DNA of 64,000 bases from a virus. How positions within the stretch are numbered: the first letter of the stretch is position 1; the number at the start of each line of letters is the position of its first letter. This document shows positions 1 to 64,000 of the stretch, in pieces. The position numbers and the translations under genes were made by a program. Where the stretch lies: IMG/VR virus record IMGVR_UViG_3300037511_000475. One strand, given 5' to 3'. The notes beneath the pieces are model-generated. The model was not told the origin of the DNA. It saw nothing but the letters and a program-made list of their open reading frames with translations, and made no database searches.

Positions 1-134
1 GTGGCAAGCTTAGCTTCGTAGAGTTTTGCAAGAATCACTCAGATGAGTATCCCATTGGCAACATCAAAGCAGAGTTTGAACGGGCAATGCAGCACCACTG
101 CATATTGATTTACGACAAGGACGAAGCTGCATAA
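1..134 (+). CDS. 3' end of a gene truncated by the window edge (hypothetical)
   Basis: Open frame from base 3 (GKLSFVEF...DKDEAA) to TAA at 132-134, followed by a terminator. Confidence 0.5.
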   Translation, partial: GKLSFVEFCKNHSDEYPIGNIKAEFERAMQHHCILIYDKDEAA

Positions 135-137
135 AGA

Positions 138-165
138 AAAGCCCATGGCGTCAACCATGGGCTTT
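138..165. terminator. bidirectional intrinsic terminator
   Basis: AAAGCCCATGG-CGTCAA-CCATGGGCTTT between convergent genes. Confidence 0.8.
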
Positions 166-191
166 ATGACTTTAGGAGAACCTAGCCAAAC

Positions 192-551
192 TTAAATACT
201 CAACAACCGATCGCCTACAACTTTCCGCACCCAGGCATGTTCCAAAAACGCCTTCAGCAATAGGCTGTTCCAAGTAACGGATTTTTTATCGGTGGTGCCC
301 ATTAACTCTAGGAACTTGTTGTAGTTACTGCGATCGCTCAATCCAATAAATCCTCTTTCGCTTTTATCCCAATCGGCTTCTAGCTCTTTTAGAAGTGACT
401 GGATGCGCTCATTAGTGATCGCCTCTTGCAGTAACACTGCATAGATTTTAGGTGCCATTCCTTCAACAGGAAAAAACTCGCGGAATAGATCTAAGGTATC
501 CGCTCGGAAAGGAATGTTGTGATAGGTAGGGCGATCGCGTCTCTGGCTCAT
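192..551 (-). CDS. hypothetical protein divergent from the repressor-like gene (cro position)
   Basis: ORF track 192..590; ATG at 551 (MSQRR) preferred because upstream codons overlap the operator motif. Confidence 0.6.
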   Translation of the reverse strand: MSQRRDRPTYHNIPFRADTLDLFREFFPVEGMAPKIYAVLLQEAITNERIQSLLKELEADWDKSERGFIGLSDRSNYNKFLELMGTTDKKSVTWNSLLLKAFLEHAWVRKVVGDRLLSI

Positions 552-553
552 AT

Positions 554-572
554 TGTATTGAAATAGAATACA
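554..572. promoter_or_regulatory. palindromic operator, motif A
   Basis: TGTATTG AAATA GAATACA. Confidence 0.75.
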
Positions 573-621
573 AAAATTGTAGCATAGCACAGAGATGGGG
601 GGCGATCGCCCCTAGTTGTGT

Positions 622-640
622 TGTATTGATGTCTGATACA
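622..640. promoter_or_regulatory. palindromic operator, motif A
   Basis: TGTATTG ATGTC TGATACA. Confidence 0.7.
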
Positions 641-656
641 CTTTAAACGCCAAGTT

Positions 657-1250
657 GTGTCTAGATCCCTGCTGATGGCTAACAGTACAACCCAGATGTC
701 ACGTCAACGAATCCCGTATACAGACGCCCAGATCCGGGGCATGAAAATCGTCGCTCAAATCCTGAAACAAGCCAGAACCCGTGAAGGCTGGTCTTTTCGT
801 GAATGCGCTGAGATTATTGGCGATCGCGCCGGGTATACATTTAACCATTCCAGGGTTCAACGCTTTGAGCGGGCAGGCACAGTCGTTGATAAGCGAACAC
901 AAGTAACGGAGGCCATAAATCCGCTGTACCTCAAAACAATACAGCCACTCACCCCTTACCCTTTAACGACATTAAAGGAGCTGTACGACGGCGAACTAAT
1001 AGATCTGTTTGATGAGGAGTCACCCGTGCTAGGAGCACTGATAGAACAAAAAGAAGATGAATTAGGTTCTCAGAAATTCCGGGCTGAATGCAAACGCCTT
1101 GGTTTGACCGAAGAAGAAATTATCGAAGCAAAGAAAGGCAACCTTTTATCAGGCAAGGTAATGATCGCTCTATCTTCCCTATTAAAGGTTCCCACGGATG
1201 AAGTGCAGCTAGCTGCACTTGCGCAACTAAACAACAACCTCGACAGTTAA
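657..1250 (+). CDS. XRE-family HTH regulator, candidate phage repressor, probably two HTH domains
   Basis: N-terminal LKQARTREGWSFRECAEIIG...HSRVQRFE HTH; second HTH-like segment at C-terminus; no S24 peptidase domain; two operators upstream. Confidence 0.75.
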   Translation: MSRSLLMANSTTQMSRQRIPYTDAQIRGMKIVAQILKQARTREGWSFRECAEIIGDRAGYTFNHSRVQRFERAGTVVDKRTQVTEAINPLYLKTIQPLTPYPLTTLKELYDGELIDLFDEESPVLGALIEQKEDELGSQKFRAECKRLGLTEEEIIEAKKGNLLSGKVMIALSSLLKVPTDEVQLAALAQLNNNLDS

Positions 1251-1266
1251 AGTTTTTGAAAGAGAA

Positions 1267-1310
1267 TCGACACAGCTAAATTAAGCACCCTGTTGATTAA
1301 GCTGTGTCGA
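1267..1310. terminator. long hairpin between convergent genes
   Basis: TCGACACAGCT...AGCTGTGTCGA, 11-bp perfect arms with an extendable inner stem. Confidence 0.6.
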
Positions 1311-1330
1311 TGCACTATCAGCGATTCAGC

Positions 1331-1588
1331 CTAATTGAAATCCGCCATTGGGCAGAGAACTTGCCGAGCGGTTTGATATAAATTACTAGCATGGCGATGC
1401 TTCGCAATGTCTATTGTTGTCATTAATTCTTCGCCCCAGTAAACGTCTATCAAATTGATTGATTTTTGCATTGCTTCCTGTTCAGCAGCAGGATACATTC
1501 GGTCAAAGTCGTCGAGGCAGTTTAGGTTCAGGGAGAACCTTCGTTGATGCGATTCGGACAGAGACATTTGTTCGAGCGGAGGTTTCAA
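1331..1588 (-). CDS. hypothetical protein, start uncertain
   Basis: ORF track; same strand as neighbouring operon. Confidence 0.4.
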   Translation of the reverse strand: MKPPLEQMSLSESHQRRFSLNLNCLDDFDRMYPAAEQEAMQKSINLIDVYWGEELMTTIDIAKHRHASNLYQTARQVLCPMADFN

Positions 1589-1690
1589 ATCATAATATTA
1601 ACGTTAATCTCCGTGGAAGACTAGCGACTTGCACGGAGATTAACACGGAGTTTATGTTAGTTTTAATTCCCTTGCGGAAGAGATCATTTG

Positions 1691-2086
1691 CTAGCGAGCC
1701 ACTAACTGTTTCTTGCTCTCCCAGCGAATAACCTTTAGGCTAGCCTGGATCCCTTGCCTGTAAATCCATTCAGTTGCATCAATCTGATTCCCAAACAGCA
1801 TCGGAACCCTGCACCCGTGTTCCAGGATCCCCACATCATTGATCAGTGATTCTTCGTACTCGCCGTCATCCGTATGTAATGCGATCGCCCATTGAACATT
1901 GACGCCTTTGATACTTTTAGAAACCCGATTTTCCATCAGGCCAAAAATTAGATCCCCATGGGGGGCATCGATTGACCTGGGCACCCCATCAATAATTAGC
2001 CAAACGCGATTATCAGCTAATTTTTCGATATAGCTAACTTTATTTAGGTCGATGAGGCGATCGCCAACTTGGTAGAGGTTCGTCAT
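1691..2086 (-). CDS. hypothetical protein
   Basis: 131-aa ORF, protein-like composition. Confidence 0.65.
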   Translation of the reverse strand: MTNLYQVGDRLIDLNKVSYIEKLADNRVWLIIDGVPRSIDAPHGDLIFGLMENRVSKSIKGVNVQWAIALHTDDGEYEESLINDVGILEHGCRVPMLFGNQIDATEWIYRQGIQASLKVIRWESKKQLVAR

Positions 2087-2121
2087 GGTTTTAGTTCCTG
2101 GTAGTTTAAAAACTTTGTGAG

Positions 2122-2832
2122 CTATGCCGATCGCTGGTGCTTGGGTTGATAATACGGACTGTTGTTGGGTGCAAGCCAGGGGTTTTGCTGTTGTGCCTGT
2201 CGGAGCATTTCCATTGCCGTTTCAGATCGTTGGAGAGTTTCGACCCCCACTCTTATCGTGCGGGCAAGTTTTAGCAATCCTAGTGTTTGCTTGTGTTCTA
2301 TAAGCAAGGCGATCGCCTCACGCACAAGCTCATCCGGCAAAACACCTTTGGGCCGTCCAACGGGTGCATTGATCGAAATAGGCTTTAACGGTGATTGGTA
2401 GTATGGGCTATTGCGTGGTGCAAGCTTGGGGTTTTGCTGATGAGCATCCTTGAGGATCTTGTTTGCAAAGGCTAGACTTTGAAACGACGTCAACGCAATC
2501 CCTATTTGCTTTGCAACACTTGCCTGCGTCAGAGTTTGGCCTTCATTGATCAAGGAAGCGATCGCCTGCTCGACATCCGCAGGCTGAAGATCCCGTGGGC
2601 AAATTCTGCCAGCATCCGGAGCCTCAGTAATTGAGAACTTTGAGCTGGCGATGATCGCATCAGCCATGTCGCCAAACTTGGCACGGATCGCCCGTTCTCC
2701 GTGTTCTTCACACCATCGCTTCTCGCACCGTTGATTTTCGCCTTGTTTCTCCCATTTCAGGATGGCGGTTTCTTGGCAGCTACAACAGAAGCCTTGCACA
2801 GTGCCGTGAATATAACGTGGCAAGCGGAGCAT
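2122..2832 (-). CDS. Cys/His-cluster protein with two tandem HTH-like repeats
   Basis: CCSC...C...CEEH N-terminus; repeat VEQAIASLI..G..LT..SVAKQIGI...QQNP.LAP.NSPYYQ twice. Confidence 0.7.
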   Translation of the reverse strand: MLRLPRYIHGTVQGFCCSCQETAILKWEKQGENQRCEKRWCEEHGERAIRAKFGDMADAIIASSKFSITEAPDAGRICPRDLQPADVEQAIASLINEGQTLTQASVAKQIGIALTSFQSLAFANKILKDAHQQNPKLAPRNSPYYQSPLKPISINAPVGRPKGVLPDELVREAIALLIEHKQTLGLLKLARTIRVGVETLQRSETAMEMLRQAQQQNPWLAPNNSPYYQPKHQRSA

Positions 2833-2969
2833 TACCGGGTACCTCCTTTGGATGCGATCGCATTTCGCTTCACCTGAATCCGCTGGTATTGCTCAGGCGT
2901 TACATCATAGAAATAGTTGCCGATCTGGATCGTGATCTTGCCTTCGTCAGGCTGAACAGCAGTTAGCAT
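2832..2969 (-). CDS. small hypothetical protein (45 aa, not in ORF track)
   Basis: MLTAVQPDEGKITIQIGNYFYDVTPEQYQRIQVKRNAIASKGGTR; TAA overlaps next ATG (TAATG). Confidence 0.55.
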   Translation of the reverse strand: MLTAVQPDEGKITIQIGNYFYDVTPEQYQRIQVKRNAIASKGGTR

Positions 2970-3000
2970 TGACTGAATACCCTCTTTAAGAACTCTTTAC

Positions 3001-3019
3001 TGTATTGTAATTCAATACA
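3001..3019. promoter_or_regulatory. palindromic operator, motif A (perfect)
   Basis: TGTATTG TAATT CAATACA, 4 nt before terL ATG, between divergent genes. Confidence 0.85.
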
Positions 3020-3023
3020 ACCT

Positions 3024-4496
3024 ATGCGGGCAATCCCTATTCTTAAAAATTCCGTGAAGGGTGCGATCGCGCCTCCTGCTGTTGAGTCTGGGTACAGGCT
3101 GCCTGATCCTCAGCCAGGTGGTCAGACTATATTTGCGTCTACAGATGCCGATATAGCTATATTTGGGGGCGCGGCAGGAGCGGGCAAGAGCCTTTCGTTG
3201 CTTTGCGATGCAGCTAAGTACATCGACAATCCTAAATATGGTGCTGTAATTTTTCGCGTAACGTCGCCTGAGATCACTAATGAAGGTGGCTTATGGGATG
3301 AATCCAAGGGCTTGTACACGGAACTGGGAGGGCGCGATCGCGAACATCTTTTAGATTGGCGGTTTCCCTCTGGTTCAGCTATCAGCTTTGGGCATACAGA
3401 CAAGCTCAAACAAAAATATCCAGGTGCCCAGATTGCGTACATCGGCCTGGATGAACTTGCATCTGAAGGTTGGACTTCTGATCTGTTCTGGTTCCTGCTA
3501 TCCCGTAACCGTTCAACCAGTGGGGTAAAACCTGTTGTACGGGCAACGTGCAACCCTAACGCTGATTCCTTCCTGGCTGACTTAGTGGCATGGTGGATTG
3601 ACCAAGAAACAGGCTACCCCATCCCAGAACGGCGCGGTGTAATCCGTTGGCTGTACCGAATTTCAGAAGAGATTTTCTGGGGTGATACCAAGGAGGAATT
3701 AGAAGAGAGGTTTCCTGAACAGGCGGCGATCGCCCCACCCAAAAGCTTCACGTTCATTTACGGCACCATCTACGAGAATAAGGCCTTACTAGATGCCAAT
3801 CCGCAATATCTAGCAAACCTGCTGGCACTGCACCCTGTCGAAATGGAGCGGCTGTTAAAAGGGAACTGGAAGGTGCGTTTCGAGGCGGGAACTATTTTCA
3901 ACCGCAATTGGTTTGAAGTAGTGGACTGGCTGCCAGGTGGCGCAGAGCTTTGCAAAGTCAGGTTCTGGGATTTCGCCTCTACTGCTGCATCGATGGCAAC
4001 CAGCACCAGTTACTATTCCGCTTCAACCAAGTGGGTGCGGATTGGGGATATTGATTACATCCTTGATTGCTACTGGGAACAGGTTGGAGGCGGGAATGAT
4101 GATTCAGTTAAAACCCTGGCTGAACAGGACGGTGCAGGCTGGTTGACTCGCTGGGAACTTGAAGGCGGTAGCGCTGCCAGTCGTTACGAAGCCCGATTGC
4201 AGGAAGACTTAGCAGGCTTTGATGCTTGCGGGGTTAAGCCATTAGGGGACAAGGTAACCAGGGCTATCCCCTGGGCACGACGGGCGCAGCAGGGCAAAAT
4301 TAAACTATTGCGTGGTGCGTGGAACGATCAGTTTCTATCCGCTGTCCACAACTTTGATGGTAAAAAAAGACCGCTTATCAACGATATTGTTGATAGCGGT
4401 TCTGGTGCTTATTCAGTTATTGAGGCAGAGGTTAGGCGATCGCCCGTTAGCCCTCCGATGGTTGGATCTAAGAAGTTGGCTAAGTTTGCGGGTTAG
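3024..4496 (+). CDS. terL: terminase large subunit
   Basis: Walker A GGAAGAGKS, Walker B YIGLDEL, motif III ATCNP, C-terminal RNase H-like RFWDFA...NDIVD. Confidence 0.93.
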   Translation: MRAIPILKNSVKGAIAPPAVESGYRLPDPQPGGQTIFASTDADIAIFGGAAGAGKSLSLLCDAAKYIDNPKYGAVIFRVTSPEITNEGGLWDESKGLYTELGGRDREHLLDWRFPSGSAISFGHTDKLKQKYPGAQIAYIGLDELASEGWTSDLFWFLLSRNRSTSGVKPVVRATCNPNADSFLADLVAWWIDQETGYPIPERRGVIRWLYRISEEIFWGDTKEELEERFPEQAAIAPPKSFTFIYGTIYENKALLDANPQYLANLLALHPVEMERLLKGNWKVRFEAGTIFNRNWFEVVDWLPGGAELCKVRFWDFASTAASMATSTSYYSASTKWVRIGDIDYILDCYWEQVGGGNDDSVKTLAEQDGAGWLTRWELEGGSAASRYEARLQEDLAGFDACGVKPLGDKVTRAIPWARRAQQGKIKLLRGAWNDQFLSAVHNFDGKKRPLINDIVDSGSGAYSVIEAEVRRSPVSPPMVGSKKLAKFAG

Positions 4497-4740
4497 GGGC
4501 GATCGCTTTTAGTACGCAATCCATTGCAGCCCTAAGATGCTCTTGATCGGTTGGATATTCCGCTATTTGAGCGAGTCTTGACTGCATCAAGCTTGTCTGA
4601 ATTGTTGGGAACCGCATCATCATATGTTCCTTGCATCCTTCAGCGTGAAGGGCGATCGCCTCATACCTGCATTGAGACTGTTTCGTTACAACATTTGCAA
4701 GAAACGCTACAAGTTGTATCAGTGCCTCTTTTTCATCCAT
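4480..4740 (-). CDS. hypothetical protein
   Basis: ORF track 4480..4806; ATG at 4740 (MDEKEAL) preferred. Confidence 0.55.
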   Translation of the reverse strand: MDEKEALIQLVAFLANVVTKQSQCRYEAIALHAEGCKEHMMMRFPTIQTSLMQSRLAQIAEYPTDQEHLRAAMDCVLKAIAPNPQT

Positions 4741-4966
4741 TGCGATCGCTCTTGCCCTTCGGCATAACTCCACTTGCCAAATACCAAATTGTTTTAGGCC
4801 ATCCAATCACCCTGGCTGCATCGGAAGCACACAGCCAAATCAAATACAGGAAACGACGCAGATTAAATAACTCAGGACTTGCAGCCAGCATCTTAGCTTC
4901 AGTCTTGTTCCGTTTCACTCTAAGCGTGATAGCGATCGCCTCTTCTTCAGTAACCCTCATAATCAC
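4733..4966 (-). CDS. hypothetical protein
   Basis: 77-aa ORF in a tightly packed minus-strand operon. Confidence 0.55.
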   Translation of the reverse strand: MIMRVTEEEAIAITLRVKRNKTEAKMLAASPELFNLRRFLYLIWLCASDAARVIGWPKTIWYLASGVMPKGKSDRNG

Positions 4967-4967
4967 C

Positions 4968-5174
4968 TCAATAGATTGGATTGAATCCTGGGACGTGCCT
5001 GCGTAGTGCGGCGATCGCCCTCCGTTTTGCCGTCAACAATTCAGGTTCAGGATTTGGCCCAATATGGCTGATTACCTGTTCGCGTTGCTGATGGGTAAGC
5101 CTTGCAAACTGCTCTGGCTCAAGCAGTTTTAGAAGGCTGTCATGGTCAAATGCACGTTCATTCATGGGAAACAC
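4968..5174 (-). CDS. hypothetical protein
   Basis: 68-aa ORF in the same operon. Confidence 0.55.
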   Translation of the reverse strand: MFPMNERAFDHDSLLKLLEPEQFARLTHQQREQVISHIGPNPEPELLTAKRRAIAALRRHVPGFNPIY

Positions 5175-5199
5175 TTCAACTCTCCGGACTGGTTAGGCG

Positions 5200-5757
5200 T
5201 TACGCAGTGACTTTTGGCTTCAATCTCTTCACCCAGTCCCACGCATCTTTTTTGCGTAACCGGACAGGCATAATCACACCCGTCACGGCAAAATCACCGC
5301 GATCGCCCGTGGAACAGAACTTAACCATAGTTTCAGCGTCAATAATGTCAAAACTGATAAACCCTTGTGTCGCGATCGCGGCTTCACAAATTTGCTTTAG
5401 ATAGTGCGGGTCAAAGGTGATCTTGCTGCCTTCCTGCGTAGAGATAACCTCAGCAAAGTCCTTGCCTTCGCCTTCAGCATCGCACCACAACTCAACATAT
5501 TCAATGTCATACTCGCATGTGCCCAGTTCGGCAGGTGACAGCATTGCAATCCGATCATCATTGATGTCTTCATCAAAATCTTTGCAAACAGCAGATTTAA
5601 CACGCTCAATCCGCATTAATAACGCGCCATCCGTAGAAGAGATAGAGCCTTTGCCAATATGGATTTTCTTGAATTGATCGGGTAACGACATTTTGCCGGA
5701 TGCCGACAAAGCAACCCACTGCAAAACTTTCAGCAATTTACTTGGAACCGTGCTCAT
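5200..5757 (-). CDS. DNA sliding-clamp (DnaN)-like truncated protein
   Basis: SSTDGALL resembles clamp ATDGHRL; ITFDPHYLKQI and GVIMPVRL resemble the clamp C-terminal motifs. Confidence 0.55.
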   Translation of the reverse strand: MSTVPSKLLKVLQWVALSASGKMSLPDQFKKIHIGKGSISSTDGALLMRIERVKSAVCKDFDEDINDDRIAMLSPAELGTCEYDIEYVELWCDAEGEGKDFAEVISTQEGSKITFDPHYLKQICEAAIATQGFISFDIIDAETMVKFCSTGDRGDFAVTGVIMPVRLRKKDAWDWVKRLKPKVTA

Positions 5758-6154
5758 GTTTGACAAATCTCCATTTTTCAAGTTGTTCTTTATCGCGTAA
5801 ATCACATGATTTCCGCCATTCAATCAAGGCAACCAAGGCCAAATCAAAACTCATTCCCTGCACCTGGCTGTCCTTTTCACCTCTTGAAAGCACCATCCAA
5901 GGCAAGTCAGCCGAAAAACGGTAGATGCAACCGATATACTCATCCGGTTTGCCATTGCCACACAAATAGATATCGTGATGGCTCATAAACGGCGCTTCTT
6001 CGGCATCTGCATCGCAAAAGTGGTTTACATCGAAATCACCATGCCGATAATGCTTTGCATCCAGCAGGGTGCGAGCTTTCCATGCGGGCACAGAAGGGGC
6101 GATCGCCCTCTCCGCTGGTGCATCTCTGAATAGATCAAGCTGCGCTATCATCAC
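5738..6154 (-). CDS. hypothetical protein
   Basis: 138-aa ORF coupled to the resolvase gene. Confidence 0.6.
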   Translation of the reverse strand: MMIAQLDLFRDAPAERAIAPSVPAWKARTLLDAKHYRHGDFDVNHFCDADAEEAPFMSHHDIYLCGNGKPDEYIGCIYRFSADLPWMVLSRGEKDSQVQGMSFDLALVALIEWRKSCDLRDKEQLEKWRFVKHEHGSK

Positions 6155-6704
6155 TCAACTCCAGCGATCGCTCTGTCAGCAACTTCGCGGCGTGCATCAT
6201 CAGCACAGCTTCAGCCCGGTTATGATTCCGGGCATACTTGCCATTGCGTGACTTGTAGAAAATCTGATCTCTGATAGATGGGTAGAGTTTGATAGCCAGG
6301 GCGATCGCCTGCTCTTCGTCACTCCCCACAATCCCCAGCACCGATCGCCATTGCGCTGGCACTGCATTAATCACCCCTACGCCATGAACCAGCAAAAGCG
6401 TCTTCACCGCTTCATGGCTACGAATGAGCCCTTCTGCGCTCGCCATCTTGCTGGTATCGCGGCTATCAATGTGAACCTGCTCAACCAGGGCGATCGCCCT
6501 CTGCTTTCCAATCCTTTGACTGATAATTTTGTTAAGAGCTACCGAGTCATGCTGATAGAACGAATAGCGCCCTACCTGCCGTTTTTCGGGCAATGTAGGC
6601 ACCCCATGTAGATGCACCGTCCCATCCGGCATCAAAAACGAAAGTACCCCGGAACTACTGCCAGGGTCGAAACCTACGTAAATTGTGGAATTAGCTGATT
6701 TCAT
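6135..6704 (-). CDS. RuvC-like Holliday junction resolvase
   Basis: YVGFDPGSSSG, ALVEQV, NHNRAEAVLM acidic catalytic pattern. Confidence 0.85.
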   Translation of the reverse strand: MKSANSTIYVGFDPGSSSGVLSFLMPDGTVHLHGVPTLPEKRQVGRYSFYQHDSVALNKIISQRIGKQRAIALVEQVHIDSRDTSKMASAEGLIRSHEAVKTLLLVHGVGVINAVPAQWRSVLGIVGSDEEQAIALAIKLYPSIRDQIFYKSRNGKYARNHNRAEAVLMMHAAKLLTERSLELSDDSAA

Positions 6705-6765
6705 GTTTAGGTAAAAGGCGATCGCACAAAGGAATAAGCGATCGCCTTGAGGTTGTTCACCTGAA

Positions 6766-6784
6766 TGTATTGTATTTCAATACG
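6766..6784. promoter_or_regulatory. palindromic operator, motif A
   Basis: TGTATTG TATTT CAATACG upstream of resolvase operon. Confidence 0.8.
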
Positions 6785-6794
6785 CTCTAGACGG

Positions 6795-7103
6795 TCAAGA
6801 ATCTTCTTTATCACGGCACAGATCACCGTTATCAGGGGTGAAGTTGTAAGCGTAAATTCGCTTCTGTAGCCGTCTTCGCATGTTCACATCTGCCCACCAT
6901 TGGCCCTTACACTGCTCACACTTGCAGTAGGTAGCATCTAAGCCAGGAATGGCTGAGCGCACCACGTAGGCCGTCTCTGCCTCTGTCCATCGTGGCTTCA
7001 GGAGTAGCTTGATAATGTCACACCCTTGATTGTTGGACTCGCCCGTGAGAGTGGTGTAGGGGCGATCGCACGAAGGTGCTTCGATTGGTTTAGATCTTGC
7101 CAT
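6795..7103 (-). CDS. hypothetical Cys-containing protein
   Basis: 102-aa ORF with CKCEQC. Confidence 0.6.
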   Translation of the reverse strand: MARSKPIEAPSCDRPYTTLTGESNNQGCDIIKLLLKPRWTEAETAYVVRSAIPGLDATYCKCEQCKGQWWADVNMRRRLQKRIYAYNFTPDNGDLCRDKEDS

Positions 7104-7131
7104 TTTCAGGGTGAACTCTTCACATATATAT

Positions 7132-7150
7132 TGTATTGTAAATCAATACA
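7132..7150. promoter_or_regulatory. palindromic operator, motif A (perfect)
   Basis: TGTATTG TAAAT CAATACA between divergent genes. Confidence 0.85.
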
Positions 7151-7179
7151 ATATAGATAGGTATTTAGAGGTTAAAGCT

Positions 7180-8379
7180 ATGAAGTATGCGAGCTCGATA
7201 AAGTTTCGCGGGCAATTAGTGGAGGCGATCGCCTGTGACTACGATGATTACAAGCGTTTAGGGCTACTGTGCCCAGTCTGCAAAGATCCGGTTTACTTGC
7301 GGAAAGATTCAGCCAGGGTGCAGGGCGATCGTACGGTCACTATTCCTGCCTGCTTCTGTCATTTCCCCAGCACTGATCCTGAACTTGCTAAGGCCTGTGA
7401 GAACCGTGTGGCAGGCTACACACAGGAAGAAGTGGAGAAGGCTAGGGCGATCGCACGTAATCAGCGATTGAAACTGTTGCAGCGTTGGTTTTGGGATATT
7501 GTTTCCCGGTATTTTATAGAAGGAGTGCGCAACAACGTAAAAGCTGAGATAGAAGCCAGTGAACTTTTTGTTCCTATTGTTCAGGCACAATCTAACGAAA
7601 CTTGCCCCGCGCCTGATGAACATTGGGCCGTAACTGAAAAAAAATCAATTTACATGAAAGCCGCAAAGCATTTGGGCGGAAAGTTTGCCGATGAAATTTG
7701 GGGTGGGTCGCTTGAATCTTTAATCGATTTTTTTGTTGATGGATGGAGCAAAGGGAATATTCCGATGATAAAGGGGCAGCATACCGCAAACATTTCGCTA
7801 TCCTCAGCCGACTTTGGTTTCTTGGGACGAATTAAACCGTCTCGGTTTGACTGGGAGATGCAAAAGCTAATATGCAAAGAAGTAATGTCATTCCTCTGCG
7901 CCAAGAGACAAAGGCAAATGCTTCAGACCCTTGTAGCCTGCGAGATGGGCGAAGCTACGTTGAAAGCAAAAGAAGGTGCATGGATCGCGGGCGTAAACAT
8001 TGACCGTGATGGAGTTGGAACTATAACAGCAGAAGGATGGGCGTCTCTAACAAAATTTGCCCGCGCAAATATTACGCAGCTAATCTGTGCGATTCCATGG
8101 GCTGACGAGTTTGAGCGTATCGGAGAGCCCACCACAAAAACTGCCGGAAAGAAGACGCGATACTATTTGCACGGCGATCGCCACGAAGTCAAGCCAAAAC
8201 AATACTACTGCGCTGCGTGCGACCTATTTGCACCGTTAGAGCATTTCTACAAAACAGGCGATTGCCACTGCAAAGACCACTATCAACGCTACCTAAAGAG
8301 CCAAGACACATGGAAAACCGTTTACGCTTCAAACCCTAACTATTACCGTCCAAAGGGAGCTGTAAGCCATTTCGCGTAA
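7180..8379 (+). CDS. protein with CoiA-like N-terminal zinc finger and a second C-terminal Cys cluster
   Basis: LLCPVCKDPVYLR...CFCHF...ACENR; C-terminal YCAACD...CHCKDH; ATG at 7180 preferred over 7111. Confidence 0.6.
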   Translation: MKYASSIKFRGQLVEAIACDYDDYKRLGLLCPVCKDPVYLRKDSARVQGDRTVTIPACFCHFPSTDPELAKACENRVAGYTQEEVEKARAIARNQRLKLLQRWFWDIVSRYFIEGVRNNVKAEIEASELFVPIVQAQSNETCPAPDEHWAVTEKKSIYMKAAKHLGGKFADEIWGGSLESLIDFFVDGWSKGNIPMIKGQHTANISLSSADFGFLGRIKPSRFDWEMQKLICKEVMSFLCAKRQRQMLQTLVACEMGEATLKAKEGAWIAGVNIDRDGVGTITAEGWASLTKFARANITQLICAIPWADEFERIGEPTTKTAGKKTRYYLHGDRHEVKPKQYYCAACDLFAPLEHFYKTGDCHCKDHYQRYLKSQDTWKTVYASNPNYYRPKGAVSHFA

Positions 8380-8400
8380 GCGATTGCTCCACTTCCTCTT

Positions 8401-8430
8401 AAGCCCTGCCATCAACGGCAGGGCTTTTTT
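8401..8430 (+). terminator. intrinsic terminator
   Basis: GCCCTGCC-ATCAAC-GGCAGGGC-TTTTTT. Confidence 0.85.
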
Positions 8431-8431
8431 A

Positions 8432-8590
8432 TTAGCCAGTGAGGCACTAGTCATCCCTACTTCTTTAATACACTTTTCATTACTACCCTCCCCCCCCTAT
8501 TATTTATTTTTTATTTTTAATCTCTATATTGAGGTGGGTAATGTAGAGGGTACTGAAGTAAAGCTAAATCAAGAGCTTCAGGGCTTCTAC
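8432..8590 (-). repeat. origin-like dispersed element, copy 1 (inverted, most diverged)
   Basis: Reverse complement CATTACCCAC...AAAATAAAAAATAAA...TAGGGGGGG... matches the cores at 43.8 and 51.9 kb; lies just past the primase-helicase stop. Confidence 0.65.
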
Positions 8591-8798
8591 CCAGACCCAA
8601 AAAGCCTACGAAAGGCCACACGAAAACCATAGGGCAATCGCCAGCCAACCCTTAAATGCAAAAATCAGCTAATTCTTCAATATCCGCGCAATGCAAAGAC
8701 TGAAGAATTAGCTGGTTTCTGGCTTGCTATCACAGCAAAACATGGCGATCGCTTTGTGTGGTGTGCGATCGCCCATGCAGCAGCTAAGGGGTTTACCC

Positions 8799-8817
8799 TG
8801 GCTTGATATTCAATACA
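8799..8817. promoter_or_regulatory. operator motif A, CAAGCC half-site variant
   Basis: TGGCTTG ATATT CAATACA. Confidence 0.65.
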
Positions 8818-8830
8818 GCTAAGACGTGCT

Positions 8831-11581
8831 TTAGAGCAGTCTTAGCTCTGTGATTGGATAGGAACCGTAAAAGGTATCACCTTCAATTGTTGCTGTTGTG
8901 CAGTTTACGGAAACTACAACGCCGGAACCCTTGGAGCACTGAACTTTATCACCTGGCTTGTATTTGAATACGGTATGACCATTGGAAGCAACGGGTACAA
9001 GCTCTTTTTGTTCAGTTTCTGGTGGTATTGGCGGCGGTTCTGGTGGTGCAATAGGGGCGATCGCTTCAGTTGTAAGTGATGAGGCAAAAGCTATGCCCTC
9101 AATGCCTTTGCGGTTGTTGCCAATTGATACCAGTTTTGCCCGTGGAAACAACTTGGATATACGGTTAAAAATTTGGTTAGCACCCTTAACGTAAGGATCC
9201 CCAGGTCTTACATCGTTATCCCATACCCGGTTGCCGTGAATGTCAATCTTGAGAATCGGGGTATCTCCAGCCTTGTAAAACTCTTCAAGCTTGTCCCACA
9301 GATCCTTGACAGGAATAACGTTGTTTTTGTCGGCAACAAGATTGTAGGTTTTGGAGAACTCAAACAGGTGACTGTTTACGGATTGGGCTTCCTCTAGTGC
9401 AGCATCGCAGCAACTATAATCAATCCCCTCTTCCATCAAGGCCCGGAATGCATCCATGATTTTGTTAAGGAATGCAGGAAGGATATTGACTTGAATGAAG
9501 TCCTTAGAGTACTTGAATCTCGGATCCGCTTCAATCTCTCCGAGTTCTGGATTTGCTCCAATCTTGAAAGTTTTCAGGAAAGAAACGATCGCGAATCTGG
9601 ATTTAATGGCCTCCATCCCAGCTTTAATATTGGGGGTGTGGTTGATATTAAAGATGTGTACCGCTTTTGGGGTGAATGGTTCCGGGTCAACGCCTTTGCG
9701 TTCTAAGTGAAGTTCATCGCCTGAGATTGCTTGCTTTAATGCCTCTGAAGAGTCGAGGTTGACATCCTTTTTGTTTTCACTAGACCAATTTATTCGACTA
9801 CCAGGCAAAGGTATTAAAGTAAATTTTCGCCCTCCGTCATAGCCTGCAAAGTCCTGCGTACCCAATGATGTCATTCCGGTTCTCCCCCACAAAAGAGAAA
9901 CTGTTTCCCTGAGTGAGTCTTTACCATTGCTTCCATCACCGTAAGCCAATAAAGCTTTGATCCGCCCGTGTCGCTCTCTAACCTTTTCAACGTCTAGTGC
10001 AGCGGCGATCGTCCTCAAAAATACTTGCTGTTGTGGCTTGTCCAGGGCAGACAACAGGCGATCGCAATCCTCAGCATAAGCATCTGGGTTGTACTCAACC
10101 AGCGGCTCATACAGGTAATACATATCAGGTGAGTGAGGAATGAAGTTGAAGATGGGTGTGCGATCGCTGTAGGAAATCTGCAATACCCCATTCTTGCAAT
10201 TCAGCCCAGGCGGGTTGCATTTGTCGATAGACACGGCATTTAAGACCTTTACCCAGTCAAGCGCCTGATTTACCTTTTGGCGGCTTGCGTAAGGATATGT
10301 CTTTTCATAAATTGGGTTGCCGTTCTCATCCTTTGCCCTTGTCTTTTTAATTACGCAGGTTTCATCAGCCAATTTAGCAATGCGCTTTTCCTCAACCTCA
10401 TCAGGGCAATACTCGTAATGAGTTCCAGTCCATCGGTATAACTTGCTAGTAACGGAAATGTATCTGGTATCAGAGTAAAGCTTTCGTGCTGTAATCTGCG
10501 GAAAATCTCGCTTTACATGCTTTTCATCTTCCTCTGATTCAACCTCTTTTACTGGCTCATCATAAATAGCCTTTGGTCGTGGTGCGATCGCCTCATACTC
10601 TGCCAACGTCAAAAACTTGATAGCTTCACCGTCCAATTCATCGCAGTCGGGGAAGTCTTTTGTCTCTTGTCCCCACCATGCAATTTTCACGTTGTAACCC
10701 ATGTGCCGAACCAGATCTAGTGTCTGGTAGTCACGGCGCAAAACCTTGTCATTATCGATCGCCCCTGCATCTGGGTAGAAGATTATTTCCTGGCTACCAA
10801 TCTCAGCCGACAGCTTTTCAAGCGTTGATGCCAGCAGCCTGGATGAAGCAGAGAAATTGCCGCCAGATGCACCCACAAACACGCACCCTAAGCCCTGTGC
10901 AGCAATCCATGGCTTAAGGATGCCTTCTGCCAGTGCGATCGCCTTCACCTTCCCCTTTAGAGGTCGAGCAACAGTAATAGGCAGTTCACCCATGATGTGA
11001 GGTGTAACCCCTTCCGGACTTTTCTTGGTGCGGCTCGTAAGCCAACGGTAACGGCCTGCATCACTAGGCTGATTCAGTCGTAACTGAATGCCAATAATCA
11101 ATCCGCTACTGTTAAACGCAGGGCACAGGTAGCCATCTGCCGGAATATTTAGATTACGGCCTCCCTTCAGCACCCCTGGTAGCCGTTCATCAAATTCAGC
11201 TTTCAACCCCTGCCATTGCTTGACGGAACGGAATAAGCCAGCCTCGATCTGTTCTTCGGTAAGCCCTCGATCAAGTAAATCGGCTTTGTCACGATCCAAA
11301 AGAGTTAATTCAGACAACATTTGCCGATGAAGGCGATCGCGCTCCGACGCAGACAGGGACGTATCATTCAACTCTAACTCTGACTGCCGCGGCGATCGCT
11401 CCGGTGCAAACATTCCCCAAACTCCATCAGAGGTGATTCCGTTAAAATGCCAGCCAGTAGGAGCATCCTTTTGGCTGAGGATTTCCATGCATAGCTGCCC
11501 TCGCTCCGTTGTGCGACACTTACCAGATTCGTTGTTGCAGATTGGGCAGGGGTGATACTTGCTAGAAGGTGTGAGTGGCAT
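8831..11581 (-). CDS. phage/plasmid primase-helicase (Zn ribbon, TOPRIM-like primase, D5-like SF3 helicase)
   Basis: HPCPICNNESGKC; ALAEGILKP/FYPD/DFPDCDE; Walker A GDGSNGKDS; INWSSEN; FNIN. Confidence 0.9.
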   Translation of the reverse strand: MPLTPSSKYHPCPICNNESGKCRTTERGQLCMEILSQKDAPTGWHFNGITSDGVWGMFAPERSPRQSELELNDTSLSASERDRLHRQMLSELTLLDRDKADLLDRGLTEEQIEAGLFRSVKQWQGLKAEFDERLPGVLKGGRNLNIPADGYLCPAFNSSGLIIGIQLRLNQPSDAGRYRWLTSRTKKSPEGVTPHIMGELPITVARPLKGKVKAIALAEGILKPWIAAQGLGCVFVGASGGNFSASSRLLASTLEKLSAEIGSQEIIFYPDAGAIDNDKVLRRDYQTLDLVRHMGYNVKIAWWGQETKDFPDCDELDGEAIKFLTLAEYEAIAPRPKAIYDEPVKEVESEEDEKHVKRDFPQITARKLYSDTRYISVTSKLYRWTGTHYEYCPDEVEEKRIAKLADETCVIKKTRAKDENGNPIYEKTYPYASRQKVNQALDWVKVLNAVSIDKCNPPGLNCKNGVLQISYSDRTPIFNFIPHSPDMYYLYEPLVEYNPDAYAEDCDRLLSALDKPQQQVFLRTIAAALDVEKVRERHGRIKALLAYGDGSNGKDSLRETVSLLWGRTGMTSLGTQDFAGYDGGRKFTLIPLPGSRINWSSENKKDVNLDSSEALKQAISGDELHLERKGVDPEPFTPKAVHIFNINHTPNIKAGMEAIKSRFAIVSFLKTFKIGANPELGEIEADPRFKYSKDFIQVNILPAFLNKIMDAFRALMEEGIDYSCCDAALEEAQSVNSHLFEFSKTYNLVADKNNVIPVKDLWDKLEEFYKAGDTPILKIDIHGNRVWDNDVRPGDPYVKGANQIFNRISKLFPRAKLVSIGNNRKGIEGIAFASSLTTEAIAPIAPPEPPPIPPETEQKELVPVASNGHTVFKYKPGDKVQCSKGSGVVVSVNCTTATIEGDTFYGSYPITELRLL

Positions 11582-11657
11582 ATATAATGCAGGTTAAGAA
11601 GGTTTTTCACTTGAATCCCCGGTGCTCCATCGCCGGGGATTTCGCTTTTCTGGGGGT

Positions 11658-11676
11658 TGGATTCTATTACAATACG
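11658..11676. promoter_or_regulatory. operator motif A
   Basis: TGGATTC TATTA CAATACG upstream of primase. Confidence 0.6.
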
Positions 11677-11678
11677 CT

Positions 11679-11825
11679 TTAGCCAACCTTTTGTAGATAC
11701 GCACCCACGATTTCTCGCACCACTGTAGTGTAGGTTCCGCCTTGTTGTCTGGCGATCGCTTCAATCTTGGCAACCTCTTCATTAGAGAACCTTACGCCTA
11801 CTACCTTTGTCTTTTTTGATGGCAT
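11679..11825 (-). CDS. ribbon-helix-helix (CopG/Arc-like) regulator, 48 aa, not in ORF track
   Basis: MPSKKTKVVGVRFSNEEVAKIEAIARQQGGTYTTVVREIVGAYLQKVG. Confidence 0.75.
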   Translation of the reverse strand: MPSKKTKVVGVRFSNEEVAKIEAIARQQGGTYTTVVREIVGAYLQKVG

Positions 11826-11876
11826 TTTTCAGACTCCAATCCTTCATAGTTAACACTCTTACCATGTTAACAATTC

Positions 11877-11895
11877 TGGCTTGAAATACAATACA
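11877..11895. promoter_or_regulatory. operator motif A, CAAGCC half-site variant
   Basis: TGGCTTG AAATA CAATACA; paired GTTAACA repeats at 11849-11872 lie between it and the RHH gene. Confidence 0.7.
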
Positions 11896-11896
11896 T

Positions 11897-12622
11897 TTAC
11901 TCTAAAATTTTGGGTTTTCCGATCGCCCAACCCTGACACAGATCGACATGGGTATAGTCGCGAACAAAATTGACTTGCCCCTGCTCAACCATCTCTAAAA
12001 TTACTTTAATTCCACGTGCGTGGGCAATAGCGCAGTAAGCGTTAATGTCTGCGATCGCCGCTGGATCTGGCAGCCGCTTCGTGTTCCACCCATCGACCTT
12101 GAGGTATTGAGGCTGCAATAGTTCCAAGCTGGCTACACTAAAACCGCCATCGGGTGCCCCGAAATCGTCTACAGCCAAAGGGCATCCTACGGCTCTGACA
12201 AAGCTTAGAACTGATTGAGCGATCGCCGTATTAGCAACCGCGCCTCTTTCGGTCACTTCAAAGATTAGAGGAATCTTATCTAATTTATAGAGTGCTTGTT
12301 GTGCCAACAAAAACTTTGAGAACTGCCCATTCATGTTGATCGTCGCAGGTGATAGGTTCACCGCATATTTATCCTGGGTGCCAGTGCGAGCCAAGTATGC
12401 CAGCGTAAGGGCTATTACATGGCGATCGAGAAAATGAATGAGACTGTGACCTTCCAGCCACTCAACAAAATGAAGGGGCGATCGCAGCACTCCATTTTCA
12501 CGGAATCGGCTAAGGATTTCGTAGTGAGAGATTTCGCCCGTGTGGATATTGGCGATCGGTTGCTGAAAAAGCACGATCGATTCGTTTAGGAGGAATTGAA
12601 TGTCTGGGGTAAAGGGCATCAC
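11897..12622 (-). CDS. stand-alone EAL-domain cyclic-dinucleotide phosphodiesterase
   Basis: FQQPI, YEILSR, AVNLS, IFEVTE, AVDDFG, LKVD, ILEMVE, CQGWAIGKP. Confidence 0.93.
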   Translation of the reverse strand: MMPFTPDIQFLLNESIVLFQQPIANIHTGEISHYEILSRFRENGVLRSPLHFVEWLEGHSLIHFLDRHVIALTLAYLARTGTQDKYAVNLSPATINMNGQFSKFLLAQQALYKLDKIPLIFEVTERGAVANTAIAQSVLSFVRAVGCPLAVDDFGAPDGGFSVASLELLQPQYLKVDGWNTKRLPDPAAIADINAYCAIAHARGIKVILEMVEQGQVNFVRDYTHVDLCQGWAIGKPKILE

Positions 12623-13191
12623 TGTTCTGTACTGGTGATGAGGCTAACGTAAGCGGTAACAGTGGCAGAAATCCAAAACTGATTAGTGCGTTGGCTGCTG
12701 TAGAGTAAAGCCTCACGCATCAATCGCTGGCTAATGAAGTCTAGCCCTTTCGTGTTGGACTGCATCCCGTTGGCGATCGCTACTAACCCTTCACAGATCA
12801 TCCGCAACAGTGTCGCTGTGTGCCTGCCAGGCACGGAAATATAAACCCCTTCATCCAGTAAAGGGATTTCTTTGCCTTTTGAAGTGAAAGCGGAAAATTT
12901 AATTACAAAATTCGGCGGCTGGTAGTAGAAGAGGGCATATATCGCTCTTTTACTTGGCTCACGTCTTTCGAGTCGTAGAACATCCGCAATGATTTGCTTA
13001 TTAAGGATTGTTGTGTCCTCAGAAGGTTCTCCCCTATGTAAGGGCAGCGCAACAATACGGTACTTAAACGGAAAACCTTGAATAAACCCATCAGCATAAT
13101 ACAAATACCCTTGTACTTTTCTAGCATGTAGACCGTATTCAATTTTGTGCCGTTTTTTTTGGCGGGGACACTGCCAAGGGAGCCATCGCAT
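12619..13191 (-). CDS. hypothetical protein coupled to the EAL gene
   Basis: 190-aa ORF; stop overlaps EAL start (ATGA). Confidence 0.7.
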   Translation of the reverse strand: MRWLPWQCPRQKKRHKIEYGLHARKVQGYLYYADGFIQGFPFKYRIVALPLHRGEPSEDTTILNKQIIADVLRLERREPSKRAIYALFYYQPPNFVIKFSAFTSKGKEIPLLDEGVYISVPGRHTATLLRMICEGLVAIANGMQSNTKGLDFISQRLMREALLYSSQRTNQFWISATVTAYVSLITSTEQ

Positions 13192-13193
13192 TA

Positions 13194-13508
13194 CTAATCC
13201 TCATTTTTTGCTTTATCCAAAACGTACTTAGCGATCGCACCCATAGCAGCACCAACACCGGATACCTGGAGAATCTGCACCAGGATTTCACCAGATAAAT
13301 CAAAACTCAGCCAGTCAGTTTGAATTCTCAGCCCAAAAGCCAAGACTAAAATCAAGCCCAGGAACGTAGCACCCGCAACGGTCACGCGGTCAATATCAAA
13401 AGCGTTTCGCCTGATTTTTCGCCAGAGGTCGCTAACAATTTGCTCCTGTTCATCCTGGCGAGATTCAATATTTCGCAAACGATCTTCAAAATCTTGCATT
13501 GTGCTCAC
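13194..13508 (-). CDS. coiled-coil plus two-TM membrane protein (holin-like)
   Basis: Charged N-terminal coil, then VTVAGATFLGLILVLAFGL and ILVQILQVSGVGAAMGAIAKYV, basic tail. Confidence 0.55.
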   Translation of the reverse strand: MSTMQDFEDRLRNIESRQDEQEQIVSDLWRKIRRNAFDIDRVTVAGATFLGLILVLAFGLRIQTDWLSFDLSGEILVQILQVSGVGAAMGAIAKYVLDKAKNED

Positions 13509-13563
13509 CGGGCTATCTTATTCAATTTTCGCTACGTCTCCCGGTATAAATTTATGCTTCAGG

Positions 13564-13575
13564 AAAAAGTCACGG
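13564..13575 (+). promoter_or_regulatory. candidate late-promoter motif B
   Basis: AAAAAGTCACGG upstream of tail fibre 1. Confidence 0.6.
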
Positions 13576-13636
13576 CATAAGCCGTATTTGGTTTAGATGG
13601 AGGGCGATCGCCCCTAAATTTGAGGATGAGGCTTTA

Positions 13637-16501
13637 TTGAGTTCTATGGCGATCGTTTCAGTTAGAACCAACATCAGAGACGGCTATCTATTGGTTTATC
13701 CAGAGGTGCCGTTTTTAGATGGTGAAACGATTGTTACCAAGGACAAGCTGAAGTTTAGAATCCGCAATTATGTCGCATCAGTTGAGGTTCCACTCTCGGT
13801 TGATGTTTTTTACAATTTCGAGATTTACAACTTAAAAGATGTGCTGGTGTGGTCAGGCCCAGCATTGATTGATAGCGCTGAAATCATCCTGGCTGATGCT
13901 GTTGATATTTCGCCTCCACCCGTCAATCCGTGGAGTGTGGCAGTTAATTTTTTGATCTCCAGACTGCCAGAATCTTCAGCGTTTCGATCGCTTTTAGTTG
14001 ATCTTTTGGGTGAGATAGGTGCAGGAACCAGTGATCATGGATCACTCACTGGATTGGAAGACGACGACCACCCGCAATATTTAACTGAATTTCGGGCGGA
14101 TCCTATTTATTGGCGAAAAGATGAGCTTATTTCAGAAGATGCGATAGATAGTGCGATCGCTCGTGACTCAGAGGTTAGTAGTGCGATCGCCGCTATCACC
14201 CCTGAATCAATTGGGGCATTGAGTATTGCTGACATTGGCGACACTGTGCAATGGTACAGCGATAATCTTGCTTCAGTGTCAGGACTGCATACGGATGGAT
14301 TCGTGACCCGTGACACCTTTGGGCTGTGGTCAACCATCCCCGTTGCCAATTTTCAGGTGGCTGATCCTGATTTGGCGGCGATCGCTGGCTTTTCTGAGAC
14401 TAGCGGAACCGGATACCTATTCCGAGATGGCATCAACAGTTACAGCCTGATTGATGCTGAATTTGCAACGGTAACCAATCTAAGTGACGCGATCGCGGGC
14501 ATCACCCTTGATTCATTGGGAGGCATCACTGAATCAGAGGGAGATGCCCGCTACCGCTTGCAATCTGTGGCGATCGACTACACCACGCTTACGAATCTCC
14601 CCACCCTTGGCACGGCTGCAAGCCAGAACACCTCAGCTTTTGCCACCGCTGCACAGGGAACAAAGGCTGATAGTGCATTACAGCCCTCAGCGATCGGCAC
14701 AACCATTACAGCATCCGCTCTTGGTGCCATCACTCAATCCGCAGCCGATGATCGCTATCGCTTGCAGTCAGTAGCAATCAGTTATCTTACCCTGACTAAT
14801 CTCCCTACCCTTGGCACAGCAGCCGCACAAAACACAGCAGCATTTGCTACAGCGGCACAGGGTACTCTTGCGGGAACTGCTTTACAGCCAGGGACAGCGA
14901 TCGCCAATATTTCAGGCTTACAAACTGCATTAGATGGCAAGCAGACCGCTTTTACTGTGCAAGCCGCCAACCGAGTATATGCAGGGCCAACGACAGGGGC
15001 GGATAGTTCTCCTAGTTTCCGGGCATTGGTCGCCGCTGATATTCCTGCGATCGCAATCTCTGGAGTCACAGGATTACAAACTTCTCTAGACGCTAAGGGT
15101 ACAGTTTCAAGCGTTGCACTGTCAGCACCTAACCTGTTTAGTGTTTCCGGATCTCCAATTACCGGATCCGGTACGCTGACACTAACTCTTGCCACTCAAC
15201 CCGCCAACAGAGTGTGGGCAGGCCCAACAACAGGCGCAGATGCTGCACCCACGTTTAGGACATTGGTTGCGGGCGATATCCCTGCGATCGCCATTAGCGG
15301 TGTAACAGGACTGCAAACGGCACTAGATGGCAAACAGGCAGCAACGACAGTACAGACTTTAGGCGATGCCAACGCCTCAATCAACTCTACTACCACGATC
15401 GCCCGCATCACCTCCACACTCACAGCAGCACGCACTTACACTTTGCCAGCGGCTAATGCGGTATCTGATGGGTGGGAAATTGAGCTGATTGACACCACAA
15501 GTTCAGTCGGTGTTAGCGGGTACACGGCAACCCTTGCGGCGACGGGTAGCGATACCATCAACGGCACGGCAACCATTGTCTTACGAATACCCAACGGAAA
15601 GATTCGGTTACGCTCAAACGGGAGTAATCGATGGGCGATCGTCTCCGCTCCCGATGTTTTCCATAGCCTAGTTACCAGTTCAACCACCTACACTCCCCCT
15701 GAGACTGCAACAGTCATCAAGTGGTACGGGTTGGGAGGTGGCTCCGCTGGTGGTGGCGGTAGTACAGGTGCGGCGGGAACCAACCGATCAGGTGGTGGCG
15801 CTGGTGCCCCTGGCGGCATGACCTACGGGGAATGGGCGATCGCTGAACTGCTAGCACTGTATGGAACTAAAGACTTGGTAGTAACCGTTGGCGTAGGCGG
15901 AACTCCAGGCGCGGCAGTAAGTGCCAACTCAACCAACGGCAACCCAGGCGGGGCAGGCGGAAATACTGTTATTTCTTGCGGTGGTGTTGTGATCGGCGTG
16001 GGCTTAGGGGCCAACGCTAGTACGGGTGGGCCAAGTGCGGGAACTCAATCAACGGCGATCCTTAACGTTGGTTCAGCGTTCCCTATGCCAACCTTAGCGA
16101 ACGGGACTAACGTAGCCGGCGGATCTGGGGCGATCGCTAACGGGTTTGGGGCTGCTGGCGGTGGCGGTGGCGGTGGCTTGGACACTGCAAATACAAACCG
16201 ATCGGGTGGCACGGGCGGCATAGGTGGTCGCACGTCCAAAAGCACCACAGGGGGTGCAAGTGGTACGGCTGGGGGCGGCAACGGCGGCAACGGCAACGCC
16301 CTTACGTCCAATCCCTACAACTGGGGTGATGGCGGCGGCGGTGGCGGCTCAAACAACGCTGGCAATGGCGGCAATGGTGGCAACGCTTCCGGGTATGGGA
16401 ATGGCGGTGGCGGCGGCGGTGCTTGTGTGAATGGTTTTACCGCTGGGCAGGGTGGCAACGGTGCCCAGGGTGCTGTCTTGTTTATTGCTTCTAGGGGCTA
16501 G
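13637..16501 (+). CDS. tail fibre-like virion protein with internal repeats and Gly-rich C-terminal domain
   Basis: Repeated LGTAA...FATAAQG and AGPTTGAD.P.FR.LVA.DIP modules; GGGGGG-rich C-terminus. Confidence 0.8.
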   Translation: MSSMAIVSVRTNIRDGYLLVYPEVPFLDGETIVTKDKLKFRIRNYVASVEVPLSVDVFYNFEIYNLKDVLVWSGPALIDSAEIILADAVDISPPPVNPWSVAVNFLISRLPESSAFRSLLVDLLGEIGAGTSDHGSLTGLEDDDHPQYLTEFRADPIYWRKDELISEDAIDSAIARDSEVSSAIAAITPESIGALSIADIGDTVQWYSDNLASVSGLHTDGFVTRDTFGLWSTIPVANFQVADPDLAAIAGFSETSGTGYLFRDGINSYSLIDAEFATVTNLSDAIAGITLDSLGGITESEGDARYRLQSVAIDYTTLTNLPTLGTAASQNTSAFATAAQGTKADSALQPSAIGTTITASALGAITQSAADDRYRLQSVAISYLTLTNLPTLGTAAAQNTAAFATAAQGTLAGTALQPGTAIANISGLQTALDGKQTAFTVQAANRVYAGPTTGADSSPSFRALVAADIPAIAISGVTGLQTSLDAKGTVSSVALSAPNLFSVSGSPITGSGTLTLTLATQPANRVWAGPTTGADAAPTFRTLVAGDIPAIAISGVTGLQTALDGKQAATTVQTLGDANASINSTTTIARITSTLTAARTYTLPAANAVSDGWEIELIDTTSSVGVSGYTATLAATGSDTINGTATIVLRIPNGKIRLRSNGSNRWAIVSAPDVFHSLVTSSTTYTPPETATVIKWYGLGGGSAGGGGSTGAAGTNRSGGGAGAPGGMTYGEWAIAELLALYGTKDLVVTVGVGGTPGAAVSANSTNGNPGGAGGNTVISCGGVVIGVGLGANASTGGPSAGTQSTAILNVGSAFPMPTLANGTNVAGGSGAIANGFGAAGGGGGGGLDTANTNRSGGTGGIGGRTSKSTTGGASGTAGGGNGGNGNALTSNPYNWGDGGGGGGSNNAGNGGNGGNASGYGNGGGGGGACVNGFTAGQGGNGAQGAVLFIASRG

Positions 16502-16503
16502 AC

Positions 16504-16788
16504 ATGAACCTTTTTGTGGCTGAATGCGATCGCCAATCTGGTGAAATCCTCAATACCACACTTCACCGTGAGGTGGATGTAACCTACGACCCCGAAACCC
16601 TTGAAGTATCCAAGCTCGCCATTCCTCTAATGCAAGGCGTGATCTATTTCGTGGTGCCAGACGAGAAGCGGTACTACTGCCAGATCGGGGGGATGTGGGA
16701 GCTAAACACACTTCCGCCTACATGGATTCTTCCCACACCTCCCGAACTACCACCAATTGAAGAAGTACCGCCTGAAGAAGAATCTTAG
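16504..16788 (+). CDS. fibre-associated small protein (possible chaperone)
   Basis: Directly follows fibre gene; Pro/Glu-rich tail. Confidence 0.55.
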   Translation: MNLFVAECDRQSGEILNTTLHREVDVTYDPETLEVSKLAIPLMQGVIYFVVPDEKRYYCQIGGMWELNTLPPTWILPTPPELPPIEEVPPEEES

Positions 16789-17969
16789 GCAATCCCAGCC
16801 AATGCTTTCACGCGATTGACTACGGCTTTATCTTCTGGCTGTAGCGGCGCGCCGTTTGTTACCTTGGCGATCGCCTCAATCATCCCCTTGGCATCCTCTG
16901 ACTTACCCTCATCGACGGGGAAGTGCCCAAAATCATCTAATCCCTGGTAATTAAACAGGAGCATCGGCTTAACAATCTTTTCGATCAATTGCCCTCCAAC
17001 GTTGTGCATGTTGGACTTGACAACGATGGACAGGATCTTGTTATGACCTTCACTCAGTCCACTATCACCTGTACCGGATAAATTGCTTCCGAGTGCTGTT
17101 TCGGGCACTAGCCAACACAATGCGATCATCCGCTCAAACAGTTTCAAGCAAGATTCAAACATTGCTGGTGTACCCTGTTGGGCGATCGCCTCAATATCGT
17201 CCTCAAGACCAATCACTATTGCAGAAGCATTTTCCAGGTCTTCCATGCGTTTTAACATCGCATGGCCTTGATTGATTTTTATGGGTTTGCCGTGTTGATC
17301 TAAAATCGTTACGCCATTTTCATCAATGCGATCGACCGATGCCGTAATGTCTGTTTTCCCTACCGTAATCGGTGTGGCTTGACGCTGGCAGGCTACCAAA
17401 AGACAAGCAGTAGCAATTTTATAGGCTTCCCAGTAAGGGAGTGCCCGTTTGGCAGGTGAATACCCATAGGGAGAATTGTCGATCACTAAATGTTCTTGAT
17501 TGACCAGGTGTATCCCCTCTTCGTAGGGAATAAGGATATTGCCCTCTGTCGACCTGTATTCAACCTCTTTTATTCCACCAGCGGAACCGCGAAACGAATA
17601 TCGCCTCGGATCTAGGGTGAGCATCCGATCGAGAACGGCACGACCGGATGAAGTATCAAAAGCCCTCTCAGTGAAGCTAAACCCGTAATAGGTGTAGTTC
17701 ATCGCCTTAGCAACTGCGCTCATCCAAGATCCGTTCATCTTGGCAAAACTTGCGCGTACTTCTGCCTGGATATCTTCCGTTGGCCCTATATAGTCCTGGA
17801 TGTATGTCAACCCTAACAGCACAGGTAGTTCGGCATAGGCTGCTACAACCGGGTGAGACAGCATTTCATAGTAATCATCAAGCGAGTATCGATCTTTGCG
17901 GTTGACGCTTGCCAATATTTGAGAGGCGATCGCCTCAACAGCAGGTGTAAGAATTTTTGTTGAAATCAT
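16785..17969 (-). CDS. portal protein (DUF935 / Mu gp29-like)
   Basis: AMNYTYYGFSFTE, SPYGYSPAKRALPYWEAYK, CQRQATPITVGK, LGSNLSG...LSEGH, IEKIVKPMLLFN pattern. Confidence 0.8.
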   Translation of the reverse strand: MISTKILTPAVEAIASQILASVNRKDRYSLDDYYEMLSHPVVAAYAELPVLLGLTYIQDYIGPTEDIQAEVRASFAKMNGSWMSAVAKAMNYTYYGFSFTERAFDTSSGRAVLDRMLTLDPRRYSFRGSAGGIKEVEYRSTEGNILIPYEEGIHLVNQEHLVIDNSPYGYSPAKRALPYWEAYKIATACLLVACQRQATPITVGKTDITASVDRIDENGVTILDQHGKPIKINQGHAMLKRMEDLENASAIVIGLEDDIEAIAQQGTPAMFESCLKLFERMIALCWLVPETALGSNLSGTGDSGLSEGHNKILSIVVKSNMHNVGGQLIEKIVKPMLLFNYQGLDDFGHFPVDEGKSEDAKGMIEAIAKVTNGAPLQPEDKAVVNRVKALAGIA

Positions 17970-18133
17970 GGTGCATCCTGTTTAGTGGCTTCCTGTTCTT
18001 TTTTGCGTGCCAGAGATGCCGCCTCCTGACCAATAGCCCATACAGCTATTCCTACAAAAATCCGCCAATCGGAAAGAAACACGATTAGCAATCCCGCGCA
18101 ACTGCACAACACCGCAAACTGTCTTATGGTCAT
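17966..18133 (-). CDS. small two-TM membrane protein (55 aa, not in ORF track)
   Basis: MTIRQFAVLCSCAGLLIVFLSDWRIFVGIAVWAIGQEAASLARKKEQEATKQDAP; TGA overlaps portal ATG. Confidence 0.6.
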   Translation of the reverse strand: MTIRQFAVLCSCAGLLIVFLSDWRIFVGIAVWAIGQEAASLARKKEQEATKQDAP

Positions 18134-18180
18134 GATTAATATGGACTCCCTTTACGGCGATCGCCTGCTTTCATCTTGTA

Positions 18181-18540
18181 TCAAAGGGATTCTTGAAAGA
18201 ACCCTTTCAATGCTTCTATGTCTGCGCCGATCTTTGCCAGTAGTGCGTGCACGTCCTGTTTTTGTGATAGATTTGCGATCGCCTCTAACTCCGATGTCAT
18301 GGACTGAATACTACCTTTCACTTTTAACTCCTCAACTTCCCATGGAGCCGGAAAACCCGTAATTTCTTTGGCCTTAAGCTGTGAGGCGCGATCGCTTTGC
18401 GCTTCTTCCGGCGAATCAAATTCTTGCTCGGAACAAACGTGAAAACCTCCACCTTCATCTGATTTTGCGATCAGGTGCCATTTGCCTGATGGATTTCCGT
18501 CAGCATCCTTTAATTGCATTGGCTGCACATACCAAACCAT
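18181..18540 (-). CDS. hypothetical protein
   Basis: 119-aa ORF in the portal operon. Confidence 0.65.
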   Translation of the reverse strand: MVWYVQPMQLKDADGNPSGKWHLIAKSDEGGGFHVCSEQEFDSPEEAQSDRASQLKAKEITGFPAPWEVEELKVKGSIQSMTSELEAIANLSQKQDVHALLAKIGADIEALKGFFQESL

Positions 18541-18542
18541 TA

Positions 18543-18827
18543 CTATTTCCCTTCGGTGATGGACTTGTGTTTGCGATCGCTATCCGGCTTTTCAATCTCA
18601 GCCAAAAGCTCAATGGATGACGGCTCAATCATCCCGTGTGTACCAATGCCCTGATCTTGTTTCCAGGCACTAAAAGCAGCAACCGTTTTAAGACCTACAG
18701 CCCCATCAATATCTGCCTCTTCTAGATATCCACCCCTGACTAACTGTTGCTGCACCCACGTAACGTTAGGGTGTGGCAACAGGTCTAAGCGAATAGGGTT
18801 TTTGAGAGTGGGCTTAGGTGCCATCAA
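18543..18827 (-). CDS. peptidoglycan-binding domain protein with no catalytic domain
   Basis: VTWVQQQLVRGGY...IDGAVGLKTVAAFSAWKQDQGIGTHGMI matches PG_binding_1. Confidence 0.75.
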   Translation of the reverse strand: MMAPKPTLKNPIRLDLLPHPNVTWVQQQLVRGGYLEEADIDGAVGLKTVAAFSAWKQDQGIGTHGMIEPSSIELLAEIEKPDSDRKHKSITEGK

Positions 18828-19105
18828 AACAAATCTCTGATTTTTCTCGAATTAACTAAAGCTTGAAATAACCGCAATTCCGTAACCGTTGGCTGTGCCC
18901 GTCCTCTCTCCCAATCAGAGATCCGTTGCTGCGAGATATTCTCCGCGCCACGGTGCTTCATGGCGATCGCCAATTGCTGTTGCGTAAAACGCGCTTCAGC
19001 ACGGGCCTGTCGAATAGTTTCAGCAACCTGATCGGCTCCCTTGTGCCGTTCCAAATACACTCGTTGCCGTGCCGTAAATTCAAATTGTTGTAGATCCTCT
19101 TGCAT
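18824..19105 (-). CDS. XRE-family HTH regulator
   Basis: IRQARAEARFTQQQLA...SQQRISDWERGRAQP. Confidence 0.88.
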   Translation of the reverse strand: MQEDLQQFEFTARQRVYLERHKGADQVAETIRQARAEARFTQQQLAIAMKHRGAENISQQRISDWERGRAQPTVTELRLFQALVNSRKIRDLF

Positions 19106-19124
19106 AAATCCACGGGCAAAACGA

Positions 19125-19136
19125 AAAAACTCACGG
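19125..19136 (+). promoter_or_regulatory. candidate late-promoter motif B
   Basis: AAAAACTCACGG upstream of head operon. Confidence 0.65.
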
Positions 19137-19143
19137 CATAGAC

Positions 19144-19162
19144 CGTATTGTATATCAAGCCT
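19144..19162. promoter_or_regulatory. operator motif A, CAAGCC half-site variant
   Basis: CGTATTG TATAT CAAGCCT. Confidence 0.65.
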
Positions 19163-19222
19163 AGCTCATTCCAATTATGGTTGATTTAGCCCTAAAACTC
19201 CAACTTTTTATACTTGTGCGCT

Positions 19223-20383
19223 ATGCCTGACTACCAGATCTATTTATATGGCGAAATTGGCGATAGTTGGTGGGATGAAGAGCCGCTGACAGCCAAGGCG
19301 ATCGCCGCTCAATTGGAAGAAATCCCATTGGATTCTGAGATTGAATTGCGTATCAATAGCCCTGGTGGTGATCTGGGTGAAGGTTTGGCGATCTATTCCC
19401 TGCTGAAGGAGCGCGCACCCTACATAACGGCGCGTGTAGACGGTTATGCCTTAAGTGCTGCCAGTTTCATCCTGTGTGCAGCATCTAAGGTTGTAGCGTC
19501 CGACTCTTCAATTTTCATGATCCACAACCCGCACACCATCTCCTACGGCGATGCAAACGCCTTAAGGAAAACAGCGGATGTGCTAGATACCCATCGCAAT
19601 GCAGTGCTGGGGATTTACCGCGACAAAACAGGTAAATCGGATAGTGACATCATCACTGCACTAGATGACGAAACTTGGTTTACCGGGGAAGAAGCGGTCG
19701 AATTTGGCCTTGCTGATGAGTTGAATAATGAGGCGATCGCCGAACCCGTAAAAAATTCTTTGCCGCCATGGTTGAAGGTTTCAGCCAGTGCAAAGAAGAA
19801 GCTGAAAGCCGCTGGCTTGATGCCCAAACAAAGCCGCGTTGCGGCAAAAGCCAACACCTTACCAAAGGAGAAAACAACAGTGCCTAATGAAGAAGAAAAA
19901 ACGCAAAAAATCGACAATGAAGCCCAAAGCACCGTCGAAATGAAAGCTTTGCTGGCACGGGTAACCGACCTGGAAGCTCAGGCCAAAATGCAGAGTGAAG
20001 CGATCGCAGCCAAAGATCGCGAACTGGCAGAACTGAAGCGGAAAGATGCTGTTACCGCCCTTTATACAAAGGTGCGTAACATGGCTGATTCTTTGGTCAA
20101 GAGCAATTCACCCAAGCTTTCCACGGCTGAATTTGAAGCACTGGGGTTTACCGCTGATGCTGATGCCGACATCAAAAACTTTTTGGCTGATGACAATGCG
20201 GAAACCGCCTTAAAGCAGGCTAATTTCTACGTTGAAATGGCTAAGCATCGTCCTCCCATGCTCCAAACAAAGCTTCAAACGGGTGATGAGCCCTTGCCCG
20301 AAAAGGAGCCTGCAAGCCCTGAACAAGATGAACAGTATCAGGCAGACATGGCACGCTTTGAAGCTCGACTGAAGCGCAAGTAA
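19223..20383 (+). CDS. ClpP-like prohead protease with C-terminal scaffold region
   Basis: LRINSPGGD, ALSAAS, MIHNP, DETWFTGEEAVEFGLAD; coiled-coil C-terminus. Confidence 0.92.
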   Translation: MPDYQIYLYGEIGDSWWDEEPLTAKAIAAQLEEIPLDSEIELRINSPGGDLGEGLAIYSLLKERAPYITARVDGYALSAASFILCAASKVVASDSSIFMIHNPHTISYGDANALRKTADVLDTHRNAVLGIYRDKTGKSDSDIITALDDETWFTGEEAVEFGLADELNNEAIAEPVKNSLPPWLKVSASAKKKLKAAGLMPKQSRVAAKANTLPKEKTTVPNEEEKTQKIDNEAQSTVEMKALLARVTDLEAQAKMQSEAIAAKDRELAELKRKDAVTALYTKVRNMADSLVKSNSPKLSTAEFEALGFTADADADIKNFLADDNAETALKQANFYVEMAKHRPPMLQTKLQTGDEPLPEKEPASPEQDEQYQADMARFEARLKRK

Positions 20384-20418
20384 AGCGATCGCACCCTCAC
20401 CTTTTCGCATACCTATAG

Positions 20419-20437
20419 TGTATTGAAATACAGGACA
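20419..20437. promoter_or_regulatory. operator motif A
   Basis: TGTATTG AAATA CAGGACA, 5 nt before ATG. Confidence 0.65.
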
Positions 20438-20442
20438 CCCCG

Positions 20443-21303
20443 ATGGGACTTTATCAAGAGTTAGAAACGTATTCCAATGATTCGCCGTTGCTGCGATCGC
20501 CCCATTTCCATTGCCCGGTTCACCGGACTATTGACGACACCAAAGTAACAGCCAATGGTGAAGGCAGTAAAACCTTCCCCGGTGGTTACTTCGTCGCAGA
20601 ATCTACCAACGGGTTAGGGCGCATTGCACCCCGTTCTAAAGTTGCAACCGCTGCAATTACTACGTCTTCAACGGCAATTGTCGTTGAGAATGCAATGCCT
20701 TTTGTTGCAGGTGATGTACTGGTTATCCCAGTGCCTTACGCCCGTCTGGATCTGGCGTTGACCTGGGCAAATGCTGACGTTGCAAACGTTGTCATTGCAG
20801 GTCAAACCCTCAGTTACACTGTTGCTGGTTATGACACGCTAACAGCACTCGCCACCACGTTAGCGGGGTTGATCAATGCCTATCCTGCATACCGGGGACG
20901 AGTAGAGGCGATCGCAGAATCCCAATACATTCACTTGTATTCGCTGGATGGGCGCTATCACACGGTTTCAGCTTCCGACACCACAGCAGGAAACGGTACT
21001 TTGACCGTTGCAAACTCTGCAACCACATTCCAGGCAAATCTAAGCGTTGGCACGATAACGACTGCTGGTGTTGATGTCGATAGCAACACTATCACCTTGG
21101 CTTCTACGGCTGCGCGGCGTCTACCTGTTGGCGGTTATGTCGGCACATCTGACAAGGTGCTGGGCTTGCTGCTGCGTCAAATTGATGTAGCAAATGAACC
21201 GGGAATTATGGGGCTTTGCACCCAAGCGGAAATCATCGCCGCCAACCTCCCCTACTACGACGGTGATATAGCCTTCACCCTACCAGATTTGAAGGTTTAT
21301 TAA
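20443..21303 (+). CDS. head decoration / capsid-stabilising protein
   Basis: Between protease and capsid; beta-rich with inserted domain; lambda gpD-like position. Confidence 0.65.
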   Translation: MGLYQELETYSNDSPLLRSPHFHCPVHRTIDDTKVTANGEGSKTFPGGYFVAESTNGLGRIAPRSKVATAAITTSSTAIVVENAMPFVAGDVLVIPVPYARLDLALTWANADVANVVIAGQTLSYTVAGYDTLTALATTLAGLINAYPAYRGRVEAIAESQYIHLYSLDGRYHTVSASDTTAGNGTLTVANSATTFQANLSVGTITTAGVDVDSNTITLASTAARRLPVGGYVGTSDKVLGLLLRQIDVANEPGIMGLCTQAEIIAANLPYYDGDIAFTLPDLKVY

Positions 21304-21347
21304 TTGTCAGACACAGACTTACTACCCTTTGAGGGAGGATTCAACAA

Positions 21348-22385
21348 GTGCAAGTAAAGGATTTTCTTGACAAGCATAAATATACGATCGATAAACAGGT
21401 CGATATTACAACCCAAGAGCTATTAATGCGTGAAGGGTTGATTCAGACCTACTTCCCGATCGACACTTACACCGATTTTGACGTGATGATTTTGCGTGTT
21501 CGGCAGAACAAGCAACTCGCTCACATCATCGGTATTGATGGCGAGATTCCGGAAAGCAAGGCTGGCTCAATGAGCATGGCGATCGCACAAGAGATCAAGA
21601 TTGGGCGATCGCATGTTTACACCGAAAGCGATATGAAGCTTCTCAAGCGTTGGCAGGAAAACATTCGAGGCATCCCCGACGATGTTCGTGACTATTTCTT
21701 TGGTACCGCTGCCAGCCATCCACAGGCCATTCTGGATACGCATAATTTGCTGTGTGTGCAACTGATGTATTCCGGCACAATCAATTACACGGATCCCATT
21801 ACAGAAGTTGCTGTAAGTCAGACTTACCCAACTGAATCATGGCAATATCCATCAGCGTTGAGTGGCGGCGCACGATGGAACCAGGCAACAGGAAACTGCC
21901 TCACGAACCTCCGTGATCATGCTCGTGAATATCGCCGGCGTCTAGGCTTTACGCCTGACATCTTAATCAACGAAGACACCGTTGATCTAATGCTGGAACA
22001 GACGGCAGTAAAAGAAGCAGCACTAGCCCGAAAAGGCGTGAATCTTGATACTGCTGGTGTTGCAGCCTACGACGTGAGCATCGATGAACTGCAAGACCTG
22101 CTTGATGTTCGGCGCGCTGGAACACTTCGCATTTTCGATGAGAAATACGAAGACTTTGATGGCGTTGAGCAATTCTTTATGCCGGAGGGGTATTACGCCT
22201 TTGCTATTCCCGATATGGGGGATAGCGGTCTAATGCCCGTACCTAGTAACAACATGGCAAGCGGTATTTACGTGTTCTCCGAGGAGCTATCTAAAGAGCC
22301 TCCTAAAGATCGCACCGTTGGCGTAGCTAATACGGCGATCGTTGTTGACGATATTCGCCGCCTGGCTGGTCGCAAAGTTTACTAA
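21348..22385 (+). CDS. major capsid protein (lambda gpE-like family)
   Basis: 345 aa; position; LIQTYFP, AVSQTYP...ARWNQ, FMPEGYYAF pattern of Phage_cap_E. Confidence 0.85.
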   Translation: MQVKDFLDKHKYTIDKQVDITTQELLMREGLIQTYFPIDTYTDFDVMILRVRQNKQLAHIIGIDGEIPESKAGSMSMAIAQEIKIGRSHVYTESDMKLLKRWQENIRGIPDDVRDYFFGTAASHPQAILDTHNLLCVQLMYSGTINYTDPITEVAVSQTYPTESWQYPSALSGGARWNQATGNCLTNLRDHAREYRRRLGFTPDILINEDTVDLMLEQTAVKEAALARKGVNLDTAGVAAYDVSIDELQDLLDVRRAGTLRIFDEKYEDFDGVEQFFMPEGYYAFAIPDMGDSGLMPVPSNNMASGIYVFSEELSKEPPKDRTVGVANTAIVVDDIRRLAGRKVY

Positions 22386-22436
22386 TTCCGCCCTTGTTCC
22401 TGCTCGGTATTCCTGAAAATCATCTGAGGTAAGACA

Positions 22437-23156
22437 ATGCCTATTGCTGTTGGCGAAACTAGTTTGCGCTTTACTACTCTCAAAGTAAAGCTTTTGGATC
22501 TGGGTGTTCGTACCGTTACGCCCGTTACTATCACTGCTGATGCAGCGATCGCAGAGGGTGCAACAAGCGCTTCTCTGACCGCCTCCACGGCTGCCACAGT
22601 TGTTCCTGCTGGAACTGCCCTGCCATTCAATGAAGCTTCCCCTTCTGGTGCTACTAGCCGAAAGCTGATTGTTACTCGTGCTGATGCAACGCTCGGAACC
22701 ACTCCCACTTCTGTAAGTATCTTCCCTGCCCGTTTAGCGGTTCCTGATACGGAAGAGGCTAGTTTCGTTGCAGGCCTGCTGCCTGTGTTTGGTCTGCAAG
22801 AATTCTCCTTCCAAACTCAAGACCAGACGGTAGATACAACCGACACCCTGTCAGGGATTGGTACCGAGATGGCGATCGTTCGAAGCGGCATCGAGTTTAC
22901 GATGAGCCATATTGAAAGGGTTGCAGATAAAGGTCTGACAACCATCATTAAACAGGTAGCACTGGACATGGCGCTAAAAGGCCGCGAAGTATACGCAGAG
23001 CTGGTTTTTGCTGACGGGGAAACCCACAAAGGTGCAGCCAAGGTGATGAACTACAGCCAACCTGGCAACCAGAACGAAGTTAAGAAAGTTAGCTATACCC
23101 TTCAGTTCCAGGGTGAGAGCTACTACTACGAACCTGCCTATACCTTTGCCGCTTAA
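22437..23156 (+). CDS. major tail tube protein
   Basis: PVFGLQEFSFQTQDQTVDTTD...GAAKVMNYSQPG...VSYTLQFQG siphovirus tube pattern. Confidence 0.8.
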   Translation: MPIAVGETSLRFTTLKVKLLDLGVRTVTPVTITADAAIAEGATSASLTASTAATVVPAGTALPFNEASPSGATSRKLIVTRADATLGTTPTSVSIFPARLAVPDTEEASFVAGLLPVFGLQEFSFQTQDQTVDTTDTLSGIGTEMAIVRSGIEFTMSHIERVADKGLTTIIKQVALDMALKGREVYAELVFADGETHKGAAKVMNYSQPGNQNEVKKVSYTLQFQGESYYYEPAYTFAA

Positions 23157-23158
23157 TC

Positions 23159-23407
23159 ATGCAAGTTGATTACCTCTCAGATCCCGATCAATCGTTTGCA
23201 GCTTTGGTCAATTGCAAGGTTGAGGAAAGCGAAATCAAATGCGGGTTTGCCTGGTTTCTGGGAGGTATCAGCGGCGATATTGAGCTAGTCAGTCCTGAGG
23301 GCTTTTCAGTTTTAATCCTGATACCTAAAGAGGTTCAGAACGTAGCTACAGCACACGTTCTATGCAATCCCGATGAAGCGATCGCAATCCAGCGAATCAA
23401 ATTATGA
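23159..23407 (+). CDS. hypothetical protein
   Basis: 82-aa ORF in morphogenesis operon. Confidence 0.65.
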   Translation: MQVDYLSDPDQSFAALVNCKVEESEIKCGFAWFLGGISGDIELVSPEGFSVLILIPKEVQNVATAHVLCNPDEAIAIQRIKL

Positions 23408-23640
23408 AACTAAAAGCACTGAAAAAATGCTGGGATTATCAGAAGGAAATCGCGGTTCCGGCAGGTGAAGAATTTGATCTGCCAACCAACCAGGCACAAT
23501 CCCTAATCAAAATTGGGGCAGCGATCGCCCTCCCAGTAGAACCTGCACCATTAAGTGTTGATTTACTTGAGGAGGATGCGATCGCCCCACCATTGCCCAA
23601 ACCTGAACTTCCTAAGCCAACGAAGAAGCCTAAAACTTGA
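23404..23640 (+). CDS. small head-associated hypothetical protein
   Basis: AGEEFDLP..QAQSLIKIGAA plus Pro/Lys tail; ATGA overlap. Confidence 0.65.
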   Translation: MKLKALKKCWDYQKEIAVPAGEEFDLPTNQAQSLIKIGAAIALPVEPAPLSVDLLEEDAIAPPLPKPELPKPTKKPKT

Positions 23641-24037
23641 TAGGTCTTTTGGGGTTTGGTTCTTTTAATGGACGTGATGCTGAATGAAACTGTGTACGGT
23701 TTTCGGTGCTGGCGGGTGATTGAGATTCAAGTAAAGACAGAAGCCTTTGATATTCAATCCCGTACTTTGTTGAGCCCAGGTCTTTATCGGCATAAGTGAC
23801 CGTATAGCCTTCATCGTTACGCTCAAACTGTTTTACCGTATCGGGCGATCGCTCACTTGCTTCATTCCGCAAAGTTAGTTTATGCCCCATCAAGGCAATA
23901 AAAGCTGAATCGTACAAAATGCCCCAATCACGCAGCATTAACTCAGCATCAACCAATGTTTTGAATGCCAGGTAATCAGGCTCAGTCAGGCTTGAAAATT
24001 CGGTCAAAATCGTGAAACTTTCGTAGGTAATAGCCAT
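23630..24037 (-). CDS. head-tail adaptor (DUF4054-like), inverted relative to operon
   Basis: EFSSL...W..LYD.AFIALMGH.LTL...SVTY...DLGSTKYGIEYQRLL. Confidence 0.75.
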   Translation of the reverse strand: MAITYESFTILTEFSSLTEPDYLAFKTLVDAELMLRDWGILYDSAFIALMGHKLTLRNEASERSPDTVKQFERNDEGYTVTYADKDLGSTKYGIEYQRLLSLLESQSPASTENRTQFHSASRPLKEPNPKRPIKF

Positions 24038-24485
24038 GTTTAGCGTGGAAAAACTTACTACTCAAACCTTAGCCGGAATACCTTCCGACTGGTTGAAGAT
24101 GGAGCCGAATTTTGAAATTACGCAAACAACCAGAACAGGCGAAACCGAGATCGTGAATGGGTTGGAAGTGTTTGTTGAAGGGGCGATCGCCACAACCACA
24201 ACCTATTTAGCCTACGTACATGAACCCAAAGATCCTAGAGAAGTAATCCAGGGTGAAGCCGCAACCTCAAGGCTTTATCTGAAGGGGCACCTAATCGATC
24301 CGGTGCAGTTCCCCTCAGACTTTGATTATGATGCTCAATTTACAGCCCGGTTTCTGTCTGGCTCCTTAGCAAATGTTGGCTACGGAGTTTTTCAGTTACA
24401 GCCAATCATCGAACCTGGTTCAACTGCGTTAACCGAAAAGATGGGGCAACGGATCACGGGATTCTTTACGGCAAACACCCGATAA
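24036..24485 (+). CDS. head closure / head-tail joining protein (alternative start 24099)
   Basis: Position; beta-rich composition. Confidence 0.6.
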   Translation: MFSVEKLTTQTLAGIPSDWLKMEPNFEITQTTRTGETEIVNGLEVFVEGAIATTTTYLAYVHEPKDPREVIQGEAATSRLYLKGHLIDPVQFPSDFDYDAQFTARFLSGSLANVGYGVFQLQPIIEPGSTALTEKMGQRITGFFTANTR

Positions 24486-24489
24486 GCCT

Positions 24490-24891
24490 ATGTATGGAAG
24501 CGGAACATACGAATCAGTAATGAGCATCCTCAGAGAATTGCTGGATGCTGAAATTGGTACGTTTAAGGACGGGCGAAAGGCGTTCTGGGATGACCTGCGA
24601 TCGCGTCCTGACATGAACCCTGGGATGCTGTTGATCTTGCGCCGTCATCCCCTGCGAGTGAACGATCAAATGGATCAATGGTTTTTGTCTTTGGTGCAGA
24701 GCGATCGCTCTGATGCTGGTGTGCAGAAGTTTGATAGTGCGATCGCCAAACTAAAAGATAAGTTTCCGCAACATCGGAATCTGCTTGTTTTTGATGGTGG
24801 CGATGGGCAACCGCTTCAATGCAATCTCCGTTTGCTGTTTCACCCAGAAGCGTATCCAAATATTAACGGCAGAATCGTGGAGGCTTTATGA
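24490..24891 (+). CDS. tail terminator-like protein
   Basis: 133 aa; neck-module position. Confidence 0.5.
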   Translation: MYGSGTYESVMSILRELLDAEIGTFKDGRKAFWDDLRSRPDMNPGMLLILRRHPLRVNDQMDQWFLSLVQSDRSDAGVQKFDSAIAKLKDKFPQHRNLLVFDGGDGQPLQCNLRLLFHPEAYPNINGRIVEAL

Positions 24892-26579
24892 GCTTAGTTT
24901 TACATCGCACAATCACGGGTGCAGACCTCCACAACTCAAAGGCGACAGGCTTTACAGGGGATCCTGCAAGCTTTACGCCTACAGAACCAGGGGTGTTTTA
25001 CGTAAAAACTGATGTAACACCTAACGTCTTGTATCGCAGTACGGGCACAACCGTTGGTGCGCTGGCAGCCGTTGGTAGTGCTGATGATTCAGAAGGGGTG
25101 ACGGATCACGGGGCACTCACTGGTTTAAGTGACGACGATCACACACAGTATTTCAATACAACCAGGGGCGATGCTCGATATCAACTGAAGAGCGATCGCC
25201 TTGCAGAGATTGCGGCACTTACGCCTTCTGTTACAGGACAAACGATTGAATGGAGCGGATCCGCGTGGGTTGTTGGCACAGATGATGGGGGCGTTTCATC
25301 GCTCAATAGCCTGTCTGGTGCGCTGACGATCGCCAACGGAAGCAATATCACAGTCACTCCGTCTGGAAGCACTATCACGATTGGCACCACTGGCTTATTG
25401 GTCGCAGCTAACAACCTGTCTGATCTCCCCAGTGCGGCAACTGCTCGGACTAATTTAGGAGTGGCGATCGGTACTAACGTACAAGCCTACAGCGCACGCC
25501 TGTCAGAACTAGCAGCGCTAACACCCACTACAGGACAAGTCCCTAAATGGTCTGGATCTGCCTGGGTTGCAGGGGATGACAATAGCTCTAGTAGCACGGG
25601 CACAGTTACCAGCGTTGCCCTGTCTGCGCCTACATTTCTGACTGTTAGCGGTTCACCCGTCACCACATCCGGAACCTTAACCCTTACCCTTGCCAATCAG
25701 TCGATGGGTACTGTTTTTGCGGGGCCAGCAGCTAGCACCGGGGCACCCACATTTAGATCGCTCGTAGCTTCTGATATTCCTGCGATCGCCATCTCCGGCG
25801 TCACAAACCTACAAACGGCATTGGATGCCAAATTAGCGATCGCCAACAACCTATCAGAGCTATCCGCCTCAGCCTCTACGGTGCGAGGGAACCTGGGTGT
25901 AGTAATTGGAACTGATGTGCAGGCTTACAGCGCAAGACTTGCTGATATTGCCGCACTAACACCCACCTCAGGCAAAGTCATCAAAGGAAACGGCGCAACA
26001 TGGGTCGTAGCTGATGACGAAACAGGAGGAGGAGGTGTTGCAGGGGTTTCGTCGTTGAATGCCCTGACAGGCGCACTGGCTATCACGGCAGGTAGCAATA
26101 TCAGTGTTACGCCGTCGGGAAGCACGATCGCGATCGCCGTCAGCAACGTTGGCATTGTCTGGGCAAAATCCGCCACACCAGGCAGCACAACCTCTTTTTC
26201 ACTCACCACTCTATCCACGGTCACAATTCCTGCTGGCACCTTGCAATCAGGGGATCTAATTGAGGTGATTGGATTCTTTGCGGGCACTGGTGGAGGTTCA
26301 AAGAGTTATGTGTTATCCATTGGTGGCACTACTGTTTTTGGGCGATCGCCTACCAGCAACTACCAAACCTTTCGCCGTGTTTTTGCTTGCGGTACCAACA
26401 CGGTTACAACATCAGGTGCAACAACAACAGAACCAGCGGAACACTCAAACAGTTCTGAACTGTCGTTTTCTGTAACGTTTTCCAGCGGAAGCTTTGCAAT
26501 CGATTTTCGTGGCTCCTGCGATGCTGGCAGTTCCTGTATTCTGCGCGGTGGAATCGTTCGTGTCTTGAGGGCTCCCTAA
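24888..26579 (+). CDS. tail fibre-like protein 2 with tandem repeats
   Basis: RL.EIAALTP x3, ANNLS.L...AR.NLGV.IGT.VQAYSARL x2, GVSSLN.L.GAL.I..GSNI.VTPSGST x2; shares modules with fibre 1. Confidence 0.8.
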   Translation: MSLVLHRTITGADLHNSKATGFTGDPASFTPTEPGVFYVKTDVTPNVLYRSTGTTVGALAAVGSADDSEGVTDHGALTGLSDDDHTQYFNTTRGDARYQLKSDRLAEIAALTPSVTGQTIEWSGSAWVVGTDDGGVSSLNSLSGALTIANGSNITVTPSGSTITIGTTGLLVAANNLSDLPSAATARTNLGVAIGTNVQAYSARLSELAALTPTTGQVPKWSGSAWVAGDDNSSSSTGTVTSVALSAPTFLTVSGSPVTTSGTLTLTLANQSMGTVFAGPAASTGAPTFRSLVASDIPAIAISGVTNLQTALDAKLAIANNLSELSASASTVRGNLGVVIGTDVQAYSARLADIAALTPTSGKVIKGNGATWVVADDETGGGGVAGVSSLNALTGALAITAGSNISVTPSGSTIAIAVSNVGIVWAKSATPGSTTSFSLTTLSTVTIPAGTLQSGDLIEVIGFFAGTGGGSKSYVLSIGGTTVFGRSPTSNYQTFRRVFACGTNTVTTSGATTTEPAEHSNSSELSFSVTFSSGSFAIDFRGSCDAGSSCILRGGIVRVLRAP

Positions 26580-27013
26580 TGATTACTGTTCCTGCTATCA
26601 ATGGCGCTCCTGAATACACCCCAGAAGGGGCAATCTATTCAGAATGTGATGGAGCAACCTACACCTTTTACTTTGAGGGTGATGAATTTACAATCCCAGA
26701 GCCAGAGGCGATCGCCCCTCGCAACTGGGCAACGTTTCGCCTGGGCATGCTCTCTAATCCTGCTTTCCGCCGGATAACTGATAAGGCCAACTGTCATCAA
26801 ATCGATGGAGCGGCGATCGCCTCTGAAATCAACCAGAACCCACCAAATGAGCCTTCCGTCTCTGCACTTACTCTGATCTGGAACAACATCATTACAAACC
26901 TCCCTCAAGGTGTTGAGCCAACAACGTTAGAGGTTTCTGGCTGGCAGGCGATCGCAGATGCAGCAAACGTCCCTTTGCTGTTCCAGTCAGATGGGACGTT
27001 ACCCAATGGTTAG
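26579..27013 (+). CDS. fibre-associated protein / possible chaperone
   Basis: Coupled to fibre 2 (TAATG overlap). Confidence 0.6.
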   Translation: MITVPAINGAPEYTPEGAIYSECDGATYTFYFEGDEFTIPEPEAIAPRNWATFRLGMLSNPAFRRITDKANCHQIDGAAIASEINQNPPNEPSVSALTLIWNNIITNLPQGVEPTTLEVSGWQAIADAANVPLLFQSDGTLPNG

Positions 27014-27371
27014 ATCAACCCGGTGGAACCCTCCCAAAATCCCCAAAATTACAGCTAGTTTCTTATGGGATGTGGATTACGCAGCAGAAGTACACGAACA
27101 CCCGGAAAGACCGCGCCCATGGGTAGACGTAACATTAGCTGATTTCGATATATGCGATCGCTTCCGTGAGAATTACAAGGGACTGAATACGATAGATGTA
27201 TGTTTTTTCAATACAATGGATGAGTTAGGGGATGAGTTTACTTTAACGATTGATGAGTATGAGTGGAACTACACTTCTACCAATCGGAAAAGACACATCC
27301 CTGAATACACCTGGCGAACGATCACTGATTCCGGTGATTTAGCCGACTCACTAACCATCACTTATTCCTGA
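27006..27371 (+). CDS. neck / tail completion protein (HK97 gp10-like)
   Basis: C-terminal RTITDSGDLADSL resembles the DTGxLxxS motif. Confidence 0.5.
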   Translation: MVRSTRWNPPKIPKITASFLWDVDYAAEVHEHPERPRPWVDVTLADFDICDRFRENYKGLNTIDVCFFNTMDELGDEFTLTIDEYEWNYTSTNRKRHIPEYTWRTITDSGDLADSLTITYS

Positions 27372-27372
27372 T

Positions 27373-28275
27373 ATGAAGATCACTTCTAACCCGTTTGCTT
27401 TACCTGAAGTTCCTGTGCATCTGCTAACTGGGCCATTGGGAAAAGTCTGGTTTTTGCGTCGTGGCTTTGTCGAGCCTGCCTTGGTAAATGAGATGATTCA
27501 ATCTCAGCAGGGACGGCAGTTGGAGCTATCTTTGCTGATGTTGGATGCCTCTGAAGCACTCGCAAAAGCCAAGAGCATAAGTGATGAAGAAGCGCGCAAT
27601 ATGTTCGCACCTCAACAGATGGCGGATGGCAGCTTTGTTGAAGCGCAAGCAAATCCAATTGATTACCTCACTCGCGAACAACGGAAGCAGTATCTAGAAT
27701 TAGCTAATTCCGGTACAAATAACTTGCAGATCCAGGTAGCTACAGCCCTGATCCAGACCCGGATTATGTTTGCGTTGGAGTTGGCAGAGGATGCGGCGAT
27801 CGCCTCCGAGAAAATCAAAGTTAAGCGTAAATGGTTTAGCCCTGAAGTTGGGCAGAAGTACCAAACAGCAGACGGCGTAAGCGTAGAGATCAAGGGCATT
27901 ATTTCCGCTAATGAGTTCAAAGTTAAGCCATTGGCATCGGCATTGGCAGCGGATGACAGCATTTTCCTGATGGAGGATGCAGAGAGCTATAAGGTTGGAA
28001 TGGAAGGCTGGAAGGAGGCGGATACAAATCGCTTCTTAGGTTTGCAGTCAGGCCAGAACCAAGCACAAATTCCTGTTTTGTATCAGTTCTTTCTGGAAGA
28101 GCGATCGGCTGCGTCTGAAGAGGAAACGGAGGGAAACGAGATCCCAGAGATTTCAGAGACAGCAAGCCAAAGCCAATTGACTGGGAAAGCATCTATTACA
28201 GACTCCAGTTCCTTGGATGCAGAGATTCAAGACTTACCGATTATCGAAGCTATCGAAGAACCGATACCCGTTTAA
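27373..28275 (+). CDS. tail assembly chaperone (gpG-like)
   Basis: Upstream of tape measure; acidic tail; contains slippery heptamer. Confidence 0.75.
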   Translation: MKITSNPFALPEVPVHLLTGPLGKVWFLRRGFVEPALVNEMIQSQQGRQLELSLLMLDASEALAKAKSISDEEARNMFAPQQMADGSFVEAQANPIDYLTREQRKQYLELANSGTNNLQIQVATALIQTRIMFALELAEDAAIASEKIKVKRKWFSPEVGQKYQTADGVSVEIKGIISANEFKVKPLASALAADDSIFLMEDAESYKVGMEGWKEADTNRFLGLQSGQNQAQIPVLYQFFLEERSAASEEETEGNEIPEISETASQSQLTGKASITDSSSLDAEIQDLPIIEAIEEPIPV

Positions 28276-28571
28276 TCTTGAGGGCATTGGTGCAACTGGA
28301 AGAGGCGGAACGCGATCGCATCAATGCCCAATCTCGCACCCAGGCGCACGGATGGTCTGCCCTCTTCAGTTCCGGAATTTTCAAGGCGGAAACTGAACCA
28401 TCACGTTGGTTGCCATTCCCGCCAAAAGATAGCAAGTCTGAAAGGATGTCACCTCGCACAACGGCAGCATTTAAGCGGTTAATGAGCAAAGGACTTATTT
28501 CTAATCAGATGGTGTTGGCTGCTGCGATGTCAATCAATTTTGAACTAATACCTAAAGACGAGGAAATATAG
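28119..28571 (+). CDS. gpT-like frameshift extension of the chaperone
   Basis: -1 frame reads GKRDPRDFRDSKPKPIDWESIYYRLQFLGCRDSRLTDYRSYRRTDTRLILRALVQLEE... Confidence 0.75.
   Translation, partial: RGNGGKRDPRDFRDSKPKPIDWESIYYRLQFLGCRDSRLTDYRSYRRTDTRLILRALVQLEEAERDRINAQSRTQAHGWSALFSSGIFKAETEPSRWLPFPPKDSKSERMSPRTTAAFKRLMSKGLISNQMVLAAAMSINFELIPKDEEI
28131..28137 (+). other. programmed -1 ribosomal frameshift site
   Basis: G GGA AAC in the gpG zero frame; -1 frame open from 28119 to 28571. Confidence 0.85.
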
Positions 28572-28584
28572 GAGGCGATCGCCC

Positions 28585-28785
28585 ATGAGCATCTTGACTG
28601 CAACTAGCAATGAATCAGAAGACGAATATGAACTAGTTGACTCGTATGACTACGGCAACCGCATAGTGCAGCGAATCTTGGTCTGCACGTATCTAGATGA
28701 AGACGGCAAAGAATGTGCTGAATACATTGAAGCTGAAGCTATTCCAGTCACAAAGGTAAAAAGATTGAAGCTCGATCGCCCCTAA
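28585..28785 (+). CDS. small acidic hypothetical protein
   Basis: 66-aa ORF followed by terminator. Confidence 0.55.
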   Translation: MSILTATSNESEDEYELVDSYDYGNRIVQRILVCTYLDEDGKECAEYIEAEAIPVTKVKRLKLDRP

Positions 28786-28808
28786 TTCATTTTTCAGTGT
28801 GAGTGATG

Positions 28809-28837
28809 GAGGTGTGTAAAACACACCTCTTTTTTTG
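28809..28837 (+). terminator. intrinsic terminator before tape measure gene
   Basis: GAGGTGTGT-AAA-ACACACCTC-TTTTTTT. Confidence 0.85.
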
Positions 28838-28843
28838 TGCTTG

Positions 28844-28855
28844 AAAAACTCACGG
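28844..28855 (+). promoter_or_regulatory. candidate late-promoter motif B
   Basis: AAAAACTCACGG(ATT) right after the terminator, before tape measure ATG. Confidence 0.7.
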
Positions 28856-28920
28856 ATTCTTGTTTTGCAGGCATTCCAGCAGATTAGATTGGTGATGAAG
28901 CAATTGCGCGATCGCCTACC

Positions 28921-31900
28921 ATGCCGACCATTTTAGATACTTTGCTGTTAGAGGTTGACCTCGACCCTTCACGTTACGCCGCAAAGATTGGTCAACTTAG
29001 AACTGATGCCATGGCATCGGCTAAAGAGGTTGAGAGCGTATTTAAGAGCGTCAACGCAACACTATCGGCGAAGGTAGACGATCGCGCACTGACTGCCCTA
29101 AACAAGCACTTAGACCTAAAACAGGCGCACTTTGCCCAGGTACGGCGTGATTTTCAACAAAACCCGTTGAAGCCAAGGGTGGATTTCAAGGATTTAGACA
29201 ACCTTGAACGGCGATTAAACCGTCTCAAAAGCGGTTCCTTCAACGTAAATATCTCTGCATCCGGTGGCACTTCGTCCGGTTCTCATCAGCAAATGGCGGA
29301 TGCGATCGGGCGCGCGGTTGCTAAACATTCCCGCCCTTCTACTGTTTCGCGTATCGTGGGTGGAGTTGCAAATGCTGCAACAGCACCTATTCGTGCTGCC
29401 CTGGCTATCCCCTCGCAGGTCATCAGCCAATCTGCACAAGGGATTGCCTTTGGTGTAGCCAATGAGGTTTCTAAGAATCTTGGGAAAGGTTTATCTACTG
29501 CACTTGAATCAGCCGTTTCACGTTCATTCGGTAGCACTGAGCTAATTGGTGAAAAGCTGGGTGGTGCAGTTGGTGCAGCGGTTGTTGACGCTTTTGGCGA
29601 TCGCATTAAAAGCATCCCAGATTTACTTGAAAAAGCGATCGATCGCATCCAATCCCCAAAGAAACGTGCTGAACTCAAAAAAATGCTGGCAACCATCCAG
29701 GAAGTTCCTGGGGTTGTGCGTAAGCAGGCAGTTGACACCTTGGGGGGTGAAGCCGCTGTAGCTCAGGAAGGGATGGCTGTACGGCAATCCCAGCGCAAGC
29801 GCAAGCAAGCCAAAAAGCCAGCAACGCAAGAGGGTGCGGCAACTGAATGGCGCGATGCCCTATGGAATCGTGATTTAGTAAACGCTGAAGCAGGCGATCG
29901 CCGTACCGCCAACGACAAACAACGCGCCATCCTCCAACGGCAGGGACAAGAGGCACAAAAGGCCTTTGCCGACTTAAACAAACAACTTGAAGAGGCGAAA
30001 GCAACAGGCGACAAAGAGTTAGAGGCTGAAACCAATAAGGCGATCGCCCAGGTATCAGCGATCGCCATGGGTACAGTTGAGGCGATCGAGCAACTTGAAA
30101 AGCTAGACACGGAGATAGCTAAGGAAAGTCAAAAAGCTGATGAACGCGTGAAACAGGCATACGCCCGCTATCAAAGCGTTATGCCACGGCAACGCCCAAA
30201 ATCTTATGAAGATTTATTCAGCCAAGCGACGAAAGGTGCTGTCAGTCAAGAAAAGATGCCAGTGCTGCGAGTAGCTGATACCAAACTTAAAAAGATTGGT
30301 GCAAAGGCGCAATATGATGTTGCCCGCAACGCAATCGAGGTTACGCGTGAAACCTATGATGCGATCGTTTCTGGTACTCTGACCAATGCACAACGTGAAA
30401 CCCTTCTAGAAGAGTTGAATCATGCTGTAGATTTTGACTTTGGCTCTTTCAAAGGAATGCAGGCGGCAAAATCAAGGCGCGTAGTGGGGAAACCTGTCAC
30501 ACCTACGGCTGAAGAGTTTGCAAAGCTTGCGCCTGAATTGGGTTTATACTCACCCGATCGCCGTGCCCTGGAATTAAACGCCAAAGTGAAGGCGATGCGC
30601 GATCTGGATGCTGTAAGCCAATCTTCGCGGCAAGCCAAAAACCTTGAGTTGGTGCCAGAAGTTGCTGTAAATAAGCTGAAAATAGAGCGGCAACGTAAAC
30701 TATTTGATGCTCAACTAGGTTGGCTGGATGAACAGGGAGCAGCTAAAGGAGTTGATGTTTCCGGCTTTGTTGGCAAGTATCGCGAATTGTTTGATGATCT
30801 TGACTCAAAGATCACGGGGCTGGTTAGTTCTGTCACTGAAGCCGGATTAGATGCGGATCCGGCAGAAGTTGAAGCCGCTATCAAAAAGATGGAGGCTTAT
30901 TGGAGCACCCTTGAGACTCTAAACACCAAACTTCAAGAGCGGATTAAGCTCACGGCTCAAGGCGTTGGGCCTAAGCCTGAGTCAGCATCGCTCGCTCGCA
31001 CTACACAGGCGATCGCTCAACAATCTGGCGAGGGCAAAACGGTCAGAGAGCGGGTTAATGATGTGGCCTACCAAGCAGGGGCGATCGCAGGCAATGCAGC
31101 GGGTGCAATGCGGTCTGTTATTGGCTCCCCTCAAGTGCAGGCGATCGGGAAATTTACTGTTGGAGTTTACAAAGCTTCAGAGGCGATCGAAAGTCTCGTT
31201 TTAGACCTGGTTCCTTTTGGACGGATTGCCAAGGGCACTATTAAAAATGTTGCCGCTCCAATGGCTATGTACGGGGCTGCAACCCATCTGTTACCCGGTG
31301 GTGCTGCATTGGGTGAAGCCATCACCCACACAGCGCAGATGGGGCTTACTCCTATCGGAAACATGGTTTCCGGCGGAATGATGGATGCTGCATCGGCAAC
31401 TATCAGTCACTTGCCCGGTGCATTTGGCATTCAGCAAGCTGTTTCCGGTGCTGTTAGTGCTGGAATTGAATCACTTACCCAGGCGGGTACAGCGGCGATC
31501 GCCTCTGTCGGTACTGCCCTCATCGGCGGAAAAGCGATGCAGAATGCTGCTGCGATGCCATTGAAGGCGATCGCCCCTGGTTCTGCGTTGCAACTTCAAT
31601 CTGCACAACAAAAAGCTTTGCCTGGTAGTAACGCAGCAGCAGCCCTGACGTTAACATCCCCTACAACACTGAATGAGGCAAAAACAAAAGCTGTAGAAGC
31701 CGCATATAAAGCCGGTCAGATGGCAGGAGAGGCGATCGCCAATGTCCAAGAACTAATCGATGCTGGTAACGCCCTGGTTGGCAATGTCTCAAGCGCTTAT
31801 GCCAACCTGAAAGATGCTATCAAAACCGCTGAAAAGGCGATGAAGACAGGCGATCAAGGGGCGATCGCCGAAACACAACGTAACGTAAAAGCGTACGAAG

Positions 31901-34900
31901 AAGCCTTCCAGGAAACAAAAGAACACGTCTTGGGGCGAATTAATGACCTACTAGAGTTCGCCCGTGATGCAGGCGAAGCACAGTTTGGAGCTAAGGGTTT
32001 AAGTGCTCTGGGTGGCATTAAAGGGCGAATCACCCAACAATTCAATCGCGCAGAACAGCAAACCCGCAAGTTCAAAAACAAGGCAGGCATTGCTGATGAT
32101 GCGATCGATGTACCGTCGGTAGCAGCACAACCGAAAGAAGTTAGGCCTGTTCCGGTAAACCTCCCAGAAGCACGCCCAATTGTTGATCTATCAACCGAGT
32201 ATGAAGCATTAGGTGAAGACCTTTGGGCACAGAAGTTAAGCCTGGAAAGCTTTGGTGATGCCCTCGACAAGGCTCGACAAGGCTTAGAAGATTTCCTGGC
32301 TACCACCTACGACGTGGAAGCACAGGGTAGCGTCATGGGTACCGCAAAGGCTGCGCTGCAAACACCCAAGGCCAGAGAGCAGATTAAGGATTTAGCAGTC
32401 AATGCGGGCGGCATGGCGGCATCTGCTGCAATGGGGCATCAAGGAAATCTGGCAGGCATCGCAGGCGACATTAGCGGCGCACTCATCACCCGGCAGTTAA
32501 TCGAATTAGGAATTGCACTCAAAAAAGCCAAGCAAAACTTAGATCAAAGTCTTGCCAGTGGCGATATGAGCGGGCTTGACAAGTTCAAACTGCTCATGAC
32601 CTCTCTCAACAATGAACTACAAAGTAAAGCATTTGAATTAAACCAAAAGGATGCAATCTTTGGCGATATTACAGGCTTTGCCGTCGGTAATGCCGCTGCC
32701 CAACTCCCCAATGTTTTACAGGCGGCAGGGGTGCCCGGTGCAGGTGCTGTTGGTAAATTGCCAGTGGGGGCGATCGCCGCTTCACTCTCTGTTGATTCCC
32801 TCCGCAAACTGCGTGATCAAATAGCGGATGCTGTATCCCAGGGTGCATCAGAGGGATTAGATGAGTCATTGGGTGAAGATCTTGCAGCCCAAAGCCTTGA
32901 TCTCAGCAAGAGAGGGCTTAAGCCTCGCAGGGGCATGAATGATGCTGAGAAGGCATACTACCAGGATCTGATCCGGGTAATTGATGATGCGATCGCTAAG
33001 GCTGATCAGTTCGATAAAGCCTACGCAGCAGCCGATCCACAGGTACAACAACGACTGGACGAAAGCCGCAAAAAGCTACAGGCGCAAATAGATCCCGACC
33101 CACAGGGCATCATTCAGCAAGTTCAATCAACAATCGAAGAATATGAAAAAGTAATTGCTGAGCTAGAAGCAGGCTACAACGAACGAATTAATAAATCTCA
33201 GGAAAAAGTAGCTGAAGATCTAGAGTATCGGAAAGCCTATGCTGAATTGATGGGCAAAGATCCAGACTTGGGGGCGATCGAAGCACCTCCAATGCCCAAA
33301 GAAAATAAGTTCTTTGAAGCGCTCAAGGGTGACATCGGGGAAATTATTAAAGGCACCAAAAGCCTTGGCAGTGCGTTAACTGGGTTGATTCCTGCTGCTG
33401 CTGGATTGGGGGCGATCGTTGCTTTCGGGCCTCAGCTCTGGGATCTAGGAAAAAGTTCTATTGAAGCTGCAATGGATATGCAGCAACTAGAGCGAACAGT
33501 AATGTTTGCCTCTGGCTCATTCCAGCAAGGGCAAAAGAATTTGGCAATGTTGCGCGACGAAGCCAACCGTTTAGGGGTAGACCTTAAAAACTCAATGGAG
33601 GGCTTTGCGGGGTTCGCCAATGCTACGAGAGGAACATCCTTAGAAGGCGCAGCAACTGAGCAGATCAACAAAGCCATCCAGGAAGGTGCAGCAATTAGCC
33701 AATTAACCGGGCAACAAACCGATCGCCTCTACAAGGTATTCAGAGACATCGCAGGTAAAGGACAGGTTTACTCTGAAGAATTGGTAGGCCAATTGGCTGA
33801 AGTTGGTGGCGTGTTCTCCGGTGGCTTACAGATTGCCGCCAGATCCTACGGCATCAACTCACAGCAACTCCGCAAACGAATGAGTAGAGGTGAAATTAAA
33901 TCTGAAGACTTCCTGCCTCGTTTCGCACAACAATTGAGCGCTGAAACCGCTACCAGTGTTGAAAGTTCTGCAAACTCTGCACAGGCATCTGTAAACCGCC
34001 TCAATAATGCGATCTTTGAGTTGCAAGCCGCGATCGGTAAACAGCTTCTGCCAGTGCGGAATATGGGCCTGGATATGCTCACAAAGGCATTGCAGGCAAC
34101 AATGGTTGTCTTGCCTCCTTTTATTCAGTTGCTAAGTTCAGCGGCGATCGCAGCTATAACACGCTATGCCGCTGCACTGGTAACAGCAGGCGGTGCCAAG
34201 ATGGGCTTTGTCACAATCACAAAGCTAGCCGGAGTCGCGATAAAATCCTTTATTGGCTTGATGAAGTCATCAGCACTTAGCACAGCAGGTTTAACAGTTG
34301 GTTTGTTTGGGGCGATCGAGTTATTCAAGCTATTTAAATCAGTACAGGAAGATGCGGGTGGAGCCGCAAAAGATTTTGCAGAACAATCGCGTAAGAGCTT
34401 AGAAGAATACTTACGATTGACTGGACAGGCGATCGACAAAACTAAAGAATTAGCTGATGCACAGCGTAATAATGCACCTTCTGCATCTGAAGGGGGCATT
34501 CTGGGGACACTTGCCCAAAGTATCTTCGGTGATGCAGGTACGCAGTTTTTACGTAACGCCGAAACTGGGATTCAACGCCGACTAGGGCTAAGCACACTGG
34601 CTGATAAAAAGGCTAGTGACGTACTTGTAAACAGCCGTGAAGGGCGATTCAACACGGATCAGCTATTGGGTCAAGCCCAACAGATGTTTGGGCGTGGCGG
34701 GAATGCCCAGGGGCAATTGCGACAATTAATGGACATTGATGCACGTATCCAGCAGGAACGCGATCGCCGCGCAACAATTGACCCTGGCAATGAATCTGAT
34801 GTGCGGGCATCGCAAGCAAGAGAGCAAGAATTGCTGGCAGCCAGAGAAGAAGCGGTTAAGGCGGTCGCTCTGTTGCAGAAGTCCTTTGCTGAAAGGGTTG

Positions 34901-37900
34901 AATCTATCAAGGCTGCACAAGATCGCATCCAGCAAGCATTGGACGAAGGCAACCTTACCCCTGAAGATACGGCAGCGTTACGCACCGAATATGATCAGTT
35001 GGGGCGTCAACTTGAAGATGTTAAGACCATGCAGGATCGTTTTAATAAAGCGATGTCGCAGGGTCTGCAAATAAACCAACAACTTCAACGTTCTTTTGAC
35101 AAGATTGCCGACAGTATCAGTGATGCTAACCAGGCATTAAGCATCCAAGAGGCAAAATCTAGACAAACCCTTGCAAATCTACAAACCACAACGAATCTGA
35201 CTCCAGGGCAGTTGCAGGGGATGCAGAATACCAACGCCATCCAAGGATCCGTAAACCGGATAGCAGTCAACCAACAGGCGAGATCCGGTCTTCAATCGCT
35301 TTACGATTCACCCGCAATCCAGGAAGCATTATCAGCGGCGGGGCTAAGCTCTGATAGTGGTGTTGCCGAGATTCGCCGCAGGATTGACAGCATCGGTGAA
35401 AGCCTAACTACTGAAACACGCGATCGCCTCACCATGGCAGCAGATGCCAGAGAGCGGATGCAACAGCTTGACTTAGAAACGGCAGGCATGGCTGCTGATA
35501 TTGCCGAGACGCAAGCGCAAGCGGCACAAGCCATGAGGGACTTGAACAAGGAGATCAAGGATTACCTGAAAGAGGTACAACGTGCAGCCGAAGACCTTGC
35601 ACAAACGACTAAGAGAACCAATTTTCAGGTTGCCATACAAGATGCCAAGTCTAGAATAAGTACGGCATTGGGCGACTACAGCGATAATTTCTTCAGCGGA
35701 ATTATTGACGCGCTTGATCAAGCATTGCAGGCAATCTTTAAAATTCCTCAAAACTGGCTTGATTTAACTGAGCAAATTACACAAATCAATCGCACATTCC
35801 AAGATGGGCAACAAAACCTATCTAATCTACAAGGGCAGGCAATCCCGCAAGGCACAATAACAACACCGGGCGATGCCAATAGCGGCTCTGGCGGTGGCTT
35901 CTTCTCCCCGCTAAGAGGGCGCAGCGTACAGGAATTAGTTAACTATCAAGAATCGGAAGATCAGGGCTGGCGTGCCACAAGACATCGCCGAAGCGGAGTT
36001 GGGGTTCATGGCGGAATTGATTTTGGCAGGAATATTGGTGGGGTACCTGGCGCCGAAGTTGTTGCCATGGAATCAGGAAACGCAACTATCCGCCAAATTG
36101 CTACCGCTGAAGGTACGGGCGAAGGATCGATGCAGATACGAATTGAGTTTGTTGATGAACAAGGCCGTCCGATCACCCTTGAGTATAATCACCTAGCCGA
36201 GTCTGCCGTAAGACAGGCTTTAGGGAGAACTAGCGGTACTGTGCCAGTTAACGCAGGTCAGGTAATCGGAAGAATTGGGCAGGACGACACAATTTCATCA
36301 GGCGCACACCTTGACACCAAGATCAGAATCAATGGTGAGTTTGTGGATCCACAGCAGTACATACAAGCGCGTGGCGGATCGGGTGGGATGGTTACAACCT
36401 TGTCGGGTCGCCAGGTTCGTGTAAATGCCGCTGGTGGCGCACAACTCACACCACAACCGACGCGATCGCCTGCGTCAGCGCCAACAGGACAGCAATACCG
36501 TCCACGCGCAGGTACAGCCAGAACAGCCGAAAGTGTACAGCGTGACCCAGCAGGTGCAGCAGCAATTGTTGCATCCGCACAACGCCTGCAACTCGATCCC
36601 GTGCAACTTGCGGCGTTAATGAGTTGGGAAAGTGCTGGCACCTTAAACCCTAACGTTATGGGTGGTGATGGCGGTCAGTATAGAGGATTGATTCAATTCA
36701 GCCCTAGCAACCAACGGCAATACGGCATTAACGGCAATATGTCGATCGCTGAACAGATGCCAGCGGTTGAGCGCTATCTACTGGATCGTGGCTTTGTTCC
36801 AGGACAAATGGACATTCGCGGAGCTTACTCCGCTGTACTTGCGGGAAATGCCAATCAACGTTATTGGAATAGAACAGATAGCAACGGAACATCAGTAAAC
36901 AATGCCGCTGGTAGATTCCGGAGTGGGGAGCATTACGATCGTGCTGCACGTTTCCTGCAAAACAGCAACGTTGATCCTAGAAACCCAGGGGCGATCGCCT
37001 CTACGTCTTCCAGTACGGGCACGGGTGTCCCTGGGGCTCAGCTTCTCCCTGGTGTCCCACTAGACACAACCTCACTTAATGCAAGTAGCGAAGGTTTGAG
37101 GGCTAATGCACAGGCTGCAAGTGCCAACGCTTACGCTAATTTCAACTCCAATAACCGGGCGGCTGTAGCTGAAGCCGTTGGAATATTGGATCGTGTCAGC
37201 ACACAGATCCGGCAAAACAGCCGAAGTCAAGCCGATGCAGTAAGGCAGGCACAGCAGGCCGTTGACGATGCATTTGCTGAAGGTCGTGCCGACACCAGCG
37301 AGAACCGCTATCAAGAAGCATTACGCCGCGTCACCCAGGAAGAATCGCAACGGGCAACCGAGCTAAGCCGAAACATTGAAGACTCAACGCGATCGCTCGA
37401 GCAGTTGCGCTTAAATCGTAGCTTGATGCAGGAAGAGCTGAATAAGGCTCAACAACTGGTTGCTGACAACCCAGCGCTTCGCGAGCAGATGGCTCCTGCT
37501 ATTCAGAAGTTTAATGAGACATTGTCGGAGATTGACGGGTTAATCGCAGAGACAGAAACCAATATTGGCAAGTTACAGGAAGCCGCAGATCAAGCACCAA
37601 TTGCTTCCATGGCTAAGCGCAAGAAACTGTACAACGATCGCCAACGTGAGATCGCCAACGAACGTTTCGCCCAAAGTTCTCGACTAATCCAAGGTGACAT
37701 GGGGATTACCCAGGCGGCGATCGAAGGGATGCAGATTAGAGGTGAAGAGGTTCGCCCTGCACAGCGAGGCTTGCAAGCTCAGCAGATTATGTTTGATTAC
37801 CGCAGTCAAATTAGAGACATTGACAACATGGAAGCGTCAATGGAGATAACAGCGGAAACGGCGGCGAAGCTGAGAGAGCAGTTAGGGCAGTTGCGCGATG

Positions 37901-38970
37901 TTCAATTGTCTAATTTGGCTGCACAAGCAGAAGTCGATCGCCGTGCCATGGAAGAAGAAGCCTATCAGGAGCGGCGTAGGGTCACAGACTCATCAATGAC
38001 ACTAGGACAGGCGATAATCGACCAGCGCAAAGCCAGAGGACAGGATACAAGGCAGGGCGAGCGAGAAATGGCGATCGCTTCTCAGCAACTTGATTTTCAA
38101 TCAGGGTTGAGAGAGATTCAACAACTGCAAGACACAATGCAGATTTCTGCGACTACTGCGGCACAACTCAGAGACAACCTATCTCAAATCAATTCCGTAA
38201 AACTGGATACAATCAACAGCCAGTTCGACGTGTTCAGTTCACAAGTATTGCCAGAGCTTCAGGGAGCAACACAAAATCTATTTTCTGGGCTGATTAACGG
38301 TTCAATGAACCTGGAAAGCATCTTAGATAATCTGCTCTCTAGCCTTGCAAACATTGCCGCTCAACTGCTCACCCAAGAATTGTTCGGGAATTTTATGGGA
38401 GGAGGTAATTCAGGCTTTGGCGGTGGAATTCTGGGAGCCGTTGCCGGAGGTGGTAAAAACTTTGGTGCCCTGGCAGGTGGTGGCGGTGGAAAGTCTTCAG
38501 GTTGGATGGATATTGCGGGGCTATTCCTTAATGCAGCCGTTGGCGGGTTTGCTGATGGGGGTGTTGTTGGATCTGCCAACCATAGCAACTATAAGCAGGG
38601 TTACGGCGAGATATCTAAAGCACTTCAAAGAGAAGGCCCAAATGGGGTATTGGCAGCTTTAACGCCCGGAGAACTGGTACTTAATAACCGTGAAACACGC
38701 AGGTTCTTTGATCTTGGCTTAGATAAGGTATTGAATTTCAAAGAGGGCGGCGTTGTTGGTGGAGCAGGTAAGTCACCTGTAACAGTGCAGGCAGCGCCAC
38801 AAATGGGAGGCGGCATTAACGTATCAATTCCCATCAATAATGAGTTCAAAGGACAGGGGCAAGGACAAGACAACCCAATCAACTCACAGCGTCTAGAGTC
38901 CGTAGTTCGCAACTTGGTTATTAGCGAACTGGAAAACCAAACTCGATACAGGGGGATTGTACGAAGATAG
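28921..38970 (+). CDS. tape measure protein with zincin-like, M23 peptidase and lytic transglycosylase domains
   Basis: 3349 aa, Ala/Gln-rich helical; tape domain near 33480; HGGIDFG/EYNHL/GAHLD; LAALMSWES...GLIQF; C-terminal FADGGVV/GELVL. Confidence 0.93.
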   Translation: MPTILDTLLLEVDLDPSRYAAKIGQLRTDAMASAKEVESVFKSVNATLSAKVDDRALTALNKHLDLKQAHFAQVRRDFQQNPLKPRVDFKDLDNLERRLNRLKSGSFNVNISASGGTSSGSHQQMADAIGRAVAKHSRPSTVSRIVGGVANAATAPIRAALAIPSQVISQSAQGIAFGVANEVSKNLGKGLSTALESAVSRSFGSTELIGEKLGGAVGAAVVDAFGDRIKSIPDLLEKAIDRIQSPKKRAELKKMLATIQEVPGVVRKQAVDTLGGEAAVAQEGMAVRQSQRKRKQAKKPATQEGAATEWRDALWNRDLVNAEAGDRRTANDKQRAILQRQGQEAQKAFADLNKQLEEAKATGDKELEAETNKAIAQVSAIAMGTVEAIEQLEKLDTEIAKESQKADERVKQAYARYQSVMPRQRPKSYEDLFSQATKGAVSQEKMPVLRVADTKLKKIGAKAQYDVARNAIEVTRETYDAIVSGTLTNAQRETLLEELNHAVDFDFGSFKGMQAAKSRRVVGKPVTPTAEEFAKLAPELGLYSPDRRALELNAKVKAMRDLDAVSQSSRQAKNLELVPEVAVNKLKIERQRKLFDAQLGWLDEQGAAKGVDVSGFVGKYRELFDDLDSKITGLVSSVTEAGLDADPAEVEAAIKKMEAYWSTLETLNTKLQERIKLTAQGVGPKPESASLARTTQAIAQQSGEGKTVRERVNDVAYQAGAIAGNAAGAMRSVIGSPQVQAIGKFTVGVYKASEAIESLVLDLVPFGRIAKGTIKNVAAPMAMYGAATHLLPGGAALGEAITHTAQMGLTPIGNMVSGGMMDAASATISHLPGAFGIQQAVSGAVSAGIESLTQAGTAAIASVGTALIGGKAMQNAAAMPLKAIAPGSALQLQSAQQKALPGSNAAAALTLTSPTTLNEAKTKAVEAAYKAGQMAGEAIANVQELIDAGNALVGNVSSAYANLKDAIKTAEKAMKTGDQGAIAETQRNVKAYEEAFQETKEHVLGRINDLLEFARDAGEAQFGAKGLSALGGIKGRITQQFNRAEQQTRKFKNKAGIADDAIDVPSVAAQPKEVRPVPVNLPEARPIVDLSTEYEALGEDLWAQKLSLESFGDALDKARQGLEDFLATTYDVEAQGSVMGTAKAALQTPKAREQIKDLAVNAGGMAASAAMGHQGNLAGIAGDISGALITRQLIELGIALKKAKQNLDQSLASGDMSGLDKFKLLMTSLNNELQSKAFELNQKDAIFGDITGFAVGNAAAQLPNVLQAAGVPGAGAVGKLPVGAIAASLSVDSLRKLRDQIADAVSQGASEGLDESLGEDLAAQSLDLSKRGLKPRRGMNDAEKAYYQDLIRVIDDAIAKADQFDKAYAAADPQVQQRLDESRKKLQAQIDPDPQGIIQQVQSTIEEYEKVIAELEAGYNERINKSQEKVAEDLEYRKAYAELMGKDPDLGAIEAPPMPKENKFFEALKGDIGEIIKGTKSLGSALTGLIPAAAGLGAIVAFGPQLWDLGKSSIEAAMDMQQLERTVMFASGSFQQGQKNLAMLRDEANRLGVDLKNSMEGFAGFANATRGTSLEGAATEQINKAIQEGAAISQLTGQQTDRLYKVFRDIAGKGQVYSEELVGQLAEVGGVFSGGLQIAARSYGINSQQLRKRMSRGEIKSEDFLPRFAQQLSAETATSVESSANSAQASVNRLNNAIFELQAAIGKQLLPVRNMGLDMLTKALQATMVVLPPFIQLLSSAAIAAITRYAAALVTAGGAKMGFVTITKLAGVAIKSFIGLMKSSALSTAGLTVGLFGAIELFKLFKSVQEDAGGAAKDFAEQSRKSLEEYLRLTGQAIDKTKELADAQRNNAPSASEGGILGTLAQSIFGDAGTQFLRNAETGIQRRLGLSTLADKKASDVLVNSREGRFNTDQLLGQAQQMFGRGGNAQGQLRQLMDIDARIQQERDRRATIDPGNESDVRASQAREQELLAAREEAVKAVALLQKSFAERVESIKAAQDRIQQALDEGNLTPEDTAALRTEYDQLGRQLEDVKTMQDRFNKAMSQGLQINQQLQRSFDKIADSISDANQALSIQEAKSRQTLANLQTTTNLTPGQLQGMQNTNAIQGSVNRIAVNQQARSGLQSLYDSPAIQEALSAAGLSSDSGVAEIRRRIDSIGESLTTETRDRLTMAADARERMQQLDLETAGMAADIAETQAQAAQAMRDLNKEIKDYLKEVQRAAEDLAQTTKRTNFQVAIQDAKSRISTALGDYSDNFFSGIIDALDQALQAIFKIPQNWLDLTEQITQINRTFQDGQQNLSNLQGQAIPQGTITTPGDANSGSGGGFFSPLRGRSVQELVNYQESEDQGWRATRHRRSGVGVHGGIDFGRNIGGVPGAEVVAMESGNATIRQIATAEGTGEGSMQIRIEFVDEQGRPITLEYNHLAESAVRQALGRTSGTVPVNAGQVIGRIGQDDTISSGAHLDTKIRINGEFVDPQQYIQARGGSGGMVTTLSGRQVRVNAAGGAQLTPQPTRSPASAPTGQQYRPRAGTARTAESVQRDPAGAAAIVASAQRLQLDPVQLAALMSWESAGTLNPNVMGGDGGQYRGLIQFSPSNQRQYGINGNMSIAEQMPAVERYLLDRGFVPGQMDIRGAYSAVLAGNANQRYWNRTDSNGTSVNNAAGRFRSGEHYDRAARFLQNSNVDPRNPGAIASTSSSTGTGVPGAQLLPGVPLDTTSLNASSEGLRANAQAASANAYANFNSNNRAAVAEAVGILDRVSTQIRQNSRSQADAVRQAQQAVDDAFAEGRADTSENRYQEALRRVTQEESQRATELSRNIEDSTRSLEQLRLNRSLMQEELNKAQQLVADNPALREQMAPAIQKFNETLSEIDGLIAETETNIGKLQEAADQAPIASMAKRKKLYNDRQREIANERFAQSSRLIQGDMGITQAAIEGMQIRGEEVRPAQRGLQAQQIMFDYRSQIRDIDNMEASMEITAETAAKLREQLGQLRDVQLSNLAAQAEVDRRAMEEEAYQERRRVTDSSMTLGQAIIDQRKARGQDTRQGEREMAIASQQLDFQSGLREIQQLQDTMQISATTAAQLRDNLSQINSVKLDTINSQFDVFSSQVLPELQGATQNLFSGLINGSMNLESILDNLLSSLANIAAQLLTQELFGNFMGGGNSGFGGGILGAVAGGGKNFGALAGGGGGKSSGWMDIAGLFLNAAVGGFADGGVVGSANHSNYKQGYGEISKALQREGPNGVLAALTPGELVLNNRETRRFFDLGLDKVLNFKEGGVVGGAGKSPVTVQAAPQMGGGINVSIPINNEFKGQGQGQDNPINSQRLESVVRNLVISELENQTRYRGIVRR

Positions 38971-39003
38971 GCGATCGCCGCCACAGCACTTAAAAGCCTC
39001 TGA

Positions 39004-39022
39004 TGTATTGAAATAAGATACA
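39004..39022. promoter_or_regulatory. operator motif A inside an extended hairpin between convergent genes
   Basis: CTCTGATGTATTG AAATA AGATACATCAGAG. Confidence 0.6.
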
Positions 39023-39049
39023 TCAGAGGCGACCAGTTAAGGGCGATCG

Positions 39050-39691
39050 CTAATCAACATGCTTCCAGATTTCACGCCTTACGATGTAACCAACCAGGCT
39101 AAAGTGAACGCTGTACTTTTCCGCTATTTGGGAATAACTCAAGCCACTAGCATGCAATTGTCGAATTTCGCGCACTTGCGATTCCTTGAGCTTAGAATTT
39201 ATCTGCTTTTCACCTTTGTATGAACGCCCAGAAACAACCATATCATTGCTATTTTGCTGTGGCGTCCCTGCATATAGATGCCTTGGATTTATGCATTTTC
39301 GGTTATTGCATTTATGGCAAGCAATTATTTGACGCCCAATCAATTGAAAGCCCTGCTGCTGAAGGACAAAGCGATGTAATGAAATCTTTTTGCCGTTAAT
39401 CATCATCTCGGGATAGCCATTGGGCCTGACATAAACATCGGGTTCCAAGCATCCTGTCTCGGGAATCTCTTTCAACCTGCCTTTTTCCCTCAGCTGTTCA
39501 ACTACATCCTTACTAGGATCAATGCAAGGCGATGGTCGATATCTGCGCTTGACATCCTCACATGAAGCCTTTAAGAGCTTTGCGACCGTAGGGTAAACAA
39601 CCCCGCACCGTTCCGCAATCTCCTTTACTGGAACACCTTGGTTATAAAGCTCGATAATTTTCGCGTTTCGCTTCTGTGTGCGCTTAAGCAT
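39050..39691 (-). CDS. HNH homing-type endonuclease with N- and C-terminal HTH domains
   Basis: LHRFV...ACHKCNNRKCINPRHLYAGTPQQNSNDM; LKESQVREIR...SYSQIAEKY; ATG 39691 preferred. Confidence 0.9.
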   Translation of the reverse strand: MLKRTQKRNAKIIELYNQGVPVKEIAERCGVVYPTVAKLLKASCEDVKRRYRPSPCIDPSKDVVEQLREKGRLKEIPETGCLEPDVYVRPNGYPEMMINGKKISLHRFVLQQQGFQLIGRQIIACHKCNNRKCINPRHLYAGTPQQNSNDMVVSGRSYKGEKQINSKLKESQVREIRQLHASGLSYSQIAEKYSVHFSLVGYIVRREIWKHVD

Positions 39692-39707
39692 ATTCAACCT
39701 CGCAAGA

Positions 39708-39726
39708 TGTATTGTAATAGAATACA
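39708..39726. promoter_or_regulatory. operator motif A
   Basis: TGTATTG TAATA GAATACA upstream of HNH. Confidence 0.75.
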
Positions 39727-39759
39727 AAACGGTCAAAAAAACACCTTAGGGCGATCGCC

Positions 39760-39921
39760 CTACCTACCTTCACCCTTCGATTCAGACTCGTTCACAACTT
39801 CTTCCATGCAAGTTTCGATCAGGTTACTAAGCGATCGCCTCCTTGTCTTTGCCAAAAGTTCCAACCGCGCCTTCAATTCCTCATCCAGGTAAAGCGAAAT
39901 CCGTTTTTTGCTTGTTGTCAT
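39760..39921 (-). CDS. ribbon-helix-helix regulator, 53 aa, not in ORF track
   Basis: MTTSKKRISLYLDEELKARLELLAKTRRRSLSNLIETCMEEVVNESESKGEGR. Confidence 0.85.
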   Translation of the reverse strand: MTTSKKRISLYLDEELKARLELLAKTRRRSLSNLIETCMEEVVNESESKGEGR

Positions 39922-39988
39922 AATCGCGCCTTAATAGTGCTGGCATAACACTATGGTAGCACTACCAAAGGGTGATTGTGTTGCGGTT

Positions 39989-40000
39989 AAAAACTCACGG
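39989..40000 (+). promoter_or_regulatory. candidate late-promoter motif B
   Basis: AAAAACTCACGG(ATT) upstream of tail tip operon. Confidence 0.7.
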
Positions 40001-40060
40001 ATTAGGGGCGATCGCCTTCATTGATTGAATAGAGTAGATACAGCATCGCTCCTTCAGCCA

Positions 40061-40981
40061 ATGGCATACCCTACCCTAAATCTGCCCGTAAAATGGGCTT
40101 TCCAGCAGTCCTACGATGTCAATCACCTAAACACAAAATTAGGTGATTCTTATCAACAGTTCAGTTACCAAGGCGTATCTTTTGATGATCAATTTAAAGA
40201 AACCCTGCAAGTATCGGCAGTCCTAACCCAGGCTGAAAAAGACGCGCTTGATATATTGCTCCGTAACTGGCTAGGGGTGCAGCGTTTCTTATGGAGCCCG
40301 ATACCGGACGAAATTACACCCAGGGCTTTTGTCTGTGAAACCTGGAATTTTAAGGAGTTAGGGGTTGATACCTGGGAGTTCTCAGCAGCATTTGAAAAAA
40401 CGGTTGATGCACCGGGCTTATACGTTGCAGGTGGAGGCAGTGATGCCAGCCTACCGCCTCCACCCGTAGATGGCGGCACAGGAGGCGATCCGGATGAAGA
40501 TGATGGCACGAGTTCAGGCGGTGAAGCAGCACCCGTAGAGGAAACAGGCTACATTGTGACCGATGACGGGAGTTACGTTGTTGATGATAGCGGTGTGTTT
40601 GTAACCATCATTGAAAACGCACGGGTGAAGGTTCGTTATCAGTGGGAAGTTGACGTGGTAGCTGTTGATGCCAGGCCATTGTGTACGCCCGTTTGGGAAC
40701 TTCGCACGGAAGTATGGGCGGGTGATTACAACGAAGGTCTACGTCCTCCTGTTACTGCATCGGCTCCAATTTTTACTACCACTGGAACAGATACTGCTGG
40801 CACGGCACAGCACTATTTCACAGTGACCTTTGATGGCTTAGGCAACAGCGGCGTATCTGGCACCAAAGACCTGTTTATCTATTCGGGTGTTACAGGCGGC
40901 CCTGATAGTTGTTATGCATCGTTGAGTAGCATGGCACCCAGGGTAAGAAACTTTTCCTACACTGTGGAGGCTTGGCCTTAA
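40061..40981 (+). CDS. distal tail protein (lambda gpM-like) with C-terminal accessory domain
   Basis: KLGDSYQQ, LLRNWLGVQRFLWSP, FVCETW, FSAAFEK; Pro/Gly/Asp linker then about 170 extra aa. Confidence 0.8.
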   Translation: MAYPTLNLPVKWAFQQSYDVNHLNTKLGDSYQQFSYQGVSFDDQFKETLQVSAVLTQAEKDALDILLRNWLGVQRFLWSPIPDEITPRAFVCETWNFKELGVDTWEFSAAFEKTVDAPGLYVAGGGSDASLPPPPVDGGTGGDPDEDDGTSSGGEAAPVEETGYIVTDDGSYVVDDSGVFVTIIENARVKVRYQWEVDVVAVDARPLCTPVWELRTEVWAGDYNEGLRPPVTASAPIFTTTGTDTAGTAQHYFTVTFDGLGNSGVSGTKDLFIYSGVTGGPDSCYASLSSMAPRVRNFSYTVEAWP

Positions 40982-41319
40982 TGACATTCGATGCTTTGCC
41001 TTTGCGCTATCAGTGGGAAGGTGATTTTAAGACAGAAGGACAGTTAATAGTTAATCAGTATCAAAACGCTGTACGGCAATCTAGACGGCGAAACCGCATT
41101 CGGCACGTTATCGAGAGCGGCACTGTGACAGCTTTTGCTGATGATTTTGAACAAGCTGAAAACATGGATGAATTCCTTAGAAGTACACCTGGCAGAATCT
41201 TTAAGTTAGCCAGCGGGGATACAAAGCTATGGCGTTGCATTCAATACAGTAAAGCACTGCAAGGGGCAAAAGGTGAAACGTCTTTTACCCTACAAATCAT
41301 GCAGGTTTACAAGCCTTGA
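40981..41319 (+). CDS. second gpM-like tail protein
   Basis: NQYQNAVRQ, MDEFLR, WRCIQY, SFTLQIMQVY; TAATG overlap. Confidence 0.6.
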   Translation: MTFDALPLRYQWEGDFKTEGQLIVNQYQNAVRQSRRRNRIRHVIESGTVTAFADDFEQAENMDEFLRSTPGRIFKLASGDTKLWRCIQYSKALQGAKGETSFTLQIMQVYKP

Positions 41320-41320
41320 A

Positions 41321-41339
41321 TGTATTGTAATACGATACA
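41321..41339. promoter_or_regulatory. operator motif A
   Basis: TGTATTG TAATA CGATACA upstream of thyX-like gene. Confidence 0.8.
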
Positions 41340-41369
41340 ATTTAGAGAGTAATTTTGCGAGTTTTGCTT

Positions 41370-42170
41370 ATGAAAATCAGTGCTGAAGTGCTGGCTGATT
41401 CTATCAACAAGGTAACGGGCGATCGCCTCACAACCTTAAAAATTGTATGCCCCAAATTCATATTGGCTGAATTCAATACCCATAGAGTTCTATCGCGCAA
41501 CTTCAGCAGTTCTAGGGCTGTTCCTGCTAAGAAGATGCGCGCAAAAGTAATTTTTGATCCTGTTATTCCGGTTTCTTTTGGTCGCAATCAATCAGGAATG
41601 CAGGCAAAAGAAGAGTTAACTGGATGGCGGCGATCGCTCGCTATGAAAACATGGCTTTGGGCTCGTTATCCTGCGTGTGTCTTTCACTTTGTTGGTGAAA
41701 AGATTGGACTGCACAAGCAGCTACTAAACCGAATTATTGAGCCTTGGCTATGGGCAGAAGGAATCATATCTTCTACGACATGGGAAAACCTTTTTGTATT
41801 GCGTGACCACCCAGACGCGCAGCCAGAATTTCAAGCATTAGCCTGTGCGATGAGGGAGGCGATCGCCGCTTCTGTTCCCAACAAACTACCGCCTGGTGCA
41901 TGGCACATACCGTTTGCGCCAGACCATGGGCAAATGGAAATTGTTAAAAAAATATCGGCTGCCAGGTGTGCAAGAGTTAGCTATTTTCTGCGTTCTGGTG
42001 TTGAGTCAGACGTGAAGGCTGACGTGAAGTTGTGCGATCGCCTTGCTGGGTCTAACCCAAAGCATCTTTCGCCGTTTGAGCATCAAGCAATGGCACTAGA
42101 AGAAAGTGTGCAGAGCGGCAATTTTAGGGGGTGGATGCAGTATCGAAAGGAGCTAGAAAATAATGCGTGA
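41370..42170 (+). CDS. thyX: flavin-dependent thymidylate synthase-like protein
   Basis: THRVLSRNFSSSR fits xHRx7SxR; HPDAQPE, ARCARVSY, HLSPFEH. Confidence 0.75.
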   Translation: MKISAEVLADSINKVTGDRLTTLKIVCPKFILAEFNTHRVLSRNFSSSRAVPAKKMRAKVIFDPVIPVSFGRNQSGMQAKEELTGWRRSLAMKTWLWARYPACVFHFVGEKIGLHKQLLNRIIEPWLWAEGIISSTTWENLFVLRDHPDAQPEFQALACAMREAIAASVPNKLPPGAWHIPFAPDHGQMEIVKKISAARCARVSYFLRSGVESDVKADVKLCDRLAGSNPKHLSPFEHQAMALEESVQSGNFRGWMQYRKELENNA

Positions 42171-42843
42171 TCTCTATTCCTTAGAACAGGAAACACCAAT
42201 TGAATTGTTCGAGCTAACAAACTTTAATCGTCTCAATATGGCTGAGACGATTAGGTTTTGCAACTACACTGATGTTGTTTTTGAGGGCAACCAATATCTA
42301 GCACTGGCTTGTGAAGCAAAAGGCTTCGACGTTACCACACAAGGAACCAACCCCATGCCCACGATTACTATCAGTAATGCGGGTAGATTTATTGGTAGCT
42401 GGATCAGGGTTTGCGAAACTAATTCAAATTATTTCTTGGAAGGTGCAAGAGTCATCCGGCGAATGACTCAGAAAAAGTTTCTTGACGGGCAAGAGTTTGA
42501 GGATGATCCAATTAGAGAATATGCTCAACACGTTTATAGGATCGAGCAAGTAACGGATATCACGCCTGAATTTGCCAATTTCAAACTTTCTAATCCGTGG
42601 GAATTAGAAGGGGTAACTTTGCCCCGTCGCATCGTCCATAGAGACTGTTCATGGACGTTTCGCGGCCCTCGGTGCGGCTATGCAGGCACAGTGATGCGCG
42701 ATGTTAATGGCAATGTCACGACCGACCCGACAAAGTTTGATTGCGGAAAAACGGCTGCTAACTGCGCTCAATATTTCGGGAGTAATGCAATCTTGCCCTT
42801 TGGCGGGTTCGTAAATCTTGGGGCGTTTGGAGGAATTAACTAA
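42163..42843 (+). CDS. minor tail protein L (lambda gpL-like)
   Basis: YLALACEAKGF, PTITISN, CSWTFRGPRCGY...CGK...C four-Cys cluster. Confidence 0.9.
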   Translation: MRDLYSLEQETPIELFELTNFNRLNMAETIRFCNYTDVVFEGNQYLALACEAKGFDVTTQGTNPMPTITISNAGRFIGSWIRVCETNSNYFLEGARVIRRMTQKKFLDGQEFEDDPIREYAQHVYRIEQVTDITPEFANFKLSNPWELEGVTLPRRIVHRDCSWTFRGPRCGYAGTVMRDVNGNVTTDPTKFDCGKTAANCAQYFGSNAILPFGGFVNLGAFGGIN

Positions 42844-43622
42844 TGCGTGACATCATTCTCAACGAAGATCACAAGGCCATCATTAAGGCGATCGCCCTCC
42901 ACACTCCCGAAGTAGAAACCTGCGGCGTAATCACCAAAGACGAAGTAATCCCGCTTGCGAATACAGCGGAATCACCTGATACTGCCTTTATGTTTGACCC
43001 GGATCAGTGGAGTGCTGTTAGTGATAGGGCGATCGCCATCTACCATTCTCACTGTTCCCGCTACCAGCCAGGGCAGTTATCCCCTGGTGATATTGAAAAT
43101 TCTGTGTTGTTTGGATTGCCTTACGTTTTGTATCACACGGCGTTCGATTGCTGGGATTACTACGACCCGAAACACACACATCCGTATCCGCTAAAGATTC
43201 AGCACCCAGAAAACACCCTTGAGTATTATCTTGGCTGGCAGTTCGAATGGGGGCGATCGGACTGTGCCGCTTTGGTGCGTGGTTTCTTTGAAGGTTTTCT
43301 AGGTTTGCCTGTGGGCACTTTCACCCGTGTAGACTTTACGCGTCTGGACGGCGATCGCACCTTCACCAGCGCATTGGAAGGTGCAGGCTTTGTAGATGTA
43401 TCAGCCAGGGTTAGAGAAGAGGGCCTGGTGCTCTACGACGTGCCCCTGATGTCGTTGCGATCGTGGGATAAAGGGGAACACATTGGAATTATTTGGACTG
43501 CTGGCAACATGCCCAGGATTTTGCATCACACGGGGGGCGATCGCCTCTCTGAGCACGTACCCTATGATGAGTTTTGGCAGCGTAAAACGCTTAAGGTGTT
43601 TCGCCACGAAAAGTTACTGTAA
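42843..43622 (+). CDS. tail tip protein K (JAB/MPN plus NlpC/P60)
   Basis: ETCGV, YHSH...LSPGD; FEWGRSDC, HIGI, ILHH. Confidence 0.9.
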   Translation: MRDIILNEDHKAIIKAIALHTPEVETCGVITKDEVIPLANTAESPDTAFMFDPDQWSAVSDRAIAIYHSHCSRYQPGQLSPGDIENSVLFGLPYVLYHTAFDCWDYYDPKHTHPYPLKIQHPENTLEYYLGWQFEWGRSDCAALVRGFFEGFLGLPVGTFTRVDFTRLDGDRTFTSALEGAGFVDVSARVREEGLVLYDVPLMSLRSWDKGEHIGIIWTAGNMPRILHHTGGDRLSEHVPYDEFWQRKTLKVFRHEKLL

Positions 43623-43655
43623 GCCAAAATAGAAATTCAACTCGCAAGACCTTTG

Positions 43656-43687
43656 GCCCCTGGGTAAAAATCCAGGGGTTTTCTTTT
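43656..43687 (+). terminator. intrinsic terminator
   Basis: CCCCTGG-GTAAAAAT-CCAGGGG-TTTTCTTTT. Confidence 0.8.
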
Positions 43688-43694
43688 GCCCGTG

Positions 43695-43994
43695 AAACTG
43701 ACTAACAAAAAGTTAGGCGAACATCTGTACACTAACCCTCTGACTAACGCACCTCAAACCCTTATTACTCCGTTCTTCTTACTCTCTCTTATTAGTCACA
43801 TTACCCATATAGTCAGTTAGATATAAAAATAAAAAAGTAAATATAGGGGGGGTAGTAGAAATAGAAATAATATATATAGGTATAGGGGCGATCTGCCTAA
43901 CTGACTAACTTAATCGGCTGAAACCTTTGCCCTGTATGGGCGGAGTCACTTTGTTACCCTGTCGTTTGTAGCCTAATCTGGGTTAGGCAGTTTT
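43695..43994 (+). repeat. origin-like dispersed element, copy 2
   Basis: Aligns by eye with 51694-52060; repeated TGACTAA/TTAGTCA, A-tract, G-tract. Confidence 0.85.
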
Positions 43995-44050
43995 TGGGAT
44001 TGATGGAAAATTGAGAAATGAGTGAGGGCGATCGGGTGGGTTAGAATTGG

Positions 44051-44299
44051 ATGAGAGTTGAGGCGATCGCCATGATTGGATTAAAGGTGTTTTGGATGGA
44101 GCTGACGGGCTATTCAAAGAAATGGCGGCGAAATATTGTGGTTGGCGATCGCTGCTGTTATCCAAACTTGAGCGGAGGATGGGCGATCGCAACGGTTCTG
44201 CGCGTAAGAGACGGGCTAGCATCAGTTGAGAGCAAAAGCTATGCTGCAACCGTTACACAATGGATCGAAGTAAGTCGGCTTTTCCCGCTGCCAGATTGA
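44051..44299 (+). CDS. hypothetical protein
   Basis: 82-aa ORF; start uncertain. Confidence 0.4.
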   Translation: MRVEAIAMIGLKVFWMELTGYSKKWRRNIVVGDRCCYPNLSGGWAIATVLRVRDGLASVESKSYAATVTQWIEVSRLFPLPD

Positions 44300-44339
44300 C
44301 AGGGGCGCGATAAGTTTTTGCGATCGCCCCTAGTCCTTC

Positions 44340-44358
44340 CGTATTGCTTATCAATACG
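44340..44358. promoter_or_regulatory. operator motif A (perfect, C-G outer pair)
   Basis: CGTATTG CTTAT CAATACG. Confidence 0.8.
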
Positions 44359-44428
44359 ACAAAGGGCTATGATTGTGGAGGCCGACATCGACGGTTCATG
44401 GCTGCTACTTTTAAATGGATTGACCTAA

Positions 44429-44457
44429 AGCTACGTGTTAGCGCACGTGGCTTTTTT
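44429..44457 (+). terminator. intrinsic terminator
   Basis: AGCTACGTG-TTAGCG-CACGTGGCT-TTTTT. Confidence 0.75.
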
Positions 44458-44505
44458 ATTGGGTGCGATCGCCCTCCGCCTCGACCCTGGGCTAAGATTG
44501 AAACG

Positions 44506-44524
44506 TGTATTGAATTGCAAGCCA
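44506..44524. promoter_or_regulatory. operator motif A, CAAGCC half-site variant
   Basis: TGTATTG AATTG CAAGCCA, 1 nt before gpI ATG. Confidence 0.7.
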
Positions 44525-44525
44525 G

Positions 44526-45125
44526 ATGATCACGGTTTACCTTGAAGGTGTTTTAGCCGAACAATTTACGCCTGCGATCGCCCTCGATGTCACATGCGTG
44601 GCTGAAGCGGTGCAGGGCTTGTCTGCCAACTTCCCAAGCTTTAGACGGCAAATAGGGGAGATGTTAGCGCGTGGCATCCGCTTTGTTGTGAGGGTTGGCA
44701 GCAAAGAAATTGGTGAGGAGTTTTTGAGAAGTCCGATCGCCTCTAAAGTGCGATCGATCAGGATTATCCCCGTCCCTGCTGGCTACGGCTCCAACGGTGG
44801 TGCATTCGCTCAGATTGCGATCGGGGTTGGTCTAATTGCCCTATCACTCACGGGCGTTGGTATTTTGGGCGTGGCACCAGCAACCCTGGCTCTGATGGGG
44901 GGTGTAATGGTTGCAAGAGGCATCATGAGCCTGATCTTTGGGCAGGTGAAAGACCCGGCATCACAGGAGGATGAAGGAGGGCGATCGCTCATCTGGGGGC
45001 AACCACAGCAAACCATCAAGGAGGGAGGGCGAATGCCCAGGCTTTACGGGCGGCATAAGGTAGGGCACTACATCATTTCGGGTGCGATAAGAACTTATTT
45101 TGTTGAGGATGACGACGATGATTAA
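44526..45125 (+). CDS. tail assembly protein I (lambda gpI-like)
   Basis: ITVYLEG.LAEQF, EAVQGL, IRIIPVPAG, hydrophobic segment, EGGRMPRLYG. Confidence 0.9.
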   Translation: MITVYLEGVLAEQFTPAIALDVTCVAEAVQGLSANFPSFRRQIGEMLARGIRFVVRVGSKEIGEEFLRSPIASKVRSIRIIPVPAGYGSNGGAFAQIAIGVGLIALSLTGVGILGVAPATLALMGGVMVARGIMSLIFGQVKDPASQEDEGGRSLIWGQPQQTIKEGGRMPRLYGRHKVGHYIISGAIRTYFVEDDDDD

Positions 45126-45143
45126 TGTGGAGGGCGATCGGAC

Positions 45144-45365
45144 ATGAGAACAGAAGATGCCGTAAGAGGATTTAAGGCTGCACTTGCAGTTGACCAGCAG
45201 GCGATCGCACCCAAATATTCAGATAGCCTTTTTCAGTTGTGCTGGATGGCAATCATTGCAGCCGTGATTGGATGGCTACGAAAAACCAGAACCTATAAAT
45301 ATTTCAGGTTAGTAGAAGATGAAGCGGTTATTAATTGGGTCTTAGGGGAGAGCGATCGCTCATGA
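45144..45365 (+). CDS. small membrane protein inserted between gpI and gpJ
   Basis: 73-aa ORF with one hydrophobic segment. Confidence 0.45.
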   Translation: MRTEDAVRGFKAALAVDQQAIAPKYSDSLFQLCWMAIIAAVIGWLRKTRTYKYFRLVEDEAVINWVLGESDRS

Positions 45366-47656
45366 CCCGCAAACGCCCCACACCAAAAGGCTTCGGAGCC
45401 AAGAAACCAAAACAACCCGTTACCGATGAGGTATCGGGTATCAGTTCTGCCTTTGCCGAATTTATTGGGGCGATATCCTCTGGGCCAATCGAAGGACTGG
45501 TGAACGGCGCACAGTCTATCTACCTGGATGACACACCAGCACAGGATCCAGATGGCACCTACAACTTCTCAGAATTCAAATGGTGGTTTCGCCCTGGCAC
45601 TCAGAACCAGGCATTAATTAGAGGCATCACCCAGGGTGTCTTCTCTGAAACGCCCGTTGGGGCAGAAGTGCGTTACCTGTTTCCCGTATCACGCACCATC
45701 ACAAATCCCAACCTCGATTCAATCCGCATTACCTTAAGCGTAGTCTTGCAGGAAGCTGAAGACGATGGCGATGTCAAGGAAAACGATGTCAGCTATGAAA
45801 TCCGGATCCGACAGGGCGCAGGGGCTCTTGTCCTGCGAGAATCACGCACGATTAAAGGCCGTTATCCCACCCAAACAAACTTCGAGGTTCAATTCCCGGT
45901 TAATAACCTGGGCGGAACCGTTGAGGAGTTCGAGGTTGAGATAACGCGCACTACCGATGATGACGATGATGATCTTCAGAATCAGCGGATCCTGCGTTGG
46001 GAAAGCTATACAGAGTGCATTGATGACAAATTCAACTACCCTCACACTGCGCTGATGGCTGTCAGGGTAGACAGAGAGCAATTTGATAATATTCCCCAGT
46101 TCTCTTATGAAATGTATGGGGTAAGGAATTGCAGAATTCCCACCAATGCAACCGTGAATATGAGCGATCGCGGCCTCGATTACTCTGGCACTTGGGACGG
46201 TACTTTCAAATCTGCAGGCTATGCCATCAGCGATCCAGCATGGCAGCTATTCGATCTTCTCACTCACCCAGAAGAAGGGTTAGGGCAAGAGATCAAAATC
46301 TCAGATCTGAATAAGTGGCACTATTACGCACTCTCAAAGTACTGCAACGAATTAGTTAATGACGGCAAAGGAGGACTAGAACGGCGTTTTTCCAGCAATA
46401 TCTATCTAACCGATCGCAAAGACGCCAACGAGGTTATTGAAGGTTTCCGCTCAATCTTTAATGGCTTCACCTACTACCTAAATGGGGTGATCAACTTAGG
46501 CACAGATATGCCACGTGACCCTATCCGGCAGTTTGTGCCAGCAGATGTTGAGAACGGCGAATTCAGGTACACACGACCTGGATTGCGATCGCTTAAAACA
46601 GAGGCGATCGTTACCTACATCGACCCGGAAACCTGGGAACGAGATACGGTTACAGTCAGACTGCCAGCACAATACCGCCAAAAGTATGGTGAAGGTTCAC
46701 CACTAGAAATGAGTGCGTTTGCCTGCACCTCTCAAGGGCAAGCACGCCGCGCAGGACTGGCAGCACTAATCGGCAACATCGAAGGAAAGATTGTTACCTT
46801 CAAAAGCCGGATGCATGGCGTGATCTGTGTTCCAGGCGACCTGATTGATATTTACGATTACGAAACCTCCCAATACACGGGAGGCGGGTTAATCAAGGAA
46901 GCAACCGCTGGAGAGGTGACACTCGATCGCGCTGTCAGAATACGCGCTGGCTTTACCTATCTACTCTCTGTAATGATGCCAGACGGCACAAGACAGGAGA
47001 GGGCGATCGCCAACCTACCAGGCGATCACACCGTCCTAACTCTACCCATCGACTTCACCGAAGCACCAGAACCGGAAGCAAGCTGGATTCTAGCTTCTGC
47101 GTCGTTGCAGCGATCGCTCTGGACAGTCTTAGACGTGATCAGCGTCCCAGAATCTAACAACACCCTCTACGAGATTAATGCCCTCTACCACAACCCAGAC
47201 AAGTTCGATTTAATTGAAAACGGACAGATTCTACCAGCCCCACGGGTGAGGAATCGACCGTCTCAAACGGTAAGCTTGCCCAGGAATGTGAGGGCGATCG
47301 CCCGTGTTCGTTACAACACCGAAACAGGAATCACAGGTGTTGACTTAGATTGCCGTTGGGATGCACCACTAAGAGCCGATGGCACCCGTGATCCGTTTAT
47401 CAGTTCCTACTTTTTTGAATATCGAGTGTTTGCTAATGGGGTATGGGTCAACAGGCAAACCCTAAAAACCAGAAATATTGTTCTGAGTCCTGCACCCAGG
47501 GGGAATGTCTATATACGGGTAGCGGCGATCGACATCAATGGCAGGGTTTCTAAATGGGTGCGATCGGCTGCCGTCGGCACTAGCTTTGTGTCAGGGGAGC
47601 AACCCAACTATGCAGCTACAGCCAACGAATTTACAACTTTGTTCTTTACGGATTAA
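45362..47656 (+). CDS. tail tip / host specificity protein J (lambda gpJ-like, short)
   Basis: ISSGPIEGLVNG, SIYLDDTP, FRPGTQNQ, YPHTAL, SDPAWQLFDLLT, GDLIDIYD; FN3-like C-terminus. Confidence 0.92.
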   Translation: MTRKRPTPKGFGAKKPKQPVTDEVSGISSAFAEFIGAISSGPIEGLVNGAQSIYLDDTPAQDPDGTYNFSEFKWWFRPGTQNQALIRGITQGVFSETPVGAEVRYLFPVSRTITNPNLDSIRITLSVVLQEAEDDGDVKENDVSYEIRIRQGAGALVLRESRTIKGRYPTQTNFEVQFPVNNLGGTVEEFEVEITRTTDDDDDDLQNQRILRWESYTECIDDKFNYPHTALMAVRVDREQFDNIPQFSYEMYGVRNCRIPTNATVNMSDRGLDYSGTWDGTFKSAGYAISDPAWQLFDLLTHPEEGLGQEIKISDLNKWHYYALSKYCNELVNDGKGGLERRFSSNIYLTDRKDANEVIEGFRSIFNGFTYYLNGVINLGTDMPRDPIRQFVPADVENGEFRYTRPGLRSLKTEAIVTYIDPETWERDTVTVRLPAQYRQKYGEGSPLEMSAFACTSQGQARRAGLAALIGNIEGKIVTFKSRMHGVICVPGDLIDIYDYETSQYTGGGLIKEATAGEVTLDRAVRIRAGFTYLLSVMMPDGTRQERAIANLPGDHTVLTLPIDFTEAPEPEASWILASASLQRSLWTVLDVISVPESNNTLYEINALYHNPDKFDLIENGQILPAPRVRNRPSQTVSLPRNVRAIARVRYNTETGITGVDLDCRWDAPLRADGTRDPFISSYFFEYRVFANGVWVNRQTLKTRNIVLSPAPRGNVYIRVAAIDINGRVSKWVRSAAVGTSFVSGEQPNYAATANEFTTLFFTD

Positions 47657-47659
47657 CTT

Positions 47660-48178
47660 ATGAGTTCTATCGCTTATAGAGACGGATTAGGTAATACTCG
47701 CTATCGCGACACTTATTCTGGTGCAGGTACCGAGCTTAGCCCCGACGTGATGACATCGCACGATCCGGTGCTGGGTGAAACTTCCGATAGTGCTGCTGCC
47801 TCGCCTGGTTCTACCGCGAGTGCGATCGCCCTCCTAAAAGGCTTATGGTCTGACTGGCAGACCTCCGACACAACGGCATCTGCTACCTTGCTCAACGCGG
47901 TTACAGCCACGGGTGCAGGCAGTAGCACAACCGCAACCAGATATGGAAGTTTTGCCTTTTACTTCACAGCTACTTCTGTAACTTCAGGTGGTACCGTGGC
48001 GATCGAAGTAGAAGCCCCTGATGGCACCTGGCACGAAATCCACAGAGAAGTGATTGCGGCGAATACGGCAACAACGGCGATCGCACCCTTTACCATCTCA
48101 GCCCCATTTAGAGCAGTGAGAGGGAATGTGGTTAGCAGGACTGATGGAACATTTACCTTGGGTATGACGGCGAGATAG
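47660..48178 (+). CDS. hypothetical, probably virion-associated Ser/Thr/Ala-rich protein
   Basis: Follows gpJ in the same operon. Confidence 0.65.
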   Translation: MSSIAYRDGLGNTRYRDTYSGAGTELSPDVMTSHDPVLGETSDSAAASPGSTASAIALLKGLWSDWQTSDTTASATLLNAVTATGAGSSTTATRYGSFAFYFTATSVTSGGTVAIEVEAPDGTWHEIHREVIAANTATTAIAPFTISAPFRAVRGNVVSRTDGTFTLGMTAR

Positions 48179-48189
48179 GGCGATCGCTT

Positions 48190-48380
48190 TTAAGGGTTCT
48201 CCTGTTGCTTTTTGCGCTTGCGGTACTCTTTGGCTTTTTCGGCTTTGTATTTTTTGCGCTCTTCGCTTGACTCAAAGTTTGTGCGCTCTTTCCAGGCTTT
48301 TTGCTTGTTATAGTCATCTGGCTTAGTTTTGGGTCTGCCACGTTTGCGCTTAGGCTGTTCATCCATTTGTGCTACCCTCA
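48190..48380 (-). CDS. small basic protein with AT-hook-like KRKRGRPK
   Basis: MRVAQMDEQPKRKRGRPKTKPD... Confidence 0.55.
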
Positions 48381-48434
48381 TAGGAAAACCCCGCTTCTCG
48401 TGTGTCTTTACTTGAGACGCGGGGTTCTTTATAT

Positions 48435-48695
48435 TTAGCAGGCAGTCAGTTTTTTGCGACAATCTTTACAGGACGCTCGGTAAGAACCAATTGCCAAAGC
48501 GATTCCGAGTTTGTCGGCATCGCGCTTGTCAATGGAGATGCCACCGCGATCGGGATGTGCAACAACCCCGCGCCGTGCAAAAAAATCAACCATGAAATTG
48601 TTGTACCCCAAAAAGTTGACGCGATCGCCGTAAACGTCAATTACAACTTCAATCTTTCCGTATGCTTTGTACTCTTGACGAATTTTGTTAATCAT
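48435..48695 (-). CDS. hypothetical protein
   Basis: MINKIRQEY... from ATG 48695. Confidence 0.55.
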   Translation of the reverse strand: MINKIRQEYKAYGKIEVVIDVYGDRVNFLGYNNFMVDFFARRGVVAHPDRGGISIDKRDADKLGIALAIGSYRASCKDCRKKLTAC

Positions 48696-48746
48696 TGGGG
48701 TGTTCTCGTGTGTCGTTAAATCTATTATGGCGTAGACACTACCTAA

Positions 48747-49004
48747 ATGACGAGAGGTTCCAGGAAATATCTTGAAATCATGAAACAACTATCCTTAAAC
48801 CTTGACTCAGCAATGCCTACAGGTGATGACGGGTGGCCTCATAAAGACGGAAGATGGATTATGCGCTCTTATTGCGCAAAGCCTGGATACGCCCCCGGAG
48901 AATGGCCTCATTTAACTTTTAAGAGCGCAGTCAAGAGAGCGCTAATCCTACTCAATGAATCTCCGGCGTTTTACTCATCCATTGAGGTTTACTACAAGGA
49001 ATAA
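48747..49004 (+). CDS. hypothetical protein
   Basis: 85-aa ORF. Confidence 0.5.
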   Translation: MTRGSRKYLEIMKQLSLNLDSAMPTGDDGWPHKDGRWIMRSYCAKPGYAPGEWPHLTFKSAVKRALILLNESPAFYSSIEVYYKE

Positions 49005-49173
49005 CAAGCTATGGGAAAGCCACCAAAAACACTTTTTGAATTCCGCTGGGCGATGTCGCAGGGATACTATCTTGGATGGAGCCGATTGGATGGATGGCAC
49101 CTATACCCTTCGCCGTTGCTGTTAATGCAATGGATTGAGTTGTGCGAGATAGGCTGAAGCTGCCACTTTTTAT

Positions 49174-49192
49174 TGGCATGTATTTCAATACA
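49174..49192. promoter_or_regulatory. operator motif A variant
   Basis: TGGCATG TATTT CAATACA upstream of terS. Confidence 0.6.
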
Positions 49193-49255
49193 GGCTAGAA
49201 TAGAGGCGATCGCCACTCTACCAGGGGCTTTTGAGGGCGATCGTTTTTTGTATGT

Positions 49256-49777
49256 ATGCCTTTAACTCCTAAGAAAAAGCGTTTCTGTGAAGAATACTGC
49301 GTAGACAGCAACGGAACGCAGGCTGCTATTCGTGCTGGCTATAGCGTCCGAAGTGCAGGACAGATGGCAGAACAACTCTTGAAAAAACATGAAATTCAGG
49401 AGTGCATCGCAACATTACGCAAAGAATCAACAGCCAGGGTGAATGTCACTATCGATCGCGTTGTAGAAGAGTATGCCGCGATCGCCTTTGCTAACACAAT
49501 GAAAGCTGTTGAGGTGAAGGCAGGAAAGTTGCTGGTGAAAGACCCAACAACGTTGCCTGAACAGTTGCAGAGGGCGATCGCATCTATCTCTCCGGTTCAA
49601 ACAAAAGATGGCGTGTTCTTTAAGTTGACATTTTTTGATAAGGTGCGTGCGCTGGATTCCCTGGGCAAGTATTTGGGGATGTTCAGCGAGTTCAATGGGG
49701 CGATCGCTACCCTCAAAACCTACGGCATTCATCTGCGGCAAACGGATGAAGGTTGGGTTGTGAGTGATAAAGAGTAG
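49256..49777 (+). CDS. terS: terminase small subunit
   Basis: LTPKKKRFCEEY..DSNGTQAAIRAGYS, DKVRALDSLGKYLGMF (Terminase_2 pattern). Confidence 0.9.
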   Translation: MPLTPKKKRFCEEYCVDSNGTQAAIRAGYSVRSAGQMAEQLLKKHEIQECIATLRKESTARVNVTIDRVVEEYAAIAFANTMKAVEVKAGKLLVKDPTTLPEQLQRAIASISPVQTKDGVFFKLTFFDKVRALDSLGKYLGMFSEFNGAIATLKTYGIHLRQTDEGWVVSDKE

Positions 49778-49796
49778 TTTTTCCTAATAGAAACCT

Positions 49797-50378
49797 ATGG
49801 CATTAGTTGATTATCAGATCCGGCGGCTTTGCCTTGAGAATGATTTGGTTGTGCCGTTCCTCCCAGAAATGCTAAACCCAGCATCAATCGACGTTCGGAT
49901 TGGGCAGTTTATCAAGGTAGAGCATCAAGGTAGTTGGGGCGATCGCCTATCTCGTTTTCTGTTTCGGTTTAAGCCGTTGCGTCGATGGGTAAAGTTTAAG
50001 CCAGTTCAATTTGTTGATGTAGACCTTTCAGGGTACACAGCCGAAAATCCTTACTACATCAAACCAAAAGAATTTTTCCTAGCCTCTACGATTGAGGTTT
50101 TCAATATTCCGGATACCCTCACGGTTACCTTTTGCCTAAAGTCTTCCAGGGGAAGGGAAGGCTTTAATAATGTGTTGGCAGGCTTTGGAGATCCAGGATG
50201 GCAAGACTCAGTTTTAACGCTTGAACTAATTAATGAACTGCGTTTTAACTGGCTCCCAATTTATCCAGGATTGCGGATTGGTCAGATGATTTTTGAAAAC
50301 TGTGATGCGCCCGAGAAAAGCTATTCGGTCACTGGCAGATACAACGGCGATCGCACCGTCCAATCAAGCAGGGGATGA
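49797..50378 (+). CDS. dcd: dCTP deaminase
   Basis: NPASIDVRIG, KSSRGREG, DPGW, LTLELIN, RIGQMIF, GRYNGD. Confidence 0.9.
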   Translation: MALVDYQIRRLCLENDLVVPFLPEMLNPASIDVRIGQFIKVEHQGSWGDRLSRFLFRFKPLRRWVKFKPVQFVDVDLSGYTAENPYYIKPKEFFLASTIEVFNIPDTLTVTFCLKSSRGREGFNNVLAGFGDPGWQDSVLTLELINELRFNWLPIYPGLRIGQMIFENCDAPEKSYSVTGRYNGDRTVQSSRG

Positions 50379-50575
50379 GCATGATCACTGTTGCTGTTTG
50401 CGGCCTTGGGCTTGATATTTCCCCACCCGGGATACAGATTTATTTAGGCGATTACTGGATAGACATCGAAGTTTTCAGGCGTGGCGGATTCTCGATAACA
50501 CCACATTACAAGTTCGAGCCTATATGGCGATCGCTGATTATTGCAGATGATAATTTTGGAATCCCCAGGAACTAG
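50375..50575 (+). CDS. hypothetical protein
   Basis: 66-aa ORF overlapping dcd stop. Confidence 0.45.
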   Translation: MSMITVAVCGLGLDISPPGIQIYLGDYWIDIEVFRRGGFSITPHYKFEPIWRSLIIADDNFGIPRN

Positions 50576-50881
50576 GTTGAATATGTGGATATTTGCAGCG
50601 ATCGCCCTAGCAGCAATTATTGCGGTGTTAATCCTGGAAATTATTTTCTAGAATAGGTTTGCACCGTAGGTTTTCCCTGTCACTATTGGCAGGGATTTTT
50701 ATTAGGAATACAATAAAAGAGCAAACGTTTCACGGTAGTTTGCGCGGCAAGAAATTTCAAAATCCTCTGTCCTTCGCAGAGGATTTTTTATTACTTAAAA
50801 AAGCGATCGCAATGTTATGTGCGATCGCCTTTATTGTGTTATTAGCTGATTCTGGGTTGTGAACCTGAATGTCCTTCAAGT

Positions 50882-51109
50882 CTAGATCACGTCACACCGT
50901 TGCGATCGCCGTACCACCAACGTTTCTATCAATCCATCCGCTACCCGCTCCGGTGTTGCCCCTGCTGGAACCTCAGCCACGAGCAAACAGTATTTATCTT
51001 CACCGGGGCTGTCTGCTGTTATGGGTTGTGCAGATGCCCAGACCGTAGTGCGATCGCCTTCCGTCTTTGCAGCCAGGTAATATGGCGGCTTCTCCCACGT
51101 TTTCATCAT
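50882..51109 (-). CDS. hypothetical protein
   Basis: 75-aa ORF at end of the nblA-like operon. Confidence 0.55.
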   Translation of the reverse strand: MMKTWEKPPYYLAAKTEGDRTTVWASAQPITADSPGEDKYCLLVAEVPAGATPERVADGLIETLVVRRSQRCDVI

Positions 51110-51234
51110 TGGTCACTCTCCTGCTCATCCTGGATGCTATCTATTGCCCCTACAGTACGCCCTAGCATACAGATGAGGGAAAGGACGGCGATCGCCCCTA
51201 CTACGCCTACAGCGGCAACGAACAGCCAAATCAT
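51106..51234 (-). CDS. small single-TM peptide (42 aa, not in ORF track)
   Basis: MIWLFVAAVGVVGAIAVLSLICMLGRTVGAIDSIQDEQESDQ; ATGA overlaps on both sides. Confidence 0.6.
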   Translation of the reverse strand: MIWLFVAAVGVVGAIAVLSLICMLGRTVGAIDSIQDEQESDQ

Positions 51235-51425
51235 AAGACACTGCTGCCAGGATTCATCTTCCGTAAACATGCCCTGGTTGCAAAATTCAAGTCTACAGCG
51301 GCGATCGCCAACTCCCTCAACTTCTCAATATCGCTGGCAGCCTTAATCTCATTCACAATCTGCTGACGGTGTAGAGCCATCTCAAGTGGTAAATCAGAGG
51401 CCAAAACATTCAGGGGTGTGTCCAT
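51231..51425 (-). CDS. NblA-like phycobilisome degradation adaptor
   Basis: 64 aa; LPLE resembles the NblA L(S/T)LE start; helix-loop-helix hydrophobic pattern matches NblA as recalled. Confidence 0.55.
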   Translation of the reverse strand: MDTPLNVLASDLPLEMALHRQQIVNEIKAASDIEKLRELAIAAVDLNFATRACLRKMNPGSSVL

Positions 51426-51451
51426 TTTTTCTTGCCTAGAAGCTTTTGTTT

Positions 51452-51470
51452 AGTATTGCATATCAATACA
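51452..51470. promoter_or_regulatory. operator motif A
   Basis: AGTATTG CATAT CAATACA upstream of nblA-like gene. Confidence 0.75.
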
Positions 51471-51693
51471 GCGATCGCCCACATCGAAGAATTAGGTGAT
51501 TCCTGGTTTTGCAACAAAAAGCCCCTGCTAAATGGCAAGGGCGGGAATTTTCTGGTTGTTGTCGGTTTACCCCTTCAGCACAACCGAGGGCGATCGCCCA
51601 CCACATCACAGGCACCCCTCCCCCCCCCTATCAATTGCTGTTTAGGGGGGGGTACCCGTTTTTGCGCCTCCTTTTTCAATTTCTCAACCAGGG

Positions 51694-52060
51694 GTGAAAA
51701 CTGACTAACCCTTGAGGTAAACGGGCGATCGCCCTACCCCGTATAGCTTTCAGCCGATTTCCTTGTGCCCTCCCAAAAAGGCAAACACTTGTACCCTAAT
51801 AAACTGACTCAGGGCGTGAAACCCTTATTATTCCGTCTTTCCTCTTTTCTTTATTAGTCACATTACCCACTTAGTCATATAGATAAGAAAATAAAAAATT
51901 AAATGTAGATAGGGGGGGGATAGAAAGTAGAAATATATATATAAGGTATAGGGCTGATCTGCCTAAGTGACTAACTTAAGAGGCTGAAACCCTTGTCCTG
52001 TATGGACGGAGTCACTTCATTACCCTGTCGAACGTAGACTAATTTGGGTTAGGCAGTTTT
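51694..52060 (+). repeat. origin-like dispersed element, copy 3
   Basis: AAACCCTTATTA..TTATTAGTCACATTACCCA..ATAAAAAA..TAGGGGGGG..ATCTGCCTAA.TGACTAACTTAA..GGAGTCACTT..TTAGGCAGTTTT shared with copy 2. Confidence 0.85.
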
Positions 52061-52133
52061 GGTGCGCGATGAAAAACCCCCTACCAGTTAAGGCAGGGGG
52101 TGTGATGGGGTTGGTAGTGATTGGGCGATCGCT

Positions 52134-52886
52134 CTACTTGAGGCCGATGCCTTTGATTCCTTTGCGGTTGCTGCCAATGTCTACTAGGGCGATAGGAATT
52201 TCTAGTAGCTTCAGCGACCTAAAGACTTGATTGGAACCTTTGATGTAGCTTTGATCTGGCTTCCAGATGCGCTTTTCGCCCCTGACTTGTAAGATTCCTT
52301 GATTTTGATAATAGGCTTCAATTCGCCGCCATATCTCAATGACAGGAATTCGGTTTTGGGGATTGACTGTTAGGGCGATCGCTTCTGCCACTTCAGCTAC
52401 GTGTTCCTTGGTTATTTCAGGCGGTTGATAGTGGTAGATTACAAGCGGTGGTTTTGCTCCAACTTGACGGCTAATTAAAGCCATTTCTTTCCTCATTTCA
52501 GCTATTTGAGCTATGAGCTGATGGTTTGTGCGATCGCCTGAAATGCTGTAGCTGCCAGTCCTGCGAATGGTTGGCAGAACCTCTTCAAACAGCCAATCCT
52601 GAAAGGGTATAGCCAATGGACTGTCAGACCGGGCGATAATTCGCCAAAATCCTGGCTCTAGAAGTGTGACAACATTTTGTTCTCCGCCAAGGGTCATAAG
52701 ATTCTTATGACCCTTCCATTTTGCCGGAACCTTGTTGAGGTAATTATGACGGTTGCGCTTGTCTAATTCAGGGTAGAGAATCTCTAACAAGTCGTTTGCT
52801 ACCCATTCAGGTCGTTGGACTGTTCCAACAAAACGAAGTTCTGCACCATTGAAAAAGAATGGCTGGATAGCTGCCGTTAATTCCAT
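52134..52886 (-). CDS. Bro-N domain phage antirepressor-like protein
   Basis: FFFNGAELRFVG...EWVANDL...TLGGEQ...EPGFWRII.RSDSP.A..FQDWLFEEVLPTIRRTGSY. Confidence 0.9.
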   Translation of the reverse strand: MELTAAIQPFFFNGAELRFVGTVQRPEWVANDLLEILYPELDKRNRHNYLNKVPAKWKGHKNLMTLGGEQNVVTLLEPGFWRIIARSDSPLAIPFQDWLFEEVLPTIRRTGSYSISGDRTNHQLIAQIAEMRKEMALISRQVGAKPPLVIYHYQPPEITKEHVAEVAEAIALTVNPQNRIPVIEIWRRIEAYYQNQGILQVRGEKRIWKPDQSYIKGSNQVFRSLKLLEIPIALVDIGSNRKGIKGIGLK

Positions 52887-52952
52887 GTAAAATGTCCTCA
52901 GGAAGTTACTTGAGAAGCGGGGCGTAGCTTGCCCCGCTTTTTACGTCTCTAT

Positions 52953-52971
52953 TGTATTGAAATACAAGCCG
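52953..52971. promoter_or_regulatory. operator motif A, CAAGCC half-site variant
   Basis: TGTATTG AAATA CAAGCCG upstream of Bro-N gene. Confidence 0.75.
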
Positions 52972-52991
52972 AAGTAGGTAAGGCGATCGCC

Positions 52992-53387
52992 CTAAGCCTT
53001 AGCTGCCTCCTTCCAGAACCCGCGCTGAACCTTCAGCTTTTTCTCAAGTGCGCGAATCTGTTTGACGTTTTTCACCTTGTTCTCTTTGCGCCATTCTGCC
53101 CATGATTCATCAGTGGCTTGGAAGTTCACCCATTCATCCGTATCAGGCTTTGGCTCGAATGAATCCTGTTGGTTGATGCAGCGATCGCATAAGGAGCCAT
53201 CTGCATAAAGGTGATTCCAGCAGAAGTGAAGGCCACAACCGCGATCGCCTCCATAAGGTTGACCCCCGCAGACATAACTCAACCCACGGTCAATTTCTTC
53301 GTTGCAGCCTGGATGATCACAAAGGGCGGGCACCCCATAGCCAATAAAACGCTCAAAACCATCGTCATATCCAATAGACCATCCCAT
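52992..53387 (-). CDS. Cys/His-rich conserved phage protein
   Basis: MGWSIGYD...IGYGVPALCDHPGC..EIDRGLSYVCG...GCGLHFC..H. Confidence 0.75.
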   Translation of the reverse strand: MGWSIGYDDGFERFIGYGVPALCDHPGCNEEIDRGLSYVCGGQPYGGDRGCGLHFCWNHLYADGSLCDRCINQQDSFEPKPDTDEWVNFQATDESWAEWRKENKVKNVKQIRALEKKLKVQRGFWKEAAKA

Positions 53388-53428
53388 TGGTAAACCCTCA
53401 ATAGTGCTTGTAAGTTGCGCGATCGCCC

Positions 53429-53710
53429 CTAAGCCTCAACAAACAACCCGTCAAACGCATCCAGGTCAATCGGCTCAGAGAAATCGAGTTCATTGGCTTC
53501 AGCGATCGCCAGGTTGTGAACTACCGCAATAACCTTGTCCTTATCGGTATCGTTCCATAGTTCTGTGTTGTTGGAGTCGTAGCCAAAGTAGCGATCGCCC
53601 TTCTTCTGCACCGAGTAACCCAGCGTGGCAGCAACGCCTTTTAGCTGGACAAATTCAGACTCCTCGAACAGGGCATCAAACTCAGCAATTTGTTGTGCAG
53701 TGAATTCCAT
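53429..53710 (-). CDS. acidic hypothetical protein
   Basis: 93 aa, D/E-rich termini. Confidence 0.7.
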   Translation of the reverse strand: MEFTAQQIAEFDALFEESEFVQLKGVAATLGYSVQKKGDRYFGYDSNNTELWNDTDKDKVIAVVHNLAIAEANELDFSEPIDLDAFDGLFVEA

Positions 53711-53728
53711 GGTTTAGATCTCCGTAGG

Positions 53729-53747
53729 TGTGTTCTATTTCAATACA
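53729..53747. promoter_or_regulatory. operator motif A variant
   Basis: TGTGTTC TATTT CAATACA. Confidence 0.6.
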
Positions 53748-53761
53748 GACAGGGTATGGCT

Positions 53762-54001
53762 CTACCCTTGAAACCGGGTGCTGTGGAACTTGCGGGCCTT
53801 GCCCGTGCCAACAGCGGCAACCAGGTGATCTTCAGTCTTCACCAGACGACCCAGGGCACTACGAACCTGCCCAGCGGTGTAGTCGGCACGATAGAAGTAA
53901 TCCTCTTCGGTGCTCATCGCCTCTGCCCATTCTTCAGGGGTGAGGGAGCGATCGCACTTTTTGCTGATATAGCTCAAAACGGTTTCATCAATGCTTGCCA
54001 T
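53762..54001 (-). CDS. small winged-helix-like hypothetical protein
   Basis: MASIDETVL...YTAGQVRSALGRLVKT. Confidence 0.55.
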   Translation of the reverse strand: MASIDETVLSYISKKCDRSLTPEEWAEAMSTEEDYFYRADYTAGQVRSALGRLVKTEDHLVAAVGTGKARKFHSTRFQG

Positions 54002-54045
54002 GACTAGAACTCCTAAGTAATGGGTGTGTAGTAGATGCAAACTGA

Positions 54046-54189
54046 TTAGGGGCGTTTTTTGGCCTGAGATAATTTGGCCTCTACTGCATCAAGCTCAAGC
54101 CCGATCCAATACTTTTCTGCTTCAGTTGCGACGTTGTATTCAGCAATCAATGCATTGCGCTTTTGTTCGAGCTTCTCAATCACTTGCAT
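54046..54189 (-). CDS. small coiled-coil protein (47 aa, not in ORF track)
   Basis: MQVIEKLEQKRNALIAEYNVATEAEKYWIGLELDAVEAKLSQAKKRP. Confidence 0.6.
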   Translation of the reverse strand: MQVIEKLEQKRNALIAEYNVATEAEKYWIGLELDAVEAKLSQAKKRP

Positions 54190-54475
54190 GCGCGATCGCC
54201 TCCAAAACTAACGTTTACCTTTTGCCGCCTGTCGTTATCGGGATCAGCGACCTCCTACCGCTGGCTTTTGGACATAGCCAGAACTGCTTAACGGTGCCCG
54301 TAGCTGTTAACCCGTTACCTAGAGCGCAGTGCCTTAAGATGCTGTTGCGTACTCTCTGGATGGAGGCGAGGGCGGCTCCCTCCTTTCGTGTCGGGCGTGT
54401 GGTGGGTGCTTCACCCTGCCAGCGGCTTAACCGCTCCGCTCAACCTCCATGAATCTAATATCCTACATTTTCATC

Positions 54476-54528
54476 CATACGTCAACACCTAAATATGTGT
54501 TGACGTATGTTTTTTAAGTTGCTAGTAT
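54476..54528. promoter_or_regulatory. back-to-back sigma70-type promoter region with 13-bp inverted repeat
   Basis: CATACGTCAACAC-N8-GTGTTGACGTATG; rightward TTGACG-N17-TAGTAT. Confidence 0.75.
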
Positions 54529-54553
54529 TGGCGTAAGATTTTGGTACTGAGTT

Positions 54554-54790
54554 ATGGATGTATTGATGACCGATAAGCGATCGCAGCCCAGGGTCTACGG
54601 GGAGGTGAAGAAGAAATATCAAATCATGCTGACTCCATCTGCATCTGATCAGCTTGATTCCTTGGCTGAGTTGCTGGGTGCTACACGCTCTGATGTGGCT
54701 GAGCGTGTAATAAGGGCGTTGTACAACACTGGTGATGAGGCGCTGATTCGTGCGTTCCTGGCTCGTGGGGAGGGCGATCGCAATGTATAA
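54554..54790 (+). CDS. ribbon-helix-helix regulator
   Basis: KKKYQIMLTPSASDQLDSLAELLGATRSDVAERVIR. Confidence 0.8.
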   Translation: MDVLMTDKRSQPRVYGEVKKKYQIMLTPSASDQLDSLAELLGATRSDVAERVIRALYNTGDEALIRAFLARGEGDRNV

Positions 54791-55055
54791 AGTTACCCGT
54801 CACCTGAATGATGCGCCTGTGCCTGCTGGCATGGCACGCAATTCACGTTTTACCCACGGTGTAAAGATTCAGCCAGAGCCGCCTATGAGTTATGAGTGGA
54901 GGGTTGAGGAGGTTATCAAAGTAACGGCTACCTATGGTTTTACTGACTGCCTTTACGCTGACTCCTTCACAGTGTTCTGGACTGAGGGCGAAGTTACGGA
55001 TCAAGAGTTAGCCGCAATTAGTAAAGCGTTGGAGAGCGATCGCACCAATGGTTAA
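54783..55055 (+). CDS. hypothetical protein
   Basis: MYKVTRHL... 90 aa. Confidence 0.6.
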   Translation: MYKVTRHLNDAPVPAGMARNSRFTHGVKIQPEPPMSYEWRVEEVIKVTATYGFTDCLYADSFTVFWTEGEVTDQELAAISKALESDRTNG

Positions 55056-55205
55056 ACCTAGTCAATCGGCGTTAGAGAAACTGAATACTTTGCCAAGATT
55101 GCTGCTGGACTGGAACGTGTCAACCAACGACCCGAAATGGGGTGAAATCGTAGACGAAATTACGCGGATCAAGGTTTTAGTTGAAAACATTGGAGGCGAT
55201 CGCCC

Positions 55206-55712
55206 GTGACACCAGAACCAGTTGAAGTGGCAGCAGCAATCGAAGTTGCAGTTAAGTTACTGCAAAGTGTTTTGCCCGCAGGGACAGACGCATGGGTGAC
55301 GGTTGCCAAACTTGAAAACGACGCGTACACCGTAGAAGCTGATTTTACGGATGCAGAAGATTACCTTGAGTGGGCCAACGAAAACTTTGTAGAACACACC
55401 CCAATCACACCACGGGTACAGCAGGACATCGCCCGACAGAAGCATCGCCCAGGGTGCGATCGCCTCCTATCCCTACTACACCAACGCACAGAAAAAGGCA
55501 TCCAAGAATACGGCAGGCCACTCCGAACCAATGATGGACACGATTTCCTGACTCACCTAACCGAAGAATTAGCTGATGCCACGCAATACACCATGGGTGC
55601 ATTGATGGATATGGAGTTACAGGGGGGCGATCGCTCTAAACTCCAACGCATCTACAGCAGCCTACTGGATGCAGCTCTGACCGTTGAAGAAATGCGGATG
55701 AATCGCGAATAA
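55206..55712 (+). CDS. protein with MazG-like all-alpha NTP pyrophosphohydrolase domain
   Basis: RTEKGIQEYGRPL...FLTHLTEELADATQY. Confidence 0.55.
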   Translation: MTPEPVEVAAAIEVAVKLLQSVLPAGTDAWVTVAKLENDAYTVEADFTDAEDYLEWANENFVEHTPITPRVQQDIARQKHRPGCDRLLSLLHQRTEKGIQEYGRPLRTNDGHDFLTHLTEELADATQYTMGALMDMELQGGDRSKLQRIYSSLLDAALTVEEMRMNRE

Positions 55713-55725
55713 AGTTCGCCTGTAC

Positions 55726-55744
55726 TGTATCCTATATCAATACA
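55726..55744. promoter_or_regulatory. operator motif A variant
   Basis: TGTATCC TATAT CAATACA. Confidence 0.65.
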
Positions 55745-55759
55745 CTGGGAGAACCCAAA

Positions 55760-56239
55760 ATGTGTGATGAATCCGAAGAGTTTTACGCGTTGTTGCATCG
55801 AGTGAACTTCAGCAAAAACTGGTTAGCCCTTGATTTATGGATGGCTTCCGAGCTTTGCGACCAGTCCCTAGAAAACGACCACGCTGAAGCCCTTGCAACC
55901 TGGATGTTGGACAGCAAGCAGAGTGACCACGAAGCCATGAAGCAAGCGCTAGGGGTTAATGATTACGGCAAGTTGTTGGTAGAGCGGGCGATCGCTCGGA
56001 TTAATGGAACTACAGAGGCGATCGTTTCTCAGGCTTTTGGGATGGCATCTCAAGCTGTAGAGGATAACGCAACCGTAGACGTTGAGCTGGAAATGTCTAC
56101 CTGTGCCCAGATTGCTTTGTTTATGCATCGGCAATGGCAAGAGGCAGGCACCTCTATGCCTTTCACTGAATGGCTCAACGAGATTATGTGGAGCCAACCG
56201 GGCACGGTTCTAATTACTGAAGCGGAGGGCGATCGCTAA
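55760..56239 (+). CDS. hypothetical protein
   Basis: 159-aa ORF. Confidence 0.7.
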   Translation: MCDESEEFYALLHRVNFSKNWLALDLWMASELCDQSLENDHAEALATWMLDSKQSDHEAMKQALGVNDYGKLLVERAIARINGTTEAIVSQAFGMASQAVEDNATVDVELEMSTCAQIALFMHRQWQEAGTSMPFTEWLNEIMWSQPGTVLITEAEGDR

Positions 56240-56556
56240 TGGCATGGAAATACTGGAAAGGTGAGCATGGGCACTGGTTCATCGAAGACCCCGACTCTGG
56301 CGTCACACTGATGAGCTGCGGCCTATTTGCAGAGCGTGAATGGGTAGCATTGCAAGTGTGCTGCTATCTGAACGGGCAAGGGATGCAGGGGACTTGGTGG
56401 CTAGAACTGCGGGTTGGTGATTACTTCCTTTGCTGCCCTAATCATGGATGTGTCATTGCACATTCACTAACTGATGACATGACAGAGTACCTATCAACAA
56501 ACAAACTCATGCCTCAGATGTTTCGAGGCTTTGAAGATAGAAGCGATCGCCCTTAA
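56239..56556 (+). CDS. hypothetical Trp/Cys-rich protein
   Basis: 105-aa ORF, TAATG overlap. Confidence 0.6.
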   Translation: MAWKYWKGEHGHWFIEDPDSGVTLMSCGLFAEREWVALQVCCYLNGQGMQGTWWLELRVGDYFLCCPNHGCVIAHSLTDDMTEYLSTNKLMPQMFRGFEDRSDRP

Positions 56557-56571
56557 CCACCCACAAACACC

Positions 56572-56946
56572 ATGACTTACACACAAATCAAACCACGGCA
56601 GCCGATCGCCCTCACCCAGAAAAACCTGAAAGCCTACGAATGGATACGCACTTACATGGAGTTGAGTGGAGGGCGATCGCCCTCCGTCCGAGAAATTATG
56701 AAGGGACTCAAACTCAAAAGCCCTGCACCCGTTCAGGCTCATCTACGACGTTTAAGAGAGGCTGGTTACATAACCTGGCTAGACGGTCAGACACGCGCTC
56801 TAAAGCTCACCAATGAGCCAGGGTATGTCATCCCACCCGCTAACGCAGCCATCGTTGCCGCCAAACTGCAAGCACTGGCAAAGCGATCGCCCATCAGAAT
56901 CAAGTCTGAGCTACTGGCGATCGCACAGGAGCTACAAGCCTCTTAA
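56572..56946 (+). CDS. LexA DNA-binding-domain protein without the peptidase domain
   Basis: LTQKNLKAYEWI...SPSVREIMKGLKLKSPAPVQAHLRRLREAGYITWLDGQTRAL; only about 40 aa follow. Confidence 0.88.
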   Translation: MTYTQIKPRQPIALTQKNLKAYEWIRTYMELSGGRSPSVREIMKGLKLKSPAPVQAHLRRLREAGYITWLDGQTRALKLTNEPGYVIPPANAAIVAAKLQALAKRSPIRIKSELLAIAQELQAS

Positions 56947-56986
56947 CCAAGAATTACCTAATTTTCACATTTCCCTATTGTCAAAC

Positions 56987-57005
56987 TGTATTGAAATACA
57001 ATACA
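56987..57005. promoter_or_regulatory. operator motif A (perfect)
   Basis: TGTATTG AAATA CAATACA. Confidence 0.85.
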
Positions 57006-57006
57006 G

Positions 57007-57189
57007 TTGAATTATGGAACACGAAGGAGCGCAAACATGCTGGCAGTCGTAATCGAAAACAAGAACTTTGAAGCTGAAACGATTCTGTTCCCTTACTCTG
57101 CCGATGGTCAGACCATCAAGCAGACGATCGCCGTTCTGTACCCTGGCTACAAGTGGATCGAGACCATCGAGGAACGGACTGCCCTGTAA
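57007..57189 (+). CDS. small hypothetical protein
   Basis: 60-aa ORF; real start may be ATG at 57037. Confidence 0.5.
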   Translation: MNYGTRRSANMLAVVIENKNFEAETILFPYSADGQTIKQTIAVLYPGYKWIETIEERTAL

Positions 57190-57208
57190 CACCCACGGAG
57201 TTTAGTTC

Positions 57209-57343
57209 ATGCCTGAAGATATGCCTGACTTTGCTGCGATCGCTACTGAACTTGTTGAACCGCTGACCGACGAAGAGGTGAAAGAGTTGGAAGCGATCGC
57301 AGATGACGAAGAAGATACGGAAGCGCTGGAATTGATGATTTAG
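57209..57343 (+). CDS. very acidic 44-aa peptide (not in ORF track)
   Basis: MPEDMPDFAAIATELVEPLTDEEVKELEAIADDEEDTEALELMI; 17 D/E, 1 K. Confidence 0.55.
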   Translation: MPEDMPDFAAIATELVEPLTDEEVKELEAIADDEEDTEALELMI

Positions 57344-57610
57344 GGCGATCGCCCAATCGAATCAGGGGTGCATCTCCTCACCCATTACCCCTGAAGGAAT
57401 CATGACACCAACACTATTCAATCTTTTGACCGCAGCCGACAAACGCAATTTTGGCAGCAAGGATTACGAAGTACGCGATCGCCCGCAATTCCCGCTTGAC
57501 CGTGATTACATGACCGGATGGAATAGCAAGAATCTCAGGCTACGGTGCAAAAAGATCTAGATATTTTCCTCAAATAGCAAATACGCTCATGGAGCAAGAG
57601 GTCTAAATAA

Positions 57611-58060
57611 ATGGAGTTAAAAGATTTCTTGGTCAAAAATATCAAAATCCCGTGTGTTTGCAGAAATAGTTACGGGCAAGTAACTAGTACAACCCTGATG
57701 ACGCCTGAAGAATACCACAAGCTAGTTGGCAAAGTAGATTTTCAAGGTAACTGGAAACCTGGCATTAACCTAGCAGGCATTGAGTTGGATAGGGACGATC
57801 GGCGTTATACCGTTTACGACGTTCAGGACACTGGCGACGAAAGAACCACATTAGGCTACGTTTTTAACCCCAAAATGCCCTTTGATTGGAATTCGGATGC
57901 TTACCAGCATGAATTCCAGGATATATACTTCGCTTTCACGGCTGGCAAATCTTACCACGAGGAATTTACTAGCTTAAGCACTTGTATCGCTTTTTTGTAT
58001 TGGTGCAAATCTGGCGAGGTAACAGATTACCCGGTCAATGCTGTAAGGCTAATCCGATAG
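57611..58060 (+). CDS. hypothetical protein
   Basis: 149-aa ORF. Confidence 0.7.
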   Translation: MELKDFLVKNIKIPCVCRNSYGQVTSTTLMTPEEYHKLVGKVDFQGNWKPGINLAGIELDRDDRRYTVYDVQDTGDERTTLGYVFNPKMPFDWNSDAYQHEFQDIYFAFTAGKSYHEEFTSLSTCIAFLYWCKSGEVTDYPVNAVRLIR

Positions 58061-58146
58061 CTATGGACAGTAATTGGTGTTTACAGCCAGTGCGGAACCT
58101 GGGCGATCGCCCCATTGATTGTCGGCACGATGTTGTAAAGGAAATC

Positions 58147-58353
58147 ATGCTTAGATTTTACAAAATTTGTTACGGCTCGATCGCCCTTCCGTTACACGCC
58201 CAGAGCTACAAAGAAGCGATCGCCCTTTCCCGCAAAGACTACGGCGCACCCAACATTCAGCCAACCGAGATCCAGCTTTGGCACGACGGCGAATGGTGGG
58301 TACTGGATTCAGAAACGGAAAAGTTTAGGAGGCAAGGTGCAAACATCAATTGA
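58147..58353 (+). CDS. hypothetical protein
   Basis: MLRFYKICYG... 68 aa. Confidence 0.55.
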   Translation: MLRFYKICYGSIALPLHAQSYKEAIALSRKDYGAPNIQPTEIQLWHDGEWWVLDSETEKFRRQGANIN

Positions 58354-58641
58354 TTTTTTGATCTGGTTGTTGGCGATCGCCTCCTTTGTTTACGTAACCC
58401 GTGAGTTTGCAAAATGAAAGTTTTTCTGTTTGAAACGTTCAAGGTTTGTGCTGGCTCGATTTTGATTGTGTTGCTAGTGGGGGCGATCGCCCCTAGTCCT
58501 TCATCGGATTCAGTTCCAAGTGTTCCGAGTGCAAGAGGTGTTGGATAAGGGCGAAACAGGGTGCGCCTGTAATGCAGCCGAGGCCTGTCTCAAGCCAGGG
58601 TAAATGCAGAGAGTTCTCAACCCAACAACTTCACCAAAACC

Positions 58642-58824
58642 ATGAAAAATACACCCCTAAAACCAGGCGATCGCTTTGTTGCGGTCAATTGCAGCACTTC
58701 ACCCCAATTAGGGACGATCGTACGCCTTCGCCCGGATTATCCCAGTTACTACCATGTCCGATGGGATGACGGCACAGAGCAGCCCTTGCTTTATTACCGA
58801 TTTGTTCAACCTTTCAACAAGTAA
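58642..58824 (+). CDS. small SH3/KOW-like protein
   Basis: LKPGDRFV...GTIVRL...YHVRWDDGT. Confidence 0.6.
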   Translation: MKNTPLKPGDRFVAVNCSTSPQLGTIVRLRPDYPSYYHVRWDDGTEQPLLYYRFVQPFNK

Positions 58825-58842
58825 ACATTACCTAATTCCACC

Positions 58843-59529
58843 ATGAGCAACAACGTTGTACTTGCGATCGCCATTGAAGCAGGCCCAGAGCTTCGGTATA
58901 CCTCCGATAGCCAGAAGCCTGTTCAGAATGCGATCGCCCGGTTCACTGACTACGAAACGGAACACGTCATCAAACTTACCCGTTGGAGTGACGCCCCTTT
59001 GACCGCTGGTGTTATTTCAGGAAGGTTGCACATTGTTTCTAAAAAGGAGAGCGATCGCCCCTACTACGAAATCATTGTTGAAGAGTGTTGGCCCGTTGAA
59101 GGCGAGATTGGCCCGGTTAATGTGGTCAATCTTGCTGGCAGAGTAGGCGGCGATCCTGAAGTTAAATATTTTGAATCAGGAAAGGTTGTAGCCAAGTTCA
59201 CCATGGCTGTAAACCGTAATGGTAAAGATGTGCCTCCTGATTGGGTGAACGTCGAAGCATGGGGCAAGACAGCCGAAACAGTAGGAAATTACTTGCGGAA
59301 AGGTGCGCTGATCGGCGTCCACGGCTCCCTGAAAACTGAATCCTGGCAGGACAAAGAAGGAAATCCACAATCCAAATTAGTGGTGAAAGCGGATCAGTTC
59401 CGCTTCCTGGGCAGCAAGAAGGACAGCGAACAATACCAAGGGCAGGCGGAACAGCGTCAGCCAGCGATGGCAGCCGCAACACCAACGGCTAGACCGTCAG
59501 ATATTGATTACGAAGATATCCCGTTCTAG
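58843..59529 (+). CDS. ssb: single-stranded DNA-binding protein with two OB folds
   Basis: Degenerate N-terminal OB fold; NVVNLAGRVGGDPEVKYFESG...WGKTAE...; C-terminal YEDIPF. Confidence 0.93.
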   Translation: MSNNVVLAIAIEAGPELRYTSDSQKPVQNAIARFTDYETEHVIKLTRWSDAPLTAGVISGRLHIVSKKESDRPYYEIIVEECWPVEGEIGPVNVVNLAGRVGGDPEVKYFESGKVVAKFTMAVNRNGKDVPPDWVNVEAWGKTAETVGNYLRKGALIGVHGSLKTESWQDKEGNPQSKLVVKADQFRFLGSKKDSEQYQGQAEQRQPAMAAATPTARPSDIDYEDIPF

Positions 59530-59557
59530 CGCGATCGCACACATAGGAGAAACTAGT

Positions 59558-59779
59558 ATGCAGCTCCGAAAGGAAAAAGTTTTAGAGCTCTTACGCTCAA
59601 AGGGTTGGAAGCATTTAGAGGTTTCACTTGATGACCTGGATCAGTTGATGGACATTGCAGAAGAGTGCAAGCCGTCAGAACCTGAAATTACGCTTCGAAT
59701 CAAAACCTTACTTGTTCAGCAAAATATCGTAACCGTCAATCAATTTGAAAGAATCCTCAAGTCATCCAATGCCAAGTAA
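59558..59779 (+). CDS. hypothetical protein
   Basis: MQLRKEKV... with AGGAG upstream. Confidence 0.55.
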   Translation: MQLRKEKVLELLRSKGWKHLEVSLDDLDQLMDIAEECKPSEPEITLRIKTLLVQQNIVTVNQFERILKSSNAK

Positions 59780-60242
59780 AGGATTTACGCCACGGGTGAA
59801 GGTGAAGGAGCGATCGCCCGAACCTCAAGGTTGGCACCCGCAACCAGCACCATTGAGCGATCGCGATCTAAAGAAACCTAGACCTATCTGGATTCAAGTT
59901 TCACGCACTGGCCCCGACGGTGAAGAAGTGGTAACAAACACCCACCTAAACATCTCAATCGACAGAGCCCGCAAAAAAGTTCGCGACATCGCTCTCTATG
60001 AATCAGGTGTGCGTCACGCTTACGTACTCGATGGACGGATGCCAGCCAAGTATCTACCTTTTCCTGATGAACTGGCTAAATGGGGCTGCTGCTGGGCTGC
60101 TGGTTGGGCTCCGTCCGACTCAGGGAAAATGCGGGTTTATCTCCCGTCATCAATGGCACAGGAAATGAATTCCCTGGAAGCGATCGCACAACGGATGGAC
60201 GTAGGACTAGAGGCGATCGCAGAAGTTCAAGTTATCCCTTAA
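59769..60242 (+). CDS. hypothetical protein
   Basis: MPSKGFTP... 157 aa. Confidence 0.65.
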   Translation: MPSKGFTPRVKVKERSPEPQGWHPQPAPLSDRDLKKPRPIWIQVSRTGPDGEEVVTNTHLNISIDRARKKVRDIALYESGVRHAYVLDGRMPAKYLPFPDELAKWGCCWAAGWAPSDSGKMRVYLPSSMAQEMNSLEAIAQRMDVGLEAIAEVQVIP

Positions 60243-60266
60243 GCAAAAATCACCTAATTCCGAGAT

Positions 60267-60464
60267 ATGCAGAAACGCAAAAGAATTCCAATCTCATGGC
60301 AGCACATCAAAGCCTCCTTTGAATGGTTTCAGTTCCTGATTGCTGTTTATCTCCTGCTTGCCTTTGGTGTCGCCACTGTTCACCCGGTTGTGATTGGCAT
60401 CCCTCAATTCATCGCCGTCTACGTAGCTGCTGCGATCGCCGCTACTCTTGAAAACCGAAAGTAG
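60267..60464 (+). CDS. small membrane protein
   Basis: Basic N-terminus and two hydrophobic segments. Confidence 0.55.
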   Translation: MQKRKRIPISWQHIKASFEWFQFLIAVYLLLAFGVATVHPVVIGIPQFIAVYVAAAIAATLENRK

Positions 60465-60499
60465 CGATCGCCCTCCAACCCACAACATCACCTAATTCT

Positions 60500-60793
60500 A
60501 TGATTTGGCCTTTCAAGCGCAGAAACATCAACGCCGAAATCCTGGGAGTGCTGCACAACCAGGAATTAGACGCACTCGGCGTCAAACGGGTATTGAACCT
60601 CTTTAGCCCTCCCTATACAGCACTGTACAACCTCGAAAAGGCCGGACTAATTGAAAGCCGCTGGAGCGATCGCCGTCTACCCATACGCGGCTACGCCCGT
60701 GCCCGTTACTATCGGCTCACCCAGAAGGGCATGAAAGAACCAAGATTGTACAGGACGTGCGATTGGCTCCCATGGGGCTTTCAAGGGTTCTAG
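60500..60793 (+). CDS. PadR-like winged-helix regulator
   Basis: EILGVL...YTALYNLEKAGLIESRW...RARYYRLTQKG. Confidence 0.8.
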   Translation: MIWPFKRRNINAEILGVLHNQELDALGVKRVLNLFSPPYTALYNLEKAGLIESRWSDRRLPIRGYARARYYRLTQKGMKEPRLYRTCDWLPWGFQGF

Positions 60794-60877
60794 GCGATCG
60801 CATCCCGAATCTGTAAATAGTAAAATTAGCTAATTCTTGAAGTTTCGCAATCGTCGTAAATGCACAGGAGGAATCAA

Positions 60878-61150
60878 ATGGTTCAGTTTTACTCAGAGTA
60901 CAATGCAGCCCAATCGCGACACGAAAAAGCTTGCAGAGAAGCCAATGCGGCAGATCCCGACTATCGCAAATCCTTACATCAATCCATTGCCGAAAAACTC
61001 GCATCTGAGGGAGCGCAGGCAATTGACGAATACGAGCAAAAAACAAAAGCAATGCCCATTCGGAGTTTGATCGATGCTGACTCTCGTAGCATTCGATGGG
61101 GTATTGTCAAAAACGCCAGAAGAATCTTAGCTGGACACTCCCAACAATAA
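60878..61150 (+). CDS. hypothetical protein
   Basis: MVQFYSEY..., AGGAGG upstream. Confidence 0.65.
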   Translation: MVQFYSEYNAAQSRHEKACREANAADPDYRKSLHQSIAEKLASEGAQAIDEYEQKTKAMPIRSLIDADSRSIRWGIVKNARRILAGHSQQ

Positions 61151-61250
61151 ACAGCCCTCACCCACAAAATCACCTAATCTCAGGATTAGATATTTTCCCG
61201 TCTGCACCGGGTTGTAGTGCGATCGCCAGTGCAGATAGGGCGATCGAGTT

Positions 61251-61565
61251 TTGGAGGATGAAAAGATGGAACTTGAACGGATTGCAAAAGCTTTAGTTTT
61301 TTCGTCCTTTTTCGCCAAGTATTGCATTAAAGATGCACTCCCAGCTAAGCCAAGGAATGGAGATTTTGTTTACGAATGGACTTCTATCCGAACACCTCCC
61401 TATTTAGACAAAGTAGGAATTCTTGTAGAGATGAATACCATAGAAACTTTAGACGGAAGAATTATTCATTGGGAAAACGCCAGCTTTCGGCGAATACCCG
61501 AATCATTTGCATACCAAAATGAGTTACTAGACCTTGAAGATCCAAACGATATTTCGCGCGCCTAA
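61251..61565 (+). CDS. hypothetical protein
   Basis: 104-aa ORF followed by terminator at about 61588-61618. Confidence 0.55.
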   Translation: MEDEKMELERIAKALVFSSFFAKYCIKDALPAKPRNGDFVYEWTSIRTPPYLDKVGILVEMNTIETLDGRIIHWENASFRRIPESFAYQNELLDLEDPNDISRA

Positions 61566-62070
61566 CCCTAAAACACCAAACCACACGCGCCCCTGGCTCA
61601 CAACCAGGGGCTTTTTCATGCCCGATCGCCCTCAACACCTGAAAAGCGCTCTGCAAAAGCTTTTCCGAAGAAAAGAAGAACGGCGATCGCGCCGCCAAAA
61701 AAAATCTTTTTCCTCTTTTGCCATATACTCAAATGCTTATATAGCAATACTTTTAAACTGCTTTATAGCTACATAGCGATGAAAACTGGAAATAGATGGC
61801 TAACGAAGAAATGGCGATCGCAGCCCCAGCTAGAAAAACGGTGCATGAAATTGCCACGGTAGAATGCGGGTTCTGTCTTGCACTATGCCGCCATATACGC
61901 AAATAACTAAATAGCTATTTAATCATTAATTATTAGGTGATTTAGTCATATAGGAATTGAGCGATGGTGATTGCGGGTGGAGGGCGATCGCGCCCATGTC
62001 TTATCCCTTAAAGGGATTGACAATCCTTTTAAGGGATAAGACAATAGTTGTAGTGAGTTGGATTAAGGCA

Positions 62071-62556
62071 ATGCAGATTTCAGTTGATGATATGCGCGGT
62101 GCGGGCAAGGCTGGGTATGTGGCAAAGATTGGCGATCGCTTTGAGAAGCATTTCTTGACTGCTGCTGAATATTCCGGTCATGGTGCGAGCCGCAAGACCG
62201 TGACTTATGAGATCTCCGAAGATGGCGTGTATGAAGTGTGTGACGCCAACTATGGAGCCCGCAAGCGCAAAATCAGCTTCCTGGTTGTTAAAAATGGGCA
62301 GTGCGTTTTTGAGTCGGAAAAGCTTGATGACGCTTACCGCCATTTCGATGTGTTGACGGGGAGGCTGGAAGCATGGGCGACCGATGGTGATGTATTGCCT
62401 GAGTTGGAAGGATCCCCTAAGCAGATTGCATGGGCTGTAGATATTCGCTCTAAGGCGATCGCCGGTGGATTGCCTACAGCTAAAGCCGCAACCGTGACAT
62501 CCGCTAAGGCCTGGATTGACAACCGTTCTAAGCTTGCCAAGTATGGGGTTCGATAA
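62071..62556 (+). CDS. hypothetical protein with LPELEGSxKQIAWA..IR..WIDNR domain
   Basis: ATG at 62071; C-terminal motif recalled from phage/ICE proteins. Confidence 0.7.
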   Translation: MQISVDDMRGAGKAGYVAKIGDRFEKHFLTAAEYSGHGASRKTVTYEISEDGVYEVCDANYGARKRKISFLVVKNGQCVFESEKLDDAYRHFDVLTGRLEAWATDGDVLPELEGSPKQIAWAVDIRSKAIAGGLPTAKAATVTSAKAWIDNRSKLAKYGVR

Positions 62557-62867
62557 TGGCAACGATTGACACAGCAAGATTAGATGCAGCGCTGCAAGCC
62601 AAGTTAATCAAGCGATCGCTCAAGCCAGAGCAAAAGTTATTTCTTCATCCTTCGGTGGTTACGGTGTGTGAGCTGCTTGAGGCGATCGCCTCATCTGGCA
62701 AGGATGGCTTAAGCGTTGAACAATTGAGCGATCGAGTTGGCATTCATCCCAATACGGTGGCACAGTACACCCGATGGCTGATTCAAAATAATTTGATACG
62801 ACTGGATTTTGAAATAACAGAAACAAGCGATCGCCGCAAACGAAGAAATGTTTATATTGCCGCATAG
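62556..62867 (+). CDS. winged-helix DNA-binding protein
   Basis: LLEAIA...GLSVEQLSDRVGIHPNTVAQYTRWLIQNNLI. Confidence 0.75.
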   Translation: MATIDTARLDAALQAKLIKRSLKPEQKLFLHPSVVTVCELLEAIASSGKDGLSVEQLSDRVGIHPNTVAQYTRWLIQNNLIRLDFEITETSDRRKRRNVYIAA

Positions 62868-62872
62868 CGATC

Positions 62873-62905
62873 GCCCCAGCCTCTACTCCGGTAGGGGCTT
62901 TTTCA
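62873..62905 (+). terminator. intrinsic terminator
   Basis: GCCCC.....CTAC-TCCG-GTAG-GGGC-TTTTT. Confidence 0.55.
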
Positions 62906-62967
62906 TGCAACAAAAAACTCACCCCGCAAAGAGTGAGTTAAAGATGGAACGCAAACTTGTTTACAGC

Positions 62968-63561
62968 TTAGCCTGCTTTACGTTGGCTCAGAGCATCCAG
63001 CGCACGGCAATACTGCTCGATATGCAAGGGAAAGTGCTTTTGCCGATGGCTGATCAAGTCGGGAATTTTTTTGTAGAGCGATCGCAGCCCTACCCCTACA
63101 TAGCCACGCTTCTCAAGCAGGGCAGGCAGTTCCTTAGTACGCACCCAGAAACGGCCTACCCCTGGCTTCATTTCTTTGGAGCCGATCGCCCCTTCCAGGA
63201 AATCACCCACTAAAAGTGGTTTGTTGGGAATTAGCTGATGATTGATAATCCACCAGAGCTCATCATCGGAGGGTAGCGGCTTGCGAGGGCTCAGCGGTTC
63301 GAGGGTTTCGGGGTCAATGCGAGTGTAGGCGATCGCCAACAACACGATCGCTTGCCCAATGGATAGTTTTGTGGCGTGTGGTCTGACCAGTGAGGTGGCA
63401 TCTGGTGCATCCCAGCGTGGTAGCCGCTTCCAGTTTGACCAGGTACGCCACGACAAGCCACGCTTGCACATCTGGTTGGCAAGGTCGAACACCTCCCTAT
63501 CGTCTAGCCGGAGTTCGGGATTTCTTTGATCCAGTGTCTCTAAGATTTGTTGCAACTGCAT
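62968..63561 (-). CDS. hypothetical protein, possible DNA-binding
   Basis: MQLQQILETLD... from ATG 63561. Confidence 0.6.
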   Translation of the reverse strand: MQLQQILETLDQRNPELRLDDREVFDLANQMCKRGLSWRTWSNWKRLPRWDAPDATSLVRPHATKLSIGQAIVLLAIAYTRIDPETLEPLSPRKPLPSDDELWWIINHQLIPNKPLLVGDFLEGAIGSKEMKPGVGRFWVRTKELPALLEKRGYVGVGLRSLYKKIPDLISHRQKHFPLHIEQYCRALDALSQRKAG

Positions 63562-63916
63562 AAGCCAACACCTTGAAGTTTGCGCGTAATTTGTTTGTGA
63601 AAGTTTCTGTGTTGTGGTTTCCCAGCTTTGGATCCTGCTTATCTTTGATCCAGTTCTTTGGGTGATGGGCGATCGCATGGCACCCTTCACACATGGGAAA
63701 AACGTCTCTTCCTGGAACTTCACCACCGGCTAGTGCGCGATCGCCTGCCTTGTAATAACAGTGGTGAACTTCGGTTGATTTCCGAATCATGCACAGTGTG
63801 CAGCGCCCGTGAGTGAGGGAATGGGCGAAACGGGTTACTTGCCGCCAGTTATCAGCGTAGCGATCGCCCCAATTGATGTCGCTGTTAAACCGTGGCTTAG
63901 GCTTGCGTTTCGCCAT
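63497..63916 (-). CDS. HNH endonuclease
   Basis: NWRQVT...RCTLC...TEVHH...FPMCEGCHAIAH. Confidence 0.85.
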   Translation of the reverse strand: MAKRKPKPRFNSDINWGDRYADNWRQVTRFAHSLTHGRCTLCMIRKSTEVHHCYYKAGDRALAGGEVPGRDVFPMCEGCHAIAHHPKNWIKDKQDPKLGNHNTETFTNKLRANFKVLAYAVATNLRDTGSKKSRTPARR

Positions 63917-64000
63917 TAATTAACACCCACAGGTAGTTCAGGGTTTCGCCTTCTTCAACCCATACCCCAGTTAAGTCGTAAAACTCTTGCTGTAGTTCAG

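Follow-up and report, generated by a model that had tools for sequence, protein, structure and literature searches.

The sharing of one activator site by several late promoters is a textbook principle and an ordinary form of phage control. In phage P2 the site consensus is of the TGT-N12-ACA type, and the stoperators of mycobacteriophage L5 are asymmetric words of about 12-13 bp that act negatively from some 30 sites within transcribed regions. The sites of P2 Ogr, at about -55, work by way of the alpha subunit (PMC3152322), and in the four late promoters of phage Mu a -10 hexamer is present, a -35 is missing, and the C site is found at -43.5 (PMC2582627). Autogenous activation-repression by small controller proteins is described in one published account (PMC2175313). 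Here, we set beside these systems a short word that recurs in 64,000 nucleotides of a virus contig (the window), belonging to a phage whose hosts are probably cyanobacteria. To our knowledge, almost nothing has been learned of how transcription is controlled in cyanophages other than the marine T4-like and T7-like ones. Our main reading, to which we assign a probability of about 0.55, is that the word would be the docking site of a late-gene activator at four weak late promoters used by the host RNA polymerase.

A sequence-only reading of this DNA had placed AAAAA(C/G)TCACGG at 13564, 19125, 28844, and 39989, all on the + strand, and a search with AAAAASTCACGG returns exactly these four matches in the window, against a mean of 0.05 in dinucleotide shuffles (0 of 100 shuffles reach four). 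The continuations that it had read, CATA after the copies at 13564 and 19125 and ATT after those at 28844 and 39989, are found in the sequence and separate the sites into two classes. Although the non-coding share of the window is only about 8%, every copy is intergenic, the gaps measuring 103-135 nt. From 13 to 43.6 kb the motif occupies all three minus-to-plus strand switches and the sole terminator-bounded gap between two + strand genes. With the public gene calls (starts at 13646, 19223, 28921, and 40061) the distance from motif to start codon is 72-98 nt, and the 3' end of the motif lies 60-86 nt upstream of the start codons, within the 60-90 nt proposed earlier. The coordinates of all features are collected in the table below.

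Coordinates of the motif copies, the genes around them, and the predicted transcription signals
Feature	Position	Strand	Remarks
Motif copy 1	13564..13575	+	AAAAAGTCACGG, G variant, CATA class
Motif copy 2	19125..19136	+	AAAAACTCACGG, CATA class
Motif copy 3	28844..28855	+	ATT class; 77 nt 5' of tape measure ATG 28921
Motif copy 4	39989..40000	+	ATT class
Candidate degenerate fifth copy	472..483	+	AAAAACTCGCGG then AATAGATC; inside called gene 192-551(-)
CATA-class extension	13572..13588	+	Short palindrome ACGG-N6-CCGT, then ATT
Gene for fibre-like, glycine-rich protein	ATG 13646	+	Downstream of copy 1
ClpP-type head protease gene	ATG 19223	+	Downstream of copy 2
Tape measure gene, 3349 aa	ATG 28921	+	Downstream of copy 3
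Lambda-M-like minor tail gene	ATG 40061	+	Downstream of copy 4; then L- and K-like genes
104-aa gene	13194-13508	-	Divergent from fibre-like gene across copy 1 gap
XRE/HTH_3 protein gene, 93 aa	18824..19105	-	Divergent from head protease across copy 2 gap
Ribbon-helix-helix (Arc/CopG-like) gene, 53 aa	39760..39921	-	Divergent from copy 4
HNH endonuclease gene	39050-39736	-	After ribbon-helix-helix gene
Intrinsic-terminator-like hairpin and T7	28808..28837	+	Ends 7 nt before copy 3
-10-like TAAATT	13615..13620	+	+52..57 from start of copy 1; weak -35 TTTAGA 17 bp upstream
-10-like TATGGT	19176..19181	+	+52..57 from start of copy 2
-10-like TAGATT	28885..28890	+	+42..47 from start of copy 3
-10-like TAGAGT	40030..40035	+	+42..47 from start of copy 4
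Predicted sigma-70-type promoter, XRE-to-portal operon	19147..19174	-	TTGGAA, 16 bp, TACAAT

The 12-mer is exact in all copies, the flanks on either side of it are unrelated, and the sequence from motif to -10-like hexamer is unrelated within each class. Since copies 1 and 2 agree at 24 of 27 positions counted from the motif start, a possible duplication, the copies may stem from two duplications and hence from fewer than four independent events. Many copies away from promoters had been named as grounds for doubt, and there are no such stray copies, because the bare TCACGG core shows no enrichment, and wherever else it turns up it either lies in coding DNA or lacks the A-tract. The sequence at 472, with one mismatch to the motif and agreement with the copy at 19125 at 17 of the first 20 positions, is possibly a fifth copy. 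A second weak copy, ATAAATCCACGG, 21 nt upstream of 19125, matches at 9 of 12 positions and was set aside as within chance expectation (about 0.4 per site). The word is asymmetric, with a 4-bp dyad at only two of the four sites; this counts against an activator site, since the sites of Ogr, Mu C, and most XRE proteins are dyads.

The genes downstream of the four copies encode, as had been proposed, a fibre-like protein, the head protease, the tape measure, and distal tail proteins. The XRE gene opposite the head protease is the first of a minus-strand operon that ends with a Mu-type portal gene (16785-17969; PF06074). Searches of PDB sequences with the fibre-like protein and the 104-aa protein gave no matches. 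The strong terminator described before 28844 is real in sequence terms, with a 10-bp stem at 28808-28830 followed by T7. Folding of 28786-28860 pairs a GUGAGU upstream of the terminator with the ACUCAC of the motif, at that copy only, and we treat this stem as a coincidence. The idea that the motif marks four structural transcription units stood for those four, but not for virion genes as a whole: the tail I/J unit that follows a terminator at 43655, both terminase genes, and the portal operon have no motif, so the motif does not mark late genes in general.

Logic calls for a promoter at each site: three of them come after a strand switch, and the fourth after a strong terminator. The sequence-only reading had judged that the tape measure gene probably needs a new promoter at 28844, which agrees with this, and because the terminator ends so close to that copy, the promoter has to lie in the next 80 nt. 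Both ATT copies possess a -10-like TAnnnT hexamer at +42, and both CATA copies possess one at +52. All four thus fit a spacing of d or d+10, with a P value of 2e-4 (20,000 shuffles) and no case in 20,000 draws of other gene-upstream 60-mers; the test was framed after seeing the data, and P rises to about 3e-3 when any offset difference is allowed. No + strand sigma-70 match of at least 9/12 and no good -35 are found in these four gaps, so the core promoters are weak; in copy 4 a HIP1 site occupies the -35 position and there is no -35 hexamer. We infer that the hexamers are true -10 elements. Two other promoter readings were rejected by inspection: a sigma-54 type (GG-N10-GC) is one base off in one copy and absent in the others, and cyanobacteria, as far as we know, lack sigma-54; an ECF type (AAC...CGT) has a spacing of 13 instead of 16-17 and appears in only two copies.

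By their sequence alone, the sites fit two features of activator-dependent late promoters, namely a shared upstream element that is co-oriented with several virion operons, and a -10 at a fixed distance with a poor or absent -35. We propose that the 12-bp word would act in cis at the upstream edge of four weak late promoters read by the host RNA polymerase, one each for the fibre-like gene, the head-to-tail-tube block, the tape measure gene, and the first distal tail block. The word would be occupied, at about -42 to -53 in the ATT class or -52 to -63 in the CATA class, by a protein that binds DNA sequence-specifically and would help the polymerase to use a TAnnnT -10 that has no proper -35. 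Because the two spacings differ by exactly 10 bp, the protein would be on one and the same helical face in the two classes, from where it would contact the polymerase from upstream. Activation as the effect, the late timing, and the identity of the binder are what we infer. The earlier suggestion of a late-promoter or activator site is strengthened by the need for promoters, the phased -10, the weak -35, and the conserved edge described next, but weakened in that the motif does not stand at all structural units.

Only one relative that was found, L007, has the motif, and its flanking coding DNA is 68-81% identical. In this comparison of one copy (19125) in one relative, 19125..19162 is identical at 38 of 38 positions, and the block opens exactly at the first A of the motif; the 19-nt segment just upstream is 58% identical. 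Identity falls to 4 of 10 at 19163..19172, inside the 17-bp spacer of the predicted + strand promoter, and returns to 41 of 42 at 19173-19214, which holds the -10 TATGGT and the leader. The 38-nt block also contains the ACGG-N6-CCGT, a degenerate half of the palindrome TGTATTG-N5-CAATACA, and a predicted minus-strand -10; the predicted minus-strand promoter could explain part of its conservation.

The other three sites have no counterpart in the collections searched, and the distant relatives L005, L009, L010, and L011 have no copy of the motif. No repeated word was found to be common to the XRE-protease gap of L009 and its other gaps, and an apparent repeat there, CAAAAATATG, is start-codon context only. 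Megablast against the phage collection gave no match. Protein-seeded scans of IMG/VR (protease, tape measure N-terminus, M-like tail protein) gave relatives of about 40% identity at best, or none; the GTDB genome scan gave one 40% relative, in a Sterolibacterium MAG; and the scan of JGI metagenome contigs with the M-like protein gave no relative. The 25-nt CATA-class pattern had no exact match in IMG/VR or in the metagenome contigs. The best public match of the protease is at most 48% identical, the best phage match of the terminase is 44% identical, and a protein search with the 66-aa gene before the copy at 28844 found no relative. Protein cluster look-ups returned singletons only, an apparent cluster mate (P0129, locus L008) being an unrelated 43-aa glycine-rich fragment beside an amine oxidase gene. 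A look-up of sequencing runs listed no RNA run that contains this DNA. Three DNA runs over 13450-29050 gave contigs of 150-230 nt, including one soil-run contig that spans 19122-19330 with 8 differences; no contig crosses 13564 or 28844.

The adjacent XRE protein is a tentative candidate for the factor: it might repress its own XRE-portal promoter at 19125 and activate the head promoter, though we consider this somewhat unlikely. What links it to the motif is adjacency and the conserved XRE-protease synteny in relatives, an arrangement kept in a distant Microcoleus-associated phage contig; nothing connects it to the other three sites. The predicted XRE-portal transcript would start near 19140, with the motif at about +4 to +16 of that transcript. 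A bolder version, which we regard as doubtful, would give the XRE protein the role of master activator of the late genes, of a kind not described before, which would recognize an asymmetric A-tract-plus-TCACGG site at two phased upstream positions and at the same time shut off its own XRE-portal operon. If that were true, the activator and the separate palindrome together would constitute a two-tier switch from lysis-lysogeny to morphogenesis, in a lineage of soil and freshwater cyanophages without a cultured member.

It is improbable, in our judgment, that an RNA polymerase or sigma factor, encoded or modified by the phage, instead recognizes the word as its core element, with a fixed short distance to the start and an irrelevant TAnnnT, much as in the late promoters of T4 gp55 or those of single-subunit polymerases. 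An asymmetric, invariant word in a single orientation relative to the genes, with nothing conserved upstream of it in L007, would suit such an element, and a distant relative, L010, encodes a Sigma70_r2 protein. As the sequence-only reading had claimed, however, no phage sigma factor was recognized among the roughly 75 ORFs scanned in the window, and the same holds for RNA polymerases; most of these ORFs have no recognizable family, and the 64 kb scanned belong to a contig of 79,361 nt. Moreover, tblastn with the sigma protein of L010 found nothing in the window, the four copies have no second conserved element at a common offset within 30 nt, and the exact +42/+52 phasing of the hexamers would have to be a coincidence.

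We likewise give little credence to a negative site, either an operator or a stoperator of the L5 type, through which a repressor would silence the virion operons in the carried state. Such sites can be asymmetric and co-oriented with transcription in short intergenic regions at the heads of operons, as these are; the copy at 19125 would lie in a repressing position of the predicted XRE-portal transcript, and the phage carries temperate-type regulators (CI-like, Ant, Arc-like, and XRE proteins). Relative to the + strand hexamers, however, a repressor on the word would sit further upstream than the -35 position and would be badly placed to act, and core promoters that are weak and have no -35 need help, not silencing. 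TGTATTG-N5-CAATACA, with 32 matches at no more than three mismatches (three of them exact), already looks like a set of repressor operators.

The word might also serve the minus strand, where its reverse complement, CCGTGA(G/C)TTTTT, would supply the 3' arm and U-run to a small terminator or attenuator, or would belong to the leader of the divergent small regulator genes. A terminator scan does give minus-strand candidates with a hairpin and T-run at 13586-13571 and 19147-19132, and three of the four copies lie in divergent gaps beside small minus-strand genes, among them the XRE and RHH genes for DNA-binding proteins. We nevertheless consider this very improbable: the stems span just 4-6 bp and do not occur at 28844 and 39989, the copy at 28844 has no adjoining minus-strand gene, the distance to the minus-strand starts varies (20, 56, and 68 nt) whereas the distances to the + strand features are fixed, and a minus-strand terminator placed ahead of a minus-strand gene would meet no transcript on which to act.

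Finally, the word might have no function and be left over from small duplications, or have recurred by chance in intergenic DNA that is AT-rich. In favor of this, the CATA copies are alike, what may be a decayed copy lies inside the gene at 472, and a k-mer census shows two or three other non-HIP1 12-mers that occur three times in the window by chance. We find it hardly credible, however: those 12-mers are all coding, whereas every copy of the motif is intergenic (by position alone, about 0.08 to the fourth power) and oriented like the genes downstream, the 12-mer is exact between unrelated flanks, the -10 phasing is improbable by chance, and the motif is 100% conserved in L007 where the 19 nt before it and the flanking coding DNA are not.

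With the activator site as the preferred reading, a four-site regulon with predicted -10 elements offers concrete and cheap targets in a phage that has no cultured relative, and could show whether upstream, phase-dependent activation works with a cyanobacterial polymerase as it does in enterobacteria. The annotation gains as well, since four transcription units are defined and the start codons at 13646, 19223, and 40061 are supported.

How, then, do these sites compare with the described systems? Like the L5 stoperators, the word is asymmetric and lies in short intergenic regions in one orientation relative to transcription; unlike them, it has only four sites, each heading a unit and each upstream of a -10-like hexamer. 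The arrangement proposed at 19125, with the XRE gene, the motif inside its predicted transcript, and the head promoter downstream, resembles that of C.PvuII-type controllers and lambda CI at OR, where a small HTH protein encoded beside its own site represses its own promoter and activates the neighbor. C-boxes and lambda operators differ in being palindromic and located at or near -35 to -42, in contrast to the dyad seen here at only half of the sites.

Mu offers another likeness: Plys, PI, PP, and Pmom are four late promoters with a recognizable -10, no typical -35, and a shared upstream element, like the four predicted here, and the portal is also of the Mu type. The C site is, however, a 16-bp imperfect dyad that overlaps the -35, whereas the word would lie further upstream at two phased distances, with a predicted centre at about -48 or -58 as opposed to near -43.5 and no dyad at two of the four sites. 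Proteins of the Mor/C family had no match in the scanned ORFs of the 64 kb.

In P2 a small zinc-binding protein recognizes an inverted repeat, unlike the asymmetric word at a predicted -42 to -63, which forms no such repeat; of the ORFs scanned against Pfam and PHROGs, none encodes a recognizable Ogr-like zinc-binding protein. The probable host is a cyanobacterium, unlike that of P2, and the late promoters here are predicted ones. In its layout, the locus nonetheless resembles P2, P4, and 186, with their Ogr, Delta, and B proteins: four predicted late promoters of virion genes, each with a conserved site upstream of a weak core promoter for the host polymerase.

The 12-base motif AAAAASTCACGG has exactly four matches in the window (copies 13564, 19125, 28844, and 39989, named by their starts), all on the + strand, against a mean of 0.05 in shuffled sequence; the count, the positions, and the split into two copies continuing CATA and two continuing ATT are as the sequence-only reading had them. 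An unbiased census of 12-mers across the 64 kb turned up a few others that recur three times by chance, all of them coding. In a window that is only ~8% non-coding, the motif is intergenic in 4/4 copies and oriented toward the downstream genes every time. Its flanks are unrelated across the four copies on both sides, except for a T three bases after the motif, and the extension shared by the CATA pair is the only further likeness. On its own, the core TCACGG shows no enrichment in the window, and no further intergenic copy of it has the A-tract. A third recurrent word family (GAATTAGCTGAT, AATTAGCTAATT, AATCACCTAAT) has ~15 occurrences, both coding and non-coding.

Coordinates of the motif copies, their surroundings, and other features (start codons are those of public gene calls; start sites are predictions that hold if the hexamers are real -10 elements)
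Feature	Position	Strand	Details
Motif copy, CATA class	13564	+	82 nt upstream of fibre-like gene (start codon 13646); gap 13509-13636; TAAATT at +52..57 from motif start; start near 13627
Motif copy, CATA class	19125	+	98 nt upstream of head protease (19223); gap 19106-19213; TATGGT at +52..57; start near 19188
Motif copy, ATT class	28844	+	77 nt upstream of tape measure (28921); TAGATT at +42..47; start near 28897
Motif copy, ATT class	39989	+	72 nt upstream of first distal tail gene (40061); gap 39922-40024; TAGAGT at +42..47; start near 40042
Flanking genes of copy 19125, coding DNA			68-81% identical in L007
19 nt upstream of motif	19106-19124		58% identical in L007
Block beginning at motif's first A	19125-19162		38/38 identical in L007
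Within predicted 17-bp promoter spacer	19163-19172		4/10 identical in L007
TATGGT hexamer and leader	19173-19214		41/42 identical in L007
Tape measure gene	28921-38970		Metallo-endopeptidase- or endolysin-like region, residues 2349-2483
Arc-like RHH gene and HNH endonuclease with two HTH domains	39050-39921	-	Between tape measure and distal tail genes
Thymidylate synthase gene	41355-42170		phrog_85, E 1.6e-67; between M-like and L-like genes
Palindrome TGTATTG-N5-CAATACA, often within a few bases of start codons	554-572, 3001-3019, 7132-7150, 56987-57005, others		Copy 3001-3019 ends 4 nt before terminase ATG 3024
Palindrome, structural region	20419, 39004, 39708, 41321, 44340
Third word family	6688, 8664, 8703, 27134, 27698, 34447, 40137, 51490, 55566, 60248, 60487, 60824, 61167, 61932, 63228

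Three of the copies lie in gaps preceded by a gene of the opposite strand; the fourth, 28844, does follow a strong terminator, as had been said, a hairpin with a 10-bp stem and a T7 run stopping 7 nt short of the motif. Judged from this layout, a promoter is required at each of the four places. Between 13 and 43.6 kb, the motif stands at every minus-to-plus switch and in the single terminator-bounded gap. It is absent from both terminase genes, from the minus-strand XRE-to-portal operon, and from the tail I/J unit that follows the 43655-43680 terminator, and is not a universal structural signal; several units that lack it instead have the palindrome TGTATTG-N5-CAATACA, a degenerate half of which also follows copy 19125. 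At copy 28844, and only there, the GTGAGT that precedes the terminator (28798-28804) complements ACTCAC (28848-28854) of the motif copy, and RNA folding pairs the two as an outer stem round the terminator hairpin.

The window belongs to a soil-metagenome contig of 79,361 nt and encodes virion proteins (large and small terminase, Mu-type portal, ClpP-type head protease, major head protein, a very long tape measure protein of 3349 aa, and the products of lambda-like tail genes M, L, K, I, and J), a primase-helicase for replication, and several small regulators. By its protein matches the phage is an orphan, the top phage-database match of the terminase being 44% identical and the top public match of the head protease ≤48%. 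The host is very probably a cyanobacterium, since the cyanobacterial HIP1 octamer GCGATCGC occurs 220 times in the window (3.4 per kb). In its C-terminal half, the fibre-like protein is similar to viral glycine-rich and Mtd-type proteins; across its glycine-rich C-terminal repeats (16150-16425), contigs of other metagenome runs carry many rearranged joints, which suggests a variable or repeat-unstable tip. The distal tail block includes a thymidylate synthase gene, and the RHH/HNH insertion splits what is usually a single tail operon.

Hexamers of the form TAnnnT, the cyanobacterial -10 type, are few in the 60 nt scanned downstream of each copy (+13 to +72), and those found share one offset within each class. 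Because the sequence from motif to hexamer is unrelated within a class, a longer duplication does not explain the common offset. A fit of all four hexamers to some offset d or d+10 had P = 2e-4 when the four downstream segments were shuffled 20,000 times, and arose in 0/20,000 draws of other gene-upstream segments, though the test was framed post hoc and P becomes roughly 3e-3 if any offset difference is allowed. None of the four copies has a good -35 (the best is TTTAGA at 13592, and a HIP1 site sits at the -35 position of copy 39989), and a consensus promoter scan found no + strand promoter in the four motif gaps. If the hexamers are real -10 elements, leaders would be 18-35 nt. Relative to these predicted starts, ATT-class copies would occupy about -53 to -42 and CATA-class copies about -63 to -52, a shift of one helical turn.

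The XRE protein encoded beside copy 19125 has a single close relative (88-91% identical), whose gene lies on L007, a public contig of 1266 nt that also contains the start of the protease gene. In this one copy and one relative, the pattern of identity is what would be expected of a functional upstream site with a sigma-70-type core promoter: upstream site and -35 area kept, spacer free, -10 and leader kept. The block 19125-19162 also holds a good predicted minus-strand promoter of the XRE-portal operon (TTGGAA, 16 bp, TACAAT), which may account for part of the conservation. A weak second copy, ATAAATCCACGG (9/12), occupies 19104-19115, at a distance of exactly 21 nt upstream from copy 19125, where it overlaps the start codon of the XRE gene; its match strength is within chance expectation, and its L007 counterpart, TAAAATCACGG, is nearer to the motif.

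On the simplest reading, the motif would be an activator site, serving weak late promoters that the host polymerase reads. An activator would dock at the word and help the polymerase to use these promoters, and the exact 10-bp difference between classes would fit a face-of-helix requirement. The earlier proposal of a late-promoter or activator site is partly supported by the phased hexamers, the lack of good -35 elements, and the L007 footprint, for a subset of the structural units. In the CATA class, the additional common sequence CATARRCCGTATT gives a 4-bp dyad (ACGG-N6-CCGT), and its last bases are a half-site of the abundant palindrome; a second protein may act here too, because both copies are in divergent regulatory regions.

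As for the factor, the ~75 ORFs scanned in the 64-kb window included no recognisable sigma factor or RNA polymerase and nothing like Ogr or Mor/C, which upholds the earlier remark on sigma factors, and tblastn with the sigma protein of a distant relative found nothing in these 64 kb of the 79,361-nt contig. Less probably, the word is the core promoter of an unseen phage sigma factor or polymerase, but the hexamer phasing then becomes coincidence. [quoted passage not shown] No evidence links XRE to the three remaining sites. Copy 39989 is itself divergent from a 53-aa Arc-like ribbon-helix-helix gene. Small DNA-binding candidates encoded in the window are XRE (18824-19105), the RHH protein (39760-39921), a 104-aa protein (13194-13508), a winged-helix protein (62556-62867), a PadR-like protein (60500-60793), a LexA-domain protein (56572-56946), and a CI-like protein (657-1250). 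XRE bound to the word would cover +4 to +16 of the transcript predicted for its own operon, limiting XRE and portal expression and turning on the head operon; that it binds there, represses its own operon, and activates the head operon strikes us as rather doubtful. The operon (16785-19105, -) puts the Mu-type portal on the strand opposite to the terminase and head genes. It apparently begins with the XRE gene and ends with the portal, the two being separated by a PG_binding_1 gene and two small ORFs; portal and protease are co-linear in four distant relatives (L005, L009, L010, and L011).

A negative, stoperator-like site would fit the asymmetry and orientation of the word but misfits its position upstream of weak core promoters. 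A minus-strand terminator or leader would fit just two copies, with stems of 4-6 bp, and an origin by chance or as a relic conflicts with the motif's position, orientation, phasing, and conservation.

To our knowledge, nothing of this kind is known in this phage's lineage, and the motif, read as an activator site, would be a new case of a well-known type of phage control. The likeness to P2 is functional and concerns the predicted upstream activator site; Ogr sites are centred near -55 and act through the alpha subunit (PMC3152322). It is likewise functional for the C sites of Mu, which lie at -43.5 in four late promoters that carry -10 hexamers but lack those of the -35 region (PMC2582627), much as the late promoters predicted here would combine a -10-like hexamer with no good -35.

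Follow-up and report, generated by a model that had tools for sequence, protein, structure and literature searches.

A truncated LexA-type protein of a cyanophage and its putative role as a regulator at phage palindromes

The LexA-type gene and its phage surroundings

A gene for a truncated LexA-type protein of 124 aa (P0001) lies in the window, by which we mean the whole 64,000-nucleotide stretch of DNA that was analysed. It is the last gene of a tightly packed three-gene unit, 55760-56946(+), and this unit lies in a long rightward array of small early/replication genes running to the SSB gene. The genes and protein segments concerned, and some landmarks of the phage, are given below.

55760..56556 (+), two co-oriented genes upstream of the P0001 gene, 159 and 105 aa (open reading frame list)
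56572..56946 (+), gene of the truncated LexA-type protein P0001, 124 aa (open reading frame list and translation)
56608..56808 (+), LexA-type winged helix-turn-helix, residues 13-79 (PF01726, AlphaFold2, Foldseek, identity with Dolichospermum LexA)
56713..56763 (+), LKSPAPVQ and the remainder of recognition helix 3, residues 48-64, ending at A64 (alignments)
56809..56835 (+), linker, residues 80-88, at the position of the LexA hinge and cleavage site (pLDDT, end of HMM alignment)
56836..56940 (+), C-terminal two-helix tail, residues 89-123 (AlphaFold2 model)
3024, large terminase
49256, small terminase
8831 (-), D5-type primase-helicase

The window belongs to a siphovirus-like cyanophage and is phage throughout. 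Besides the terminases and the primase-helicase, it encodes Mu-like portal, ClpP-type protease, tail tube, minor tail and gpJ-like proteins, as well as a dCTP deaminase-like protein, a Bro-N protein and the SSB. At the tape-measure position there is a single ORF of 3349 aa (28921-38970), a length quite out of the ordinary for a siphovirus-like tail module. We counted 220 copies of the HIP1 motif (GCGATCGC), where about 1 is expected; this is one copy per 290 bp or so, and the richness points to a cyanobacterial host. Such a HIP1 density is unusual for a phage genome. Many of the copies sit at gene ends, so that several ORFs end in ...GDRP or ...SDRP before the stop codon. Two sequencing runs contain the stretch, both of soil-metagenome DNA and one of them probably its source, while no RNA run is listed as containing it. 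The ORF at 56572-56946(+) was also called on two assembled contigs (79,361 and 22,279 bp). The 159- and 105-aa genes upstream of it match no Pfam family, and the 105-aa product is without relatives.

Performing profile searches, we find that P0001 matches Pfam LexA_DNA_bind (PF01726) over residues 13-76 with an E value of 2e-16 and 60 bits (cut-off 23.7). The NCBIfam lexA model TIGR00498 aligned at model positions 3-70 of 203 only; its score, 55.4 bits, is half of the curated equivalog cut-off of 110.95, which places the whole protein outside the LexA repressor equivalog. The AlphaFold2 model, made from an input alignment of 88 relatives, has a mean pLDDT of 85 with blocks above 94 across the DNA-binding domain, and it exhibits a confident three-helix winged-helix domain at residues 16-79. 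Foldseek ranked E. coli LexA chains first (3JSO, 3JSP, 1JHH and 1LEA; rmsd 0.8-1.4 Å over 67-70 residues). The closest of them, the LexA-operator complex 3JSO, superimposes at 0.8 Å over 67 residues, i.e., the DNA-binding fold is that of canonical LexA, and the PDB sequence search agrees. In the alignment of 88 LexA-type sequences, P0001 retains the conserved residues P37, R40, S50, P51, L58, L61, G65, G72 and R75. P0001 thus carries a LexA-type DNA-binding domain and nothing else that is recognisable.

The preliminary description had stated that the Ala-Gly cleavage site and the S24 domain are replaced by a short helical tail, and our searches bear this out. In a tblastn search of the window with the whole Dolichospermum LexA, only residues 4-70 matched, at the P0001 gene, where the N-terminal domain is 47% identical over 68 residues. 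Residues 71-201 gave no match in any frame of the window (best chance hit, E 0.35), and there is no Pfam S24 match in P0001. Since the S24 region is unmatched in every frame, the cleavage/dimerisation domain is truly absent and has not been frame-shifted away. The scissile Ala-Gly bond is absent as well: MAFFT sets I-V-A-A-K of P0001 against I-A-A-G-G of the host protein, and the stretch is predicted to be helical. Unlike canonical LexA, P0001 therefore has neither the hinge Ala-Gly nor the S24 Ser-Lys protease/dimerisation domain, and because both are missing it cannot be inactivated via RecA.

The linker is a low-confidence part of the model, where pLDDT drops to about 57, with residues 85-87 under 50; the LexA HMM alignment stops at residue 81. 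Beyond it, AlphaFold2 predicts two helices (residues 89-105 and 108-123) with pLDDT of about 75-80. The tail gave no Pfam match and no feature-based Atlas hit. Similar short helical tails are found on other short proteins with a LexA DNA-binding domain, e.g., P0005, P0057 and P0116. From the model, we presume that the tail may serve as a dimerisation module; a homodimer prediction with two copies and the 88-row alignment scored 0.07 against a mark of 0.42, which speaks neither for nor against pairing. We rejected a ribbon-helix-helix (RHH) assignment of the tail. A NikA-like (RHH) structural neighbour was too weak and the model contains no strand, while RHH-family matches to the tail of the relative P0116 were faint (E about 0.1) and insufficient for an RHH call.

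Palindromes and host-type LexA boxes in the phage genome

The gap directly after the P0001 gene contains ACTGTATTGAAATACAATACAGT, whose core recurs across the phage genome. The pattern TGTATTG-N5-CAATACA with at most 3 mismatches has 29 matches in the window (2.8 expected), TGTAT-N4-ATACA has 17 and TGTAT-N9-ATACA has 15 (1.3 expected for each). Shuffled sequences never reach the observed counts of the three patterns. With an iterated weight matrix we located about 24 separate loci, where shuffled sequence gave 0-8 hits; the copies are nearly always intergenic. Many sites have a third, tandem half-site, so both the N4 and the N9 layouts are satisfied. The sites that flank the P0001 operon, together with the exact LexA-box cores described further below, are the following.

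55713..55726 (no strand), host-type LexA-box core AGTTCGCCTGTACT, in the gap before the P0001 operon (exact match)
55726..55744 (no strand), palindrome TGTAT-N9-ATACA, 15 nt ahead of the leading gene of the P0001 operon
56987..57005 (no strand), best palindrome copy TGTATTG-N5-CAATACA, 41 bp past the P0001 stop codon (perfect match, top weight-matrix score of 30)
6643-6656, second exact LexA-box core AGTACCCCGGAACT, 48 nt inside the coding start of the gene at 6135-6704(-)

The copy at 56987-57005 extends to a 23-bp palindrome (56985-57007) and overlaps a sigma-70-like promoter of the next gene, TTGTCA-18-TACAGT at 56978-57007, before an ATG at 57037. Copies of the palindrome also precede structural operons. 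In its inner 14 bp, TGTAT-N4-ATACA, the palindrome is laid out 5-N4-5 like a LexA box. This layout is found in the cyanobacterial box AGTAC-N4-GTACT (AGTACWNWTGTACT) and in CGAAC-N4-GTTCG of B. subtilis, and the E. coli box has TGTAT-N4-ATACA within CTG(TA)5CAG (PMC3091678). Compared with the cyanobacterial half-site, that of the phage has a different base at the first and the last position.

We also checked whether the palindrome is kept in other phages. Two related phage contigs from other samples encode homologues, 73% and 62% identical, of the protein encoded at 657-1250, and both intergenic palindrome copies are kept there at the same places while the surrounding intergenic region has diverged. 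From this conservation, we read the motif as being under selection. The conserved copies lie at 554-572 and 622-640 of the window, between the divergent genes 192-551(-) and 657-1250(+), and at 185-203 and 252-270 of the first related contig (L203) and 567-585 and 631-649 of the second (L204). The right arm of the second copy reads TGATAC rather than CAATAC in each of the three phages. Further relatives, sought via the 657-1250 protein, were found neither in IMG/VR nor in JGI metagenomes. When IMG/VR was scanned for exact copies of the 19-bp palindrome, the hits were for the most part isolated and attributable to chance, and no LexA-type gene was found at any of these loci. One unrelated viral contig, L107 (IMG/VR contig 3300032267_000660), has a dense repeat of its own (TGTAATGTAACACAATACA, about a dozen copies in 14 kb) and contains neither HIP1 nor a LexA-type gene.

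The distance from a site to the start codon ranges from 1 to about 100 nt. The copies at 3001-3019, 20419-20437, 44506-44524 and 554-572 end 1-5 nt before a start codon, which would mean either leaderless mRNAs or an overlap with the ribosome-binding region. Two more copies, at 8799-8817 and 39004-39022, lie between convergent genes, after the primase-helicase gene and after the 3349-aa ORF, respectively; these positions are terminator-like and a promoter role does not fit them. With such varied distances and two sites between convergent genes, one geometry, whether of an activator or of a repressor, does not account for every site. We likewise rejected the palindrome as a promoter element of fixed position, its distances to start codons and to -35-like hexamers being variable.

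Host-type LexA boxes were searched with the core AGTWC-N4-GWACT, a cyanobacterial consensus (PMC3091678). The exact core has 2 matches in the window against 0.04 expected, and two were reached in none of 100 shuffles. The strict Mazón pattern RGTACNNNDGTWCB has no hit in the window, and the looser AGTACWNWTGTACT with at most 3 mismatches is not enriched (31 matches, 34 expected). The box at 55713-55726 shares its last base with the palindrome copy at 55726-55744. Being upstream of the operon, this single site suggests that host LexA or P0001 may set the level of P0001. As to the gene that holds the second core, 6135-6704(-), the N-terminus of its product (VGFDPG) is RuvC-like by eye, and in the promoter region of the gene we note TTGACC-18-TACAAT, whose spacer contains a palindrome copy.

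Relatives of the protein and known systems

Performing an exhaustive HMMER search of 1.84 billion representatives, we obtained 671 matching clusters at E <=1e-3. Setting aside the query itself and two long proteins with two LexA domains each, the top hits are mostly of 70-190 aa and consist of a LexA domain alone or with a short variable tail. Full-length cyanobacterial-type LexAs rank slightly below these short proteins. No relative from this search is more than 52% identical to P0001. No orthologue was found in any other assembly searched, no near-identical DNA was present in the phage collection, and in a word-index protein search P0001 and its 105-aa upstream neighbour each matched only themselves. 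The best PHROG is 3502 (E 3.6e-13), and the class also includes PHROG 24920 and 362; PHROG 3502 and 24920 are without known function, and the tail of P0001 is without a detectable family. Mycobacteriophage proteins annotated as "LexA-like DNA binding domain protein" (e.g., Cosmo gp13) match residues 32-80 at 45% identity. The stand-alone LexA_DNA_bind proteins of phages and bacteria are of the same class of architecture as P0001, and by these comparisons P0001 is an orphan member of this large class.

A maximum-likelihood tree of 27 domains (76 columns) was poorly resolved, with one starred branch. In this weak tree, P0001 falls outside the clade of full-length cyanobacterial LexAs and within an unresolved set of short proteins that have the DNA-binding domain only. 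Among the short relatives, P0057 has the recognition helix QAHL, as in P0001. The loci of other short LexA-domain proteins (L071/L200, L081, L199 and L205) have no shared palindrome and no informative inverted repeat near the gene.

Some relatives showed arrangements of their own. The best HMMER hits, P0002 (598 aa) and P0003 (560 aa), carry two tandem cyanobacterial-type LexA DNA-binding domains each (SPAPVQSRLERL); one pair is embedded in a TPR-like protein and the other follows an unrelated N-terminal domain. We know of no description of this tandem architecture. On a HIP1-rich contig (L199:693-2853; 17 sites in 7 kb), the gene of P0005, a short LexA-domain protein of 150 aa, is followed directly by that of a PAS-EAL protein, and a ParB-methyltransferase is encoded close by. 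An EAL gene is also found in the present phage (11897-12622).

The presence of many intergenic copies of one short operator, including copies inside co-directional arrays, resembles the stoperators of mycobacteriophage L5. The L5 stoperators are asymmetric and oriented and are read by gp71, an unrelated HTH repressor, whereas the present sites are palindromic.

A truncated phage LexA is already known. The gp6 protein of GIL01, a tectivirus of Bacillus thuringiensis, is a truncated LexA homologue, 44% identical to the host LexA domain (Fornelos et al. 2018, PMC6182141). Its binding site is the phage palindrome GaCACAnnTGTGaC, unlike the host box, and it switches on the late promoter; the production of gp6 is itself under a promoter that host LexA represses (PMC6182141). 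P0001 adds another case, from a different phage group and a different host phylum, and carries an additional helical tail. Both are phage-encoded LexA winged helices without the cleavage/dimerisation domain, each about 44-47% identical to the LexA of its own host group, and the control of gp6 by host LexA has its likeness in the host-type box before the P0001 operon. They differ in size, gp6 being of 66 aa without a tail and P0001 of 124 aa with an extra 36-aa two-helix tail, and in number of sites, one for gp6 in GIL01 against about 24 candidates in the present phage. Aligned pairwise, gp6 (66 aa, from AJ536073) and P0001 are 30% identical over 66 aa (E 1e-4). This similarity is consistent with shared LexA ancestry rather than with one phage family. 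Because their mutual identity is only 30% and each is closer to the LexA of a different host group, the two proteins are probably of separate origins. The placement of gp6 in the tree is unreliable, as it sits on a long branch.

Putative function at phage sites

The annotation of P0001 as a truncated LexA-type protein is well supported, and its function as a regulator is putative. Tentatively, we favour P0001 as a RecA-insensitive phage regulator that acts on the phage palindromes, a reading that we put forward with some reserve. P0001 would be a phage transcription factor made of a LexA-family winged helix and a short two-helix tail. It would pair via the tail, or else on the DNA as the tail-less gp6 must, and would bind the about 24 intergenic TGTAT/ATACA sites. 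Binding would switch phage transcription units on or off, in a manner analogous to the action of gp6 on the GIL01 late promoter, with P0001 acting either as an activator or as a repressor. At the 55713 box, host LexA or P0001 itself may act. The LexA-type domain, the phage context, the enriched and conserved palindromes, the copies flanking the operon and the gp6 precedent all argue for the regulator, and together they make it a plausible candidate role that we would still not call probable. The 19-bp unit counts against it, being conserved over its full length and longer than a LexA box. There is also a bolder version, which we consider doubtful. It takes P0001 as a cyanobacterial-type LexA domain retuned from AGTAC to TGTAT, a RecA-proof master regulator of a genome-wide regulon of about 24 sites whose operon is still gated by a host-type box, i.e., an independently evolved two-LexA circuit like that of GIL01.

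Other proteins of the phage might read the palindrome in place of P0001. DNA-binding candidates in the phage are the 197-aa protein at 657-1250, a 103-aa winged-helix protein at 62556-62867, an RHH-like protein at 54554-54790 and the Bro-N protein. P0001 might accordingly be a local regulator of few sites, for example its own operon or the promoter at 56978-57007, with the palindrome read by a different protein of the phage; the most plausible reader would then be the HTH protein at 657-1250. The gene for the latter stands in a classic divergent-promoter arrangement with the two palindrome copies conserved in both related phages. Moreover, it has the relatives at 62-73% identity, while P0001 and its upstream neighbour have none, as might be expected of an accessory gene. 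However, the XRE-type HTH match of the 657-1250 protein is below the Pfam threshold (E 0.0012; 19.6 bits against 27), and the strongest copy of the palindrome adjoins the P0001 gene. The related contigs are only 1.1-1.8 kb long, so the absence of a LexA-type gene there is uninformative. We consider this division of labour unlikely.

The preliminary description had proposed that P0001 could be an uninducible mimic of the SOS repressor, from a recognition region nearly identical to that of cyanobacterial LexA. In such a case, uncleavable P0001 would bind host LexA boxes and hold the host regulon (SOS or other genes) repressed. The resemblance is slightly closer than to the LKSPAPIQ given there, which is present in LexA of Prochlorococcus and Xenococcaceae. 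The octapeptide LKSPAPVQ (residues 48-55, nt 56713-56736) is exact in genuine full-length LexAs of Dolichospermum sp. FACHB-1091, D. planctonicum NIES-80 and Anabaena sp. CRKS33, so that the recognition helix begins with the same S-P-A-P-V-Q in P0001 and in these proteins. In a pattern scan of one genome per prokaryote species, the best 80 loci were all cyanobacterial; the pattern, built from P0001 and its nearest hits, itself favours cyanobacteria.

We aligned the domain with 77 full-length cyanobacterial LexAs, mostly of Prochlorococcus; the positions named here are invariant or nearly so across all genera of the set. P0001 keeps the cyanobacterial S50, P51, A52, P53 and Q55. The DNA-contacting residues of E. 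coli LexA are Ser39, Asn41, Ala42, Glu44 and Glu45 (PMC3091678), and in the HMMER alignment they fall on S50, A52, P53, Q55 and A56 of P0001. Four of these five contact positions (S, A, P and Q) thus carry the cyanobacterial residue, while the fifth is Ala in P0001 against Ser in 76 of the 77 host-type proteins (S56A). Invariant Arg57 and Lys64 (each 77/77) are changed as well, to His and Ala. In the wing, K73Q replaces a nearly invariant Lys (70/77), and A74T and T76A replace invariant residues (77/77 both). Six positions that are invariant or nearly invariant in cyanobacterial LexA are thus changed, and among the 43 positions at least 90% conserved there P0001 retains 25. The substitutions in helix 3 and the wing would fit a shifted DNA specificity.

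One part of the mimic proposal stands: with no Ala-Gly bond and no S24 domain, P0001 is resistant to RecA-stimulated cleavage. Binding to host boxes and damping of the SOS response do not find support, given the six residue changes and the position of P0001 outside the full-length cyanobacterial clade in the weak tree. The two exact host-type boxes, one of them upstream of the operon and possibly autoregulatory, would suit a mimic. The precedent speaks differently, gp6 having evolved a different specificity (PMC6182141). Furthermore, some cyanobacterial LexAs are not SOS regulators, and Synechocystis LexA is neither cleavable nor an SOS regulator (PMC3091678, PMC7567884). On balance, host mimicry appears improbable. 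The suggestion that P0001 competes with prophage induction has no footing as yet, since no integrase was seen within the window and a temperate lifestyle is thus not established. Action on phage sites, which had been named as the alternative, fits better than host mimicry, given what is known of gp6 (PMC6182141) and given that palindromes of 5-N4-5 layout flank the operon; mimicry is the less likely of the two.

A role other than transcription factor (replication-origin binding, DNA packaging, partition, or a decaying remnant) is very improbable: the gene does lie in the replication region near the SSB gene and there are faint PHROG matches to replication-initiator families (E 0.19-0.33), but these are far weaker than those to PHROG 3502 and PF01726, and the ORF is intact, confidently folded and keeps the conserved LexA-type residues.

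Should P0001 be a mimic instead of a phage regulator, the phage would possess a means of locking the host LexA regulon without regard to RecA, and to our knowledge no such case has been described for cyanophages. If, as we favour, P0001 reads the palindromes, the circuit would be simple, consisting of a single small factor and a single motif present at about 24 promoter-proximal sites. [quoted passage not shown] Such a case would inform how specificity shifts after gene capture, and it may offer an orthogonal repressor/operator pair for cyanobacterial engineering.
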